Shown: in pieces, positions 1-64,000 of the stretch
How the letters are laid out: each line of letters opens with the position of its first letter
How positions within the stretch are numbered: the first letter of the stretch is position 1
Assembly (NCBI GenBank): GCA_043228905.1
Contig: JBHGNT010000009.1
Location: 15,128,001 to 15,192,000 of the forward strand
Reading direction: 5' to 3'
Length of the DNA stretch: 64,000 nt
Source: Azolla caroliniana
Taxonomy: Eukaryota; Plantae; Polypodiophyta
Made by a program: the position numbers and the translations under genes
The notes under the pieces: model-generated
Database searches by the model: none
Told to the model about the DNA's origin: nothing
What the model saw: only the letters and a program-made list of their open reading frames with translations

Positions 1-3000
1 CTCAAGCCTATAAATATATATAGTATGATTATCAATATAATCCTTTTAAGTTACAAAATTTATATTCATTCATTTCCGTATTGTGATTTCACACATTAAA
101 ACAAATAAGAATATCAGCTCTCATGAAAATAATGTTTCTTTATATTTATATGCAATATTTATCCTATCTATGATGCTACATAACTACGTCTACTACAAAG
201 TCATATACACAAGAGAATTGGTAAACATTTCATACTCTTGATGTAAATGCAATTACATAAAAAATGATGATGCACTTAATATGCATTCACTTTATTAAAT
301 GGATAAATTCCTTCTATAGTTTAATGGGCAAAACTTCTTTTACATGTTTTCAAGATTTAGCAGCATTAATTAGCGGTATATTTTCAGTTGTTTTTACTTG
401 TGCGATTAAATTTTATCTTGTAAGTACCAAGTTGATAGTGCCACATTGAAATATGGTATATCCATATGCATTTGTGGCAATGGTGGTGGCCATCATTATG
501 TATGAAATATGCTTTGATAAGTCTTTTTAGTTGAAGGGTCTTTGGGGAATCTATACTCATTTAGTCTTTTTCCTTATAAATAAGCGAAAATGTGATGTTG
601 TACAATAAATTCTAGCAAAGCGATAAACTCATTCACGGCTTGGAAGTGGAGCATGATCATGTACATGTTGCAGCCAAGGATGACTTGCCTGCTAGCATGT
701 TGTGTGATGCTTGTTGATTATGATAAATACTACGTGATGACAAAAGTTGTCCACATATGGTAATTATATTATTTGCATATTTTCATGTGATTACACACCA
801 CATTATCCATAAAAAATATGATGTTCTTAGATACATTTTTGGGTTGATGTACATTTGAACAAATGACTTTTCAGTGAGCAAGTTGTTCTTGGCTACAATA
901 CATGATCTGCCCTATTTCCAAGCTTCTTCATGATCAAAATGGAGTTATTTTCTAATATCCACTCCACTTTCCTCAAATGTGTTCATGGTTGTTGGATATT
1001 TATTTTAGGTAAATTATAAAGAATAGTCTTCATATTAAGGTTCATGTTGAAAAGCATTCTACCATGTTAAAAAAAACATAACATAGCTTAGTAATAATCA
1101 TCCCTGATTAATAATTCTTTCCACCATGTTTCACATGTGTCACTCCTTTGTCTGACTAATCATTTTGAGGTTATCATTAAATTGCATTAATTATATCATT
1201 GTTTTTCCTAAATGTAGACCATTTTTTTTCCCAAAATAACACTACTCTACATTACTTAGCAAACAAAGTACATCAAAGACCAACAAATTTTAGCAAACCT
1301 CACTCTGGCTTACTCGCCAAAGTGGTCATAGTCCCCACCTCATTTACAACAAAAGTATCCCAACAACTCCTATAACCTAGTAATTAACTTGTACCACATC
1401 TATACATATTTATAGCTCCTGGTCACTAATGTGAGCCATTGGCGGAAACATCCATCTGGGTGCTTGGTAGTTCCATTTAGGCCTTGATGATGATTTGACC
1501 ACCATAGGAGAACTACCCCATTTTAGCAAAAACTTTGACCGAGCTCTTTCTCCCGCATCTGATTTCCAAATGTAGACTTGACCATATCTTCCTTTATATT
1601 ATGGGTATGGTGCATAATTCATGTATATATATTATTACAATGGCTTTCACATCTTTATAGGCAACTTCAATTGTATATTTATGCACACATATGTAATATA
1701 TATTGTGTGAATGTATATAATGAATTAAATGAGCAAGTTAGTAATAGTTTTAGTAAGGCTCTCTATTGAAAAATATATGGAGTGATTATAAACAAAAGTG
1801 ATTCCAACTTAATGAGAAAATAGGTTTGAGACGAAAAGAAATCTATATTTTCATTTGCATATTTTCTAAATTGTTTATTGATTCAAAACATGCCTATTGT
1901 TTAACTTTTTAAAGATATTTTTTGGTAGAATATTTTTAAAATGAATAAGTGATGTTGGTCATCATTATATTTCAAACAATAATAATCAATTGGCTTTAGA
2001 TCCCATTGATGCTTTATTAGATATTGAAATTTACAATTGGACACAGATAACCAACAATGAAAGCACCATCCATGCCTTATTACATCATTTTTTGTTGCAA
2101 TATCAAATTAAAACAAAAGATACAATTATTTGGGGGATGGGGGGCCAAGGTGGGCTAGGGTGCTAAGTTGATCAAATATTGGAAGGGTTAGAGGTTAATA
2201 ACATAGATATCCTAATAGAGCTCCACTTGTTTTGTTTTTGGGCATGAGATCATAAAGGAATTGTTCTATTATTTTCCCCTTACTAGCTTAGTTTTCTTAG
2301 TGGATTAACTTGGAAGAAATGTATCGTAAAGAAATGTATCGCAATTAGTGTGGCTACAATTTCACTCCATATCTCCTAGAATAACATTGTTTGATGCACT
2401 GTTTGATTGGAAAAGACCCACCGACATCGTTGTTTCAAGAGAGTCCAGAGTATTATTAGGCTGACCAATTACAACACAACCTGAGCTTTGGCATTAATAG
2501 GAGTTGAGTGGATATTGTCGATGGTGAAAAACAAGATCTCTTGTGTCTTTATCACCAAGGTCATCCCCTTCTCCTAATGTTCGTATCAATCAACTAGGGC
2601 CTGCCATGATAACCAACATACATTCCCCCACTTGATTGAGCCTTGCATCTAGCATAATTTCAATACGCAGCCAACCCCCAACCATATTCGATTGTTCTCT
2701 AGGCAGTCCCACAGAACGTATCAGATTGATTCTATCATTTCTGTTCTTGATCCTTTACATTGCATATTATGTTCTTGTTATCATTAGTTACTCCATTGTG
2801 TATGATGTTCTTCAAAAAGTATGGTTTTGCATTAACTCTCCCCATTCATTAATTACGTCCATTTTATGATTGTCCCTTATGAAACTAGTTAAACTTTGAG
2901 GTGATACATGACCATTTAGATGTTTTAAGTTTGAATTATTATTTATTGCATAGGAATATTCAACATATTTGCATTCTAGATATTTGGTTGCTAACCAGAG

Positions 3001-3453
3001 CATGTATCCTCTTATTGCTCAAGTTCATAAAGATTTGGCTAACGTTCATTAATATGCTCAAATTGTTAGTGTACTTACTAATCCTAAGTGGATTTCAAAG
3101 TATTGATGTATCATGATATGTGAATCATTGAATCATTTTACTTTTTGATACTTTGAATGCACACTTAAGCTTGAGGATCTTCATAAATTTTGTAGTGTTT
3201 GGGTTTATTCAAGGTTTAGACAAATTGTGGTTGAAATTTTGTACTCATATTTCATGAAAGTCTCCTCATTTTAGTGAGTATATAATTTTCTAAATTTTGG
3301 AAATATTACAAAAATTGGGTCATTTGAAACAAGTAATATATCGCATTTTAAAAACTGCTTGTAAAAAAGAAATGCATAATAGTGGTTATTTCACAAAAAG
3401 GGGTGTTGCATGCATAAAGGTTTTTAAAAAATGACCCAAAATATATTGAGTTT

Positions 3454-3680
3454 TGTTGAGAATCAAGCTCAACTTGGTCTAGTGTGTGAACTCACCTTGA
3501 GAGTGAATAGACACTCCAACGGTCAAGAGTCACCATTATGTCACCATTTTGTATTCTAGCATTTAGTACGAGTCATAGAATCATATTCAATGACACATAA
3601 CTTATGAGCTTTCACATTCCCCATGCTCCATGAGTCTTGTAGTTAATGAAGAGAGGGGGTGACTATATAAAGCACCCTTC
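3454..3680 (+). mobile_element. 5' part of a Ty1/copia LTR, truncated just after the TATA box
   Basis: Starts TGTTGAGAATCAAGCTCAAC and is near-identical to 40273-40491. That LTR is followed (after a nested insertion) by an iMet PBS and copia gag. At about 3680 the sequence switches into gypsy LTR sequence. Confidence 0.85.
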
Positions 3681-4543
3681 TCATAAAAGAAAGGGAGTGC
3701 CCCTTGTGGAAAGGGTTGCCTAGTTTGAGTTAGGAGGGTATACCATTAGGTCCAAGGTATGATAATCTTTCTTCTTATTTTCTTGTTTTTTGGTAGGGTT
3801 CTTTGAGGTCTTCTTCTTCGTCGTCGTCATGTGGGTTGAGTCTTCATGTCTGTTTAGGGTTTACTCTGGTTAGGACCTCGTATGTCTAAAGGGTTTCAGG
3901 CTTCTGCCTTGTTTCCTGTGCAAGACCCCGCTCGACGAGACAAGCCCGAGAGCTCCCTGATCGGCGGCTTGGCAACAGACTGCTGTTGTAACCTAACCTA
4001 CCTTGGTCCGACTCGAAGCCGGAGTTGTATCTTGCTCTTGTACATATATAATGAAGTTCTGTGCATCTGTGTTTGTGTCTGTGTCTTCAGAGTTTCTTCT
4101 TTCCCTTTCTGTACATAAGTAGTGTGCGTTGAGTCCGTGTTGCACGTATTCTCTCTCTATCTTTCCCTCTCCCGACAACCTCTGCAACAGACTATTGTTG
4201 TAACCTAACCTACGTTGGTCCGGCTCGAAGCCGGAGTTGTATCTTGATCTTGTACATATATAATGAAGTTTTGTGCATTTGTGTTTGTGTCTACGTCTTC
4301 AGAGTTTCTTCTTTCCCTTTCTATACATAAGTAGTGTGCGTTGAGTCGGTGTTGCACGTATTCTCTCTCTCTCCCTCTCCCGCATTCGACAACCTCCGGT
4401 ACATGTCCAGAATTGTTCCGGTTAGCGCCACAACTGGTGCAGCCGGGACCGGAGAGGGTCGGTTTCCCCGCATCCATCTCTTCCTCATTCGAGACCCCCA
4501 TGGTCCCGCCCCTTTTGACACATACTCCGGGAATACCGCGACA
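3681..4543 (+). repeat. 5' LTR of element B (5'-truncated; contains a ~212-bp tandem duplication at about 3972-4395)
   Basis: Matches 15033-15701 and the reverse complement of 19854-20771. The block GCAACAGACT...GACAACCTC occurs twice, at 3972 and 4184. Confidence 0.85.
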
Positions 4544-4547
4544 TCTT

Positions 4548-4565
4548 TGGTGAGCCCGAGGTGAA
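4548..4565 (+). promoter_or_regulatory. Primer-binding site, tRNA-Trp type
   Basis: TGGTGAGCCCGAGGTGAA lies 4 nt after the LTR end. It has 2 mismatches to the complement of the plant cytosolic tRNA-Trp 3' end (...TTCACGTCGGGTTCACCA). Confidence 0.8.
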
Positions 4566-4572
4566 AGGGAGG

Positions 4573-5456
4573 ATGGAGTTGGAAGACGATGAGTTCGCAG
4601 AGATGGTTGCTGAAGTGGTGTTGGAGTTCGGACGAGTGGTGATGAGGCGAGAAGCAGCGCAACAAGCTATTGAGCGAGTGGTCGAAAGAGTCGGCCGTTT
4701 CAACAGGGACAAAGTCCCATTCTACTTGGAAGCCTACAACACAAAAATGGAGGTGCGAAGCGTAGACGAGGCATTGAGGTTGGAGTTCTTCTGTCAGGTC
4801 GTTGCCATCCGCATGGAGCAGAAGTAAATGAGCTCCGAGAAGCTCATAATTTGTGGCAGGCCTTCGAAGAGGCGCTCCTGCAGGCATACAGAGGACGGCG
4901 GAAGAGCCGGGGACGACACGACTTCGACTAGTGGGTTGCATCGGCGAAGACCCACTAGGGTGCAACGAAGGCGTTTCGAGAGTTCGAGCGATGGCTTGCT
5001 CGGATCTTGGAGCGGGATCAAAGACTGGTGGGGGTGGACAAAGTCCTATTGTTCATTAGGTCGATCGATCGAGCAGAATGGGAGGCCATCGGAATTGAGC
5101 TCGAAGAGGACGACGGAGCGAATGGCCTTACCGAGGACTAGTCGGAAGTCGAGCGAGTTTGCCGGTGGTTGGATAAGGAGCGGTCCGCGAAAGGCAAAAG
5201 GAAGATAACAAGTGACAGTGTGTCATCACGGCAGGGAGCGGACACGCAACAAGAAGGATCAGTGAAGCTCGATGTAGAGGCCCTAGTTCGGGAAGCGTAC
5301 AAGGCTTTGAAGGCGATGGTCGACGAAGAAGAGGGATCTGGCACGCGGACAGATTCCGAAGACTCAGAGCTAGTCGGCCTTCCGGACAAGGCGGACATGG
5401 TCCAGGCAGAGGCCGAAGAATGGTACCACGGTACCACGGGAGAGGGTGTGGAGTGA
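4573..5456 (+). pseudogene. gag: Frameshifted gag N-terminal (capsid-like) ORF of element B
   Basis: AIERVVERVGRFNRDKVPFYLEAY aligns with AIESIVGSIGRFGGKDATSYLEAY in the gag of element A. The ORF is broken by frameshifts. Confidence 0.75.
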
Positions 5457-6734
5457 GATGCCCTCTTGACTTGCGGAAAAAGACCGGCCGAGGAGGAGTT
5501 CAAGAGTGGAGAAGAGCCCTCCACGCTTACTCTAGAGACTCTGGCAGTCGAGCCCGTGTGCCGACATAAGACCGGAGAGATGGAGGGCGCCGGCAAGGAG
5601 TCTTGGCACGATGCCAGCAAAGATGGATGGGAAACAGCCTGCGAGGAGGTCGAGGACGGAGCCACAGCAAAGAAAGAGGAAATGAGAGTCAGCGCTGAAG
5701 GGAGCGGAATCGGAAGTCGACCCGACAGGGGATCGAACTGGTCGGCATTCCGCTTCGGATGGAGCATGATTCGGATGTGGATCGTTCAACAGGGGTAGGG
5801 TTCGGCATGATGCAACTGACACAGAAGAGGGTGCGGGACGAGCTGCCCTCTTTACATGGGGAGAAAGATCGACCAAGGAGAAGGTCGGAATTCGGGAAGA
5901 AGATGATCGAGGGTACGGAACGAGTCCGGCAGGATCGGCATCAGAGCCAAAACTCCAGACATTGGAGAATCAAGCCAAAGCGGGGCTTGATCGATCATAG
6001 AGCGGATGCTTTCCACCAACACCACTAAAAGGGTCGTTGGCCTTAGATGAGTTCCTGGGAGTCGTTTAGGGATCGGTATCCCCACATCTCATTCAGAGAC
6101 TTTGGCAGCCTACGTGAGACCTAGAGAGATGGAAGATGGAGGCTGGAGTACAACAAGGAGGTCGATGACGAGTTCGAGAGAAGAACACGGAAGCAGAGGA
6201 ACGAAGACTGGTCCTATGGGTCACCTCACACCGGGCTAGAGACTTTGGCAGTCAACATCGGATCCGACATAAGACCAAGATATTGAGGGTGGCGGGAGGA
6301 GAACAGGACCCGGCAATGCAGAGTGACGAACGGACCCGGACGAGAAACGGGTGGAGCGGACTTTCGGATAACCGATCCAGAAGGGTGGAGGAAGAAGGCG
6401 TACGGAGAGGCTGGGAACATGGTACATCAGTACCATGGGAGAGGGTGTGGAGCAAGCCACCCTCTAGACATGTGGAGAAGGAGGACCCGGGATAGGGTCG
6501 GGAAAGATGAGAGGCCCAAGGAAGTTCCTTCACACCGGGCTAGAGACTTCGGCAGTCGGCTGCAGAGCAGACATAATACCAAGAGACTAATGGTGGTGGC
6601 AAGGGGATGAGGGAAAAGGCAGTGATGGGGCGATCCTCTCACCGATCCGGAGACTCCGGCAGTCAGCCCGAGAGCCGGCGTGAGACCTAGAGAGAAGGAC
6701 GGTGGCGGCAGGTGAACGGGATCCCAAGATACGG

Positions 6735-7148
6735 TGTCGTGTTGTTACGCGCTTGCGCGTAGAAGGGTGGGACCACGGGGGTCTTGGACCGAGGAGCAAG
6801 AGAGAGAGAGATTCACAGACACGTAGAAGCGAGAAGGAGAGATAGAATGGAACACTTGATTACAATAACGAGAGATTACAATAACAAGATATTACAATAA
6901 CAAGAGATTACAAACTCCGACGGTTACAACCAGCAAGGCGGTGATGGACCCGACACGGGGACCCTACTCATGCACACAGACGGAACCCATTGGACCTAGA
7001 GAAACACAGTAGGAAAAGCCTCTTCTGGCAGCGCACGGGTTACCCACGAAGCAGAGGCGTCGAACTCCCCCCCCCCTCGCACCCATGGAGAATGACGGTC
7101 GGAGGAGGAGAGAGTTCGGCTCTCGGTGCGGCAACACTTCGTCCTCCG
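6735..7148 (-). repeat. 3' LTR of element A (U3 part, PPT and integrase C-terminus deleted)
   Basis: Colinear with 12700-13158, then jumps directly into integrase sequence. Contains 16-bp GAGATTACAATAACAA repeats. Confidence 0.9.
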
Positions 7149-10100
7149 CGTTTTGAAAGCTTTTTGAAAGCTTTGATCCGCTTTCACGACACCGGCACCA
7201 CTAACCGTGTCCCGTCGAGTTCCGCGAGGTGGTATGTGCCGTTGTCGTTCGTGCTCGTCACCGTGTAGGGCCCGAACCATCTCCTTGCGAACTTTCGCAC
7301 CGCCTTGTGCTGATTGTCGAGGCTGCTGTCGTACACCAAGACCTAGTCGCCTTCCTGGATCTTCTTTGGTCACAACCGGTGCGTCTAGTTGAACCGGGTC
7401 TTGTTCCGTTCCCTTGCCGCCCGCAACTTTTCCTTTGCCCGTTTCATGTCCTCCGGCCTCCGCTCGAGTTGCCGAATCTGTGCCACCAGCAACTCCTCCC
7501 GGCTCATCTCGTCCTTCCAATCTACCACCGCCCACGAAGAAACCGTCTGTTCCACCGTCAGGATCGGCTTCTGTCCATACATAAGCTCTGCCGGCATAAA
7601 CCCTGTTACCGAACTGTGCATAGTTCGGTCCGCCCATAGTGCGTAAGGAAGGAGTCACGACCAATTCCTGACCTGCCCTCCGCATGCACACACCAACGCC
7701 TTTACGATCGGCCCATACCCACGTTCTACCTTTCCATTCGCCTCCGGATTGTATGCCGTAGTGAGGGAGAGTCTGACCCCTAGTCGGTCGAACAACTCCT
7801 TAGCTTCCCGCGCATCCAGCTCTCCCTAGTCCGCCACGATCCTCCCGACGCACCCGTACCGACACACTACCTCTTCGATCAGGAACCAGCATACCGCCGC
7901 GGTTGTCTTGTTCTGCAGTGCACGGCCTTCCACCTAGTTTGTTAAGTCTTCTCGCGCAAGCACCAGGTATCGCATCTGTCCTACTCCCATCGGCATTGTC
8001 ACCAAGTCTACCATCCACTTGAAATGGACCGTAGGTGGGTAGGTCAGGTGTAGCTCGTCCCGATGTCGGACCACGGAGTGCATCTGACAGCTTTCGCAAG
8101 TCGTTACGAACCGATGCACGTCCCGGTACAGCCTCGACCACCAGTACTTCTCCTTCAACTTCTCGAACGTGGCCCACGTTCCACGGTGTCCGGCCCAGGG
8201 ACTCTCGTGAAATGCCGCCAAGAGTTTCCCTTGTTCTTCTTTCTTTGCCACTACTCGGAGTGGGATGCCGTTTCTCTTCTTTGGGTGCCTCCATATGCAC
8301 TCGTCCCGCAGGAAGAATCGGTACGCCTTCTTCCGTACCCGGCTCGCTTCCTCTCTCGTCCATGCTGCGTCCGACGTCATCGTCCGTAGGAACCTCCCGA
8401 TTTGGAGCCACTCCCCGTCGTACTTGCTTTCGTCAAATTCGTTAAGCGCCGGAGTTTCCTTTTCCTTGTTATTACGTTAGTCGACCCGAAGAAATCCACG
8501 CTGACTTCTTCTTCATCCGAAACCATGCCGTCTTCGACGTTGAACCTTGCTCTCGAAAGCATGTCGGCCATGGCATTGTCCTTTCCGGAGATGTGCCGTA
8601 TCTCCGGGTTCAGGGACTTAATGTACGCTATCCACCGGAGCATTGCTAGGTCCGGCGTCGCGCATCCAGAAATCATACCGAGTATCGGCAGGCAGTACGT
8701 CTCGATGATCAACTCTGTCCCGATCAGATAGTCCTTGTCGGCCTTGACTGCCAAAACGATACCCCAAAGCTCGCGCTTAACTTGGGCGTATCCTCGCTAC
8801 CGCTCGCTCAATACCTTCGCCCCGAACCGGATCAGGAACCGTACGCCGTCCTTTTCCCCCTGACTAATTACCCACCCGATCCTGGTCGGGCTCGTCTCCA
8901 ACGTCACGCAAATGGGGACATCCTTGTCGTAAATCGCTTTTCGGAGAGCCGGTGCTACCGTAAGCGCCTCCTTTAGTCTCTGTACCGACTCCGTGTGCTC
9001 TATCCTCCACTCGAACCCACGCCCTTTCTTCAATAGCCCGTAGAGAGGCTCCGCAACATGCGCGTAGTGCGGAATCCAGATGTGGTAGAACACGCATGCT
9101 CCCAAGAATCTGCGGACCTCCGTGACCGACCCGCAATCATCCCTCATCGCCGAGATGGCCTCCACCTTTGCCGGAGACGGTTTCCTACCGTAGGGCCCGC
9201 ACAGGTGTCCGATCACCAAGATCTCCGACTGTCCGAACGCCGATTTTTCTCTGGAGAAGGTGAGTCGTGCGTTTTCGAGCTTCTGCAACACCTTCTCGCA
9301 GTCGTTGATGTGGTTCACGACGAACCTCCGGCATCCGTCTGGCCCGACAGTCTTGTACGCGTCATCCACCGGACACCCCTTTATCGAGATATCGTTCAAG
9401 AATGGCATGGTGATGTCCAGTATGCAGTCCCTCAGCACCTTGTTCATTACGTTCACCATATGTGCCATTGAATTCGTCTCGCCTTGTGGTAGGGTACACA
9501 TCCATACTAGGCCGAGAGGAGTTCGCATTGTCGTGATATCCCTGCTCTCGACTGCTAGCTGGAACTAGTTGTACCCCGAGTATAAGTCACCGACCGAATA
9601 GATCGACCTTCCAACGAAGGCCTCCGCGAACTCGTCTATGGTCGGTCCGATTCCTGCGTTACGGATGGTCACCTTGTTGACCGGTTGCAGGTCCTGAATG
9701 AAGCATAGCGTGCCGTTCTTCTTTGGCACCGTAAACCACCGGTTCGAATACGGGGCACTCGACGGTTCGAGGATGCCCATCTCCACCCTCTGATTTAGAA
9801 GCTCCATCAACTTCGGGATGTGAGCTCTCGGCACCGGAATTGGTTTGAGATTCCACGATACATCCGGTACCGTGAAGATCACCATCGGTTTGACGATCGT
9901 CGGGTCCACGCACCCGATCTCCTCCGGCGAGAACGCGAAGGCTTTCCCATGCCTTCCGAGCATTCTCCGAAACCTGTCCTCCTCTGCCGACAGTAGGAAG
10001 CCACCCCCACCGACCTTGAGCTCCCGTAGCGTTATGTCGGTGAACCGGTGCCCTATGCCAGTCGGATTCCGTAAACTTGGGTCCGACGCGACCCCCTTTA

Positions 10101-10545
10101 TCCGCTCCTCGCTGCCCTCCAGCAAGGGTGCCGCGACTGGCCTTACCTTCTGGTCCACAGTCTTGTACTTTGTATCCACGTGGGTCGTCCGATCCGACCT
10201 GATCCTTTCCCCGAAGTTCGCGATGACTTCGTACATTCCCATCGAACTAACCGGAACGGTCCGGTCTTCTCTAAGGTCTTCACCGATCACCTTTCGCAAT
10301 GCGCCCAAGGTGTCGTCAAAAGAGACCGCCTCCACGGCGCCGCTGATCTCTTCGTCGGGGGAGAGGACTTCGCATCCCCTGAGCCGCTCCTCCGCTCGCT
10401 TCCTTTCCCGGCCGCTGACGCTGGCTATAGTACAACCTCCATTTTAAGAAAACCAAAACTTCCTACCTACTATACATGTGTGGGGTTCTTCCGGTATGTC
10501 CGGACTACCTCGGCCCCACGCCTTCATAGCCCTCTCTAAAAATCC
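7149..10545 (-). pseudogene. pol: pol (RT-RNase H-integrase) of element A, with stops and frameshifts
   Basis: RT: PYSNRWFTVPKKNG, DLYSGY, LPQG, PFLND. RNase H: AMADMLSR. Integrase: HESPWAGHRG...CESC zinc finger, WMVDLV core, TGFMPAELMYG. Confidence 0.93.
10480..10545 (-). promoter_or_regulatory. Putative -1 ribosomal frameshift signal (G GAU UUU plus pseudoknot)
   Basis: The gag-PR frame ends ...GGG GAT TTT TAG. The -1 frame continues FLERAMKAWGRGSP..., homologous to the equivalent region of element K. A stem GGGCTAT/GTAGTCC starts 6 nt downstream. Confidence 0.75.
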
Positions 10546-12655
10546 CCTCGGTTGTCGCCGCCGAGGGTCTCGCGATTCCTCTCATGGTTCGGACGTACGG
10601 TCATGAATTGGATGGAATGCCGACCGTCCTAGCTCTTGACGCGCGCATACGCCGAACCGTTGTCCAGCACCTTCGTCTCCATGCGTGCTGCCGTAATGTA
10701 TGGTTCGCCGAGAATCACCGGGTGCGAGGATGTTTCCTGCATGAAGAAATGTTGATCTATCTCGACGTGACCAACCTTTACGCCTATATTCGGGCACGCA
10801 CAATGCAACTCCTCCGTAGCACGCGTCGCCGCGCGTATCTTCTACCCATGCTTGGTGTTGATTGGCCATTTACCCCTCTTGTAGAAATCCATGGACATAA
10901 GGTTGATTTCGGATCCATGGTCTACCAGGGCCACCACCGGTTCCGGAACGTCGCCAATCCGCACAGGGGTTTCCGTAGTTGCCCTGGCCCAATGCGGCTT
11001 TGCGTAGTGGCTTTCTGCCAACTCATCTTCTAGGGCCACGTCTTCTAAGTGCGTAGTCCGCACCTCCACCGGCTCTGTCAAGAGCCTCTTCCGCTTCACC
11101 AAGTCCACAATGGAGTCGTGGAACTCCCTCTTGGCGATTCCCAGCACCTCCCGCAACGACAGCTCCACTTTACTGTCGAGGATACATTCCTCCAAGACCT
11201 TTCGCAGGTCTGTGGTCCTTTCGATTTTGGTGCTCAACCGAAACCCCGCCAGCTTCTTCCCATCCAGCGAGCTTGGGTTGCCGGCACTGGTCGGTTTTGG
11301 TCTGAACCGGGTCTCATACCTCTGCGGAGGACCGACCCCTCCGGCCTTTCTTGCCTGTTTGTCCTCCACCAGAACCTCGTACTTCTGGCAAGCGGCTTCT
11401 ACGAAGCCCGTTTTCTCTTCGACCGGATCGTCCCAACCGGTGACCTCCTGGACCCTTTGCTCCGCGCGGTCCACCTCTTCCTTCTTCAGCCGAACTCCGG
11501 AGAGGCCTTCTAGCACTAGCGGCCAGAATCCGGAGTCCTTCGCCTTCCGGGTCTCATCACCCCCGACCTGAATTCCCGCCGACATTGACTGGTTAACGGC
11601 TTCAACGTGCCATGCCGCGGCCTCTTCCATCAACCTCTTCATTCCGCCGCGTCCCATATTTAGTTCTAGGGCTCTTCGGGTCTCACTCGCGTGCACTCGC
11701 CCGTTCCAGAGGTACACCACGTTGGTCTTGAGCGCGTCGGCGAAATCCGTGCAATCCTTCCGAATGTGACCGATTGCGTCACACCACATGCACCGCTGCC
11801 CAGCCGGCGGCCTCCGGTCGCAAGGTTGTTCGCCGCTGTCTCTCCGGGCCTGTGCGATCTGCAGATCGTGTACCATCTGTGTCAGCTCCTCCAGAGCCAC
11901 TCCTTTGGATGGGCCTCTGACCATGTCCTTCGATGCCGACCCCGAATCTGGCCAGATTTGGGTCTCTTCCTTCCTACCGGCCGGCACCGATACCGGCTCC
12001 TCGAGCCTCCTCCCTAGGACCGGCCTTGACCCCGACACGCTTCCGTCGCTCCAATCACGCCGTTTGTCGAAACGGCTGCAGACCCGTTTTACTACGGCCC
12101 AGTCTGTCGTGAGCCCTTCGTCCGTTTCCAATAGGGGACCCACCTTTTCCCTGTCGAGCGCGTCCACCAACTTGACAAATAGTAGTACTCGACTCGTTTC
12201 GAGCACCGTCCGGTCCAGCGTTGATAGCCGCGCGAACCGTTTTTCGAACTCCTGGAGGAGCACCGACGTGTTCCTCCCTTTTCCGGGGCTTTCCACCCAC
12301 GCCATGAAGTCCCGCCTCGACAGCCGAAACGAGTCGTCAAACCCGTACTTCTCGGGGAGCTTCAGCTCGAACTCCTCCCAAGTCTGGCATTCGGCCAACA
12401 CCATGAGCGCCTCCGCGTGGATGCCCGCGTCACCACCCGAGGGAATCCGGACAACCGCCTGTCCACCGGTATATCCCTCATGATCATTTCGGCTCGGTAA
12501 GCCTCCAAATAACTTGTGGCATCTTTCCCTCCGAACCGGCCTATAGAGCCGACGATCGATTCAATGGCTCTGTCGAGGGTACCCGTCCCCTCACGAGCGC
12601 TTACCAGCCGGTCGACGGCTACCGCCATTGCCTCTGCTAGCTCCGATCCCCTCAT
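10536..12655 (-). pseudogene. gag: gag-protease ORF of element A
   Basis: CCHC knuckle CMWCDAIGHIRKDC and aspartic protease motif ALVDHGSEIN. Minor lesions lie near 12420 and 10842. Confidence 0.92.
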
Positions 12656-12677
12656 CTTTCGACTCCTTTTCCGCCCG

Positions 12678-12695
12678 TTCACGTCGGGTTCACCA
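12678..12695 (-). promoter_or_regulatory. Primer-binding site, tRNA-Trp
   Basis: The plus strand reads TTCACGTCGGGTTCACCA, matching 18 nt of the plant tRNA-Trp 3' end (from recall). It lies 4 nt from the LTR. Confidence 0.88.
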
Positions 12696-12699
12696 AATA

Positions 12700-13395
12700 T
12701 GTCGCGTTGTTACGCGCTTGCGCGTAGAAGAGCGGGACCACGGGGGTCTTGGACCGAGGAGTGAGAGAGAGAGAGATTCACAGACATGCAAAAGCGAGAA
12801 GGAGAGATATAGAACGGAACACTTGATTACAATAACCACAGATTACAATAACGAGAGATTACAATAACAAGAGATTACAATAACAAGATATTACAATAAC
12901 AAGAGATTACAAACTCAAACAGTTACAACTGGCAAGGCGGCGATGGACCCGACACGGGGACCCTACTCACGCACACAGATGGAACCCATTGGACCCAGAG
13001 AAACGCAGAAGGAAAAGCCTCTGTTGGCAGCGCACGGGCTACCCATGAAGCAGAGGCATCGAACTCCCCCCCCCCCCCCCCCCCCCCCCGACCCACGGAG
13101 AATGACGGTCGGAGGAGGAGAGAGAGTTCGGCTCTCGGTCCTGTAGCACTTCGTCCTCCTTAACGCGCGATCCCCCCGTCTTCCTTCTCTCCTCTCCTTA
13201 AATAGTTCCCAAAAGGGGGTGCCCCTTTCCCTAGTCAAATCGCTTTATTCCCTGTCCCTTCTGACAGAGATACGCACAATCCCTCCTAATAAATGGAATC
13301 AATATCAAAATATCAATTCATGTGTCCATTCGTGTAAGAGCCGGTTCATGCGCCTTTTTGTCCGAATCCGCCTATGGCCGGTTTTCTTCACGACA
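12700..13395 (-). repeat. 5' LTR of element A (696 bp)
   Basis: TGTCGCG...CACGACA termini, flanked by the PBS and the TSD. Confidence 0.92.
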
Positions 13396-15032
13396 ACGGT
13401 GTAGAAGTGCGGATGGGCTATCCTACGGTGATCCTCACACCGATCCGGAGACTCCGGCGGTCGGCCCGAGAGCTGGCGTGAGACCTAGAGAGAAGAACGG
13501 TGACGGCAGGTGAACGGAATCTAGCAGAAGGGCCGAAAGGGAGCAGAAGGAGGTGTCAGGCCAGCGATGTGGCCACGAACCAGATACGGACCCAATTGGC
13601 AAGGTCAGAAGGACGAAGATTGAACGCGCTTGGTACACGAGTCAGTTGCCTAACGGATTGGAGGCTTGAGAAGGATCCTTCACACCGGATCTAGAGACTT
13701 CGGCGGTCAACACCGAGAGCTGACGTAAGAACAAGATGCTGACGGTGGCAGTGAGCGGACGAAGGCCGTAGCAACAGAGGCACCGAGTAACCAAGGCGTC
13801 GCGAGAACAACGAAGGCTAGGCAGGCCGAAACGGGCAAGGGTGATCCTTCATGGGTAGCAGCACGGAAAGCTACCAAGGACACCCAAGCGGGGAGCGGTG
13901 TGTCGAACCGAAAGGGCAAACCCAAAAGCGGATCGGAAGACGTGCGTGTGGCCATCAAGGGCCGAAGTAAAACATGGGTACGGGATAGTGTTCGGCATAG
14001 GCGGTGCTGAGCAAGGAAGATGGAAGACGGCACACGAGACGGTGTTCGGAAACCAAGTGCAGGATAGGCTGCACGGGTCGGTAGCCGAAAACGGTATCGA
14101 TGACCGAAGGAGGATCCTCCACACCCACTTCGGAGATCTCGGTGGTTCAGTCAGAGTGGCAACAACTCATGTGGCAAGCTAAGCCCAACATAACAAGCTG
14201 GTAGGGGCGAGGGGACGACGACAAGTATGGCACCGAACCAGTTGCAGCAGCGTGAAACAAAAGGGGCTAAGCGGGCCAACACGGGGTGTCCCTTGAATGC
14301 GGAGAACACCGGTATGCGGAGAAATGACAAGCGACGACACATGATCTGGCCAAGCAGGGGCCGACGAAGTGTGCACAAAGAAAGACCAGAGTTCGGCACA
14401 TGTGGCGCCGAGCAAAGGAGGACGGCGGACTGAGCCTCTTGCGGGGCGTAGTCAAGAGTTACGTGGCACACGGAGGTGCCTGGACGAGAATACGGGCGCG
14501 AAGACGGATTGCATAGGTCGGTAGCCTCAAAGAACATTGACAGCCCAAGAACGATCCTTGACACCGATTCTGGAGACCTCGGTAGTTCAGCCATCATGGT
14601 AATGTAAGACCGAGGAGAAGGAAGGAAGGTGGCGGCAAGGAGACAAAGGCAATAGCGAACCACAACAGTGAACGAGTAATCAAGGCATCGCGATGATTTC
14701 CGGAGGCCAAGAGGGCCACTATGGGGTGTTCCTTGGACGTAGAGGATACCTGTATACGGGGACGCGATGAGTGTGCGTACGGTCGATCAAGGGCCACGAG
14801 ACGAGCACGCGTACGAGAGAATATCGCAGCAAACGACTTGTTGATAGGTCGATCGAGCCTACGGAGAGGCGAGCGCGAGGATGGAACCGGAGCCGACGGT
14901 TCAGACCGGCGGAGGCCAACACGGTAGCCGGGATGTGGATTACGGAAGGCCGGTTGCTCACTACGGTCGGGATCTCTCACACTTCTTCGAACTTGGCACG
15001 TACCGGTGGATGTGCGGTTTGGTGGGGGCGGA

Positions 15033-15701
15033 TGTCGTGAAGATTCACGACCATAGTGAGAAAACCGGAGAAGTTAGTGGCATCGGCGAAGTGCATCATG
15101 TGCACTTACCCTTGTATAAACGTGTTTTCTTGTTTTCTTCTTATTTTCTTGTTTTCTATTAGGGTTCTTTGAGGTCTTCTTCTTCGTCGTTGTCGTGTGG
15201 GTTGAATCTTCATGTCTGTTTAGGGTTTAGTCTGGTTAGGAGCTCGTATGTCTAAAGGGTTTTAGGCTTTTGCCCTGTCTCCTATGCAAGACCCTGTTCG
15301 GCACGATGAGCCCGAGAGCTCCCCAATCAACGGCTTGGCAGAAGACTGTTGTTGTAACCTAACCTACCTTGGTCCAACTCGAAGCCGGAGTTGTATCTTG
15401 CTCTTGTACATATATAATGAAGTTCTATGCATTTGTGTTTCTGTCTGCTTCTTCGGATTTTCTTCTTTCCCTTTCTATACGTAAGTAGCGTGCGGTGAGT
15501 TGGTGTTGCACGTATTCTCTCTCTCTCTCTCCCTCTCTCGGGTTCGACAGCCTCCGATACGCGTCTGGAATCATTCTGGTTAGCGCCATAGCTAGTGCAG
15601 CCAGGACCGGAGAGGGTCGGTCTCCCGGTATCCATCTCTTCCTCGTCTGAGACCCCCGTGGTCCCACCCCTTTCGACACATACTCGCGGAATACCGTGAC
15701 A
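15033..15701 (+). repeat. 3' LTR of element B (internal deletion near 15125 removes the TATA region)
   Basis: Starts TGTCGTG after the PPT. Compared with the ~915-bp LTRs of element C it lacks a block after TATAAACGTG. Confidence 0.88.
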
Positions 15702-15705
15702 ACGC

Positions 15706-17768
15706 ACCATCAAGCCAAAGAAGTGAGCCCGAACGGAAATCACACCCAACAAGTCTCCAAACGATAGCAGCTCCTAGCAAAACACACCCCCGGATGGACA
15801 GCAGGAGACTCGTCTCAGCGGGAAACAGAAGCTTTAGCAAACTGGAGGTAGGAGCCGGTGGAGAAAGTTCCATAAAAGACAACGAAACCAATCAAGATAA
15901 AGTTGTGACAGCATGAAAGAGATAAGGACGAACTGGTACACAGGGTAAACCAGGAAACCGTGGAAGAGAAGTTTGAAGAGGAACCAACTGAAACCCTCCA
16001 ACGACACCCACGGAAGTGCGACGGTGAGTAGCAAGGGGAAGGATCGGGCCTAGCGAAGGATAACACACTGATTCCTTGCTCAACGGTAATGGAACCCAGA
16101 CTGGAAACGACACTAGCTAACAGATCAGAAGCGATGAAGATGGTTCAACCGGAACCGAAGTTAGAGGGACATACATCATCGGGTCTTTTAGGGTAGCAAC
16201 AAGAAGAATGCCGGCTGGAGCAGACACTAGAGCAAAAAGAGCCAGTTGCACAATGGCTCAGGGAGGAGGAAGAACTGCTACCGGAGCTAGTGCAGTAGTT
16301 CGCTGCACTCACACAACATGGAAAATGCCGGCAATGGTTAGAATGGTTTGGCAAGCAGGTAGAGAGTGTGGCTGTTTCCAAATGGATGGAGAACAACAGG
16401 TGAAGCCGAGACAAGTGGAATGATTGCTGAAAATAACCAAAGAATTGGAAAAAGCCCGAAATAAGATTCGGAGCCTAGAGGAGGAGTTGGCAAGGGCTAA
16501 GGATTTCTAAGTCCTTATGTCAAAGATGGGCCAAAGCATAAGCTCCAGAACAAAAGATTGTAGAACTAGCTAATCTATAGAAGGAAGCTTCAGAAACGAA
16601 TTCATAACTAGAGGCCAGCACAACCCAGTAAAAGACGTTGAGTGGGAATAGGAAATGCTAACACTAAGGGAGGAATTAGCCACTCAGGAAGCATTGAGAG
16701 AAAGAGAAAGAGCGCAAACAAAGACAACTGAAGAAGAGAAACAGAGAGTTGAAGAAAATCTCTGAAAAGTCAAGCAAAAAACGACTGGTTGAAGGAGGAA
16801 AGAGAAAAGTTGCTACAGGAAAAAGACAAGCTCCGGAGGATGGCCGAGATGGAAATAAAGCGGTTGAAAGAAGAAATCCGATAGCAAATGGACCGAGAAG
16901 ATAGGGCATGCTCTCAAATAAACCAACGTCTCAAGCAAAAAATGGAGGATTTTGAAAAGTTGCACCGGGACCATAAACAACTCGAGGTAGAGCATAAGAA
17001 GCTAGGGTGGGATTTCGACTGACACCAAGAAAAATTGAAGGAGGTCCGGACGGAATTGGCAAAGAAGACGGAGACACTAGCGGATAAGTAGAAGATGATG
17101 GTTGCATCCACGACACAGATGATGGAAGAAGTGGCAAGTAAAAGGACGTAGTTCACCACAAAGAACTATGAGGAAACGGAACGAGCAAAGATGGTTTTGG
17201 ACAAGGTTCAAACAACCTACCAAACCAAACTGCTGGAATATGAAGTGTCAGCAAAGGCCACTACCGCCCTCATCAAACAACTTAAGGACGAGAAGTTGGC
17301 CACGGAGGACAACACAAAGCTCGACGTTGAATGAATTCGGATGATAGTCACGTCATGGAAAGACTGGATGAAGGCAAATATTGACGATTTTTCAGTTGCA
17401 GTATGGAATCAATGGTCACAGCAAGTGGCAGAACTACAGGTCCTCAAAGCCGATGCGAAAAACCAAAAGAAGGCCGGTGACAATTTCTACAAGATGTAAG
17501 AAGAAAGTATTGTCACCATCTGGTATGGATTGTCAGATGATTTTTCGCTTTGGCCGACACTCACCTCGAAGTTGTCCGGAGGCTGATTAAAAGGCTCAAC
17601 GATGATCAACTTGGAACACAATTACAGTTCAGCCGATACGAGCGGGAGCATCGGCGGTTAGAAACAAAGAAAAGAGCGGCGGCAATAAACATTAGCGATG
17701 AGGACCCGTCTGTAGAACCACAACCGCAGCGGGAAGAGCAGTCAAACCAGCAATCGAATGATGTTTGA
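15706..17768 (+). pseudogene. Degenerate coiled-coil protein ORF of X1
   Basis: WNQWSQQVAELQVLKADAKNQKKAGDNFYKM...LIKRLNDDQL is homologous to WKQWLAHTAELHVFQADAENRKKEGHGFNKM...LLKEFNDDQL at about 31650-31865. Confidence 0.65.
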
Positions 17769-18505
17769 GTAGAGCAGCCAGATGGAGCCAGTACAGAACA
17801 AACGGAAAAAGCCAGGACAAAACAACCAGAACAAGCCGGAAATGGAGAGAATGTTGGAGCCAGAGCAGTATAAGAACGACATCAATCAGAAGGGGCCGGA
17901 GAATAGCAGCAGCAAAGTGAAGAACCACTTGAACCCTTGGATCAGAGTATTTTGGACATACTTGACAAGGAGTGACGAAGGTAGCCTGTGGGTTCAACGT
18001 GCAATGCACTGTCCCACGGGCGTGCCATGTGTTGGCCAGAGTATGGTTCAGAGGACAAATATGGAAAGGGATGAGTCGGAGTCGAATTTTATATTTAGAG
18101 CAATAATTAGTTAGAAATATTATAGGAACTAGCGGATTCGGAATAGTTGTACTGATCCGGATCCAGACCTATTCATAGCCAGTAAGGCACCTTTTTGTAT
18201 TCTCAACTGGAGGCCTATAAAAGGATCTGGGAACCAATGTAATAGCTATCGGAAGTAATACAAGTTAGATTTTTTATCTAAGATTATTGTCCCTTGTCTA
18301 CGTGTCATTCTACGCTTCCATTCTCTATCTTACGTCTGTTCTAATTAAACGGTTGCTCATTACCCCAATCCGGAACGTATCCGGAATCAGTCGGATTGGA
18401 ATCGGATCGGTGTCGGATAACATCATTCCCGTAACCACCCCTTTGGTGAAGTGTCCGGAAGGGCACCCTGTGTTTGTGGCTAGTCCAACCCAGGATAAAC
18501 AAACA
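15706..18505. mobile_element. Orphan LTR element X1 (partial): degenerate coiled-coil ORF (+), tRNA-Arg-like motif 18011-18027, LTR 18030-18505
   Basis: E/K/Q-rich decayed reading frame, then GTCCCACGGGCGTGCCA, then a TGTTGG...AAACA segment containing CCTATAAAAGG. Host copia LTR sequence resumes at 18506. Confidence 0.7.
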
Positions 18506-18850
18506 CACCCTTGAGAGTGTATGAACACTCAAAGGTCAAAAGTCACACCATTACTCTCTACACATTAACTATGTGTCATAGAATCATATTCTATGACACA
18601 TAACTAATGAGTTTCCACATTCCCCATGACTAATGAGCTTCGGTAGTTAATGAAGAGAGAGAGTGACTATATAAAGCACCCTCATCCTACTTTGTAATGA
18701 CTCGGTTAATCTCCTTTGTAATATACATCTTCTTGAGTATTCTATTTTCTATTTTATCTATCTTGTGTCTCTCTCCTCTCCTCTTCTCAAACACACAACA
18801 CACATCTCTAACCTATTCCGCTGCATAGAATTATACCACGATTCTTTACA
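18506..18850 (+). repeat. 3' part of a copia-type LTR related to those at 3454 and 40273
   Basis: Shares GTCATAGAATCATATTCTATGACACATAAC, GACTATATAAAGCACCC and CTATTCCGCTGCA with the LTR at 40273/46246. It is followed by a possible degenerate iMet PBS (TGGAACCAGAAGC). Confidence 0.75.
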
Positions 18851-19315
18851 ACGTGGAACCAGAAGCATAACACTCACACATGTATAGAAGAACGTAGCCT
18901 TCAAGCTCTCTCACTCTCGCACCCCCTGCTCAGAAGCTTTCAAGCTCTCTCGTTCTCAGCCTCAACACTCTCAAATCTCTTCTCACTCTTCATCTCCCGA
19001 GCCAACCATATTGCTCGAAGTTTCGAAGGAGCTCTACACCTGGTTGAATAGGCACAGCCTAGGCGGATACCTCAAACTGGTAGATGCACCCCCCACCCCC
19101 TCACCCCACCCCACCCCACCCTTGAGGCATAGGAAATCGGACGCAGCCTGCATCCTGACACCATCACCAATGAACAAATCCGGCTGGTGTTGGGCTTGTA
19201 GCGAGCAGGGACCATGACATCGAGGCTCCACCTCAGAATGTCCATGAAGCTTATTTCGGGGAGTACTCAATATCGACAAAGGCGTATCATACACAAGGCA
19301 CGCAAATAGGCCAAA

Positions 19316-19853
19316 ATGGCTACTGAATTCTGGCAGGCTTCGGAAAGCCACCTAACCAAGCTTGAACAACGACTCAAAGAAACCGGGCAAACAAACCCTC
19401 TAGCCCTTCCAGAACTTGCTTGCAACCATGTTGATGTGTCCACACAGACCGAGGACACAACCAACTTAGTGTCCGCCATCGAAACGGACAAGGTCTCTCC
19501 ACCCAACTACGAAGAGTAGCTCGCGGTGCAATCGGTGACCTCCGCGAAAGCAAAAGAGCGTTATGAAGCAGCCAAAGTAGAGGCCGACCAAATCCCGGAG
19601 CAAGTAGAGAAACGTGAAGCCGAACTCCAAGAACGGCTCGACGCACAAACAACAAAGCTCTACGAAACTAAAGAAAATGTCGAGTTGGTTCTTAGAGCAA
19701 CAAATGAGGATTCTGCAACCAAAATACATGAAATTAAGGAAGGATACCAACTTGTTGCGGCCATTACAAACAAACAACTCATCAGTCTCCAAAACAAACA
19801 CACAGAAGTCAAGGAAAGGTGCAACCAACAGCTTGAAATGTTGGAAGACGCGG
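19316..19853 (+). pseudogene. Coiled-coil ORF of orphan element X2, 5' part
   Basis: Heptad-like E/K/Q-rich frame. It joins in frame to 31305 once element C and its TSD are removed (LEMLEDAV|WDKYTLLEFLHE). Confidence 0.7.
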
Positions 19854-20771
19854 TGTCGTGGTAATCCGCGACTATGTGTCGAAAGGAGCGGGACCACGGG
19901 GGTCTCAGACGAGGAAGAGATGGGTGTCAAGAAGCTAACTTCTTGCCAGTCCCGGTTGCACTGGTTGTGGCACAAACCAAAGCGATTCCGGATGCGTACT
20001 GGCGGCTACCAAACACAAGAGAGGGAGAGAGAGAGAGAACACACGCCCCCCACCGACTCTACACACGCCTCTTATGTACAAGAAACAAAGGGAAAGAAAT
20101 GCACTCGACACCAACAAAGAAACGAATATGCACAACCTAATATATCTATATTCACACGAGCAAGATACACCTCCGGCTTCAAGCCAGACCAAGGTAGGTT
20201 AGCTTACAACAGTCGTCTGCTGCCAAGCCACCAATCAAGCTCGTCATGCCGAGCAGGGTCTTGCATAGGAGACCGAACTGAAGCAAACCCCATTGAACAT
20301 ACAAGCTCTTCACCAGACTAAACCCTAAACAGACACGAAGGAGAAGAAGAAGTCGAAGAACCCTAACCGGAAACAAGAAAGTAAGAACAAGAAGAAGCTA
20401 CCGAAAATGAAACCCTAAACGAAATGGGTGGAAGAAGACCAAAGTAGAAACCCTAAGAAAATAAGAATGAGATGAAGAGGAAGAACACCACCAAACCCTA
20501 GACCTAAGTGATATACCCTCCTAACTCAAAATGGGCAACCCCTCTACAAGGGACCCTCCCTTCCTTTTATAGAACAAGGTGAGGGATGCGTTACAATGTG
20601 GGATAAATCCCGATTTACATGGGACTCTCTATCCCGACTTGACTCCTACTCGACGTCATAAAGGCACCCCTATTATTCACACGTTTTTACAAGGGTAAGT
20701 GCAGATGATGCACTCCGCCGATTCTTCTGATATTCCCCGGTTTCTCACCATGTCCCGGAATCTTCTTGACA
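19854..20771 (-). repeat. 3' LTR of element C
   Basis: Direct repeat of 30386-31300 with TG...CA ends, adjacent to the PPT. Confidence 0.92.
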
Positions 20772-22748
20772 TCCGCCCCCACAAAACCGCACGTTCACCG
20801 GTACGTGCCATGTTCGGAGAAGGGTGAGAGATTCCGGCCGGTGAGGAAACAGTCTTCCATAATCCACATTCTGGCTGTATGTTGACCTCGCCGGTTTGAA
20901 CCATCGGCTCCGGTTCCTTCTCCGTGTTTGCCTCCCCGTAGGCTTGTTCAACCCGTCGATAGGTCATTCGCCGCGATCCCCTAGTGTGCGTGCTTCCTTG
21001 TTGGCCCTTCTTTCGACCGCATCCATGTTTCTCGTCCCTTCGGATACGCGGTGTCCCCCGTCCGAGGAGCACTCGTGATGGCCCACTTGGCCTTTGTCGA
21101 CCTTCGCGTCGTCCCGGTTCTCGATCCACACTGGTCTCCACCACCTTCGTCCCCTCGCCGCCACCTACCTTCTCCTAGGTCTTACGTTGCCACATCGGCG
21201 GAACTGCCAAGGTCTCTGGAACCAATGTGGAGGATCCCTCTCCGGTCTACGTGAGATCACCTGGACCGGCAACCCATCTTTGCGCCTGTATTCTTGCTCC
21301 GGCACCTCCGTGTTCCGCACATCCCCTTCTCGTGTTCAGCTTCGCCCGTGCCAAACTCGGGTTACTTCCCATGCACGCGTCGTCGGCCCTCACCCGGCCA
21401 GATCGTGCATCGCCGCTTCTCCACGTACCGGTGTCCTCTACGTTCGAGGAACACCCCGTAGTAGCCTGCTTGGCCACTTCCATCTTGCGCTGCTGCCACC
21501 GGTTTGGAGCCTTTTGCTTGGCGTCGTCCCCTCGCCCCCACCAGCTTGTTACCTCGGGTTTGGCTTGTCACGCCAGTCGTTGGCACTCCGACTGAACCAC
21601 CAAGATCTCCGAAGCGGGTGTGGAGGATCCTTCTCTGGCCCTCGATCCTATTTCTGGTCTCCAATCTGTGCACTCTATTACACGACCGTGCTCTGGTTCC
21701 TAACACTGCTATACTCCGTGTTTCGCCTTCCTTGTTCGGCACCGCCTGTGCCGAACGTCGTCCCGTACCCGTGCTTTGCTTTGGCCCTCAATGGCCACAC
21801 GCACGTCTTCCGATCTGCTTTCGGGTGTGCCCTTTCTGGTTCGACGCACCACTCCTTGACCGGGTGTCCTCGACAGCTTACCGGAAGATCACCCTTGCCA
21901 CGTTCCAGCCCGCATGGCCTCCTTCGTTCGCGTGATGCCTCGATTATTTGGTGCTTCTGCTGTTGCCGCCTTCGTGCCCTTGCCGCCACCTTCCATTACC
22001 CTCGGTGTCACGTTGCCACGTCAACCGAACTGCCGAGGTCTTCAGACAGGTGTGAGGATCCTTCTTGGGCCTCCGATTTGTTGGGTCACTGACTCATGTA
22101 TCGAGCACATCCGATCTTTGTCTTGCCAACTCTGTCGGTCGGATCCGTATCCAGTTCGTGGCCGCGTCGCCGGCCTGATACCTCTTTCCGCTCTTTTTCG
22201 GCCCTTGCTTTGTCGGATCCCGTTCATCTGCCGCCACCGTCCTTCTCTCTAGGTCTTACGCCGGCTCTTGAGCCGACTACCGGAGTCTCTAGATTGGTGT
22301 GAGGATCGCCGTAGGATCACCCATCCACACTTCCCACATCGCCGGTTCCCGTTTCCTACCACCACCATCCTTCTCACTCGGTCTCATGTTGCCATGTCGA
22401 CTTGAACTGCCAGTGTCTTTGGATCGGTGTGAGGATACCATAGGACCGTCTTCCGCGTTGTTTTCCGGCTGGGTCGGTTCCCATTCTTGCCGGAAGGCCT
22501 GATTTCACAGTGCCATGTCGGCTTGAACTGCCGGTGTGAGGATCCCATAGGACCAACCTATCGCTACCTTTGCCCTCATCCCCTCGCTGCCATCGTTAGT
22601 CTCTTGGTCTTACGTCAGCTCCGCTGACGACTGCCGAAGTCTCTAGATCCAGTGTGAACAAACCTCCTTGGCCCTCCCGTCTTCCCGACCCTATCCTTGG
22701 CTTGTCCTTCTCCGCATGTCAAAAGGGTGGCTCGCTCCACACCCTCTC

Positions 22749-25700
22749 TGAAAAGAATGGCGTGCGGAAGCAATATAGGAAACCGAACAACAAAAAATGC
22801 GGGTTTAATGGAAGGCTTAGGTTTGCATAGTATGCACGGGAGAGACAGAGAGTAAACACCAGAACTTTTCCAAAAATAATACTCAATCTGTACATCATGT
22901 GTGTTCAATGAACACTTTTATACAAGTCCTTTTCGGACTGACAGAAGTACTGACAGTACTTCAATGCTCATTAAGGAGCCCCTACACTAACTCCCAAATA
23001 TATTCCTTGCAGAATATCTTTCCGATGGCCTCCCGGTTTCTGCACCGATCCAACCTTCCTACGCACCGGTTTCCGACCAATCCGATCCTCGGCTTGCTCA
23101 GCCGATCCGGCCGATGTTGAGCTTGTCTCTCAACACTCCCCCTCAAGCTCAACTTGAGGCTCTTCGGGATCTTCCGGATCATCGCTCCGGTTCCTCCTGG
23201 CTCCACTCCTCGCCCGTCCTCCTCGACCTGTTCGACTCCGCGCGCTGCGACCCTTCCGGTCGGCTTGTCTGCTCCCACGGCCCTTCACAGCTCCCTTGTT
23301 GTCGCGGTGTTGGCGCTTCTCCTGCTACCTTCTTTTCCGCTTGGCCCTCGGTTGATTCAATGTATCCAAATCAAACATCCGAACCGACTCGGCCACCTCC
23401 GATCGTTTTTCGTTCCCAACTCGTCTTCGGCCTTATCGCCCTTGACGGCGTCATCTACCTCATGCTTGGTTGGCTTCAGCTCTTTCTTTCGGTTGCTCCC
23501 CTTATGTCCGCTTTTGGACTCTTCCGCGGATCCGCCCTCGGCTTCTTCAACCGATCCGAAGTCGAATTCGTCATCCGACTCGGTGTCATGGCCTCTTCTA
23601 CTCCCTTCCTGCTCCCTTGCTCGGTCTTTCGAGACTGTTCTCCCCCTCAAGTTTGGCACATCGAGGTGACGCAACCCAAGAGCACCCGAGAACTGCCGCA
23701 ACTTGTCCAGACCAAGGGGCTTGGTGAAGATGTCGGCAGTTTGCTGATCCGTCGGAACATACTGAAGTTCGACTTCACCAGAAAGGACACGCTCACGGAA
23801 AAAATGGTAGTGCACCTCAATGTGCTTGGTCCAAGCGTAGAAAATGGGGTTCTTCGCGAGCTGGATGCTGCTGAGGTTGTCGCAGTAGATCGTCGTTGGA
23901 TCGGACACCTCCTCTTGCAAGTCCTTAAGAAGCCGCTTCAACCATATGGCTTCACATGTCGCGACAGCTGCTCCTCGGTACTCAGCTTCGGTGCTCGATA
24001 CTGCAACTGTCGGCTGCTTCTTACTACTCCACGCTATCACGGCACTCCCAAGAGAGAACGTGTAACCGGACGTGGAACGGCGATCGGCGGCATTGCCAAC
24101 CCAATCAACATCGGTGTAGCCAACCAACTGCGAGGCTGTACCAGTCCGATATAGCAGTCCCCGGTCCTTAGTACCGCTTACGTACCGCAGTACGTGTTGC
24201 GCACATTGAAGGTGCTCCTCGGTAGGTCGCACCATGAACTGACTGATCATCCCGACCGGATAACTGATATCGGGTCGAGTGATTGTCAAGTAGATAAGGC
24301 TTCCGACAAATTTTCGGAACCTCGTCGGGTCGCATACCTTTTCGGAATTGGGGCGAAGCTTGACGATTCTATCCAGAGGAGTCGAGACGGACTTATAGTC
24401 GGCCATCTGAATTTGAAGAGCATACTCAACACATAATGGTGTTGGCTGATCAATATGCCTTTGGGGGTACGGATCACTTCGATCCCGAGGAAATAATGAA
24501 GATCCCCCAGATCCTTCATGTCATCAACATATAGTAAAATACTAACCGGACCAAGTCAACCTTTCCGGATGAATAGGGAAGAGTTCGATTTTGACGTTGC
24601 AAAGCCCATCCGACGCAGTTGCTGCGTGATCTTCGTGTTCCAGGCACGCGGGGCTTGCTTCAATCCGTGAAGGGACTTCTTCAATCGACACACTGCCGAC
24701 GTGTTCGTTCCGGAGTGAAATCCGGGGGGTTGTACCATGTACACCTATTCCTCAAGCTCACCTTGTAGGAACGCATTCTTTACATCCATCTGATGTAAGT
24801 GCCACCCCTTTGCCGCAGCTACTGCGAGCAAAACATGGACGGCCCTCATCTTTGCAACCGGCGCAAACGTCTCATCAAAGTTGATGCCGTGTTTCTGCAC
24901 GTAGCCTTTTGCCACTAACTGGGCCTTGTATCGGTTGACTGAGTCGTCGGTGTTGTACTTGACCTTGTACACCCACCTACATCCAATCAGCTTCACACCC
25001 TTCGGTGCGTCAACCAGGTCCCAGGTCTCGTTTTCCACCATTGTGTGCATCTCTTCCTCCATCGCGGCGCGCCAATTTGCGTCCTTAGCCGCTTCTACGT
25101 AGCTCTCCGGCTCATGCACTTCCGCTACACGGGTCATGTACGCATAATGATGCGCCATGTACTCGTTGTATCTGAACCGCACAACTGGGTTCTTCTGGCG
25201 GGTAGATCGGCGTAATCGGTCATTAGCCGATGTCGAGGTCTTCTCGGCCGACGCGGACTTCGCTCTTGAAGACCCATCACCGCTTCCCTCGGAGTCAGAC
25301 TCGCGTCGGTCTGACTCGTTCCTATCCGTCCCAGAATCCGACACCTTTTGCTTCCCTTTCTCTTTGCGCGTAAGCCGTCTCCTCAGCTTCCTGCGTGGGG
25401 AATGCATGGCCGAGTCTCCACTACTCGCCGGCTCTTCATCGGATTGGTCGAACGGACTCAGTCGTCCATTCAGTCCACTTAACTGAAACGAAATCGGACT
25501 CTCTTCACGGGTCCCGATTTCAGGCTCATCCGGAGGCATCTCAATCTCGCTGACCTAATCGTCAGAGCTCGGATTGGAGTTGAGATCCGGAGTCGGAGGC
25601 AAGTACCAGGACGCGGACTCATCAAACACAACATCGGAGCTCACGCGCGCTTGTTTGGTGCGCGGGTTATAACACTTATAACCCTTCTGCTCATCCAAGT

Positions 25701-28339
25701 AACCGACCAAGATACATTTCTCGGCCTTTGCGTCCAGCTTCCTCCATTTCTCCTTCGGCACATGCACATACACAATGATACCGAAAATTCGTAAGTGTTG
25801 CAAGTTCGGCTTCGTTTCGAAATATAGCTCATGCACCTACGCTTTGTCTCCGATCCGGTTCTGGATGTATACCGCGGTCCTTACCGCCTCGGCCCAGTAG
25901 AACTTGGGCAAGCTCTTCTCCTCCAACATTGCCCGTGCCGTTTCCACAACCGATTGATTTTTCCTCTCGGCCACGCCATTTTGCTCTGGCGTGTATCTAC
26001 AACTGAATTCACGCCGAATTCCCATATGTTGTAGATAACCGTTGAATTGACCGGAAAAGTATTCTTTTCCGCCATCCGACCGTGGGCACTTGATCTTTCT
26101 TCCTGTTTCCGTTTCCACGAACCCTTTGAGGTCTCGGAAACAGTCGAAGACTTCGCTCTTCCTCTCAATAAGGTAGATCCACGTGTGCCGTGTGTAGTCA
26201 TCGATGAAGGAGACGAAATATCAGCTCCCGCCAAGACTAACGTTTTGTGCCAGCCCCCACACATCAGAGTGTATCAAGTCGAGCTTGTTCCGGCTCCAGT
26301 TACGATCGTTGGGGAAAGGAAGTCGGTGTTGCTTCCCAACCTGGCAAGATTCACAAATTTGTGCCTTCTAGCCACTAAATTTGGGTAATCCAAACACCAC
26401 TTGTTTCGATTGCAGGACTTGAAGTCGCTGGTAGTTGATGTGGCCTATCCTCTTGTGCCATAAGTCGATGTCCAACTCGACTTTTTGTCCCTTCGCGAAC
26501 ATTGCGGTGCCACCGTCAGTAGAGTCAAGGATGAACATCCTCCTGTCTCTACGCCCTTGCGCAATAACATGACCTTCTTCCTCAATGAAGCACCTGAGGT
26601 GTGTAAACCGGACCTCCATCCCTTGGTCGACGATTTGTCCGACCGACACCAAGTTCTTCGTGATTGTCGGGACATGTAGCACATTCATGAGTTTCCCTTT
26701 CTGCCCGACATGGCTCAAGGGAACTTCTCCGACATTCGCAATCAGATGCGGAGTGTCGTCTCCGGTTGCGACTACTCCCGGTTGCATCGGTTTTTCTAGG
26801 TACGAGAACCACTCCTTATGGCTCGTCATGTGATTTGACGCGCCGAAGTCGACGTACCACACCTCGTCTGATTTCGGGGTGGTCTACTTCATTGAGTTTG
26901 CTTTGTGTCTTGTCACGAAGGCAAACCCTTTTCCAGCTTTTCCAAATCCTTCGGCGTAGTGCGATCGCTGCCGGTTTCCTTTGTCGGTATGTCCGGAACC
27001 GGTCCTCTCCGACTCGGCGCGCTTTTTCCAACACTCGCTCTCCCTGTAGTCTTTCTTGCCACAGTACCAGCATTCCGTGGCGGGTTTCCCTTGCCGGTTC
27101 TCATCGCCTCCACTCCCTTGGTTTCCGGAGGGTTCGGAATTGCTGTCGCCATCATTTCGGTGCCTCTTTCCTTGATCTCGTCGGCCGCCTCCATTGCGCA
27201 CCGACTCGCCTTGTCCTCCACGTCCATGGGGCCTATCTCCCTCTGTGTACAACATCTTGTTGTTGGTGTGCATGCTCGTTGACGCACCCGCGTGGTTCTC
27301 CTCTACCAGGAGCATCGACTGTAAGTCAAAAAAGGACGACATATTCTCCCAGGTACACACAACAGTTCAGAACGCCCCGAACTTCGATGCCAAACCCCCG
27401 AGACAGACTTGGACCATCTCGCTTTCCTCGATGTTCACATCGATGGAAGCTAAGGAATCGCATATGTCCTTGATCCTCGAGGTATAGTCAGCCACCGACA
27501 AATTGCATTGTCGTAGGTTGCTCAATTCCTGTCGGAGCTGAAGCGTCCTGGCTGTGGTGCTCGCGGCGAAGATCTTCTTCAGATTTTCCAACGCACCCTT
27601 CAGCGTTTTTGCATCTCGAACGTAGCTTAATAGTTGTTCGCCCACACAAGACGCGAAATAGTACAGCACTCTGCTCGGCGATTGTTCCCACGCCGGGAAG
27701 TCTCTGTGTGTTTATTCGAGTGCCGCGTCATTTGCTCCTTCGACATAACTCTAGTAACCATGCCCAAGCAGGTACTGGTGCATCTTGTAGGACCAAGACA
27801 CGTAGTTGGTTCTGTCGAGCTTCTCCGTCGGAAGCGAGCTAGCCATTCCTCTATCCATCGGTTTTCTTGTTCTTCTTCGTTGGTTTTTCCTTCAAGCAAA
27901 GTCGGCTGTAGAGGTTCTCAACCCTCGCGCTCTGATACCATGAAGAGAATGGCGTACGGAAGCAATATAGGAAACCGAACAATAGAAAACGTAGGTTTAA
28001 TGGAAAGCTTAGGTTTTCATAGTACGCACGGGAGAGACAGAGACTAAACACCAGAACATTTCAAAAAATAATACTCAATCTGTCCATCGTGTGTGTTCAA
28101 TGAACACTCTTATACAAGTCCTTTTCGGACTGACAGAAGTATTGACAATACTTCACTGCTCATTAAGGACCCCCTACACTATCTCCCAAATATATTCCTT
28201 GCAGAATATCATTCCGATGGCCTCCCGGTTTCTGCACCGATCCGGCCTTCCTACGCACCGGTCTGCGTACTGGTTTCCAACCGATCCGGTCCTCAGCTTG
28301 CTCAGCCGATCTGACCGATGTTGAGCTTGTCTCTCAACA
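22749..28339 (-). mobile_element. Ty1/copia retrotransposon D (full-length outline, decayed)
   Basis: LTRs 22749-23135 and 27941-28339, iMet PBS 27929-27940, PPT 23136-23147, TSD CTCTC/CTCCC, and domain order gag-PR-INT-RT-RH. Confidence 0.95.
23357..27846 (-). pseudogene. gag-pol of copia D (stops, frameshifts, small deletion in RT)
   Basis: CWYCGKK knuckle, protease WYVDFGASNHMT, LWHKRIGH, integrase RSDGGKEY and QNGVAER, RT HQMDVKNAFL, RNase H ADIFTKPL, then a C-terminal extension. Confidence 0.93.
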
Positions 28340-29753
28340 CTCCCCCGTGGTACGAATGTACCATGTTCCGGCCTCTCCGTAGGCCTGCTTCCTCCACCCT
28401 TCAGGAATGGTTATCCGGAAGTCCACCATGCCCGGTTCTCGTTCTCTCCAAATTGTCGGGTCCCGTTCTCCTGCCGCCACCATCAGTGTCTTGGTCTTAC
28501 GTCGGATCCGATGCCGACCGCCGAAGTCTCTAGCCTGGTGTGAGGTGACCCATAGGACAGGTCTTCATTCTTCGCTTCCAGATCGGTTGTATTGGCCGTA
28601 ACCTCCGCGTCCTCGCCGCCACTTTCCGTCTCTTAGGTCTTCCGTTGGTTCACGGACGCAACCGCCTAAGTCTCAGGAACGAGTGTAGAGGACCCGTACT
28701 TCAGTCAACCGCCTCTTTCGTTTCTCCCCCGCCACCGTCGATCCCTTTCTTTGCGCTTCCCCGCCATCTGCCTTCTCTTTTGGTCTCACGTTGACACGCC
28801 GTCCAAACTGCCGAAGTGTCAGGTCAAGATGTGGGGATACCAATTTCGTAACGACTCCTGACGATTTGTCCCAGGCCATTGACCCTTTTAGTGGTGTCGG
28901 TGGAAAGAATCTACTCTATGATCGATCAAGCCCCACCTGGGTTTGATTCTCCAATGTCCAGAGTTTCGTCTCTAATGCCGATCCCACCGGACTCGATGTG
29001 TACTCTCGATCATCTTCTTCCCGATTCTCGACCTTCTCCCGGTCGGTCTTTCTCCCCATGTAAAAGAGGGCAACTCGTCCCGCACCCTCTCCCGTATCGG
29101 CACCTTCATGCCGAACCTTGTCCCTATCGAACAATCCACATCTGGATCATGCTCCACCCAAATTGGAACACTAACCAATTCGATCCCCGGTCGGGTCAAC
29201 TTCCGGTTCCGCTCCCTTCGGTGTTGGCTCTCATTTCCCCTTTCTTCTCAGCCGTGGTGTCGTCCTCAACCTCGTCGCAGGCTGTTTCCCATCCATCTTC
29301 GTTGCCATCATGCCAGGACTCCTCGCTAGCGCCTTCCATCTCTTTGGTTTTATGCCGGCACACAGGCTCGACTATCGGAGTCTCCGGAATCCGCATGGAG
29401 GGCTCTTCTCTGCTCCCAACCTCCACCTTGGCCGGTGTTTTTCCGCAAGTCGAGAGGGCGTCTGGCTCCACACCCTCTCCCATGGTACTATCATACGATT
29501 CCCCGGCGTCTGCCTGGGCCATGTCCACCTTGTCCGGAAGGCCGACTTGCTCTTAGTCTTCGGAATTTGTCGGTGTGCTGTATCTCTCTTCTTCTTCAAC
29601 CATCGCCTTCAGAGCCTCGTACACTTCCCGGACCAAGGCTTTGACACCGAGCTTCGCTGATCCTTCTTGTTGCGTGCCTGCTTCCTACCGTGATGACACG
29701 CCGTTGCGCGTCATCTTCCGTTTTCCTTTCGCGGACTGCTCCTCGTCCAACCG

Positions 29754-30347
29754 TCAGCATACTCGTTCTACTTCCGACCAATCCTCGGTAAGGTCATTCA
29801 CTCTGTCATCGTCTTCGAGCTCAATCCCGATGGCCTCCCATTCCACTCGGTCTATCAACCTAATGAACAACAAGACTTTGTCCGGCCCCACCAGACATTG
29901 CTCCCGCTCTGGCAACCAAGCAAGCCGCCGCTCGAACTCTCGGAACGCCTTTGTTGCACCACGGTGGATCTTTGCCAATGCAACCCACTGGTCGAAGTCG
30001 CGTCGTCCCCGACTCTTCCGTCGTCCTCCATATGCTTGCAGGAGCGCCTCCTCGAAGGCCTCCCACGAACTGTGAGCTTCTCGGAGCTCCTTCACTTCCG
30101 CATGCATACGGATGACGACGACCAGATAGAAGAACTCCAACCTCAACGCCTCATCCACGTCTCGCTCCTCCTTTTCTGCATTGTAGGCTTCCAAGTAGAA
30201 TGGGACTTTGTCCCCGTTGAAACGGCTGACTCTTTCGACCACTCGCTCAATAGCTTGTTGCGCCGACTTCTGTCTCACCACCACTTGTCTAAACTCCAAC
30301 ACCACTTCGGCCACCATCTCCGCGAAGTCATTGTCTTCCGACTCCAT
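29754..30347 (-). pseudogene. gag: gag N-terminal ORF of element C
   Basis: MESEDNDFAEMVAEVV...RFNGDKVPFYLEAY...LTEDWSEVERVC, homologous to the gag of elements A, B and K. Confidence 0.8.
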
Positions 30348-30385
30348 CCTCACTTGCCGCCCTTTCATGTCGGGTTCACCAAAGA

Positions 30386-31300
30386 TGTCGCGGTAATCCG
30401 TGAGTACATGTCGAAAGGGGCGGGACCACGGGGGTCTCCGACGAGGAAGAGATGCGTGTCGAGAAGCCGACTTCTCGCCAGTCCCGGTTGCACTGGTTGT
30501 GACGCAAACCAAAGCGATTCCAGACGCGTACCTGCAGCTACCGAACACGAGAGAGGGAGAGAGAGAGAGAGACCACGCACGCCACACCGACTCAACACAC
30601 GCCTCTTATGTACAGGAAACAAAGGGAAAGAAACGCACCCGACACCAACAAAGACACGAATATGCACAACCTAATATATCTATATTTACAGTTGCAAGAT
30701 ACACCTCCGGCTTCGAGCCAGACCAAGGTAGGTTAGTTTACAACAGTCGTCTGCTGCCAAGCCGCCAATCGAGGGACCTCTCAAGCTTGTCGCACTGAGC
30801 GGGGTCTTGCACAGGAGATCGAACTGAAGCAAACCCACCTGAACATACAAGCTCTTCACCAGACTAAACCCTAAACAGACACGAAGGAGAAGAAGAAGTC
30901 GAAGAACCCTAACCGGAAACACGAAAGTAAGAACAAGAAGAAGCTACTGAAAATAGGTGGAAGAAGACCAAAGTAAAAACCCTAAGAAAATAAGAATGAG
31001 ATGAAGAGGAAGAACACCACCAAACCCTAGACCTAAGTGGTATACCCTCCTAACTCAAAATGGGCAACCCCTCTAAAAGGGACCCTCCCTTCCTTTTATA
31101 GAACAAGGAGAGGGATGCATTACAATGTGGGATAAATCCCGATTTACATGGGACTCTCTGTCCCGACTTGACTCCTACTCGACGCCATAAAGGCACCCCT
31201 ATTATTCACACGTTTTTACAAGGGTAAGTGCAGATGATGCACTCCGCCGATTCTTCTGATATTCCCTGGTTTCTCACCATGTCCCAGAATCTTCACGACA
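30386..31300 (-). repeat. 5' LTR of element C
   Basis: TGTCGCG...CACGACA termini, with the Trp PBS adjacent. Confidence 0.92.
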
Positions 31301-31304
31301 ACGG

Positions 31305-32020
31305 TATGGGACAAATACACATTGTTAGAGTTCCTCCATGAACTACAAATATTTGCAGCACAAGACTGGGAACGGGAGCAAGAACGTTATCTGTAGGAGT
31401 TAGCCGCGAATTCGGATCGGCTCATCTGACGCTACAACCTATATACAAAGGAAATGGAGACAAGGTTGGTCGGGATAACCGCGTCGTTCGAAATCGTGAA
31501 AGCCAAGATCGAGCGAGAAGCCGCAACGGACAAAGACGAATTGGACACCCTACGTGCCAAATACAAGATGGAAGAAGCACGCATCAAGCCACTAGTGGTA
31601 AAGGACTGGGTAAAGCTGAATCAAAAGATCGAAAAGGCACTAGCTCATGGATGGAAACAATGGTTGGCCCACACAGCCGAACTACATGTCTTCCAAGCAG
31701 ATGCCGAAAATCGAAAGAAAGAGGGTCATGGTTTTAACAAAATGGACAAGAATGGCATTTAGATCCTCCATGAAGACCTCACTAAGGAATTCCAAACTTT
31801 GGCCCGAACACACACCACGGCCATCGGAAACCTCCTCAAGGAATTTAACGATGATCAACTATTGCTCATGATCGAAACAGATGGTTATAAACGCGCGTGC
31901 CTCCAAGCCGAAAAGGAAGCAGAAGCCATGGCATAGGCCCCAGTAGGCAAGATGACCAAGGAAGCAACCCAGGAGCCGAAAGAAGAAGAAGCGACATGCC
32001 CCAACCCGGAGATGGAATAA
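31305..32020 (+). pseudogene. Coiled-coil ORF of X2, 3' part
   Basis: Continuation of 19316-19853, homologous to the C-terminus of the X1 ORF. Confidence 0.7.
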
Positions 32021-32365
32021 GTGGTTGAACAACCCACACACCCAAAACAGGTGTAACTGGCCCCGATATCCACAGTGGTAACTCAAGACCAACAACTCGA
32101 TGTGTCGGTCGATTTACACATAGATGAGCGAAAACCGGAGGAAGCGACTCCACAGTCGAAGGAGCAAATGGAAGCCTAGGAGACCACGGAGCAGAGGGCC
32201 GATTTGATGGCCGATCTCACCGAGGGAGTCAAAGCAACCGGAGGGCATCAAATCAAATAGCATTTTTTGGCTCTTTTGAATACCAACAGTCTCAAATTCT
32301 TGAATTTTGGAGCGATTTTTTTTTTGGGTTTGACGTGCAAAGCACTATCCCACGGGCGTGCTAGG

Positions 32366-32893
32366 TGTTATCTGTGGGACAAAGGGCACAAAGGTGGGAA
32401 ACGAATCTAAAGAGATGAGTAGGTCAAGTAGGTAAAAAGGGAATTGACCGAGCATTGGTAGCCAAGGAAGGTAGAACGAAATATATGCAGCTGAGAATAA
32501 AGGACGTGAATGAGGAGCAATTAGTGAAAGCGCGCCAAGGAGAGGCTATATAAATTGTGGAACAGTAGAAGGAGAAAGGGGAATGAATATATGCATATGC
32601 TATGTTATAGAAGGAAAGAGAGAGTGACAAATATAATCGGTCTGTGTGCCTTGTAATTGATTTTATCCAGTAATCAATATACATACTCTATTGGGTCATC
32701 TCTGTGTCTGTTTCCGTAATCTATACTTTTGATTATGATATTCCTAAGTCATAAGTGGAAAACCAGTTGTGGCCGGTTATCGGGTAATTGATCGGCCTTC
32801 TCGGCCCTATCATACTCTCCTACATAACCATGATTCCTTGAGCCAATTACTCAAGGACGTAATTGAAGGTGTATCCTTGAGAAGGAGATAACA
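32366..32893. repeat. LTR of orphan element X2
   Basis: Perfect 8-bp terminal inverted repeat TGTTATCT...AGATAACA and an internal GGCTATATAAA. It is preceded by TCCCACGGGCGTGCTA (32348-32363), and copia integrase sequence resumes at 32894. Confidence 0.75.
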
Positions 32894-34165
32894 GTGTTAG
32901 CCGTTTCTACCTAGTACGATTTTGGCAAGTTCGTCTCGTTCATCATTGCCCTTGCCACCTCTTCTATGTGTCGATTCTTTCGTTTGTCTACTCAGTTTTG
33001 TTGAGGTGTGTGTCAGCATGAGAATTCTCGTCAAACTCCTTCCTTTCGGAGATACATTGTAAATTCATCCTAAAAATACTCATTGCCTCCATCCGATCGA
33101 AGGCATCGGACATATGCCGACTAGTGGTTTTTTCGACTTCATTTTTAAACTTTTGGAAGTGTCTGAACACTTTACTCTTTTGCTGCATAGGGTAAATCTA
33201 GGTAGATATTCCTAGAGAAGTCATCAATAAATGTGACATAATATCAACAACCACTGAATGTTGTCGTCTAGGTTGGTCCCCATACATCGGAACGTACTAC
33301 ATTTAGGATCCCTTTGCTCATGTTCCTCTCTTTCGGGAACGGTTGTCAGTGTTGTTTGCTAAACAGATAGGCGTCACATACACCCATCATCTCCTTTTCG
33401 GTAAAAGTTGGTAGTCTGATGATGACTCCTTCCCACTGTTGTGGCCAATTCGTTATACAAATGGGCCCTTGACAATATGGCCGACTGAGACAAGGTTTTT
33501 TGTGATGGTTGGGACAATGCAAGTCATTATTGAGGTAGGTTTGTTTGCCTCCATGGTCGTCATAATCGGAATTCGTGGCATAGTTTGTGAGTTGTTGGCT
33601 AGTCAAAGCCGACTCTCGTTTCTTCTTTCGGCACTCCTCTTCGTAGTGGCTGAGTTTTCTACAATACCCACATTCGGTCGGGTTGTTTTGGTGGCTCAGT
33701 CCAGCAGGATGGCTCCCCCTTCTACGGAACTCCCTAGGAGTGTTTCTAGCCTCTTGCCAATGATGGGAATTGCGTCCTTAGGTCAGCTGACCCTGTCAGC
33801 CTCGGCTGAATCGGCCTTTGTTTCCTCGGCCGAATCCTCTTCCATCATCCAACTAGGAGTAGAGCATCTGAACATCGGGTGCATTGCTCCTTCTTTGGGC
33901 ATGATTTTCTTCAACCAACAATATTGATTGAAGGTCGAAAAAGGAGGGGGGATTCTCCCTTGCAAGAATGGTTGATCTTATCATGCCGAATTGTGGTGTT
34001 AGGCCGTTGAGGCATATTTGCACCATTTCATTATCATCGATTATGACATTGATCGACCCAAGGGCATCACACAATTCCTTGATCTTCAATGTATATCAGG
34101 TGATTGACATGTCCCTCTGTTGCATGTTATTCAACTCCTACCAAAGTTGGAGCTTACGTATAGTT
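32894..34165 (-). mobile_element. Copia E remnant (gag to integrase, with internal deletion)
   Basis: KIKELCDALGSINV...PSFFDLQSILLVEENH gag motif shared with D and G, plus integrase FQKFKNEVEK. Confidence 0.85.
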
Positions 34166-35002
34166 GTGTTGCATGATGCAAGGCAATACAACACACGATT
34201 GGCCGCTTCGGAGAGAGAGATAGATAGATAGATAGATTATATTATCGTCTTTGCAGGTCAAATATGACCTACGAGACCAAAAATATTACATTTCATGTGA
34301 TACGTGTGAAAGTGAGTAGTGACTCTCGATGTTCAAGAACTTTACCAATGAATGTTGCAATCAAGAGTGCACATTGTGGTTGTGAGAGAAATTTGTGCAA
34401 GGATTGGGCTCGGTCGAAGAGATGTGGAAATCAAGGTCGAATATGATCAAAGGCAGAGTATTGTATCAAAGTGTGATACCTAGACTCGCGAACTTGTTTA
34501 GGGCAAAGTGTGCATAGCCAACCACTCTCATCACTTGTGCCCCAATGCCCTAACATCGCAATGCATGTGAGCTAAGTCGCATGGAATCAATGGTTCGAAT
34601 GTCAGATAACATGATGGGCTCTAACATGTATCGATGTGTACAGTTTCCCCATTCCACAAAGAATATGGTTTTGTAGTTAGGTGTAAATTATAGAGGAATC
34701 TAGCGATGCATCATGAAGCAAGTGTCTCGCATCCCATCTACCAAACCATTTTATATCTTGCATCCAATTGGAACACAAAAAATTTCTTTTATATCTTGCA
34801 TCCATGAAATTCTAGGAAGTCGATGTGAGGGACTTTTTTGAACCTTTTTTGAACCTTAAGCATGTATTCAACAACCCTTTCCATGGCCATGATCTCAATG
34901 GGAAGCGATCTCATGTCAAGGAGGAGGGTGTAGGGCGTTTGTTTCTTAACTTGTAGAAACTTTGTAAGAAAATGTTTTTGGGCATTTTCAAACTCTTTCC
35001 AC

Positions 35003-35004
<2 letters not shown>

Positions 35005-35054
<50 letters not shown>
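35005..35054. repeat. (AG)n microsatellite, about 25 units
   Basis: Direct reading. Confidence 0.97.
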
Positions 35055-35057
<3 letters not shown>

Positions 35058-35162
35058 AAATGGATGTAGTTCAGTTGGTAAGGTTGCCTAATGGAGACCA
35101 GGTGGCATCTAGTGAATTAAGAGAGATATATGAAGTATATAATAGAGAGAAGTGAGAAAATT

Positions 35163-35220
35163 GGGTTTCGAACCCAAGACACGGTGCTTGTAGTGTTAAC
35201 TTACCACTAGGGTAAGCTAA
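35163..35220 (-). mobile_element. tRNA-like (SINE head-like) sequence
   Basis: The minus strand shows TAGTGGTAAG (A-box-like) and GGGTTCGAAACCC (B-box-like). No full cloverleaf can be formed. Confidence 0.4.
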
Positions 35221-35225
35221 TTACG

Positions 35226-35229
<4 letters not shown>

Positions 35230-35269
<40 letters not shown>
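35230..35269. repeat. (AG)n microsatellite, about 20 units
   Basis: Direct reading. Confidence 0.97.
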
Positions 35270-35270
<1 letters not shown>

Positions 35271-35846
35271 ATAGAACAAGAAGCTATATTAGTGAACAAT
35301 AAAATTACATCCAACAGTAACTAAGTTACAAAAGGTTGGTTTAAATACCAACTAGTCTAGGGCAACTACCTTTTCTGTTATTTACAAAAGTAGCCTCGTG
35401 TGTCCATTGGCTAGTGTGAAAACCATTTTATTGTGGAAGTTTAGTTCGATTCTCAACCTTCGTTCTATTTCTGTTGCTATTTGGCTGAGCCCAGTTGTGT
35501 CTACAAGCTTCCGCACATAACACTTCACACAAATAATGTATCAGCAAATTCAGGACGTTATGGATAGAGACACCATACCATCGACTAGTTCTCACCTCAA
35601 ATGGATAGGTGTTTTTCAAAACTAGAAGTACTCTTAACTGTAAAAGGATATTTCCAATATAAGACCTTTTGTTTTATTTATGTGGATAATACAAGTCAAT
35701 TGTCCCAATCACTAGGAGCGGTAATCAATTATCCTTATATTATGGAACACAAAATAAGGGTATATTCACCTGCCGACATAGGAGATAAAGCCACATTGGA
35801 AGTTGAGGGTGTTTGGTAAACAAATTTTGTTCACACTAACATGGGG

Positions 35847-36008
35847 CCCAATTGACTATTTATGGACAAACCCATTTACTTGTAATAAATTTTAATTTTT
35901 TCCCAATATATTGTGCAGTTAGGTAGACCCAATTGACTATTTATGGACAAACCCATTTACTTGTAATAAATTTTAATTTTTTCCCAATATATCGTGCAGT
36001 TAGGTAGA
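35847..36008. repeat. 81-bp tandem duplication
   Basis: CCCAATTGACTATTTATGG...TTAGGTAGA occurs at 35847 and 35928. Confidence 0.92.
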
Positions 36009-36366
36009 CATATTTTGTCTGGTTTATGAGATGTTTAACCAACTTTATTTCAATATTGGTGTTAGCAAGGTATTACTCCAAAGTTTCTTCTGGAGTTTTG
36101 GGGTAAGATATGGGAAAGAAAACAATCCCGTCAAATGTTAGATATAATCAATGATCAGCCCCAAGTTGTAAATCTGTCCCCATATGTGCTCTTAGAGTGC
36201 ACATTTTGTGATAGCGTCCCAAATGAGGAGCGGCTACTATGCAACACGACCATATGGGTTGATAAGGTGTTAATCTAGGAAACCGTATCTATGCGTAGGA
36301 CACAATGGATCTAGGAAAGAGCAAAATAGGTAGTAGAATTGGCTAATTGAGTCAACTAGAATATTT

Positions 36367-39300
36367 TGTGGGCAAGTTACGATGTACTTAGTTTTGAAGT
36401 ATGTGCCATTGACTTCAAGATAAGTATTGTCTAGCACTAGCCTGTATCTAGGGAGTTGGGTCATATTAAATAACAAGTCAGTTGACATAAAAGGAATATC
36501 TCCACTACTATAAACTAACATGCACATTTAATGTTACACTCAGACCAAACAGAGAATATAATCCACTCTCTTACATAGTGGTGTATTGATCATCAGTCCC
36601 CACTAATTTTGTAGTGAGCTGGTCCAGATCCCATCTAAGCTCCAAGATGTGAGCGCGTGGGTGAACTACCATTGTGAGCTACTCTTATATGTAATAGAAA
36701 TTTTGTTTTCATATATCCATTTCTGTGGTTGTAAATCTATATACCTATCTAATTGATTCTCAATATTTCTAACATGGTATCAGAGCTGAGACGTTGATCT
36801 AGATTAGGTATATAGGGGTAGTTGTTGTCTAGCAGCATAGAGAAATAGAAAGAAAGAAAGAAAGATATATTAACGTCTTTTAAGAGGCCAAAATGGCCTA
36901 TAAGACCAAATAAGAGATTACATCTTGAGTGTTGTCTCGTTTTTTAGAACAAATCAAAATAAAATAAATACTACACAGTAAATATAAAAGTAAATAAGAT
37001 GAAAAGAGAAGAAATGAGGGAATCTCGTTTTTGGCACATGTGACATTCTCAAGTTAGGTATATTGTAGCTTTTGTCTTCGAAAGATCTCTAGCATAGGTT
37101 GATCCAGAATAGAAATGTCTCTGAAGTGAGGGAAACACCTACGATGGCGGGAGATAATGGCTTTTATCTATTGATGACAAGGGTGTCAAGGTCGTGGTCC
37201 ATGGGGGCGGGGTCTACGTGCACGGCAAATTGCTATTGCCCAATCAAATTGTAACCCCTTTGAGAGAGAGAGAGTATCGGTGGCCTTGTCCATGACTGTT
37301 GTAGCTGATCCACTGCGCATTCGCCCACCTCCATTGTCTGTTGGAAAGCTAGATGGAACCAACTACACTCTATGGAGGAGATGAAGAAGTCGAATATAGT
37401 AGTTGGGTTGCCAACCCTATTTGACTTAAATCATGTTTGTGATGCTTGTATGATGGGCAAGCATCAAAGATCAATCATTCCAAAAGAGAGTCAAAATCGG
37501 ATAAAGACTCCTCTACAACTAATACACATAGACCTCTCTGGAAAAATGGTGACTCCTGCAATAGGTGGATCTCTCTACTATAGTAGAAAGATGTGGGTTT
37601 ACTTCCTTCGGGAGAGGGTGAAGCTTTTAAAATCTTCAAAAGATGGCATAAGTTTGTCGAGCAGAAGTCCGGAAAGTTAATGAAGGAGTTACGCTCTGAT
37701 CGAGGTGGAGAATTCTTATCAATAGAATTTTGTGAGTATTGCAAAGAGCATGGAGTTAAGCGCCAACTTACAATTGCCTACACCCCGCAACAAAATGGCG
37801 TTGTCGAACGTCGAAACCAAACAGTTGTCGAGATGGCTAGGTGTATGTTGAAGGCACAAGTGTTGCCCGACCCAATCTGGGCTGAAGCAGTGAATATAGC
37901 CGTTTACATCCTCAATCAGAGCTACACGAAGGCACTTCAAGGGAAAACACCCCAAGAAGCTTATTCAGGCAAGAAACCTTTAGTGGCTACGCACATGTTC
38001 CAGATGTGAGCAGAAAGAAGTTGGATGCTAAAAGCAAGAAGTGTATCTTTCTTGGATATAGTGAAGAGTCAAAGGCCTATCGACTCTACGATCCAGAGGC
38101 ACGAAAGATATTGACAAGCCACAATGTGGTGTTTGATGAGGAACGACCACATCTAGCTGAGAACAATGATTCTCAAGTTACCTCATCAACCGAAGAAGTA
38201 TTCCACCCAATCCCGACCCACTGTCCAGAAAAGGAAGTTGAACCATATGATGGTAATGGCTCGCTAGTCAGCCTATGCCAGTGTCACATGTAAATAAAAT
38301 ACCTAAGTGGGCTCAACAACTCTTCAATGACCGTACTCCTAAAGTTGAGTTTCCTGAAATTTCAACTGATGTATTACGAAGATCAAGAAGAATACAGGAG
38401 CAAGGGAGAACCTCTGACCACATTGTTAACATGGCTCTGATGGTGGACATCATAGGCTCAATGAGTGAGCCGACCTCGGTGGAGGAAGCCATGGCTGACC
38501 CGAAGTGGAAAGGGACGTTGATATCAGAATACGATAGTATCATGAAAATGACACATGGGAGATGGTAGAGAGGCCAACAAAGAGGAAGGTGATAGGCACC
38601 AAATGGGTGTGGAAAGTAAAGTATAAAGCTTATGGTTCTTTGGAGAAATTTAAGGCCAGGGTAGTAGTGCAAGGATACTCCCAAATTGAAGGGTTCGATG
38701 TACAAGAAATATTTTCCCCGAAAGCTCGCATGACAACAATTCGAATGGTCATAGCGTTGGCTGCTTCAAGAGGATGGACGATTTATCAAATGGATGTCAA
38801 ATCGGCATTTTTGAATGGGCATCTCAAGGAGGAGGTATACATGACACAACCACTAGGGTTTGAGATGCCGAATTCAGAAAACAAAGTCTACAAGTTGAAG
38901 AAGGCATTGTATGGTCTAAAGCAAGCACCAAGAGCTTGGAACAAGAGGATAGACAACTTCTTACAATCAATCTACTTTAAGCAATGTGCTTTAGATGCAT
39001 GTATGTCAAAATGAAGGACGGGAAACTAGTCATCATCATCATTTACGTGGATGATCTAGTACTTACTGGTGACCATGAAGAGTGTATTGGCCACACACAA
39101 CAGTGTTTGAAAACTGAGTTTGAAATGACAGACTTGGGGATTCTACACTACTTCCTTGGAATTGAGGTTTGGCAAACCTCAGTTGGCATCTTCATGTCAC
39201 AAAGAAAGTATGCAACAGAGATCTTGAAGACCTTTGGGATGATGGATAGCAAGTCGAAGTCGACTCCAATGGAGTCAAACTGCAAACTATCCCAAGAAGA

Positions 39301-39798
39301 CCCATCACCAACAATTGACCTAAGGAAACATAGACAGTGAGTAGGAAGTCTAGTTTTCCTATGCGACACTAGGCCGGATATTTGTTTTACAGTCGGTGTG
39401 GTGAGTCGATTCAGCAACAAGCCGAAGGAGACTCATTGGAAAGTTGTACCTAGTCTTGAAGTATATGTCCTTGACTTCAAGATAAGCACTATCTAGCACT
39501 ACCCTTTATCTAGGGGTTGGATCATATTAAATGATAAGTCAGTTCAAAGAAAAGGAATATCTCCACTACTATCAACTGACTTGCACATTTAATGTTATAC
39601 TCAGACCAAACATAGAATATAATCCACTTTCTTACACAGTGGTTGGATTGATCATTAGTCCCCACTAATTTTGTAGTGAGCAAGTCCAGATCCCATCTAA
39701 GATCTAGGGTGTGAGCACATGGGTGAACTACCATTGTGAGCTACTCTCATATGTAATAGAAGTTTTGTTTTCGTATATCCATCTCTGTGGTTGTAACT
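36367..39798 (+). mobile_element. Copia F, deleted derivative (gag/PR and RNase H missing)
   Basis: LTR homology between 36383-36734 and 39445-39796, iMet PBS 36775-36786, integrase LRSDRGGEF and QNGVVERRN, RT QMDVKSAFLNG and YVDD. The 5' LTR start is uncertain. Confidence 0.88.
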
Positions 39799-40272
39799 TG
39801 TCAAAGTTACTATGTGGAAGCTTTGACAAACTGATTTATCCCGATAGAAACAAAAAACAGAGAATAAAGGTTTAATGGAAGCTTAGGAACAAAGAATACA
39901 CAGGAGAGACAGAAATAGAGTAGAAAGCATAAACTCGATTCAAAATATTGCACTCTGCAACACTCTGTACATAGAATGTGTTTAGAGAGCACTTTTATAC
40001 AAGTCCTTCTACAGACTGATAGAAGTACTGACAAGTACTTCAATGCTCATACAAGCGACAGACACTGACTCCCAAAAATATGCCTACATATTGGGCTAGA
40101 TCCGTGGGCCTCTAACAGCCTACCGGTTACAATCCGATCCGGCTCCTAGTTCCAGATACTATCCAGACACAAATCCGGTTCACCGTTCCGGATATCGATA
40201 TGGATCCGATTGAGCTTGTCCCCTCAACACTCCCCCTCAAGCTCAACTTAAGGTCAGATCGTAGTGTCTGCG
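39799..40272 (-). mobile_element. 3' LTR (39799-40229) and PPT of copia H, inserted in the 3' LTR of F
   Basis: Similar to the LTR of D (GGTTTAATGGAAGCTTAGG, TACAAGTCC, CTCAACA end), followed by CTCCCCCTCAAG. Confidence 0.82.
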
Positions 40273-40770
40273 TGTTGAGAATCAAGCTCAACCTCGTCTA
40301 GTGTGTGAACTCACCTTGAGAGTGAATGGACACTCCAACGGTCAAGAGTCACCATTATGTCACCATTTGGTATTCTAGCATTTAGTATTAGTCATAGAAT
40401 CATATTCTATGACACATAACTTATGAGCTTTCACATTCCCCATGCTCCATGAGTCTTGTAGTTAATGAAGAGAGAGGGTGACTATATAAAGTGACGGGAA
40501 CTCAACGCTCCTTATGCGCTACGCTCGGCCACAACCGAGCTTAGAATGATACATAGAAAACAGAAACAAATGTACGCGACACAAAGGAGAGAAAAGGTAC
40601 ACAGAATGTTTATGTGGAAAACCCAAAGAGGGAAAAACCACGGCAGCCCACAGGCTGCATACTATCACTATTTGCCCTAAGTCATATTTATACTAGTATG
40701 ACTTTTCGGCTATTTACAAATATAGCCACGATGGGCTCTCAGAAACATATTTACGAATATGTCTCTTCCT

Positions 40771-41202
40771 CCGGTTCTCACCGGGTCTGCACCATCCGGC
40801 TCTCCGTAGCCGGGTGCTCCTCATCCGGTTCACACCGGGTCTGCACCATCCGGCTCTCCGTAGCCGGGTACTCCTCATCCGGTTCACACCGGGTCTGCAC
40901 CATCCGGCTCTCCGTAGCCGGGTACTCCTCATCCGGTTCACACCGGATCTGCACCATCCGGCTCTCCGTAGCCGGTTACTCCTCATCGGGTTCACACCGG
41001 GTCTACACCATCCGGCTCTCCATAGCCGGGTACTCCTCATCCGGTTCACACCGGGTCTGCACCATCCGGCTCTCCGTAGCCGGGTACTCCTCATCCGGTT
41101 CACACCGGGTCTGCACCATCCGGCTCTCCGTAGCCGGGTACTCCTCATCCGGTTCACACCGGGTCTACACCATCCGGCTCTCCGTAGCCGGGTACTTCTC
41201 TT
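40771..41202. repeat. 54-bp minisatellite x8 in the 3' LTR of J
   Basis: Unit CCGGTTCACACCGGGTCTGCACCATCCGGCTCTCCGTAGCCGGGTACTCCTCAT. Confidence 0.95.
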
Positions 41203-41304
41203 CCGGTTTCGTCCTCAGCCTATCGGCCTCGGCCGAGATTGTTCGTCGGCACTGTTCTTCTCCCTTCCCATCTGGAGGGACCTGTCTCCCAACAAACTCC
41301 CCCT

Positions 41305-44300
41305 TCACTCCGGCTTGGGGTGTCTTATCAGTCCGATCCACTTCCGGCATGCATCCAGCTTGTCGGGTATCAGAACTTTGGTCAGCATATCTGACCCATT
41401 CTCGGCCGTGTGGATCTTCGTCAGCGCGAACTCCTGGTCATCTACTCTTTCCCGGATCCAGTGATATCTTCGCTGGATATGCTTCGTCCGAGAATGGTAG
41501 GCCGCATTCTTAGCAAGGTGGATGGCACTTTGACTGTCGCAATAGAGTCGGTATTCCTCTTGCCGGATACCGAGCTCTCCGATGAAGTCCTTCATCCATA
41601 ATATTTCCTTGCCGGCTTCCACAGCCGCCATGTACTCCGCCTCTATGGTTGACAATGCAACCGTCTTCTGCAGCCTCGACTGCCACGAAATAGCTCCTCC
41701 TGCATAAGTCATTATATACCCGGATGTAGACCGGTTGGTACCCACATCAGCCGACATGTCTGAGTCGGTGAAACCGTCAAGTTGAGGTCTTCCGGAGCCG
41801 AATCGGAGACACATATTTGAAGTGCCCTTCAAATACCGGAGTATCCATTTGACCGCGTTCCAGTGCTCCTTGCCGGGATTGCTCATAAACCGACTCACCA
41901 CTCCGACTGCGTATCCTATATCCGGTCGGGTACACACCATTGCGTACATCAAGCTCCCGACGGCAGAGGCATATGGGATCTTCATCATATCCGCCTTCTT
42001 TGCTTTCTTCTTCGGGCTTTGCTTGCCGGATAGCTTGCAGTTTGCCGGAAGTGTCGATCCGACCGGTTTCACATCTGACATGTTGAACCGGTGAAGCACC
42101 TTTGTCACGTACTTCTCCTGTGATAGCCATAATTGCTTCTTTGACCGGTTCCGGATGATGTGCATCCCTAGCATCTGTCTTGCCGGACCCAAGTCTTTCA
42201 TTGAGAAGGTCTGGTTGAGAGGCTTCTTCAGCATCTGTATTTTGACTTGGTCATGTCCGACGATCAACATGTCATCCACGTACAGAAGGAGTATCAAGAA
42301 GTCGCCTCCTTCGAACTTCTTCACAAACACGCAGTGATCGGCCTGCGTCTTGTGGTACCCTTGATCGGTCATGAAGGAGTCGAACTTCCGGTACCATTGT
42401 CGGGGAGCCTACTTCAGTCCGTACAGGCTCTTCTTCAACCGGCATACCAGGTGCTCCTTCCCTTTCAACACGAATCCTTCCGGTTGCTGCATGTAGATCT
42501 CCTCTTCGAGGTCGCCGTGAAGGAATGTCATCTTCACGTCCAGCTGCTCTACCTCGAGGTCCATGCTTCCTGCTATACTCAGCACCGTCCGGATGGAGGT
42601 CATCTTTACTACCGGGGCAAATATCTCGTCGAAGTCCACGCCCTTCTTCTGCTGGAACCCCTTCACCACGATCCTGGCTTTGTATCTCGGGGGGTTGCCG
42701 GCATCTCCCGGTTTCAACTTGTACACCCACTTGTTTCGGAGTGCCCGCTTTCCTTTCGGCAACTCCACCAATTCGTATGTATGGTTCTCATGCAGGGAAT
42801 CCATCTCATCCTGCATGGCACTTAACCATTTTCGGCTGTGGGTGTCTTCCTTCGCTTCTTCGAAGCTTTCCAGTTCCCCTTCATTGGTCAGCAGAACATG
42901 CTCTGCATCCGGAAATCTCAGGGGGGGCCTTCTCTCTCTTAGAGGATATCTCCGTCTCTGGGCTTCGGTGACCGGCTCACCACTCTGCTCTTCATCCGAA
43001 TCTGATTCAAGGTCTTGGCCGGTTCCCGTTTCTGCTTCCTCTACTTCTCCTTCAGCCTGTTCAGTATCCTCACCGTAACCGGCTGGTCCCTCGAGTGCTA
43101 ACCGGTCTCTTGCCGGTTGGGTCTGCTCATCGTAGAATCGATCCTTACCGGTCGACTCAGAGTTCATTATCTATTTCTCCGACTCCCAGTCGGCGAGCGT
43201 CTTGTCCTCCATGAAGATAATATCTCGACTCCAGAATACCTTCTTGTCGACCGGGTCCCACACTCGGTAGCCGAACTCATCGTCGCCGTAACCGAGGAAT
43301 ATGTGTGGCCGGGTCTTTGGGTCTAACTTTCCTCTCCGGTCCTTAGCTACATGCACGTACGCGAGACACTCGAACACCTTCAGATGCCGGTAGGATACTT
43401 CCTTACCGGTCCAAACTCTCTGTGGCGTGTCTCCGTCCAAGGGTACTGAGGGTGATCTGTTTATCACGTATGTCGCCGTCGACAATGCCTCATCCTAAAA
43501 CTTCTTGGGTAGTTTTGCATGCGCTAGCATACTCCAGACCCTCTCCATTATGGTCCGGTTCATCCTCTCGGCCAGTCCGTTTAGTTCCGGCGTCTTCGGC
43601 ACGGTAAATTCGAGCCGGATTCCCTTCGAGCGGCAGTACTCCTCGAACTGCCCCCGGTATTCTCCTCCGTTATCTGCTCGAACCGCCTTCAGCTTCCGAC
43701 CGCTTTCTCTTTCCACTCTCGCGTGGAGCTCTTTGAAGACGGATAACACCTGATCCTTCATCTTCAACGGTGTGGCCCACAGATTCCGGCTGTGGTCATC
43801 TATGAACGTCACGAAGTACTGCGCTCCGGCATGTGACTTCGTGTCTACCTGACACACATCCGTATGCACCAACTCCAGTGGTGCATTACGTCTCATCGGT
43901 GGCCTTGGTCGGAAGGAGGTCCGGTTTTGCTTACTGGCCAGACAATCAACGCACTTCTCCAAGTACACGTTCTTCACTGGAATGAGGTTGTCGTCTGCAA
44001 GCCTCTTCATCCCCTTCTCGCTCATATGACACAGTCTCTTGTGCCACTGCTCACCGGCAGTGTCGGAAGCCACGTTCACTTCTTCAGGGCATAATGGGGC
44101 ATTCATCAGGTACAGTGTGTTTACCTTCCGGGCCCGAGCCACAATCAAGCTCCCTTTGCTAAACTTCATGACACCGTTCCGGATGCTACCCGTGTAGCCC
44201 TCATCATCTAGCCGACCGGCTGATATCAGGTTCAGTCGAACCTCCGGAACGTGTCGGACTTCCCTCAACAGCAACTTGCATCCGGTTGGTGTCGACAGCC

Positions 44301-45351
44301 ACATGTCTCCTATGCCGACAATTCGGCATGTACCTTCATTCCCCATCCGGACACAGCCGTGATCACCGGCTGAGTATGATGAGAAGCATTTCCGGTCCGG
44401 GGTGACATGGAACGACGCTCCGGAGTCTACCACCCAGGTCATCTCGTCGCCGGCAAGGTTTATCTCACTCTCCTCGGTGATGAGCATCAACTCTTCTTCA
44501 CTTGCCGCGATTTCCGTTGTCCCCTTCCGGTCCGGCCCCCTCCGGTCTTTACCGTTCCGGTCTGGGGTCTGCTTCGAATCGGTACCATCGGTCTCCTTAT
44601 CTTTTCGGAAATGCTGACAGTTCTTTTGGAAGTGTCCCGGCTTGCCGCAATAGAAGCAAGTGGGCCTCCCCCTTGACTTTGACCGTGTCCCCGACTTCTC
44701 CCGGTTCTGGGGACTACAGTTTCTATGTCTTCCGCGTTCCGATTCGGTAAGGAGCGCTTTGGAGTCAGAGCTCGTATCTTTATCTTTCCGATGCACCTCC
44801 TCATCTAGCAGGCTCGACTTCACTCTTGCTAGGGATAACCGCTTTCCTTCCGGCCCGGCATTGCCCAAAGTGACAACCAATGTCTCCCAGCTGTCCGGGA
44901 GGGAACCGAGCAGAAGTAGCGCAAGTACCTCATCAGCGCGAGGTACTTCCAATGAAGTTGCCTGGTGGATCAGCCCCTAGAAGGCATTCATGTGCTCCGC
45001 CATGCTGGAGCCATCTTGGTACCGGAGTCTTACTAGCTTCCGGAATACCGACACCTGATTAACAGCATTTTTGTTTTGAAACATTATGTCGATCTTCTCC
45101 CAGAGCTCATGAGCCTTGCTCTCTTCATTGAAGTTGTTGTACAGGCTCATGTCGATGAAGCACCGTATGTACGCCGTTGTCTTCATGTGCATCACCTCCC
45201 ATATCGCGGCGTCGATTTTGTCCGGTCTCTTGTCCCCGAACTGAACTGGCAGCCAGAGGTCTTTAACCACGAGCATGTCCCTCATCTTCGACTTCCATAC
45301 CGAATAGTTGGAGCCGGTGAGCTTGAACATGCCGCCAAACGATTCGTCCAT
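41305..45351 (-). pseudogene. Single-frame gag-pol of J with four premature TAG stops
   Basis: Five ORF-track pieces share one frame. Motifs: CFYCGKPGH, WVVDSGASFH, VRADNGGEY, QLDVK, YVDD, GGAISWQSRLQ, SDMLTK. Confidence 0.95.
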
Positions 45352-45838
45352 ATTTCTGTGTTGTTTCGCTCTGATACCACTTGACGGGAACTCAACGCTC
45401 CTTATGCGCTACGCTCGGCCACAACCGAGCTTAGAATGATACACAAAAAACGGGAACGAATGTACGCGACACAAAGGAGAGAAAAGGTACACAGAATGTT
45501 TACGTGGAAAACCCAAAGAGGGAAAAACCACGGCAGTCCACAGGCTGCAAACTATCACTATGTTGGAATGTACAAAACAGTGAGTTCACGGAGGCAACGA
45601 CCTCGTACTCATGATCTTCGCCACAGGCGGCGGTTACAACAGAGGCAGTGACCTCTTTCTTTCTCTCTCTCTCTGTACACTGTTACGTGTTCTCTCTTCT
45701 TCTTGCACCAACAAGAAAATGACAACTAACTACACATATTTGCCCTAAGTCATATTTATACTAATATGACTTTTCAGCTATTTACAAATATAGCCACGAT
45801 GGGCTCTCAGAAACATATTTACGAATATGTCTCTTCCT

Positions 45839-46162
45839 CCGGTTCTCACCGGGTCTGCGTCATCCGGCTCTCCGTAGCCGGGTGCTCCTCATCCGGTTCA
45901 CACCAGGTCTGCACCATCCGGCTCTCCGTAGCCGGGTACTCCTCATCCGGTTCACACCGGGTCTGCACCATCCGGCTCTCCGTAGCCGGGTACTCCTCAT
46001 TCGGTTCACACCGGGTCTCCACCATCCAGCTCTCCGTAGCCGGGTACTCCTCATCCAGTTCACACCGGGTCTGCACCATTCGGTTCTCCATAGCCGGGTA
46101 CTCCTCATCCGGTTCACACCGGGTCTGCACCATCCGGCTCTCCGTAGCCGGGTACTTCTCTT
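45839..46162. repeat. 54-bp minisatellite x6 in the 5' LTR of J
   Basis: Same unit as at 40771. Confidence 0.95.
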
Positions 46163-46560
46163 CTGGTTTCGTCCTCGGCCGAGATTGTTCGTCGGCACTG
46201 TTCTTCTCCCTTCCCATCCGGAGGGACCTGTCTCCCAACATAAAGCACCCTCCTCCCACCTTGTAAAAGAGTTGAGTCTTTCTCCTTTGTTAATATACTT
46301 TACCTTGCGTATTCTCTATGTCTTACTCCGTGTCTCTCTCACTCTCTCTCTCTCTCTCATACACACACACTCACAACACATATCTCTAGTCTATTCCGCT
46401 GCACAAGAATCGCCACCGATTCTTAACATGGTATCAGAGCGATTTGGTAGCTCGATCTAGCCCACTCACCTCATCGTGATCGTGTGTCGTGTCCTTCCCC
46501 GACAACCAAGAACCAGCTCATCGCTATCGTAGCTTCGCTACATAGCTTGCATTCGAAGAG

Positions 46561-46603
46561 AGAAGAAGAAGAAGAAGAAGAAGAAGAAGAAGAAGAAGAA
46601 GAA
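46561..46603. repeat. (GAA)n microsatellite in the 5' leader of G
   Basis: Direct reading. Confidence 0.95.
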
Positions 46604-46623
46604 TCGACATAATGAATACTCAA

Positions 46624-47391
46624 ATGGGGAGCGCTCTCCCTACTGAGAAGTTGGATCGAAACAACTTTGCATCTTGAGAGTACAAGATGCACCAATACCC
46701 TGTCGGACAAGGCTATTGGAGCTACATCAAAGGAGTGCACGAAGACCGACCCGTCGAAACAACTCTCGGATATGCGACATGGGATCAAGCCACAAGCCAC
46801 GTGATGTATTTCTTGGCGACATGTGTTCACGATCACATGCTCGGCTACATTCGCGAAGCCAAGAAGCCAAAGGAGGCATGGGAAAATCTATGGAAGATTT
46901 TCGCGGCGAACACAACCGCAAGAAGGCTTCAACTCCGCCAAGACTTTAACATTCAACAAAGGGACATGTCCATCACGACATACACCTTGAAGATCAAGGA
47001 GCTTTGCCACTCGCTCGGCTCGATAAGCGTAAACATCGATGATGATGAGATGGTGCAAATATGCCTCGATGGCCTCGCACCACGGTTTGGCGCGATGCGA
47101 ACCGCCGTTCTAGCACGGAAGAAATCTCCCTCCTTCTTCAAGCTCCAACCAATGCTATTAGTCGAAGAAAACCACGTGCGTACAAGGAGCAATGAGTTGG
47201 AAGGCCACATGCTCTACACGTACACAAACGGAGGAAGAGGACGCGGACGAGTGAGATGTTGATTCAGCCAAGCACAAAGCGGACGAGGTCCGACCTACGA
47301 CAACAACTCCCAATTTCGGCCCCAAAACGAAAGCCAACGAGGAACCTTTGCAAGAAGGGGGAGCTTCCACTCCAGCCCGGGCCGTCAAAAC
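46624..47391 (+). pseudogene. gag: gag of copia G (truncated)
   Basis: MGSALPTEKLDRNNFAS*EYKMHQY...KIKELCHSLGSI...LLVEENH. Confidence 0.88.
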
Positions 47392-47984
47392 GCTTGAAGA
47401 CAAAATTGAAGAAAAAATTGGCGACCCCCCTTCTTTTTTTCCTATAAAAGGAGGTTGAGGGGGGGAGGGGCTCATTTGAGGAGGACGTATTGAGAGGAGG
47501 AGACTATCGCCACTTTTCCTTCGGATCTCTTAATCTTCTTCTTCACCACTTCTCTTCATCTCATACCCCTTCATCCCCTCATCACCACGTGCTCGTCTTC
47601 TTCACGTTGGCACTGAAAGTGATCGTTTACGATGCTCGTGAGCCCAAGCTTCGTTGGTTCAACATTGCTTCACCCCGTTCGTCTTTGCGAGCCCGTGTGC
47701 TCACCGTTCTGGCGGTTGTGGTTCATTGTGGTTGGCCTTTTTGTGGTGCTTGTGTGTTCGTCTTTGTCGTGTTCGTGCTCCGTGTTTGGATTTGCTCTTG
47801 TCTCTAAGGGCATTTAGTATTTATGTTTTGTTGAGCTTGTGGTTAACTAGAAGTTGCCACATTCTAATCGAGCCCTATTTTATAAAGGGCCCTCTTGCGT
47901 TGGAATTGAACATATATTTATATCTTTAGCCAATATCAATCGTGTTTTTTTTTTTTTCTTTCTTTCTTTGTTCTCATCCCCTTG

Positions 47985-50372
47985 TACATTCAGCCATCTT
48001 GCTTGTGTGTGTTTGTGTCTTCCTTGTACATTCGGTCGTCTTGTGACGAGGGAGCGTTTCAGGTGTGCCCATGCACCTCTCCTCCTCATAAAGACGTACA
48101 AGCATTTGTATGTGTGCTTGTGTCTTCCTTGTACGTTCGGTCGTCTTGTGATGAGGAGCGTTTCGGGCGTGCCCATGCACCTCTCCTCCTCATAATGACG
48201 TACGAGCATTTTGTGTGTGTGTTTGTGTCTTCCTTGTACGTTCGGCCATCTTGTGACGAGGAAGCGTTTCAGGCATGCCCATGCACCGCTCCTCCTCATA
48301 AAGACGTACGAGCATTTATGCGCATGTTTGTGTCTTCCTTGTACGTTCGGCCATCTTGTGACGAGGGAGCGTTTTGGGCGTGCCCATGCACCTCTCCTCA
48401 TAAAGAAGTACGAGCGTTTGTGCATGTGTTTGTGTCTTCCTTGTACATTTGACAGTCTTGTGACGAGGGAGCATTTCAAGAGTGCCCATGCACCTCTCCT
48501 CCTCATAAAGGTGTACGAGCATTTTGTGCATGTTTTTGTGTCTTCCTTGTACGTTCAGCCGTCTTGTGACGAGGGACCGTTACGGACGTGCCCATGCACC
48601 TCTCCTCCTCATAAAGATGTACGAGCATTTGTTCGTGTGTTTTTGTCTTCCTTGTACTTTCAACCGTCTTATGACGAGGGAGCGTTTTGGGCGTGCCCAT
48701 CCACCTCTCCTCATAAAGAAGTACGAGCGTTTGTGTGTGTATTTGTGTCTTCCTTGTACATTTGACCGTCTAGTGACGAGGGAGCATTTCGGGCATGCCC
48801 ATGCACCTCTGAAGGTGTACGAGCATTTTGTGCATGTGTTTGTGTCTTCCTTGTATGTTCGGCCGTCTTGTGACAAGGGAGCGTTACGGGCGTGCCCATG
48901 CACCTCTCCTCCTCATAAAGGCAGACGAGCATTTGTGCGTGTGTTTGTGTCTTCCTTGTACGTTCAACTGTCCTATGACGAGGAAGCGTTTCGAGCCTGC
49001 CCATGCACCTCTCCTCCTCATAAAGGCACATGAGCATTTTGTGTGTGTGTATGTGTTTTCCTTGTACGTTTGGCCGTCTTGTGACGAAGGAGTGTTTCGG
49101 GCGTGACCATGCACCTCTCCTCCTCATAAAGGTGTACGGCATTCTTGCATGTGTTTGTGCCTTCCTTGTATGTTCGGTCGTCTTGTGACGAGGGAGCATT
49201 TTGGACGTGCCCATGCACCTCTCCTCCTCATAAAGGCGTATGAGCATTTTGTGTGTGTGTTTGTGTCTTCCTTGTACGTTCGGCCGCCTTGTGAAGAGGG
49301 AGCGTTTCGGGCATACCCATGCACCTCTCCTCCTCATAAAGGCTTACGAGCATCTGTGCGTGTGTTTGTGTCTTCCTTGTACGTTCAGTCGTCTTGTGAC
49401 GAGGGAACGTTTCAGGCATGCCCATGCACCTCTCCTCCTCATAAAGGCGTACGAGCATTTGTGTGTGTGTTTCTGTCTTCCTTGTACGTTCGACCGTCTT
49501 ATGACGAGGGAGCGTTTTGGGCGTACCCATGCACCTTTCCTCATAAAGACGTACGAGCATTTGTGCCTGTGTTTGTGTCTTCCTTGTACATTTGACCGTC
49601 TTGTGACAAGGGACCGTTTCAGGCATGCCCATGCAGCTATCAAGGCGTACAAGCATTTTGTGCATGTGTTTGTGTTTTCCTTATACGTTAGGCCGTCTTG
49701 TGACGAGGGAGCGTTTCGGGCATGCCCATGCACCTCTCCTCCTCATAAAGACGTACGAGCATTTGTGTGTGTTTGTGTCTTCCTTGTACATTCGACCGTC
49801 TTGTGACGAGGGAGCATTTTAGGCATGCCCATGCACCTCTGCTCCTCATAAGGCATATGAGCATTTTGTGCGCGTGTTTGTGTTTTCCTTGTACGTTCAG
49901 CCGTCTTGTGACGAGGGAGTGTTTTGGGCATGCCCCTGCACATCTCCTCCTCATAAAGACGTACGAGCATTTGTGCGTGTGTTTGTGTCTTCCTTGTACG
50001 TTCGACCGTCTTGTGACGAGGGAGTGTTTCGGTCATGCCCATGCACCTCTCCTCCTGAAAAAGACGTAGGAGCATTTTGTGCGTGTGTTTGTGTCTTCCT
50101 TGTACGTTCGGTCATCTTGTGACGAGGGAGCGTTTTGGGCGTGCTCCTCCTCATAAAGAAGTACGAGCATTTGTGTGTGTGTTTGTGTATTCCTTGTACG
50201 TTCGGTTGTCTTGTGACGAGATGTCATTCAAGCTCGCCCATGCACCTCTCCTTCTCATAAAGGCATACGAGCATTTGTGCGTGTGTTTTCGGTCTTTCTT
50301 GTACGTTCAACATCTTTTGACAAGGGAGCATTCGGGCGTGTCCACTCACCTCTCCTCCTCATAAAGACATAC
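47985..50372. repeat. ~105-bp tandem satellite, about 22-23 units, inside the 5' LTR of K
   Basis: Unit GTGTTTGTGTCTTCCTTGTACGTTCGGCCGTCTTGTGACGAGGGAGCGTTTCGGGCGTGCCCATGCACCTCTCCTCCTCATAAAGACGTACGAGCATTTGTGCGT; the ORF track shows a 35-aa periodicity. Confidence 0.95.
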
Positions 50373-50708
50373 GGGCATTCGTGTCTCTGTTATCGTCCCC
50401 TTGTGTGTTCATCTTGCGTACTCATCTTTGCTTGTACCCGTTTGATCACTTTGCTCATGCGGTGATCTCGAAAACTCGACTAGTCGTGATCAACAAAAGC
50501 CACTGGCCTCACAAAAGGCGCAACGAGCCCTTGCTCGGGAAGGGATCAGGAAGTAGTATTGTCGTAAAGCAAACCTCAGGTCTTCTCTATCACTGCAGTA
50601 CTCCCTAGTCCAAGACCCTTGTGGTCCCGCCCAAGTAACACACACGCGCGAAACATCGCGACATAAATTGGTGAACCCGACATCAAAGGACGGCAAGGGA
50701 GATCCAAG

Positions 50709-52852
50709 ATGCGAGGAGGAGAACTCGCTGAAGCGATGGCGGCAGCGGTGGACTGCTTGGTAAATGCTCAAGAAGGCATCACCGGCCTAGACCGGGCCAT
50801 AGAGACATGGTCAGCACAACGGTTTAATGGAAGAGATACCACAAGCTACTTGGATGCCTATAAGGCCGAAATGCTTATGCGAAACGTCCCCGAAGATATG
50901 CGGCTAGCCGGATTCACTAGAGTGGTAACACCGAGTATCCACACAGAGGTACTCGAGATACAAGTAGACCCTTGCAATTGGGAGGGGTTCAAAGAAAAAC
51001 TCCTTGAGAAGTACGGCCTTGATGACTCACTCAGAATTTTGAAAAGGGATCTAATGGAGTGGGTTGAGCTTCCCAGCAAGGCGAGAAATACTATGGCACT
51101 TCTACAAGAATTTGAGAAGCGCTTCGTGCGACTCTCGGCTCTTGATAGGACGGTGCTTTACACAAGCAAGGTCCTACTATTCATAAAATTTGTTGATGCA
51201 CAAGACCGAGAGAAGGTGGGGCTCCCCCTCGAAACTGATGATGGGCTCACGACGGATTGGGCTATGGTAAAACGGGTTTGTAGTCGCTTCGATAAGAGAA
51301 GGGAATGGAACCATGGGTCTCCTTTGAGCGGCAAACATCCACATGCTCCATTAGTCAAACACACGAACCCAGGGGTGGTAGAGCACCTCAAGAAAGAGAG
51401 CAAACAAATGCAAGGTTCGTCCTCGAGAGAAACGTGGTTGAAGCACCGTCTGGAGGGTTGGCAATAGACGAGCTCACAAAGATGGTGTGAGATCTCCAAA
51501 TAGCGCAAGTTAGGAGAGAGAGTGGTGGCCCTCAAGATCGATGTCCCCCATTCGCGCAAAGATGTATGTGGTGCGACAATCCCGACCACCTATGAAGGGA
51601 GTGTGGAGACTTTCAAGAGGCCCTAAGAAGGGATATTGTCTATCTTTGGAACAATAGGGTCTATTCGACGGAGACAAGGCGCCCCTTGGAATTGAATCAA
51701 GGCCGAGGGGGCATGAGAAGGCTAATGGAGGAGGCCGAATCACGACATATTGAAGTCGTCCACTACTCGGCGTCGGTTGGGATCCGAGTGGGAAAAGAGG
51801 TGAGGAGGCAAGAGGAGAAAGAGTTTGACTTTTGGCCATCAATACTTGGAAGCCTCTCTAGGGGAAAGTTCAAAAGAGAAGAAGCGGACAAAGCGGAAAG
51901 AAGGGTCCAAGAAGAAACCGGGTGGAAGGATCCGGTGGAAGAAAAGACTGGCTTAGTGGAAGCCGCTTGCCAAAACTACGAAGTAATGGTAGAAGAGAAG
52001 AAGGTAGGAAATGATGTGGAAGCCGGTCCATCAAGGAAATACGACGCTTGAGGTGCACTAAGAAGGGAAGAGCCGAACCAGTCTCAAGCACGTGACGAAA
52101 GATGGAAAGAGAAGGGGAACCCCCCCAACTTCAAGATTTGCTCGAAGATCGAACAAGCAACGGACTTGAAGAAGGTAGTGGAGGAAAGGATCCTCAATAG
52201 TCACGTAGAGTTTACTCTACGAGAGGTCCTCGGAATTGCCAAGAAAGAATTACATCAGGTCATCATCGACCTAATGAAGAGGAAGCGGCTCTCGACGGAG
52301 CAAGAAGTGGAAAATCCCACGATTGTAAATGCATTGTGAACTGAGGTGCCCAAGGAAGACAAAGACTATGTGGATAGTCACTACACGAGGCCGCATTGGG
52401 CGAGAGTGACAACGGAGACACCGGTGCGGGTCGGAGATGTAAATGAGCCGGTTGTAGCCTTGATCGACCATGGCTCTAAGGTTAACCTTATGTCCATGGA
52501 CTTTTATAAAAAGGGAAACTAGCCGATCAACACGAAGCACGGGTGGAAGATTAGAGCGGCGACCCGAGCAACCGAGGAGCTATACAGGGCTTGCTCGAAT
52601 GTACGGGTGAAGGTGGGGGACGTAGAAATAGATCAACATTTTTGTGTTCAAGAGACGTCCTCACACCCGGTCATCTTGGGTGAACCATACATCATGGTGG
52701 CTCACATGGAGATGAAGGTGCTAGACAACGGGTCGGCATATGCGACAGTCAAGAGCCAAGATGGGAAGCATTCGGTCCAATTCCTTACGGTGAGGCCCAA
52801 CCATGAGCGCAATCGAGCCTCCCTCAAAGGGGAGAGCCGAGAGGATTTTTGA
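50709..52852 (+). pseudogene. gag: gag-protease of K (frameshifted)
   Basis: MRGGELAEAMAAAVD...; CMWCD knuckle; LIDHGS protease motif; ends QFLTVRPNHERN...EDF*. Colinear with element A. Confidence 0.9.
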
Positions 52853-52905
52853 TGCAAGCTATTAAAGAGTGGGGCCGCAATAGCCCGAGGCAAACTAAGA
52901 CCCTA
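52843..52905 (+). promoter_or_regulatory. Putative -1 frameshift signal of K
   Basis: G GAT TTT TGA, with pol open in the -1 frame from 52849 and a stem GCTATT (52858-52863)/AATAGC (52879-52884). Confidence 0.75.
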
Positions 52906-54096
52906 AACCCTTGCAAAACTATTAAATGTAATAGGAAACAATTTTGGTTCTCCGAAAATGGAGCTTGTAAAATTACTAGTTTAAGTGATAGAGATAAGCC
53001 TAGGGCCAAGAGATACAAAAGGTATCTCAAACAATGTAATTTATTGGGGGAAGATGACACCATAAGCGGCGCCATGGAGGCAGTCTCGTTCGACGACACT
53101 CTCAGAGAGATGGAGAGGATAGTCGTTTCGGGCATCAATGAAGACAAGGTAATTCTAGTCAACTCAGTTGACATGTACACCGTCATCGAAGAGCTTGGGC
53201 GGTTGATTGAGGAAGCGAGGATGGTCAAGGTGCAAACAAAGTACAAAACCGTGGACAGGAAGGTGAAGCATGTGGCTTCCCCATTGCCTAACAATAATTG
53301 GGATCGGATAAAGGGGGTAGCGGTTGATCCTAGCTTGCGGGACCCACGAGGCATAGGGCACTGAATCACCAACGAGACGCGACAAAAGCTCCGGAATGGT
53401 GGGGGTGGCTTCCTATTGCCTAGGGAGGAGGAAATATTTAGAAGGATGATAGAAAGACACAAAAGGGCTTTCGCCTTCTCGTCGGGTGAGATAGGGTGCG
53501 TAAACCCTAAGATCATGGAGCCAACGGTGATCTTTACGGTACCGCTTGTACCATGGAACATCAAAGCAATCCCGGTTTCGAGAGCTCACATCCCGAAGTT
53601 GATTGAGCTACTCAAGGAAAAGATCAAGATGGGTATCCTCGAGCCATCAAACGCCCCATACTCGAATCGGTGGTTCATTATGCCAAAGAAGAACGGCACC
53701 TTACCCTTCATCCAGGACCTACAACCTGTTAATTAAGTGACAATTCGAAATGTAGGGGTCGGGCCGAGCGTTGACAAATTCACCGAGGCCTTCGCTGGAA
53801 GGTCTATTTATTCGATCGGTGATCTATACTCGGGGTATGATCAATTCTAACTAGTTGTGGAATGTAGGGACATCACGACGATGCGGACCCCTATCAGCCT
53901 AGTAGGAATGTGTACCTTGCCACAAGAAGGCACTAACTCTATAGAACACATGGTAAATGCAATGAACAAGGTATTGAGAGATTGCATCCCCGACATCACC
54001 ATGCCATTCCTCGATGACATCCCCATAAAAGGGTGCTCTGAAGCAGAGAAAGATGAAACCTTGGACGAGGATGACTGTAGACGTTTTGTGGCATAT
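52849..54096 (+). pseudogene. pol: pol of K (N-terminal RT only)
   Basis: PYSNRWF, DLYSGYD, LPQ and PFLDD motifs, then the sequence jumps into the 3' LTR. Confidence 0.9.
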
Positions 54097-54630
54097 CTCA
54101 TACCCCTTCATGCCCTCATCACCACATGCTCATCTTCTTCGCGTTGGCACTCGAAGTTCTCATTTACGGTGCTCGTGAACCCGAGCTTCGTTGGTTCAAC
54201 GTTGCTTCGCCTCGTTCTTCATTACGAGCCCGTGTGCTCGCCGTTCAGGTGGTCGTGGTTCATTGGGGTTGGTATTTCTGTGGTGCTTGTGTGTTCGTCT
54301 TTGTCGTGTTCGTGCTCCGTGTTCGGATTTGCTCTTGTCTCTAAGGGCATTTAGTATTTATGTTTTGTTGAGCTTGTGGTTAACTAGAAGTTGCACATTG
54401 TAATCGAGCCCTATTTTATAAAGGGCCCTCTTGCATTGGAATTAAACACGTATTTATTTCTTTAGCCAATATCATTCGTGTTTTTCTTTCTTTCTTTCTT
54501 TCTTTGTTCTCGTCCACTTGTACGTTCGGCCGTCTTGTGACAAGGGAGTGTTTCAAGCGTGCCCATGCACCTCTCCTCCTCATAAAGGCGTACGAGCATT
54601 TGTGTGTGTGCTTGTGTCTTCCTTGTACGT

Positions 54631-55427
54631 TGTCGTAGTGTGAATCACACACTACGTGAAATATGTAAAATACTATATCCGATTTAAAGTACGTATTATA
54701 AATAAAATAAAACATTAAAAATATTTATTACGTGCATAAGGCAAGATTTGAACCCTATACCTCCACATAGACAAACCCCAACCTTACTATTGTACTAACT
54801 TATCCTAATATGTATAAGACCTTTATTTACTCCTATCTTTATTAAAAGGTAAGTCATGCATTTTTTTTAGAATGCGTGAATACTTTATTTATAAGAAAAA
54901 TGTACACCAATAAAAAATGACTTGTGCACATCTAACGAGCATGAGCACTATATTTAGGAAATAAAAGCATAGTGTAAAAAGGCAACTCATGCACATTTAG
55001 TGTGCATGAACACTTTAGAAAAAGCATGAAGCTATGCTTAGCCTCTTCCATCCTTATATAAAGAGGAGATAAAGATGTATGGGAGGTTGTTGCTTATTTT
55101 TACAAGGGTGGATTGATATAATATAATCGTGGGATTCACGAATTTGCTAACTATTTTTTTCTCTCTTAATCTGAGTACTCACTAATACACTATACTCGTG
55201 GGATTCACGAGTTTTTCATATCTTTCTTTCTTACAACATATTTCATATTCATCATTGCCTTAGAATTTCCTTTTCTCCTAGTCCAAAACCTCAATGGTTC
55301 TCGCCCGACTCACGCAACGATCCGGCGCCGAAAGGCACGACACAAGTGAATTTCCTTTTCTCCTAGTCCAAAACCTCAATGGTTCCTGCCCGACTCACGC
55401 AACAATCCAGCGCCGAAAGGCACAACA
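54631..55427 (+). mobile_element. AT-rich gypsy-type solo LTR
   Basis: TGTCGT...ACAACA ends and 4-bp TSD ACGT (54627-54630 and 55428-55431). The U5 motif CTAGTCCAAAACC...TGGT resembles elements A, B, C and K. The last ~85 bp is duplicated. Confidence 0.85.
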
Positions 55428-55600
55428 ACGTTTGGTCGTCTTGTGACAAGGGAGCGTTTCAAGCGTGCCGATGCACGTCTCCTCCTCATAAAGGCGTACG
55501 AGCATTTTGTGCATGTGTTTGTGTCTTCCTTGTACTTTCGGCCGTCTTGTGACGAGGACGCGTTTCGGGCGTGCCCATGCACCTCTCCTTCTCATAAAGA

Positions 55601-56107
55601 TGTACCCAGTTCGCGGAGAGGCCCCCACCGCCCAAACACAACCTAGACACTAACCCGTCCGTCCCTTTAAAATATAAATATAAATATCGTTATCCCTCCA
55701 AACACCTCATACTACTTTCAATTATAATAATTATAACTAATCAAAACAAGTCATTCATATCAATCAATAAATACACTAATCATCGGTCGTATTGTTGTGT
55801 AGACAAGGGCTAGGGAGTGTAAGAATTGGTGCACTGTCATACGGTGATACTAATCTTCGTCCTATCAGGTTATAATCGATGGCGTCCACTGCATTCACCA
55901 AGCTCCTCCACGCGCACTACCCCGACGTCGGTTGTGGCTCCTTGGTAATTCAAGCCGAGTTCAACAACACTCGTTGTACCTACCGGGCCTCAAGTTCTTC
56001 CTCAAGATTGTCCTTTGGGGTGTACTTCCTGAGTTGGTCAGCCGGTTCCTCACAAGATACAACCCCGATACCAGCCACATTCGCATGCACGCCTTCGCAA
56101 ACGCTAC
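55601..56107. other. Unidentified ~500-bp insert in the satellite
   Basis: Interrupts a satellite unit, with no TSD and no match elsewhere in the window. Confidence 0.55.
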
Positions 56108-56585
56108 GGGTGTGTTTGGGTCTTCCTAGTACGTTCGACCGTCTAGTGATGAGGGAGCGTTTCGGGCGTGCCCATGCACCTCTACTCCTCATAAAGGCGT
56201 ACGAGCATTTTGTGCATGTGTTTGTGTCTTCCTTATATGTTCGCCCGTCTTGTGACGAGGGAGTGTTTCGGGTGTGCCCATGTACCTCTCGTCCTCATAA
56301 AGACGTACGAGCATTTTGTTCATGTGTTTGTGTCTTCCTTGTACATTCCATCGTCGTGTGACGAGGGAGCATTTTAGGCGTGACCTTGAACCTCTCCTCC
56401 TCATAAAGGTGTACGAGCATTTTGCGCATGTGTTTGTGTCTTCCTTGTACATTCAGTTGTCTTGTGACGAGGGAGCGTTTCGGGTGTGCCCATGCACCTC
56501 TCCTCCTCATAAAGACGTACTAGCATTTGTGCATGTGTTTGTGTCTTCCTTGTATGTTCGACCGTCTTGTGACGAGGGAGCATTT

Positions 56586-57302
56586 TGACGGAACTCAAGG
56601 CTCCTTATGTTCAACGCTCGGCCACAACCGAGATTCTTTTCATACACAGAAAACGAGAAATAAAACGCGACACAAAGGAGAGGGAGATACACAGGAGGTT
56701 TACGTGGAAAACCCAAAGAGGGAAAAACCACGACAGCCCACAGGCTGCAAACTGTCACTATGTGAGAATGTACAATAGTGAGTTCACTGAGGCAACGACC
56801 TCGTGCTCACAGATCTTTGCCACAAGCGGCGGTTACAACAGAGGCAACGACCTCTTTCTCTCTCTCTCTCTTTGAAAACTATTACGTGCTCTCTCTTCTT
56901 CTTGCACCAACAAGGGAAAAAAATGACAACAACAGTTACTAAAAGTTTGCCCTAAGTCATATTTATACTAATATGACTTTTCGGCTATTTACAAATGTAG
57001 CCTCAATGGGCTCTCAGAAAACATATTTACGAATATGTCTCTTCATCCGGTTCTCACCGGGTCTGTACCATCCGGCTCTCCGTAGCCGGGTATTCCTCAT
57101 CCGGTCTTCACCGGGTCTGTATCATCCGGCTCTCCGTAGCCGGGTACTCCTCATCCGGTTCATACCGGGCCTGCACCATCCGGCTCTCCGTAGCCGGGTA
57201 CTCCTCATCCAGTTCATACCGGGCCTGCACCATCCGGCTCTCCGTAGCCGGGTCCTCCTCATACGGTTTCCCTTCCCATCCGGAGGGACCTGTCTCCCAA
57301 CA
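56586..57302 (-). mobile_element. Solo LTR of the copia J family with a 54-bp repeat x4 (57047-57262)
   Basis: TGACGG...CCCAACA ends and perfect TSD CATTT (56581-56585 and 57303-57307). Confidence 0.95.
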
Positions 57303-57953
57303 CATTTTGGGCATGCCCATGCACCTCTTCTCCTCATAAAGACGTATGAGCATTTTTTGCATGTGTTTGTGTCTTCCTTGTGCGTTCGGCCATCTTGTGA
57401 CGAGGGAGTGTTTCGGGCGTGCCCATGGACCTCTCCTCCTCATAAAGACATACGAGCATTTGTGCGTGTGTTTGTGTATTCCTTGTACGTTCAGTCGTCT
57501 TGTGACAAGACGTCGTTCGGGCAATGCCCATGCACCTCTCCTCCTCATAAAGGTGTACGAGCATTTGTGCCTGTGTTTTGTGTTTTCCTTGTACGTTCGA
57601 TGTCTTGTGACAAGGGAGAGTTCGGGCGTGCCCATGCACCTCTATTCCTCATAAAGACGTATGGGCATTCGTGTTTGTGTTATCATCCCCTTGTGCGTTC
57701 ATCTTGCTTTCTCATCTTTGCTTGTACCCATTTGATCACTTGGCTCGTGTGGTGATCTCGAAAACTCGACTAGTCATGATCAACGAAAGCCACCGGCCTC
57801 ACAAAAAGGGCAACGAGCCCTTGCTCGGAAAGGGGTCGGGAAGTAGTATTGTCATAAAGCAAACCTCGGGTCTTCTCTATCCCTTGAGTACTCCCTAGTC
57901 CAAGACCCCCGCGGTCCCACCCAAGTAACACGCGCGCGCGAAACTTCGTGAGA

Positions 57954-60872
57954 GCGCTCCTCGACCTCCTCGGTCGACTTGTCTGCTCAATAGGCCCATC
58001 TCAGCTCCTTCATTGTTGTGACTCCGACGCTTGTCAACATGTTGTCTCCTCCATATCAGCGTTGACTTTCGCTACCTCGTTGTCTGTTCGGCCTTTAGTT
58101 GATTCAGCGTCTCCGAATCGAACTCCTCTTTTAAATCGGGTGTCTCCTATTTGTTCCAGCTCTTGTCTGAATTAGATGTCTCTAATCTGTCCTCTTCCAG
58201 ACCTTTGACCACATCTGCCCCATATTTTGGTTTGTGCCTTTCCCGCATTGCCTCCCCTTTTTTCAGTTGGCTTCGGCTTGGGCTCTCCGTTCCGGTGGCT
58301 GCATCCGTTCTCAGCTTTCTTAGCCATACCATGCAATCTGACTTCTTCAGGTAGGCCGAAGTCGAAATTGGTTTCCAACCCTCAGCTTCCCTGTCATCTT
58401 CCTCATCCCTCCTTTCATTCCTCCCCCTCAAGTTCGGCATATCAAGGTATTACACACCTAGTGCACCGGAAAATTGCTGCAACTTGTCTAAGCCTAGGGG
58501 TTTCATGAAGACATCGGTCACCTGCCGATCTGTCAGAACATACACTTGTTCCACTTCACCGGAGAGAACATGCTCTCGGACAAAATGATAGTGCACCTCG
58601 ATGTGCTTAGTCCGGGCGTGAAAGACGGGGATCTTAGCCAATTGGATGTTGTTGAGGTTATCGCAATAGATCACTGTCGGATCGGATACCTCCACCTGCA
58701 GATCCTTTGGGCCCTCTTGAGCCATATGGCTTCCTCAATGTGCTTAGTCCAGGCATGAAAGACGGGGTTCTGGCCAATTGGATGTTGTCGAGGTTATCGC
58801 AATAGATCACCATCGGATCAGATACCTCCACCTGCAGATCCTTTAGGAGCCTCTTTAGCCATATGGCTTCACATGTCGCGACATACGCTCCTCGATACTC
58901 AACCTCAATCCTCAATAGTGTAACTGTCAGTTGCTTCTTACTACTTTTGGCGACCGCAGCGCTTCCTAGTGAAAACGCATATCCGGATGTAGACCTACTG
59001 TCGCCGGCATTTCCGGCCCAATCGGCATTTGTGTAGCCAACAAGTTGTTCGGCTACACCGGTACGATATGGCAACCCCCTGTCCTTAGTGCCCTAACATA
59101 TCGCAGGATTCGGTGCACGCACTGAAGGTGCTCCATGGTCAAATGCCCATAAATGGAATGATCAACCTGACCGGATAACTAAGGTTCGGTCGGGTGATGG
59201 TCAGATAGATAAGGCCGTCGACTATCTGTCTGAACCTTTTCGGGTCGCATGATGTTCCAAAGTCAGGGCGGAGCTTCACATTCCCGTCGAGAGGGATCGA
59301 AACGGATTTGCATTCCTTCATACTGAATTTGAAGAGCATACTCAGCACATAATGTTGTTGACTGATCAGTATGCCCTCCGGGGTGCGGATGATTTCGATC
59401 TCGAGGAAGTAATGAAGGTCCCCAAAATCCTTCATGTCGAACGATGTCATAGGTTGGGACTTGATGCGGCGGATTTCGTCCCGGTCAACGCCAACGATGA
59501 CTAAATCATTAACATAAAGTAAAATACTAACTAGCCCGTTCTGACCTTGCCAGATGAAGAGAGAAGAGTCTGATTTTGACGGAGCAAACCCCATCCGACG
59601 CAATCTCTGCGTGATCTTCGCATTCCAGGCACGCGGAGCTTGCTTGAGTCTATAGAGGGACTTCTTCAATCGGCACACTACAGATGTATTCATGTCGTAC
59701 TGAAATCCGGGGGGCTAAACCATATACAGTTGTTCCTGAAGATCGCCTTGCTGGAACACGTTCTTTACATCCATCTGATGCAGATGCCCCCCCTTCGCCA
59801 CGGCCACCGCAAGCAGGACACGAATGGTAGTCATCTTTGTGACCGGCATGATTGGCGCAAACATCTCATCATAGTCGATATCATGCTGTTGTGCGTAGCC
59901 CTTTGCCACTAACCAGGCCTTGTACCTGTTGACGGAGCCGTCGGTGTTATATTTAACTTTGTAGCCCGGCAACCGATCAGCTTCACTCCGTTCAGTACGT
60001 CCACTAAATCCCACATCTCATTTTCCATAAGTGGGTGCATCTCTTCCTCCATAACGGCACACCAATTTGCGTCCTTCGTTGCATCTGGGTAGCTCTCTAG
60101 TGCACAGCTGCCACCTTCACCATGTACGCATAATGATGCACCATATACTCATTGTAGCCGTACCTTTTTATGGGGTTCTTCTAGCGGGTGGATCGTCCCA
60201 GTTTCTGCGCTGTCGATTTCTTGGCCTTCTTGGTTGACTCGGATTTCTCTTCCGAAGGTCCATCTTCGATCTGTCCAGAGTCGGATCTGCTCCGATCCGA
60301 CTCGTGTCTGCCGGTGTCCTATTCCGACATCTTCTTCTTCCACTTTTATTTGTGTGTGAACCATCTCCTTGGTTCCTTGCGTGGGTAGAGCACGGCCGAG
60401 TCGTCACTACTCGCCGGCTCTTCACCTAACTAGTCATCCCAACTCAGTCACTCATTCGGCCCACTTAGTCGGGATGAGATCAGACTCTGATCTTCTACCC
60501 ATATCGTTTTGGGCTAACAGGCCTCATCCTCCGGAATCGGGTTGGAGTCGAACATCAGAGCCAGTAGAGAGTACCATGGTGCCGACTCATCTGAATTCGA
60601 CATCTCGACTCACTCGAACTTGTTTTGTTTCGGGGGTTATAGCACTTATAACCCTTTTTCTCATGTGAGTAGCCGATAAGGATGCACTTCTCCGACTTCA
60701 GGTCCAGCTTTCGCCGCTTCTCATCCGGCACATGCACATATCCAATGCTACCGAATATCTTTAGGTGACTTAAATTTGGCTTCTGCCCAAACTACAGCTC
60801 ATGGGCTAACACCTTATCCCTGATCTAGTTTTAGGTGTAGATGGCCGTCCTAACCGCTTCGGCCCAATAGAA
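57954..60872 (-). mobile_element. Copia internal region (INT C-terminus, RT, RNase H, 3' extension), probably the body of H
   Basis: HQMDVKN, YVND and HARTKHIEVHYHF motifs, with a ~137-bp duplication in RNase H (about 58598-58870). Confidence 0.88.
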
Positions 60873-63800
60873 CGCAAAAGAGAGCAGAACACAAAAGCTA
60901 TATTCAAAAACGATATAATTACTCTGCACATACAACTATGCTCAGTAGCATTATTTATACAAGTCCTCGTGGGACTGACAAAAGTACCGCATACTTCAAT
61001 GCTCACACGAGCATCTGACACTTACTACGAGACTGTAATTGCCTATTAGTCTACACTAATACTAGGCTCCCGGTTACTGATTGGATCCGGCTAATAGGCT
61101 CCCCAGCTCACCGGCTCTATTGCTTGCCGGCTCGGTTTCTCATAGCTTACCGATCCGTCTCGCTTGCCGGCTCCAGTTGAGCTTGCCTCTCAACACTCCC
61201 CCTCAAGCTCAACTTGAGGTTGGATCCTAGTGTGAGTCTCTGTGGCAGTTGGTTCTTCCAACCGACTTCTCCTGGCGTTGCTCCGCCTTGCTCGCGCTCC
61301 CCGTCCGGTCCGGTTCTGTTTGCCGCGACCCCTCTTGTTCTACACGCCTCGATCTTCTCGGTCGATATGTCTGCTCAATAGGCCCCTCTCAGCTCCTTCA
61401 CTGTTATGACTCCGGCGCTTGCCGATCCGTCAGTTCCTCCGCGATGGCATCGACTTCCGCTACATCCGTGTCTGCTTGGCCTTGAATTGATCTGGTTCAT
61501 CCAAATCTATATGTTGAACCGAATCGATTGTCTCCGATTCGTTCCAGCTCTTGTCTGAATCGGTTGCTCCCGATTCGTCTTTTGGTTCCAAGCCCTTCAC
61601 CACATCGGACCATGTCCGGGTCTTGGCCTTCTTCCTTCGGTCAGCTCTGTCCTTCTTGACTCTGCCGCCTTCTGTTCTTCCCTCACCGGCGCAATCGGCA
61701 TTCTCTTTGTCTTTGCCCGTTCCGGTGTCTTTGCCCGTTCTCCCCCTCAAGTGTGGCACGTCGAGATGTTGAACACCAAGAATTTCGGTGAAGTGCTACA
61801 ACTTGTCCGAGCCGAGTGGTTTGGTGAAGATGTCGGCAACTTCCCGATCCATGTGAACATACCGAAGTTCAACCTCACCGCTCAGGACACGCTCACGCAC
61901 GAAGTGATAGTGCACTTCTATGTGTTTTGTGCGAGCATGGAATACGGGGTTCTTGGCGAGTTGCATGTTGCTTATGTTGTCGCAGTAGACCAGAATCGGG
62001 GCCGGTACCTCGATCCGTAAGACTTGCAGCAGTTGCCGAAGCCAAATGCCTTCACAGGTGGCAATGGTAGCGCCCCGATACTCAGCCTCAGTGCTCGACA
62101 AAGCAACTGTTGGCTGCTTTTTGCTGCTCCACTCAACAGCCGCGTTACCTAGAGAAAACATGTAACCAGAGGTTGATCGGTGATCTAATGCATCGCCGAC
62201 CCAATCGGCATCCATGTAACCGACGAGCTCTTCGGTTATACCTCGCCGGTATAACAGTCCCCGGTCCTTGGTGCCGCTGACATACCGCAATATCCGTTGC
62301 GCGCACTGAAGGTGCTCCACGGTCGGCTTCTGCATGAACTGACTTATCATTCTGACCGGATAGCTGATGTCGGGTCGCGTGATAGTCAAGTAAATAAGGC
62401 TTCCGACAATTTGTCGGAACCGTTGCTCGTTGCAGGCCGGTCCAGAGTTGGGACGAAGCTTCTGGTTCCGGTCCAAGGGTGTGGATACAGGTCGGCATTC
62501 TGTCATGCCAAACTTGTACAGCATATTCAAGACGTAATGTCGTTGTGAGAGCAATATGCCGTCCGGGGTTCGGATCACCTCGATCCTTAGAAAATAATGA
62601 AGGTCCACCAGATCCTTCATCTCAAATGCGTCCGACAACTGGGACTTGACGCAGTTGATTTCTGGAACACCCGGTTCGGTGATGACTAGATCATCAACAT
62701 ACAGTTGTACACATACCGGACCGGTTGGGCCTTGCCGGATGAACAATGAGGAGTCCGATTTGGAGGTCACAAACCCCATCTTACACAACCGGTGCATGAT
62801 CTTCGCATTCCAAGTTCGAGGGGCTTGCTTCAGGCCGTACAACGACTTCTTCAGCCGGCATACCGCCGATTTGTTCATCTCCGATTGAAAACCGAGAGGC
62901 TGAGTCATAAAGACTTCTTCTTCAAGATCACCTTGAAGAAATGCATACTTCAGATCCATCTGATGAAGATGCCACCCCCTTGCCGCAGCAACCGCCAGCA
63001 CCACTCGAACCGTCGTCATCTTCACTACATGAGCGAAGGTCTCGTCGTAGTCGATTCCGTGGGTCTGCGCATATCCCTTCGCCACTAACCGGGCCTTGTA
63101 CCAGTTAACTGAACCGTCGTCGTTGTACTTTACTTTGTATATCCACTTGCATCCGATCGGTTTACAGTGACGAGGAGGGTCAACCAGGTCCCATGTCTTA
63201 TTCACATCAAGTGCCCGCATTTCTTCCTCCATAGCGGCACACCAATTTGCGTTCTTGGCCGCTTCTGCATAGCTCTCCGGCTCACGCACTTCTGCCAACT
63301 TAGTCATGTACGCATAGTGATGCGCCATGTACTCATTGTACCCGTACCGCTTGATGGGATCCTTCTGGCGGGTGGACCAGCGTAACTCACCGTTACCCGG
63401 TTTGAGGCCCTTCTTGGCCGGTTCGGTCCTCGTTGCCGAAGATCCGCCTTTCTCCTTGCCAGAGTCGGGCATACACCGATCCGACTCATCGTTGCCAGAT
63501 TCGAATTCCTGCATCTTCTTCTTCCCCTTCTCTTTGCGCGTGAACCGTCTCCTCGGTTCCTTGCGCGGGGAATGCACGACAAAGTCTCCACTACTCACCG
63601 GTTCCTCATCGGACTAGTCAGATTGACTCAGTCTCTCATTCAGCCCACTCAACCGGAACGATTCCGGACTCTCATCCTGAGTCCACGCTTCATCATCCTC
63701 TACCTGGGCCGGTTCGGGATCACTAGCCTCATCCAACGGCATCGGGTCAGATTCGGAAGTCGGAGTCAGTAAGGAGTACCAGAATGCCGATTCATCAAAC

Positions 63801-63921
63801 TCGACATCTCAACGGATTTGGACGTGCTTTATCCAGGGGTTATAACACTTATAACCCTTTTGCTCTTGAGCATAGCCGACTAAGATGCATTTTTCCGATT
63901 TTGCATCCAGCTTCCTCCTCG
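60873..63921 (-). mobile_element. Copia I (D family): partial 3' LTR ~60873-61195, PPT, RT-RNase H
   Basis: 600-aa ORF 61796-63598 with YMAHHYAYM, HQMD, YVDD and ADIFTKPL; PPT at 61196-61206. Confidence 0.92.
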
Positions 63922-64000
63922 GTGCTTTACTATTGTACATTGTGATATAGTGATAGTTTGCAGTCTATGGGCTGCCGTGGTTTTTTCCTAGTTTGGGTTT
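63922..64000 (+). repeat. Fragment of a J-family LTR in the opposite orientation (runs off the window)
   Basis: Reverse complement of AAACCCAAA...AACCACGGCAG...CTGCAAACTATCACTAT...TGTACAA at about 45508-45575. Confidence 0.75.

What the first reader, a model, noticed from the sequence alone, without database searches (positions are those of the whole stretch)
6731..57957. Trp-primed gypsy elements insert at CpG-centred 4-bp targets (RCGN)
Seen: all five readable junctions have a purine followed by CG. They are ACGG/ACGG (A: 6731, 13396), GCGG/ACGG (C: 19850, 31301), ACGT/ACGT (solo LTR: 54627, 55428), ACGC (right flank of B, 15702) and GCGC (right flank of K, 57954). The copia TSDs here are 5 bp with no CpG (TAAAG, CATTT, CTCTC). 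Established: most plant LTR elements make 5-bp TSDs with weak consensus. Inference: a sequence- or methyl-CpG-directed integrase that steers these elements into GC-rich TE nests.
Basis: partly seen in the sequence, partly recalled or inferred. Interest (0 to 1): 0.7.

Follow-up and report, generated by a model that had tools for sequence, protein, structure and literature searches.

The report
Fern retrotransposons that insert at CpG
Several families of jumping genes in what is likely a fern genome sit almost only in the middle of a C-G base pair step, a habit already reported for the moss 'Phygy' elements to which they likely belong, and it is likely set by the integrase reading the DNA sequence rather than its methylation.

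Summary
Genome-wide, 165 of 215 insertion flanks of family A have CG at the centre of a 4-bp target, against 14 of 1038 for a copia family. Families B/C, K and the solo-LTR family behave alike. Most exceptions are TG/CA, at the rate at which CpG decays in the LTRs; 54 of 56 paired duplications keep CG in at least one copy. The motif is VCGB (ACGT commonest, CCG about a quarter, T avoided), not strictly RCGN. Neumann et al. 2019 already list '4 bp (NCGN), tRNA-Trp, no extra domain' for the moss Phygy lineage; these elements match those traits in a likely fern host. Whole copies end the integrase in a short acidic tail, with no recognisable methyl reader. Flanks are no more repetitive or GC-rich than random VCGB/CG sites or copia sites, so there is no extra steering into nests. 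Methyl-CpG reading is untested.

The parts
6731..6734 (.). Left TSD of element A, ACGG
6735..13395 (-). Element A, decayed gag-pol gypsy element; 5' LTR 12700-13395, 3' LTR remnant 6735-7147, inserted in the internal region of B
12678..12695 (-). tRNA-Trp PBS of A, 4 nt after the LTR end
10539..12655 (-). gag-protease region of A (weak DUF4100 hit, E 0.0015), broken by stops and frameshifts
7160..10518 (-). RT-RNaseH-integrase region of A, broken; a deletion removes the acidic tail, PPT and start of the 3' LTR
13396..13399 (.). Right TSD of element A, ACGG
3678..15701 (+). Element B, non-autonomous (gag remnant only), 5' LTR ends 4543, PBS from 4548, 3' LTR ends 15701; left end not readable
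15702..15705 (.). Right flank of B, ACGC
19850..19853 (.). Left TSD of element C, GCGG
19854..31300 (-). Element C, non-autonomous relative of B (gag remnant only); LTRs 19854-20771 and 30386-31300, 90% alike; PBS from 30381 down; holds a copia element at 22749-28339
31301..31304 (.). Right TSD of C, ACGG (likely GCGG changed at the CA|G junction)
50669..50686 (+). tRNA-Trp PBS of element K, 5 nt after the 5' LTR end at 50663
50709..54093 (+). gag-protease and truncated RT of element K
54627..54630 (.). Left TSD of the solo LTR, ACGT, in a 106-bp tandem unit of K's LTR
54631..55427 (+). Solo LTR of family S (196 exact matches of its 18-nt start in the genome)
55428..55431 (.). Right TSD of the solo LTR, ACGT
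57954..57957 (.). Right flank of K, GCGC
40487..46245 (-). Control: Met-primed copia element with 5-bp TSD TAAAG; its family gave the genome-wide control

Best explanation
These Trp-primed, chromodomain-less Ty3/gypsy families, likely members of the Phygy lineage, sit in 4-bp duplicated targets centred on CpG, and their integrase likely picks the site by reading the DNA itself. Shown: the target is palindromic VCGB (ACGT commonest), shared by autonomous-type (A, S, K) and non-autonomous (B/C) families; TA, the other common flexible step, is almost never used; nearly all exceptions are TG/CA. Inferred: a symmetric integrase dimer cuts with a 4-bp stagger and kinks the central pyrimidine-purine step, as the foamy-virus intasome does (consensus VYRB, which also explains the avoided T/A at the edges), and base contacts from the core or the SH3-like domain narrow YR to CG, so that about 95% of original targets were CpG. 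Candidates for the contact are the near-invariant D-R-G-E motif (E aligns with PFV Ala188) and a conserved Q-H-S-T-x-R-K loop in the C-terminal domain. After insertion the duplicated sites likely became methylated and decayed to TG/CA. The bias to GC-rich repeats is a passive result of where CpGs are.
For: Whole-genome counts 165 of 215 (A) versus 14 of 1038 (copia). Hand counts from listings: B/C 55 of 84 CG, 24 TG/CA, 5 other; K 54 of 68 CG, 14 TG/CA, 0 other, after dropping 32 PBS-side rows of the 100 listed out of 123. Script counts on 145 fetched flanks: 111 CG, 26 TG/CA, 1 TA, 7 other, local CG background 4.7% and TA 5.6%. CpG decay between the two LTRs of 15 A elements is 0.13 per copy (166 of 723 sites), against 14 of 90 TG/CA at A targets (p 0.43). 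Paired TSDs: 54 of 56 with CG in at least one copy, 48 of 56 within one mismatch. Integrase ends 27-50 aa after the SH3-like module in an acidic tail in whole A and S copies and in 57 of 60 homologues (17-57 aa); that tail is low-confidence coil in the model; Pfam finds no chromodomain or methyl reader in six homologues. Best sequence and fold matches are PFV and Ty3 integrases. Flanks equal random motif sites in repeat content. Literature: PMC6317226 passages and Additional file 5; PMC4422553 passages (PFV VYRB, T/A disfavoured at TSD edges, local preference largely independent of chromatin); PMC2527525 abstract (ZAM integrase binds CGCGCg directly).
Against: No biochemical test; sequence and methyl-CpG readout predict the same TSD logo. 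LTR-pair decay shows the repeats carry CG and CWG methylation signatures, so most available targets in repeats were probably methylated. The repeat test used a library of only about 2 Mb of fetched loci and old copies filtered by selection, so it is weak. Two of 56 pairs share the same non-CG centre (TTGC/TTGG, GCAT/GCAT), slightly more than double decay predicts. The residue candidates rest on a sequence alignment and a model of pTM 0.41. Phygy membership was not tested on a tree. No other gypsy lineage of this genome was counted as a control.
Confidence: 0.68

Rival explanations
1. The integrase reads methylated CpG (the 5-methyl group or the altered bendability of mCpG), without any add-on reader domain, and so aims at already silenced DNA.
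For: Near-complete CG use with exclusion of TA needs more than flexibility; repeats of this genome show methylation-type decay, including the very tandem-repeat site the solo LTR hit (11 ACGT, 5 ACAT/ATGT of 18 units); two pairs with shared TG/CA centres could be thymine mimicking 5mC. A reference list in PMC5408687 cites an effect of CpG methylation on retroviral integration in vitro (title only seen; the paper was not held).
Against: No methyl-reader domain; no excess of repeat flanks or own-group flanks over random VCGB sites (72% vs 70%, 14% vs 14%); flank CG density is slightly below that of random CG sites (0.047 vs 0.054); the fly element ZAM has a CGCG target through direct binding (PMC2527525 abstract; that flies largely lack CpG methylation is recalled).
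Confidence: 0.17
2. A host protein that binds CpG or methyl-CpG tethers the integrase through its acidic tail and positions it exactly on the CG step.
For: The acidic tail is kept in 57 of 60 homologues (median 39% D+E); yeast Ty elements use C-terminal tethering (recalled; mentioned in PMC5408687 passages).
Against: The tail's sequence is not conserved; tethering usually picks a region, not a base step; outside the 4 bp the logo is nearly flat.
Confidence: 0.1
3. The pattern is a by-product: CG-rich nests plus selection or mutation after insertion, with an unspecific integrase.
For: The window's nests are CG-rich (NCGN 5-7% of 4-mers).
Against: 77% against a local background of 4.7% and against 1.3% for copia in equally GC-rich flanks; mutation removes CpG rather than creating it.
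Confidence: 0.02

Closest known systems
Phygy lineage, non-chromovirus Ty3/gypsy (Neumann et al. 2019, PMC6317226; passages and Additional file 5 read)
   Same: 4-bp TSD with NCGN preference, tRNA-Trp PBS, no chromodomain or aRH, coding region filling nearly the whole internal part.
   Different: Described there as specific to the moss Physcomitrella patens (186 elements, 7.7-10.0 kb); here the host is likely a fern and whole A and S copies are about 6.9-7.3 kb. The motif is resolved further to VCGB with an estimated ~95% CpG at insertion, and non-autonomous partners share it. Phygy has since been annotated in a liverwort (PMC12885004, passages).
TatI (Selaginella; PMC6317226 Additional file 5)
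   Same: 4-bp TSD, tRNA-Trp PBS.
   Different: TatI carries an archaeal-type RNase H in 100% of 4 elements; none was detected here, and no target motif is listed for TatI.
ZAM/Tirant errantiviruses of Drosophila (PMC2527525 abstract; PMC5408687 passages)
   Same: Works alike: CG-centred palindromic target chosen by the integrase itself.
   Different: Animal lineage with env and a longer CGCGCg consensus; no relationship tested.
Prototype foamy virus intasome (PMC4422553 passages; PDB 3oym, 3l2q)
   Same: 4-bp stagger, consensus VYRB contains VCGB; best sequence and fold match of the integrase.
   Different: PFV preference is weak and accepts any YR step; here CG is used almost alone.

Membership tests
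Phygy (REXdb) | RT-RH-INT clusters with REXdb Phygy sequences (the primary criterion) | not testable with these tools
   The REXdb FASTA and element table are too large to read; no homologue named from P. patens came up; named relatives were Riccia and Adiantum.
Phygy (REXdb) | 4-bp TSD | tested here: met
   28 of 56 paired flanks identical over 4 bp, 48 of 56 within one mismatch.
Phygy (REXdb) | NCGN target preference | tested here: met
   165 of 215; 111 of 145.
Phygy (REXdb) | tRNA-Trp PBS | tested here: met
Phygy (REXdb) | No extra polyprotein domain (no chromodomain, no aRH) and no extra ORF | tested here: met
   Pfam on six homologues; pol stops about 55-75 nt before the 3' LTR in whole A and S copies.
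TatI | aRH domain | tested here: not met
   Only one RNase H stretch between RT and the integrase zinc finger.
Chromoviruses (Galadriel has 38% 4-bp TSDs) | Chromodomain at the integrase end; tRNA-Met or self priming | tested here: not met
   Acidic tail only; PBS is Trp.

The most novel reading that the evidence does not exclude
A land-plant integrase lineage, kept from mosses to ferns, reads 5-methyl-CpG directly in its target-binding surface, a chromodomain-free way to land in silenced DNA.
Probability: 0.17. Interest if true: 0.75.

Novelty: new member of a known kind. Interest (0 to 1): 0.3.

Why it matters
Phygy is the one plant LTR lineage reported with a target motif, in a single sentence and a table cell, from one moss. 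This genome shows the same habit in at least four families of a likely fern, with hundreds of sites, a sharper motif (VCGB) and an estimate that nearly every original target was CpG. That makes it an unusually strict retrotransposon integrase, and it makes the sequence-versus-methylation question answerable. If the methyl reading were true it would be a new route to heterochromatin targeting; on present evidence it is a range extension and refinement.

Tried and rejected
Strict RCGN: rejected. Steering to GC-rich nests beyond CpG availability: not seen. Angiosperm or moss host: first assumed; one host exon (DEAH helicase in L309) has ferns as best named matches at 57% and 52% over the full query, so 'likely fern', from one gene only. 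Methyl-reader domain in the integrase: none found. Mismatched TSDs as recombinants between unrelated copies or as retained cDNA overhang bases: rejected because the changes run one way only and do not match the overhang letters. TSDs in other species: 80 metagenome loci were fetched; 11 showed the same Trp PBS but none gave both element ends, so no TSD could be read. Single-sequence fold failed (pLDDT 33). The S-family part of the LTR decay script crashed and was not rerun, so the decay rate is from family A only. In one search, 45 of 80 loci gave no second end within 8.3 kb; of the 35 that did, 5 were dropped because a PBS followed and 1 (L191, GCGT/ACAT) was dropped by a filter error. Literature searches for the motif; among the papers listed only PMC6317226 holds 'NCGN'; PMC6911290 passages note GC-rich centres of 4-bp TSDs without naming a lineage. 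Subscription papers and REXdb updates outside the library were not seen.

Full report
Observation. A, C and K have a PBS that is the complement of the 3' end of this genome's tRNA-Trp(CCA) genes; B has the same PBS with two mismatches; copies of the solo LTR elsewhere are followed by it too. A and C are on the minus strand, so their targets read CCGT and CCGT/CCGC in element orientation. Two of the three copia TSDs are exact 5-mers, the third is CTCTC/CTCCC. A and K are decayed gag-pol elements, B and C keep only a gag remnant.

Genome-wide test. I counted LTR 5' ends of family A with a pattern that drops most polypurine-tract-side ends by requiring a non-G six bases out (and a non-C sixteen bases out): 215 ends, of which 165 have CG at positions -3/-2. 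The same design on the copia family of window 40492-46240 gave 14 of 1038; Fisher p about 1e-141. The 215 still hold a few tract-side ends (2 of the 100 listed), so 77% is a slight underestimate. By hand from the listings, B/C 3' ends give 55 CG, 24 TG/CA and 5 other of 84, and K 3' ends give 54 CG, 14 TG/CA and 0 other of 68, after removing 32 PBS-side rows from the 100 listed of 123. On 145 fetched flanks (94 A, 21 S, 30 B/C) a script found 111 CG, 26 TG/CA, 1 TA and 7 other, against local frequencies of 4.7% CG and 5.6% TA. A few listed rows are duplicated segments and not independent insertions.

The exceptions are decay. Between the two LTRs of 15 A elements (mean identity 95%), 166 of 723 CG sites differ by a transition, 0.13 per copy; CWG sites decay at 0.08-0.11 and CHH at 0.01, the signature expected of CG and CHG methylation (inference). 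TG/CA make up 14 of 90 A targets, not different from 0.13 (p 0.43). Of 56 paired duplications (36 A, 20 S), 36 have CG in both copies, 15 CG against TG/CA, 3 CG against something else, and 2 share a TG or CA centre. So about 95% of original targets were CpG (inference).

The motif. Among 111 CG targets the two outer positions, read symmetrically, are A 130, C 53, G 32, T 7 of 222, against a local background of 23, 28, 16 and 34%. A is enriched, T nearly excluded, C at background. The motif is VCGB with ACGT commonest (40 of 145). Beyond the four bases the table is nearly flat, with a mild A/T lean at -6, a position biased by my own filter.

Where they land. The 300 bp outside the targets are 45.8% GC, more than random positions (42.8%) but less than random CG sites (47.7%) and the same as 29 copia flanks (47.2%) (background from 20 arbitrary 10-kb stretches). 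Flanks match other repeats in 104 of 145 cases, random VCGB sites in 209 of 300, copia in 26 of 29, random positions in 162 of 300; matches to the Trp group itself are 21 of 145 against 43 of 300. The lean to GC-rich repeats is what the motif alone predicts. The test is weak, since the library is small and the copies are old.

The integrase. In whole S and A copies the frame ends 27-50 residues after the GPY/SH3-like module in an acidic tail, shortly before the 3' LTR; 57 of 60 homologues have such a tail, variable in sequence. Pfam on six homologues shows RT, RNase H, H2C2 zinc finger, core and a faint SH3, nothing else. A model from 61 sequences (pLDDT 69, pTM 0.41) leaves the tail as low-confidence coil and matches PFV and Ty3 integrases best. 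The motif after the second catalytic aspartate is D-R-G-E in nearly all rows (R 58, G 58, E 60 of 61), with E opposite PFV Ala188, and a Q-H-S-T-x-R-K stretch before the GPY motif is strongly kept. These are candidates only.

Mechanism. Serrao et al. 2015 (PMC4422553, passages) give the PFV target as VYRB: a 4-bp stagger needs a kink at a flexible central YR step, T and A are disfavoured at the edges in all 4-bp viruses studied, and Ala188 and Arg329 touch bases. That accounts for the V and the B here. It does not account for CG over TA, which needs base readout. ZAM's integrase binds CGCGCg directly (PMC2527525, abstract). I commit to direct sequence readout (0.68); methyl-CpG readout (0.17) and tethering (0.10) remain open because all three give the same logo.

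What is known. Neumann et al. 2019 state that Phygy elements prefer NCGN and are the exception among plant LTR elements (PMC6317226, passages); Additional file 5 lists 4 bp (100%, NCGN), tRNA-Trp 81%, no extra domain. Every trait I could test matches; the tree, which is the defining test, could not be run because the reference files were too large to read. I put membership at about 0.75. Named relatives of the RT are from the liverwort Riccia and the fern Adiantum, none from seed plants among the 120 listed; the Gag resembles DUF4100 clusters of plants and of basidiomycetes (that DUF4100 was first built from Physcomitrella is recalled). One host exon points to a fern. Phygy has been annotated in a liverwort genome (PMC12885004, passages). 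PMC7466625 and PMC8282616 passages gave nothing on targets.

Verdict. A real and very strong feature, best filed as a new member of a known kind: a Phygy-like group in a likely fern, with a refined motif. Interest 0.3.

Noticed in passing
56 paired TSDs; window 19850/31301: The base touching the LTR changes one way only: left G/right A in 8 of 13 pairs with G first, left T/right C in 4 of 10 pairs with C last. Both are C-to-T in the CTG/CAG made by the junction, and 12 of 23 is well above the 0.08-0.13 decay inside LTRs (p about 8e-6). It explains C's GCGG/ACGG; the excess is unexplained.
   Followed up: partly
window 12696-12699, 30382-30385, 50664-50668; The spacer between the 5' LTR end and the PBS is 4 nt in A, B/C and S and 5 nt in K, longer than the 2 nt usual in retroviruses (recalled), which suggests longer 3' trimming by this integrase.
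   Followed up: no
window about 10536-10545 (-) and 52843-52852 (+); L061-L075: Gag-protease ends at a conserved GGATTTTTAG/TGA with RT in the -1 frame in A, K and eight S copies, a likely -1 frameshift site placed after the protease.
   Followed up: partly
L071, L142, L175, L183; listing: Some elements sit exactly at the TSD left by a relative or in a relative's PBS, since both offer a VCGB site; 2 clear cases among 145 flanks, so rare.
   Followed up: partly
60 nt before the 3' LTR in A, S and C copies: The plus-strand primer region is a G-rich tract broken by pyrimidines, preceded by a small inverted repeat; it is not the tRNA-Arg copy that earlier notes report for another lineage of this genome.
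   Followed up: partly
window 48003-50410, 54517-57700: K's LTRs hold a 106-bp tandem array; the solo LTR hit the ACGT site of one unit.
   Followed up: partly
G000:C8:17796786-17823371 and C16:4989495-5105657: tRNA-Trp 3'-end matches occur in arrays, about 1.2 kb apart on C8 and clustered on C16.
   Followed up: no

Follow-up and report, generated by a model that had tools for sequence, protein, structure and literature searches.

A predicted pseudoknot-dependent −1 frameshift cassette between protease and reverse transcriptase in Phygy-like Ty3/gypsy elements of Azolla caroliniana, and a related clade in which the slip may be −2

Programmed −1 ribosomal frameshifting on a slippery heptamer followed by an H-type pseudoknot is textbook knowledge. 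The long terminal repeat (LTR) retrotransposons of plants are, in the available part of one source, generally held to avoid translational recoding (PMC5580714), and the accessible portions of the literature describe them as having single ORFs, splicing, stop codons or +1 overlaps (PMC6317226, PMC5009743, PMC12786077, PMC5580714), with a 2003 survey, as summarised in PMC5009743, listing no more than two plant types whose frames are split, by +1 in each case. REXdb (Neumann et al. 2019, PMC6317226), in the sections available, names no lineage in which overlapping frames at the protease/reverse transcriptase (PR/RT) boundary prevail, gives the ORF organisation of the Phygy clade as 'ND' and treats that clade as species-specific. 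The premise of the initial annotation of the locus described here, namely that most plant gypsy elements have one ORF or break it between gag and protease, is incomplete when set against the same source, as Ogre and Retand of the Tat clade are also broken between PR and RT, which makes Gag-PR the major product, by an intron in Ogre and by a single in-frame stop in Retand (PMC6317226).

The DNA analysed is a 64,000-nt stretch of the A. caroliniana genome (the window), in which element A lies on the minus strand and element K on the plus strand (Table 1). Element A (6735-13395; 6.7 kb, including a deletion) has the LTRs, primer-binding site and domain order gag-PR-RT-RH-INT of a Ty3/gypsy LTR retrotransposon, its RT-RNase H-integrase occupying a frame −1 to that of Gag-PR. 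It shares with Phygy, as far as the accessible description of that clade goes (PMC6317226), a tRNA-Trp primer (an 18-nt match to the host tRNA-Trp(CCA) plus CCA; the host tRNA search gave 0 matches with a stricter first pattern and 63 with a looser one), a 4-bp NCGN target-site duplication (CCGT in A, and clear in 6/8 copies of the −2 family introduced below and in 3/3 of a 710-aa family), a coding region that fills the interior, the lack of a chromodomain and of an extra RNase H (a Pfam scan of two intact pol proteins returned one RNase H region and no chromo match), and close Physcomitrium homologues. Three families here measure ~7.0, 7.5 and 7.9 kb, against 7.7-10 kb for Phygy (PMC6317226). 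The elements are thus termed Phygy-like, by primer, NCGN duplication and the absence of an additional RNase H (aRH) and chromodomain rather than by RT phylogeny; they differ from the REXdb account in that GAG-PR overlaps RT-RH-INT with a recoding cassette and in that homologues extend to ferns and liverworts (PMC6317226). TatI, which also has a Trp primer and a 4-bp duplication, was considered and rejected, its aRH domain not having been found here, and Ogre and Retand, alike in the place of the break, both carry an aRH and other primers, unlike the present elements (PMC6317226).

Table 1. Features of element A and the cassette of element K, in window positions.
Feature	Positions	Strand	Remark
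5' target-site duplication CCGT (NCGN type)	13396..13399	-	identical 4-mer after 3' LTR
5' LTR of element A (TG...CA)	12700..13395	-	start and length as in family copy L204
Primer-binding site (18 nt), complement of the host tRNA-Trp(CCA) 3' end	12678..12695	-	
gag-protease frame, broken here by one frame break and two stops	10536..12655	-	DUF4100 match
Protease motif DHGS	10922-10911	-	inside gag-protease frame
Slippery heptamer G_GAU_UUU (GGATTTT), gag-PR phase	10539..10545	-	
UAG stop of gag-PR, making up the first 3 nt of the 6-nt spacer (10538-10533)	10536..10538	-	
Stem 1, 5' arm	10525..10532	-	last base mismatched in copy A, C-G in family
Stem 2, 5' arm, within stem 1 loop	10514..10519	-	
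Stem 1, 3' arm	10502..10509	-	
Stem 2, 3' arm	10480..10485	-	
Linker, ~125 codons, −1 frame, from slip site to conserved TKYK motif	10170..10542	-	
RT, RNase H, integrase (broken in copy A)	7187..10169	-	
3' LTR, 5' part lost together with integrase end	6735..7147	-	
3' target-site duplication CCGT	6731..6734	-	
Element K cassette	52843..52905	+	heptamer 52843-52849; UGA 52850-52852; stem 1 52856-52863/52879-52886; stem 2 52870-52874/52901-52905

Among viruses, the pro-pol junction of beta- and deltaretroviruses (MMTV, HTLV) offers a likeness, a −1 shift at the end of protease opening pol there, although these viruses need a prior gag-pro shift, whereas Gag and PR share one frame here and PR would equal Gag in amount (PMC5009743, in the portion available). 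The umbra- and dianthoviruses share the heptamer class G_GAU_UUU, a close stop, a structure ~6 nt downstream and plant ribosomes, but employ, according to the same portion of that source, a bulged stem-loop with long-range (kb) pairing instead of the local H-type knot predicted here (PMC5009743).

At the junction, the gag-PR frame of A ends GGG GAT TTT TAG, and the positions that the initial annotation had assigned to the heptamer, the stop and both helices all check against the sequence. G_GAU_UUY is a tolerated G_GA variant of the X_XXY_YYZ type, standing in the upstream phase; the G_GA, being a weak XXX, counts against the site. The stem had been placed six nt later, which is right when counted from the heptamer, i.e., 3 nt after the stop, and its arms GGGCTAT (10532-10526) and GTAGTCC (10508-10502) pair as G-C, G-C, G-U, C-G, U-A, A-U and U-G, with GTGGGG of the loop complementary to CCCCAC further downstream. 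The −1-frame peptides quoted for A and K were likewise correct, but two residues of the A peptide are not typical of the family: the Met of its AMK is Ile in 29/29 other family copies, and the stop of its FWFS* recurs in 2/29. Within the window, a pattern drawn from the alignment of the family matches exactly once, at A, and reaches K at 2 mismatches, a weak test when taken alone, the pattern having been built from these very elements. Folded alone, the stem 1 hairpin of the window copy scores z −3.2, and pseudoknot-free folding of the full 69-76-nt stretch prefers stem 2 and a rival hairpin to stem 1 (z −1.3 to −1.6); the window copy of K, which carries altered stem bases compared with most K copies, does not fold above shuffles, and an Rfam scan of 10300-10700 gave 2 matches, both far under their gathering scores.

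Copy A is old (LTR-to-LTR K2P 0.088 over 401 sites) and decayed, with gag-PR and pol both interrupted by stops and the frame broken in gag and again between RNase H and integrase; as it is old and broken in several places, the window by itself proves little. The break between RNase H and integrase is absent from 2/2 alignable sister copies, and a second programmed shift at that point was rejected, as the break is specific to copy A. The cassette is nevertheless real, conserved and probably functional, the main support being family-wide. First-look candidates from a genome search, which are not copy numbers, came to 4292 for A and 3076 for K; in the 52 of 60 own-genome loci covered by the frame count, pol is −1 to PR in 46 (27/30 A, 19/22 K), and GGATTTT is present in 24/29 A copies as well as in the window copy, and in 29/30 K copies, while two further −1 families occur in the same genome. 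The initial annotation would have given up its reading had intact young copies carried gag-pol in one frame; what young intact copies (LTRs >99% identical) retain is two separate frames. Metagenomes contributed 80 loci, 79 of them from one accession series and redundant, of which 69 could be parsed (58 GGATTTT, 4 GGATTTC, 2 GGTTTTT, 1 AGATTTT and 4 none, G_GAU_UUY thus standing in 62/69), and a second pattern found the cassette in 5 of the 11 unparsed ones.

The two stems are supported to differing degrees. For their comparison, own genome and metagenomes were condensed to 28 family representatives, with L020, L023 and L170 omitted as indel copies of families already included, and with the degenerate L127 kept in the stem 1, cognate stem 2 and folding tests and omitted from the stem 2 register table. 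G_GAU_UUY stands exactly 6 nt before stem 1 in 26/28, the alignment is gapless from the heptamer to the end of stem 1 across all 28, and the spacer is 6 nt in 26/26 of the −1 representatives, which lies within the 5-9 nt at which canonical −1 signals have their 3' structure. The support for stem 1 is good, and it covaries across the family representatives: 96% of its alignment cells are paired (31-58% in slid controls), 4/8 pairs show two-sided, compensatory change (C-G/U-A and A-U/G-C), and its covariation score was reached by 0/500 shuffles, a shuffle test inflated by relatedness. Its hairpin has z < −2 in 22/28 families, the helix extending to 11-12 bp in some, and pseudoknot-free folding gives it P > 0.5 in only 17/28. 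Stem 2, when held to fixed alignment columns, was only 45.7% paired and failed the test, because loop 3 varies in length; freed from the register, it pairs with its own partner at −9.3 kcal/mol, versus −7.2 with partners from other families and −4.1 with shuffled ones, a preference reached in 3/100000 permutations (p 3e-5), or in 407/100000 (p 0.004) with one family per each of 13 clades. Its four core pairs are kept in 26, 27, 27 and 26 of 27 families in a register chosen by the analyst from the best helices; at one position four families have A-U in place of G-C, and the following position varies between U-A, C-G and G-C. In several families, however, stem 2 is just 4-5 bp long, and there many partners from other families pair better. 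The H-type pseudoknot of canonical −1 signals is therefore a likely prediction here, resting on the register-free test and that chosen register, and is weaker than stem 1.

The 120 best protein homologues comprise 58 with a D/G/N-F end, 33 with DFxxxPL-like tails, 2 with QVFx ends and 27 with others, so that 93/120, named moss, fern and liverwort entries included, end xF*, DFxxxPL* or QVFx*, and most of the 27 are gene models or fragments. Physcomitrium, Adiantum and Riccia supply the nearest named homologues. These ends lie 128-149 residues past the protease motif, a varying distance, and Asp-Phe is therefore tied to the end of the protein and not to a fixed position in it. A pattern search of the own genome for the DFxxxPL junction type gave 0 matches, and of 77 matches to the cassette pattern in viral contigs 0 were related. 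A search for longer, fused proteins returned 11, all of them Riccia gene models without the junction and breaking at differing points, which may be read as predicted introns. As a separate lead, the ESM Atlas holds retropepsin clusters from plants and Basidiomycota.

With slip site, spacer, covarying stems, an open −1 linker devoid of its own AUG and young two-frame copies in hand, programmed −1 frameshifting between protease and RT, as the initial annotation had proposed, is the best reading, and we consider it highly probable, judging from sequence comparison, that RT-RNase H-integrase is expressed by a −1 slip at G_GAU_UUU ahead of the pseudoknot predicted 6 nt downstream. Ribosomes translating Gag-PR would reach the knot with GAU in the P site and UUU in the A site, and most would stop right after Asp-Phe, releasing Gag-PR; a minority would slip by −1, re-pairing in the P site from GAU to GGA and in the A site from UUU to UUU, and would read ...D-F-L-x-R into the linker and RT, yielding Gag-PR-linker-RT-RH-INT. 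Structural protein would then be in its usual excess, and protease and Gag would be equimolar. The slippage itself, its rate and the fold and role of the knot are what we infer; the frames, site, spacer, covariation and linker were observed directly.

The linker runs for ~120-155 codons from the site to TKYK across loci, is stop-free in the pol frame in 54/55 metagenome loci having the downstream motif in frame (an unselected count), has many stops in its two other frames, and evolves under purifying selection (dN/dS 0.22-0.73 in 9 pairs), with its first in-frame Met falling anywhere from codon 1 to 109 (the Met range and the other-frame stops were taken from the longest-open-frame member per cluster, 3 loci being counted twice). 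An Ogre-like mode of expression, with an intron at PR/RT removed in some transcripts and the hairpin being incidental or a splicing signal, could appeal to Ogre being spliced at the same place (PMC6317226, in the part available), to gene models of Riccia and Physcomitrium spanning the junction, some of the moss ones at a recurring point, and to the likeness of TTTTAG in family A to a splice acceptor. An Ogre-type intron, however, is a spacer that does not code, contains stops and has conserved splice sites, whereas the supposed intron here is an open frame under selection, no splice dinucleotide at the junction is common to the 28 representatives (GT near the stop is not common to them, only 13/28 have AG behind the U-run, and the most widely common GT and AG columns falling within stem 1), and the Riccia models break at varying places, which makes splicing very unlikely. 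Sequencing runs X1-X3, matched against element A and the −2 family described below, yielded no signal on splicing or expression, X2 and X3 not reaching across the junction and X1 being probably DNA. The same coding linker, with neither a common splice site nor a common AUG, argues against a separate Pol started at an AUG close to the end of gag-PR, through either termination-reinitiation or internal initiation, a route highly improbable as a general account and extremely so for the −1 families: some K copies do have UGAUG, the first Met being codon 2 in 10/30, but 20/30 K copies and nearly all A copies are without a nearby AUG, an upstream AUG in the −1 frame is present in 0/26 −1 families, the open −1 frame starting from the site without a start of its own, and separate initiation would leave the U-run with no need of conservation. 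Reinitiation at the AUG of the window copy was rejected, that AUG being particular to the copy. Decay or an assembly artefact, with stems that merely mirror protein constraint, would suit the heavily lesioned copy A and a homopolymeric site, yet copies that are young and intact share the break, as do several families and assemblies made independently, and some of the two-sided stem changes are non-synonymous (Gly/Asn/Asp, Ser/Gly), so that this reading is largely refuted and its probability almost negligible.

The −1 cassette has a variant that is new here and was not part of the initial annotation, a clade whose pol lies in the third (−2/+1) frame and which accounts for 2/28 representatives (one family in the own genome and two metagenome loci). 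Its Gag-PR ends QVFD or QVFY and its site is AG_GUU_UUU, followed by the same stems after 5 nt, with the −1 frame closing immediately or, in L118, after 6 codons. A gapped pattern found 64 such copies in the own genome, 61 with GGTTTTT and 0 with GGATTTT; eight were fetched, chosen from matches with an open gag-PR, of which 6/8 have intact 739- and 1181-aa frames and 6/8 have LTRs 99.4-100% identical. Families L142 and L118 form one clade in trees built with no outgroup (100/98 for protease; 100/99 for pol, in a tree that includes four broken long-branch rows), their RT dN/dS is 0.07 at a dS of ~1, pol therefore having been in use since the two families split, and a contig of the independent run X1 (probably DNA) spans the junction without a gap, which also speaks against an artefact. 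G_GUU_UUU is the −2 site of PRRSV, where −1 likewise reaches a stop (PMC6675879), and −2, in comparison with −1, is favoured when the spacer is 1-2 nt shorter, as on the engineered U6A site (PMC3458567), both according to the parts of these sources that are available; the available part of a review names phage Mu, arteriviruses (protein-driven) and TVV1 as natural −2 cases. The clade thus has the arterivirus-type arrangement of G_GUU_UUU followed by an ORF in the −2 frame and, in the L142 family, the immediate −1 stop of nsp2TF (PMC6675879, available part), along with the shorter spacer that accompanies engineered −2 (PMC3458567, likewise). Arteriviruses, however, use a C-rich motif 9-10 nt away together with nsp1beta and PCBP (PMC6675879, same portion), whereas the CCCANCUCC motif 9-10 nt downstream is not found in this clade, which has a covarying stem at 5 nt instead, and its −2 product would be an essential replicase, unlike nsp2TF, so that the resemblance would appear to be confined to the site.

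A −2 slip on the same predicted knot is the probable route to pol in this clade; the site being one base shorter, it would give ...V-F-L-T-R, in the register of D-F-L-x-R. The frame relation alone would fit +1 frameshifting equally well, +1 and −2 being indistinguishable by it, and the six U of L118 would permit tRNA-Phe to re-pair at +1; with the five U of L142/L117, however, +1 (or, for that matter, polymerase slippage on the U-run) appears unlikely, as +1 would set tRNA-Phe on UUG, whereas −2 re-pairs it perfectly on UUU in both the L142 and L118 families and retains the F-L-x-R register of the −1 families, at a site identical to the proven −2 one (PMC6675879, in its available part). Reinitiation or internal initiation is also doubtful for this clade, and less so than for the −1 families, since in-frame AUGs stand 3-8 codons upstream in 30/30 third-frame copies; AUGs in the −2 phase are nonetheless present in 10/26 −1 families too, where they are useless, and their positions differ between L142 and L118. 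The −1 arrangement would probably be the ancestral state, judging from its spread (26/28, and DF ends in fern and liverwort proteins) and with an unrooted tree.

A description of this cassette was not found in the accessible parts of the literature, PMC7466625, PMC11963269, PMC12786077, PMC10508981 and PMC13468544 included; subscription papers, GyDB and Repbase may note the frame break. Taken together, it seems on balance likely that a lineage with members in mosses, ferns and liverworts relies on pseudoknot-driven −1 frameshifting to make its replicase, and that one recently active clade has turned to −2 by the loss of a single base while keeping the same knot. This would be a third way, after the intron of Ogre and the stop of Retand, to break the polyprotein past the protease, and would explain the introns that gene predictors invent in these abundant elements. 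It would also provide dozens of natural variants of one (predicted) plant frameshift pseudoknot, of which the −1 and −2 versions differ by one site base and the spacer, making what sets the direction of the shift testable on natural sequences; if true, the −2 version would be a −2 signal found in nature that works by RNA alone, and would put the mRNA-tension model of shift direction to a natural test. The main value of the finding would therefore lie in a natural −1/−2 pair on one pseudoknot and in filling the Phygy gap, a mechanism being supplied for a clade whose organisation is listed as undetermined in the available part of REXdb (PMC6317226).

In most of the pairs compared (among them L071/L073, L117/L118, L105/L111 and L065/L066), synonymous distance was lower in the linker, that is, the pol-frame coding stretch running from the slip site to the conserved TKYK motif before RT, than in RT itself (e.g., 0.07 vs. 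0.27 and 0.58 vs. 1.03), as would be expected under constraint at the RNA level. A competing hairpin that overlaps the 3' arm of stem 1 is present in family A and its relatives, in which pseudoknot-free folding combined this hairpin with stem 2 and displaced stem 1; it could represent a conformational switch or noise.

Among the 64 copies of the -2 family (the clade with pol in the -2/+1 frame), one (L230, G000:C8) has a slip site one U short, and two others carry a substitution in the U run. Two further loci, L187 (G000:C1) and L172 (G000:C1099), contain an open frame of 758 aa that includes the protease region, after which follows a C-terminal tail the same as that of the -2 family integrase and, downstream of it, a purine tract and the LTR start; they likely represent, at two places, a pol-less derivative that arose by internal deletion.

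Within the window, two related elements with a gag-like frame, with a Trp primer site and no RT match nearby, are probably non-autonomous relatives. A whole-genome pattern search for the tRNA-Trp 3' arm returned 63 matches, many of them clustered at G000:C8 17.80–17.82 Mb and C16 4.99–5.11 Mb, and all three matches checked outside these clusters were full tRNA-Trp genes.

Positions of the competing hairpin, related elements and tandem arrays in the window
Feature	Position	Strand	Remark
Competing hairpin	10490-10504	-	
Related elements, gag-like frame	4184-6142; 28761-30757		
Trp primer site	30381	-	in the related element pair
Tandem arrays, 54-nt units	40615-41238; 45737-46198; 56945-57298		
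Tandem arrays, ~105-nt units	47894-50380; 54517-57672		around LTRs of element K

More distantly related Gag-PR proteins (P0180, P0213 and P0249-P0268), one of which is named from the liverwort Calypogeia, form a group that likewise ends approximately 130–138 aa past the protease motif, with D/N/G-F inside the last eight residues in 19 of the 22; judging by these protein ends, the cassette (slip site, spacer and predicted pseudoknot) may predate the families aligned in this analysis.

Follow-up and report, generated by a model that had tools for sequence, protein, structure and literature searches.

A Ty3/gypsy clade of Azolla caroliniana in which a tRNA-Arg(UCU) site replaces the polypurine tract and a tRNA probably primes the plus strand

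A host tRNA, tRNA-Arg(UCU), likely primes the plus strand in a clade of Ty3/gypsy elements of Azolla caroliniana, as judged from sequence comparison. Priming of this strand from a polypurine tract (PPT) is the taught rule for retroviruses and LTR retrotransposons. The clade is large and recently active, and we are fairly confident that it has abandoned the PPT and primes both strands with host tRNAs, the second one at a hairpin-gated site on the minus strand, and that fossil cDNA ends record the covalent link between tRNA and DNA. The literature searched, with most subscription papers outside it, contained no precedent for an LTR element with a tRNA-primed plus strand.

A truncated element with a tRNA-like sequence before its 3' LTR

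The analysis concerns a stretch of 64,000 nt (the window), which is a nest of LTR elements. The following parts of it belong to or border the element under study (X1):

15134-15701, plus strand: LTR of an unrelated family, left boundary of the remnant
15708-17975, plus strand: decayed remnant of the 3' part of a sense extra ORF, charged and coiled-coil-like
17988-17997, plus strand: box matching tRNA-Arg positions 49-58 (5' strand of the T stem and T loop), one mismatch in the window copy
17998-18010, plus strand: 13-nt insert, inner stem of a bulged hairpin, with compensatory changes across families
18011-18027, plus strand: 17-nt sequence (GTCCCACGGGCGTGCCA) that copies the 3' end of tRNA-Arg(UCU), CCA included, except for a single missing C; at the position of the PPT
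18028-18029, plus strand: 2-nt spacer, internal to the element, TG in the window copy
18030-18501, plus strand: 3' LTR of 472 bp, TG...CA, delimited by the ends of other copies and two solo LTRs
18214-18224, plus strand: TATA-like box of the LTR, reading in gag-pol's sense
18502-18506, no strand: putative target duplication in the right flank, at the start of another family's LTR

In a preliminary description the locus was taken for an orphan LTR element. It is the 3' LTR of a truncated plus-sense Ty3/gypsy element, which was cut at 15701-15708 by the unrelated LTR. Neither pol nor a 5' LTR of this element is present in the 64-kb window, and the 5' partner of the window copy is also absent from the 10 kb to the left of the window and from L251. 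Two solo LTRs with 5-bp target duplications set both LTR termini, and the right end, first placed at 18505, lies at 18501 as in other copies. On the right, the element is flanked by the beginning of another family's LTR, the target of its insertion; the left partner of the putative duplication at 18502-18506 was not found.

The order of motif, 2-nt spacer and LTR from 18030 was described correctly, and the TATA box reads on the plus strand as claimed. Read on the minus strand, the motif is a primer-binding site (PBS) that points into the LTR. Its assignment to the 3' end of tRNA-Arg(UCU) agrees with the tRNA genes of the genome, which with CCA added end in the motif plus one C, so that the match is right except for this missing base. 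Because of the deletion, an exact 18-nt PBS search of the window found no match. The spacer, which is AG, GG or CG in other families, is missing before 5' LTRs and solo LTRs and is therefore internal to the element. A purine tract before the LTR is indeed lacking, with 9 purines in the last 20 nt and a longest run of 5 in 60 nt. The second tRNA-matching box (17988-17997) and the hairpin insert (17998-18010), which falls between the positions matching tRNA A58 and G59, did not feature in the preliminary description.

The plus-strand coiled-coil ORF reported upstream is recognizable as the remnant of a sense extra ORF, but it is not open: each frame contains 33-36 stops and the longest open stretch is 100 aa. 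The remnant shares 80-84% DNA identity with the same region of the L013+L014 copy and 39-41% amino acid identity with the intact extra ORF of L065.

Further features of the window are arrays of 54-nt and about 105-nt units (40615-41238, 45737-46198, 47894-50380 and 54517-57672), the 54-nt units resembling those in a copia LTR seen in L047. In the neighbouring family, a purine-rich tract is found ahead of the 3' LTR (20810-20771, minus strand); a 7-nt PBS-like word 39 nt upstream of this tract is probably due to chance. One LTR family is represented by two copies (3481-3678 and 18502-18860), each hosting another inserted element.

Complete copies carry gag-pol and a PBS on the plus strand

Complete relatives are 9-10 kb long including the extra ORF and follow the order 5' LTR, tRNA-Arg PBS, gag-pol, sense extra ORF, site and 3' LTR, without a purine tract. 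In a copy on C2, a single strand carries LTR, PBS, gag, protease, RT, RNase H, integrase, extra ORF, motif and LTR. Young copies have LTRs that are 99-100% alike, a gag-pol frame of 1,940-1,955 aa and a sense extra ORF of near 1,000 aa. Pfam analysis of the intact 1,952-aa frame of L048 identified gag, CCHC, RVT_1, RNase H and integrase in this order and neither aRH nor a chromodomain; the protease motif of the gag-pol frame was read by eye. The extra ORF matched no Pfam family above cut-off, and its Atlas matches, all under 0.9, are a lead only.

All 14 complete elements combine a PBS after the 5' LTR with the motif before the 3' LTR, a count that is partly by construction because the elements were picked by junction patterns. 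An exact 5-bp target-site duplication (TSD) was found by script in 11 of the 14 and by eye in 13, after rereading of two ends that the script had trimmed 2 nt too far. The last 20 nt contain 8-10 purines in all 14, compared to 13-16 in six relatives outside the clade, and purine runs within the 45 nt that precede the 3' LTR reach a length of 4 and no more in eight elements. A non-circular sample, independent of the junction pattern, was obtained by LTR similarity, scoring the best 40 of 873 candidates. The left junctions of the 26 distinct LTR copies found in this way show that 16 are preceded by the motif (in two of these the part upstream is rearranged), seven have a plus-strand PBS behind them and unrelated left flanks, two are solo LTRs with TSD and one is partial and unclassified. 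A 3' LTR after a purine tract did not occur among these 26.

Several derivative structures were seen as well. L054:369-1850 is an internally deleted copy of 1.48 kb with identical LTRs and a TSD, in which the two tRNA sites and some 130 nt of sequence ahead of the 3' LTR are retained. L160 (C4:7.837-7.840 Mb) is a young three-LTR derivative with a 5-bp TSD and without a PBS, in the order LTR, 4 nt of spacer, then extra-ORF end and 3' site, twice; it looks like a product of faulty second-strand transfer, and L152 has a similar break at the PBS. L249:520-1680 consists of two inverted LTRs with the 3' site inside each, lacking both PBS and TSD. At C2:15.20-15.36 Mb (L241, L242), nine same-strand sites lie in about 160 kb, and in L241 an LTR is shared between tandem elements.

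The 3' site matches tRNA-Arg(UCU) irrespective of the PBS

Three overlapping patterns of the site gave 551, 667 and 1,913 exact matches in the genome, the last one for site, 2 nt and LTR start, and one PBS junction gave 428; all controls, including the reversed pattern for the 1,913, gave 0. In the family of the window, the PBS is a 13-nt match to the complement of the genome's tRNA-Arg(UCG), extended in L047 to at least 18 nt of tRNA complement; in other families the PBS matches Arg(UCU), likewise over 13 nt. Whichever of the two tRNAs the PBS matches, every family has Arg(UCU) at the 3' site, which therefore does not follow the PBS. With RNA parameters as a proxy, the duplex predicted for the site of the window reaches -50.1 kcal/mol with Arg(UCU) versus -31.9 kcal/mol with Arg(UCG). 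A full 18-nt tRNA-Arg(UCU) PBS is also present in another family (L252, L253; L211, L212), whose U5 end and PBS are joined head-to-head to U5 ends of the site-bearing clade at two loci.

The one-base deletion is retained in all families seen, and the insert upstream of the 17-nt motif measures 13-14 nt across families. For an alignment of the hairpin, 24 sites were hand-chosen from 58 distinct ones to span families. In the bulged structure, 93.6% of the cells are paired (slid controls: 32-50%), 5 of 11 pairs have changed on both sides and covariation amounts to 0.297 versus 0.092 in shuffles (0 of 500), figures that lean in favour of the hairpin because it was drawn from the same sequences and the rows are related. 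The hairpin also folds in plus RNA. Outside of it lie the last 10 nt of the site, which vary mainly from G to A at two positions; these changes would leave G-T pairs between the tRNA and minus-strand DNA. We infer that the tRNA may pair beyond these 10 nt, against which it counts that the covariation of the hairpin extends to positions 58-60, where some families differ from the tRNA.

Undeleted tRNA ends are fused to the left ends of LTRs

The strongest evidence for a tRNA primer comes from three independent insertions, compared to at least 1,913 ordinary sites, in which the left end of an LTR is fused to a true, undeleted tRNA end with CCA (57, 18 and 18 nt). This end is not encoded by the element, and all three footprints keep the spacer of their own family. 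We searched the genome with a tRNA T-arm pattern and read all 20 matches: ten are genes without CCA, seven are over-copies with CCA at LTR right ends and three, on C2, are local duplicates of one event.

The C2 footprint comprises the last 57 nt of the tRNA, anticodon arm included, and is identical to the gene L195 plus CCA. It joins the spacer of the family and the start of the 5' LTR without a TSD at the joint, and the 3' site of the same element has the ordinary form. The right flank of this element lacks a repeat of the joint, so that insertion into an older tRNA copy did not take place. The locus is rearranged and triplicated. Contigs of four sequencing runs contained no piece spanning the C2 joint of tRNA and LTR, which speaks neither for nor against it. 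On C16, two joints between LTRs of an element with TSD each contain a footprint of exactly 18 nt, which links the U5 spacer of one LTR to the U3 start of the next and differs from the element's own site at 3 places. The C20 footprint consists of 18 nt of another isoform before the 5' LTR.

The right-end over-copies (L035, L198-L202, L204) provide an internal control, as 7 of the 20 T-arm matches come from the end where tRNA priming is established. They contain tRNA-Arg(UCU) with CCA, from 28 nt up to the whole tRNA. L198 is a retro-copy of the whole tRNA that ARAGORN scored as a gene, and such right-end retro-copies could be miscounted as tRNA genes.

A separate search, for undeleted ends that precede the start of an LTR, yielded eight matches, three from C2, two from C16, one from C20 and two others, which were set aside because on the opposite strand each is the ordinary PBS of a different family. 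With a looser pattern, just three more (of 9) came up, mutated internal sites that were likewise dropped.

A host tRNA as the probable plus-strand primer

The start of integration defines the end of the plus-strand primer by the established logic of end formation. Integration begins here 2 nt after CCA, and therefore the plus-strand primer ends in the site sequence. Plus strong-stop DNA is what the 5' LTR receives its U3 half from by copying, so the simplest account of tRNA sequence fused there is that a tRNA was attached to this DNA at its 5' end. The footprints are likely the mark expected if a tRNA primes the plus strand and sometimes stays on.

In the course of replication that we propose, tRNA-Arg (UCG or UCU, depending on the family) would prime the minus strand at the PBS. 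After the first transfer, the site would be copied into minus DNA and the RNA cleared by RNase H, and the last 10 nt of tRNA-Arg(UCU) would anneal to the tail that the minus-strand hairpin leaves exposed. Pairing could reach positions 59-65 and 49-58, with the insert looped out. The RT would then extend the CCA end through the 2-nt spacer into U3. Normally the tRNA would be cut off and the spacer trimmed by integrase; an uncut tRNA would be copied by the minus strand to the m1A58 stop (18 nt) or beyond and leave a footprint. A tRNA on DNA is a substrate of RNase H, which counts against tRNA priming; both the role of the hairpin and the escape from RNase H are inferred in this scheme.

The primer could instead act in cis, if the element's own RNA at the site survived RNase H and were cut after CCA as a non-purine, tRNA-mimicking PPT, the footprints being rare template switches. 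We consider this unlikely, although no second tRNA would be necessary and the covarying hairpin, its folding in plus RNA and the retained one-base deletion would all fit. Moreover, two joints with another family's 18-nt tRNA end indicate that such joints form in several ways; they were the only matches in a genome search of U5-spacer joints and were dropped, as they lead to another family's U5 end and PBS. However, a cis primer always matches its own template, and the identity of the last 10 nt to one host tRNA need not persist across families. Arg(UCU) was also captured in two families with an Arg(UCG) PBS (C2, C20). Remnants of the element's own form speak against a cis primer by their absence, with none at the U5-spacer joints (0 of 2) and no short one before a 5' LTR among 72 sites of this form. 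These samples are too small or narrow (the 72 make up little of the 1,913) for a rate such as that of the footprints to be ruled out. In 71 of the 72, no PBS lies behind the LTR; in the remaining case two elements share the LTR, and the internal sequence exceeds 500 nt. Switching in addition to a cis primer would still need the same tRNA to anneal at the same place. By a template switch, minus DNA could also jump onto the tRNA at the 10-nt match without this tRNA being the routine primer.

It is quite improbable that a 3' fragment of tRNA-Arg(UCU), of 18-22 nt or a half, serves as primer in place of the whole tRNA. Two of the three footprints measure exactly 18 nt and the available text of PMC7197481 describes 3' tRNA fragments that bind PBS sites, but 18 nt is also the length at which RT stops at m1A58 on a whole tRNA (available text of PMC13191261), and the 57 nt of the C2 footprint cross the anticodon. 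Hardly credible is a pairing of the site with the element's own PBS, for circularisation or self-priming, together with a hidden purine tract as the plus-strand primer. Site and PBS are complementary in families with an Arg(UCU) PBS (-19.2 kcal/mol in C16), and in one young family 8 purines in a row lie about 40 nt upstream; yet the site did not follow the switch of the PBS to Arg(UCG) (-9.6 kcal/mol), 8 of the 14 elements have no purine run above 4 in the 45 nt ahead of the 3' LTR, and a primer 40 nt upstream would not yield the observed end.

The first option of the preliminary description, a minus-sense element with an ordinary PBS, an antisense 5' ORF and an outward promoter, rests on a minus-strand junction that reads like LTR end, 2 nt and PBS, and is refuted because gag-PR-RT-RH-INT, the TATA box and a second PBS all lie on the plus strand of full copies, with a purine tract on neither strand and thus none on the minus strand at the other LTR. 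Its second option was a plus-sense element in which a tRNA site replaces the PPT and a second tRNA primes. The full copies, the plus-strand PBS at their other LTR junction and the tRNA footprints at left ends bear this out, and the ordinary minus-strand gag-pol behind the site that was named as the contrary outcome was not seen in full copies.

Comparison with known LTR elements

Extended pairing between primer and template that involves the T-arm is known from Ty1, Ty3 and HIV-1. Half-tRNA and self-priming variants are represented by Bianca, Osser, Tcn1 and TAR in the available text of PMC6317226. The present clade resembles these cases in departing from the standard primer and in its putative pairing with T-arm sequence outside the 18-nt PBS, but they concern the minus strand, whereas the site described here faces the plus strand.

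As set out in the available portions of PMC13191261, PMC7197481 and PMC7264820, canonical LTR retroelements use a tRNA at the PBS and an RNase H-resistant PPT for the plus strand. Like them, the elements of this clade have a PBS after the 5' LTR, TG...CA LTRs, a 5-bp TSD, a short spacer at each end and 18-nt copies of the primer tRNA up to m1A58. Unlike them, they have no PPT, a tRNA-matching site on the minus strand instead, and tRNA copies at LTR left ends. A PPT before the 3' LTR is usual and found in 'most' elements, but it is not a superfamily criterion in the part of PMC6317226 available. The domain order, the TG...CA LTRs with TSD and the PBS are those of Ty3/gypsy, and the usual PPT is absent; by its domains the element is a member of Ty3/gypsy, in none of the described plant lineages tested.

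The following comparisons draw on the accessible text of PMC6317226 and, for Athila, of ATHILAfinder (10.64898/2026.03.20.713144). Athila, a non-chromovirus (OTA), shares with the clade the lack of a chromodomain and of aRH, a single gag-pol ORF, the 5-bp TSD, an extra 3' ORF and a spacer of several nt before the PBS (both sources). It differs in its primer, tRNA-Asp/Asn and not tRNA-Arg (PMC6317226), and Brassicaceae Athila have a conserved PPT junction that is absent here (both sources). In the Tat group (Ogre, Retand, TatI-III), a tRNA-Arg PBS is common and extra ORFs occur (PMC6317226); unlike in this group, aRH is lacking here and the extra ORF is sense and without a Pfam match above cut-off. 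The assignment to the Tat/Athila group in the preliminary description could not be maintained: aRH is absent, and in trees the site-bearing clade lies outside the angiosperm group, which presumably corresponds to Athila. Two further non-chromovirus elements, Phygy from a moss and Selgy from a lycophyte, are similar in the lack of aRH. Phygy, however, has a 4-bp NCGN TSD, tRNA-Trp and no extra ORF, and Selgy a 4-bp TSD, tRNA-Ala and about 5 kb (all PMC6317226), in contrast to the 5-bp TSD, tRNA-Arg, 9-10 kb and extra ORF of this clade.

One core step of Ty3/gypsy replication has probably been replaced here. A clade that is successful without a PPT (one genome contains at least 1,913 sites, and in many cases the LTRs are identical and the frames open) would show that the plus-strand priming step is replaceable, and it offers a way to test by what means RT and RNase H select a plus-strand primer, preserve it and take it off again. 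It could also be that tRNA fragments are able to regulate both steps of priming. Annotation tools that score the PPT will miss or misorient these elements.

Phylogeny and range of the site-bearing clade

A metagenome sample of 75 loci was collected by pol similarity. The site is present in all three in-clade metagenome contigs that reach the 3' junction (L071, L086, L139), with further changes in the stem. At six loci that are more distant and whose junction can be read, the tract is purine-rich, with 13-16 purines in 20 nt, two of the six boundaries being set by eye. In an integrase tree of 54 rows, from which L245 was omitted as its match was too short, 13 site-bearing rows fall within an 18-row clade with a support of 100/100; the other five rows are without a readable junction. 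The six purine-tract rows fall outside this clade, and one change of state suffices. The 13 site-bearing rows as a clade of their own were rejected (p-AU 1e-4), since the five rows without a readable junction nest among them.

The families with an Arg(UCG) PBS form one subclade, the branch order not being settled by the tree, and site-bearing families are 71-89% alike in integrase. A search of the genome for sister families with an ordinary PPT returned 150 near-equal matches, and those placed are site-bearing young families. No relative of the element was found in viral contigs. Among named proteins, those of the liverworts Riccia and Marchantia come closest, which by itself would suggest a non-seed land plant as the probable host. 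Outside the clade, L088:2-7375 contains a gypsy frame of 2,458 aa that continues past integrase, where a second protease-like motif was recognized by eye.

Follow-up and report, generated by a model that had tools for sequence, protein, structure and literature searches.

The window, that is, the whole stretch of 64,000 nucleotides that was analysed, harbors on its plus strand element K, a dead gypsy LTR retrotransposon from a Phygy-like family of high abundance (thousands of copies). K begins with a 5′ LTR remnant (47405–50663) that lacks the first ~350 nt with respect to its sibling L126 and contains an expanded tandem repeat of ~105 bp (~20 copies compared to ~4 in the LTR of L126). The primer binding site (PBS, 50669–50685) carries the family motif; a conserved TGGTGAACCCGACGTGA is located directly after the 5′ LTR in the relatives, and this motif may be of the tRNA-Trp type. 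ORF1 (50667–52852) encodes gag and protease and is decayed, with stops at 51465, 51593, 52049, 52337 and 52520 and one frame change; in intact relatives it is a single ORF of 700–750 aa with DUF4100. A retropepsin-type protease domain occupies the end of ORF1 (52415–52819), with the catalytic DHGS at 52466, and is broken by the stop at 52520. This protease escaped Pfam scans of the whole ORF and a PDB search with a single sequence; it was revealed by alignment of the domain (Pfam Asp_protease_2 matched 20 of 21 relatives, with scores under the curated cut-off) and by its fold (model pLDDT 81.8, best structural matches Ddi1 and retroviral proteases).

The ORF2 remnant (52807–54100), in the −1 frame, comprises a linker and RT and is interrupted by stops at 53362, 53734 and 53848. 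The remaining pol was removed by a deletion of ~2.95 kb with microhomology that fused RT to the interior of the 3′ LTR (remnant at 54095–54643), and K keeps only the protease and part of RT, its own ends being lost. ORF2 of intact relatives encodes RT, RNase H and integrase. Since the retropepsin lies just before the slippery heptamer described below and these three domains follow in ORF2 of the relatives, the junction in the K family separates gag-protease from RT-RNase H-integrase (RT-RH-IN), a protease/RT break rather than a gag/pol break. K itself is unable to use the signal because of the upstream stops in ORF1 and the deletion of most of pol, and is a fossil witness only. Elsewhere in the window, decayed copia elements (RVT_2 matches) are nested with gypsy elements at 23357–27400, 41305–47250 and 58400–63900, 54-bp tandem repeats are found at 40600–41300, 45700–46200 and 56900–57300, and repeat/LTR stretches extend over 47900–50400 and 54517–57700, with more LTR fragments downstream of K.

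Intact relatives show the Ty3/gypsy order PR-RT-RH-IN between their LTRs. The K family would fit the Phygy clade by target duplication, PBS motif and layout. As far as the cited passages of the clade description go (Neumann et al., 2019, PMC6317226), the features in common with Phygy, a group of non-chromovirus Ty3/gypsy elements, are target duplications of 4 bp with the NCGN motif, a putatively similar PBS motif, a short and fully coding internal region, RT-RH-IN order and the lack of chromodomain matches in young relatives; many homologues of the family come from Physcomitrium patens. Target duplications in the K relatives are ACGG (L121), ACGT (L122), CCGG (L111), GCGT (L239), ACGG (L240) and ACGC (L243); no chromodomain was matched in three intact ORF2 proteins and there is no extra ORF, the two ORFs occupying the internal region. 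The nearest named homologues of the family are P. patens proteins, and judging from its homologues the host would probably be a bryophyte. The relatives measure 7.1 (L122), 7.3 (L121), 7.9 (L111) and ~8.6 kb (L126) compared to 7.7–10.0 kb for Phygy; the same source, in the part cited, treats element size as a weak classification criterion. Its entry for the ORF organisation of Phygy reads "not determined", whereas the K family has a GAG-PROT / RT-RH-INT organisation with a −1 overlap.

The junction cassette in K and in element A

The gag-protease ORF of K ends, in frame, with the slippery heptamer G_GAT_TTT (GGATTTT, 52843–52849), directly followed by the stop TGA (52850–52852). Downstream on the plus strand, two predicted stems are interlaced: stem 1 joins 52855–52863 to 52879–52887, and the 5′ strand of stem 2 (TGGGG, 52870–52874), inside the stem-1 loop, would form five pairs, one of them G-U, with CCCTA (52901–52905; CCCCA in most subfamilies). 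A previous sequence-only reading of this locus had listed GGATTTT, TGA, GCTATT (52858–52863, 8 nt past the heptamer), TGGGG, AATAGC (52879–52884) and CCCTA, all of which are present, and had described pol as open in −1, which is borne out by a −1 frame running open from 52807 to the stop at 53362 (more stops at 53734 and 53848). The window has six occurrences of GGATTTT, counting both strands, among them the homologous junctions of K (52843, plus strand) and of a second element, A (10545, minus strand). The homologous cassette of A (10481–10545, minus strand) consists of GGATTTT, TAG and the stems GGGCTATG/GGTAGTCC and TGGGG/CCCCA.

The LTRs of A and K are largely unrelated, as had been proposed (their match is confined to ~56 nt at the LTR end, with 77% identity), and the internal regions are 67–68% identical. 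The further proposal that K carries an independent copy of the cassette does not hold, given that A and K represent homologous subfamilies within a single lineage (tree; 75% identity in protease DNA); the cassette was therefore inherited from their common ancestor. Its pairing was also said to be kept with different bases, which is correct for the compensatory differences between A and K (G-U versus G-C, T-G versus T-A), while another part of the differences is private decay of K. Likewise, the 6-bp stem placed 8 nt downstream is the decayed form of stem 1. K carries AA at 52856–52857, where 22 of its 29 close siblings carry GG, none of them AA, and GG is also found in three other runs; the siblings thus have a stem 1 of 8–9 bp with a spacer of 5–6 nt. 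No pairs in stem 1 are better conserved than these two columns (30 and 31 of 32 alignment rows), and the AA of K would fit methyl-C decay on the opposite strand. Taken alone, the K junction folds no better than shuffles (z = 0.57, 0.41, 0.29), and its stem 2 is at chance level (1457 of 2000 shuffles equal its score).

Stem 1 of A (window 10502–10532, minus strand) has a private mismatch at the innermost pair, and A has stops in both ORFs. A hairpin is predicted just 5′ of the heptamer (window 52817–52837) in A-, K- and L121-type subfamilies (z ~ −1.4 to −3) and is missing in deeper branches, with a mean z of −1.0 overall; it could be an attenuator, and no signal is claimed for it.

Conservation of the site and covariation of the stems

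A pattern composed of the protease end and GGATTTTT, which itself requires the heptamer, gave 3677 matches in the genome compared to 0 for the reversed control. A heptamer-free pattern gave 2576 matches; as counted by eye, GGATTTT was present in 88 of the first 100 listed, the remaining 12 comprising 8 single-base variants, 1 deletion and 3 divergent subfamilies. GGATTTT is kept in 27 of K's 29 close siblings, local indels occur in 3, each at a different position, and the codon after the heptamer is TGA in 22 and TTA in 7 (most other subfamilies have TAG, TAA or TGA). The offset to the downstream KYK motif at 30 K-type loci was −1 in 17, different in 10 and unmeasurable in 3. Most of the 10 deviating loci have no indel near the junction, and their offsets would fit scattered decay farther downstream. 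The young copies L121 and L122 (LTRs 99.6–99.9% identical) combine NCGN target duplications with a pair of intact ORFs at the −1 offset. The junction was included in 28 of 78 metagenome loci, and 26 of these 28 show the −1 offset; some are 99% identical to copies in this genome, so that they add subfamilies and not hosts. The viral contigs scanned contained no relatives of the family.

Among 20 representatives hand-picked for intactness, the −1 frame is stop-free over 130 codons in 18 (the other frames have 3–19 stops) and the first Met of ORF2 is located anywhere from codon 2 to codon 110. Between −1 subfamilies, dN/dS in ORF2 is 0.07–0.09, and the linker, free of stops in the ORF2 frame only, has values of 0.14–0.41 on few changes. 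At the protein level, the best 120 of 224 ORF1 matches were taken, of which 100 had ends 100–190 residues after the protease motif; 64 of these 100 end in DF (including proteins of P. patens and Riccia sorocarpa) and 3 in GF. A G-ending codon before DF is a prediction of G_GAT_TTT, and the residue at this position in 65 proteins is one of nine amino acids that all have such a codon (0 of 65 without), compared to a background of 28% lacking one in the ten upstream residues; the DF-ending proteins are interrelated and many belong to K's own family. In 24 listed homologues, including Adiantum, the stop is separated from DF or GF by five residues; homologues with such an ORF1 end (P0029–P0055, P0062 and others) indicate that the position of the stop relative to the slip site differs between lineages.

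Two other variants were observed. L141 and L158 are short derivatives, probably non-autonomous elements, in which a polypurine tract and LTR follow within ~35 nt after the slip site and pol is absent. A subfamily comprising L113, L142, L257 and L258 carries G_GAT_TTC together with a second GGATTTC 12 nt upstream.

Covariation was assessed in an alignment (A2) of 32 rows, composed of K, A and 30 subfamily representatives hand-picked from 56 clusters of 186 distinct loci, the sequences being related; spacer lengths were also taken from A2. In stem 1, 89% of the cells are paired and five of the nine pairs changed on both sides, a score reached by 0 of 500 shuffles (24–46% in slid controls), and the stem starts 6 nt past the heptamer in 30 of the 32 rows. 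A tree-aware test, on a protein tree with L001, L031, L085 and L096 pruned, found 6 coincident changes in stem 1 compared to 1.24 ± 1.03 expected (0 of 500). The corresponding figure for stem 2 (16 compared to 9.5) leans to structure and is optimistic because the stem-2 register was fitted per sequence. Stem-2 variants fit their own partners (TGAGGG/CCCTCA, ACAGGG/CCCTGT, GCAGGGA/TCCTTGC); when partners were swapped, 0 of 18 swaps scored as well in 6 of the 12 variant subfamilies, whereas most did in 4 of the 12. The 3′ strand of stem 2 occurs in all three codon phases and so does not reflect a peptide constraint. No Rfam family was matched. The family carries a predicted H-type pseudoknot in which both stems covary and into which the RNA would fold.

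Probable frameshifting after the protease and its alternatives

G_GAT_TTT is an in-frame heptamer of the X_XXY_YYZ type with one mismatch in XXX, and its RNA form G_GAU_UUU is termed a typical −1 motif in the part of PMC11050907 cited here. The predicted structure, with its fitted stem-2 register, lies within the canonical 5–9 nt downstream of the site, and the overlapping −1 ORF is under coding constraint. The ORF overlap at a known heptamer just after the protease, the covarying knot 6 nt on, the linker open in −1 only, the lack of a fixed start, the dN/dS of ORF2 and the conservation of this layout lead us to infer programmed −1 frameshifting: at G_GAU_UUU and the predicted pseudoknot, where the gag-protease and RT-RNase H-integrase frames overlap, a share of the ribosomes very probably slips back one base. 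The majority of ribosomes would halt at the codon after the heptamer and yield Gag-protease, and in those stalled by the knot the A-site tRNA-Phe would re-pair with UUU of the −1 frame, which would yield Gag-PR-RT-RH-IN. As a counterpoint, one subfamily departs from the −1 offset and has −2/+1.

Several other explanations of the offset were weighed. The idea that a decayed element, copied in trans, acquired the indel and the stop by chance would suit the decay of K (dN/dS ~0.6 against the intact relative L167 in both ORFs) and the 10 of 30 K-type loci with another KYK offset, but it hardly deserves credit when the same offset and site recur in young intact copies and most sampled subfamilies, the x-D-F end is found in named Physcomitrium and Riccia proteins and the stems covary. 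At the level of the family it is refuted by intact two-ORF copies under purifying selection, and the sequence-only reading was right to argue against it, heptamer, offset and stem position being kept family-wide with compensatory changes. Resolution of the offset by polymerase slippage in transcription, on the T4–T5 run at the junction, is just as improbable, for this is a short run, with a terminal C in one subfamily (GGATTTC), and ribosomal shifting is characterised by a knot at a fixed distance 3′ of the site (PMC3458567, in the section cited).

Removal of a spacer by splicing to reach ORF2, with the structure serving, for example, packaging, has a precedent in Ogre elements, which share the ORF break between protease and RT; there, as far as the cited part of PMC6317226 describes it, a non-coding spacer of ~274 bp is spliced out, whereas the K family has overlapping frames and a linker open, under the constraint given above, solely in the ORF2 frame. 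The −2/+1 subfamily does present a donor-like CAG|GT at its junction, but its copies L240, L185 and L245 have no common pyrimidine-rich AG acceptor of the right phase, and splicing, which we consider unlikely, would leave the fixed heptamer and spacer unexplained. Among the joints in contigs of other runs (probably DNA), none spans the slip site and none has GT..AG ends. It is similarly hard to believe that ORF2 begins at its own AUG, by stop-restart or internal initiation. An ATG overlaps the stop in K (TGATG) and L168, and a Met at codon 25 is common to the −2/+1 subfamily; against this, the first Met is scattered among the 20 representatives and TGATG is not kept (TGATT in L167, TAGAG in most subfamilies). 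Stop-restart at TGATG was rejected since that motif is not conserved.

Programmed −1 frameshifting by a heptamer and pseudoknot belongs to a known class of mechanism; its location and host group here, together with the −2/+1 variant, appear to be new. G_GAU_UUU is also the −1 frameshift site of plant, fungal and insect RNA viruses, whereas the K family has it at the protease/RT junction of an LTR retrotransposon, followed after 5–6 nt by a predicted H-type knot that is compact and local. Retroviral pro-pol (HTLV-1) resembles it by a pseudoknot-stimulated −1 shift after the protease, but in the passages cited HTLV-1 makes two shifts, whereas the K family has gag and protease in one ORF and a single shift to RT-RH-IN. 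For plant LTR elements with split gag/pol frames, the cited portion of a 2016 review, itself citing a 2003 survey, mentions only two types, both +1 (PMC5009743). A literature search, with most subscription journals outside its scope, found no report of such a signal in Phygy or other bryophyte elements and no junction detail in papers on Tca3 and Ylt1. A −1 signal conserved at the end of the protease would close the gap in the Phygy ORF layout and would imply similar levels of Gag and protease with scarce RT and integrase, and the thousands of natural variants are a ready covariation set for a frameshift knot active in plants.

The −2/+1 subfamily

One subfamily (L111, L185, L239–L254) reads CAG GTT TTT GAC TAG at the junction, that is, G_GTT_TTT, one base shorter at the site; a TGA closes the −1 frame immediately, and ORF2 is read in −2/+1. 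A different offset in other copies had been named in advance as evidence against the cassette; it does occur in this one distant subfamily, which nevertheless retains and strengthens the knot. By eye, 79 of the first 100 of 119 genome matches are of this type, and 5 of the 16 copies fetched have both ORFs intact and LTRs 99.9–100% identical. Its pol appears to have been used, given the purifying selection on ORF2 (dN/dS 0.116 between L240 and L185 over 1100 codons, dS 0.215). Contigs of two other runs cross the junction without gaps at ~96% identity and with the slip site unchanged, the listed differences in the knot being in or beside loops. ORF1 of P0027, known here as protein, is 78% identical to that of the subfamily and also ends QVF-x. 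The position of the branch in an unrooted tree, among −1 subfamilies, makes a derived origin probable. The knot predicted for the branch has 10 + 9 bp with gapless stems and a spacer of 5 nt compared to 6 nt in the −1 subfamilies.

We lean slightly towards −2 frameshifting in this branch, which would be a candidate natural case. The poor P-site re-pairing, the splice-donor-like CAG|GT and the common Met at codon 25 speak against it; a spacer 1–2 nt shorter is preferred by −2 shifting according to the cited section of PMC3458567, and the branch would permit a direct test of this preference on natural sequences. The −2/−1 site of arterivirus nsp2TF is similar, with G_GUU_UUU and an immediate UGA in the −1 frame (PMC4937337 and PMC6675879, in the parts cited); according to the same passages, the arterivirus site relies on no RNA structure but on a protein complex at a C-rich motif ~10 nt away, whereas the subfamily has the predicted 10 + 9 bp pseudoknot 5 nt away. 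The arterivirus motif CCCANCUCC, located 9–10 nt downstream and involved in nsp1β/PCBP transactivation, is absent in the subfamily, where knot strands take its place. The subfamily site would, by analogy, work like the arterivirus site without being a member of that system.

On a broader scale, we give even chances to a scenario in which a retrotransposon lineage of land plants (mosses, liverworts and probably ferns) uses pseudoknot-driven −1 frameshifting behind the protease to control RT, and in which one active branch moved to −2 by the loss of one base. This loss would have converted G_GAU_UUU into the arterivirus-like G_GUU_UUU and brought the spacer down from 6 nt to 5 nt, with a stronger knot alongside. 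If true, a mobile element would depend on a natural −2 frameshift driven by RNA structure, which would put the spacer-tension model to a living test. Single copies with a one-base-shorter junction were also observed in ordinary −1 subfamilies (G000:C4:710705, C11:2615598, C12:13518512 and C12:14656787), which suggests that the one-base-shortening mutation recurs.
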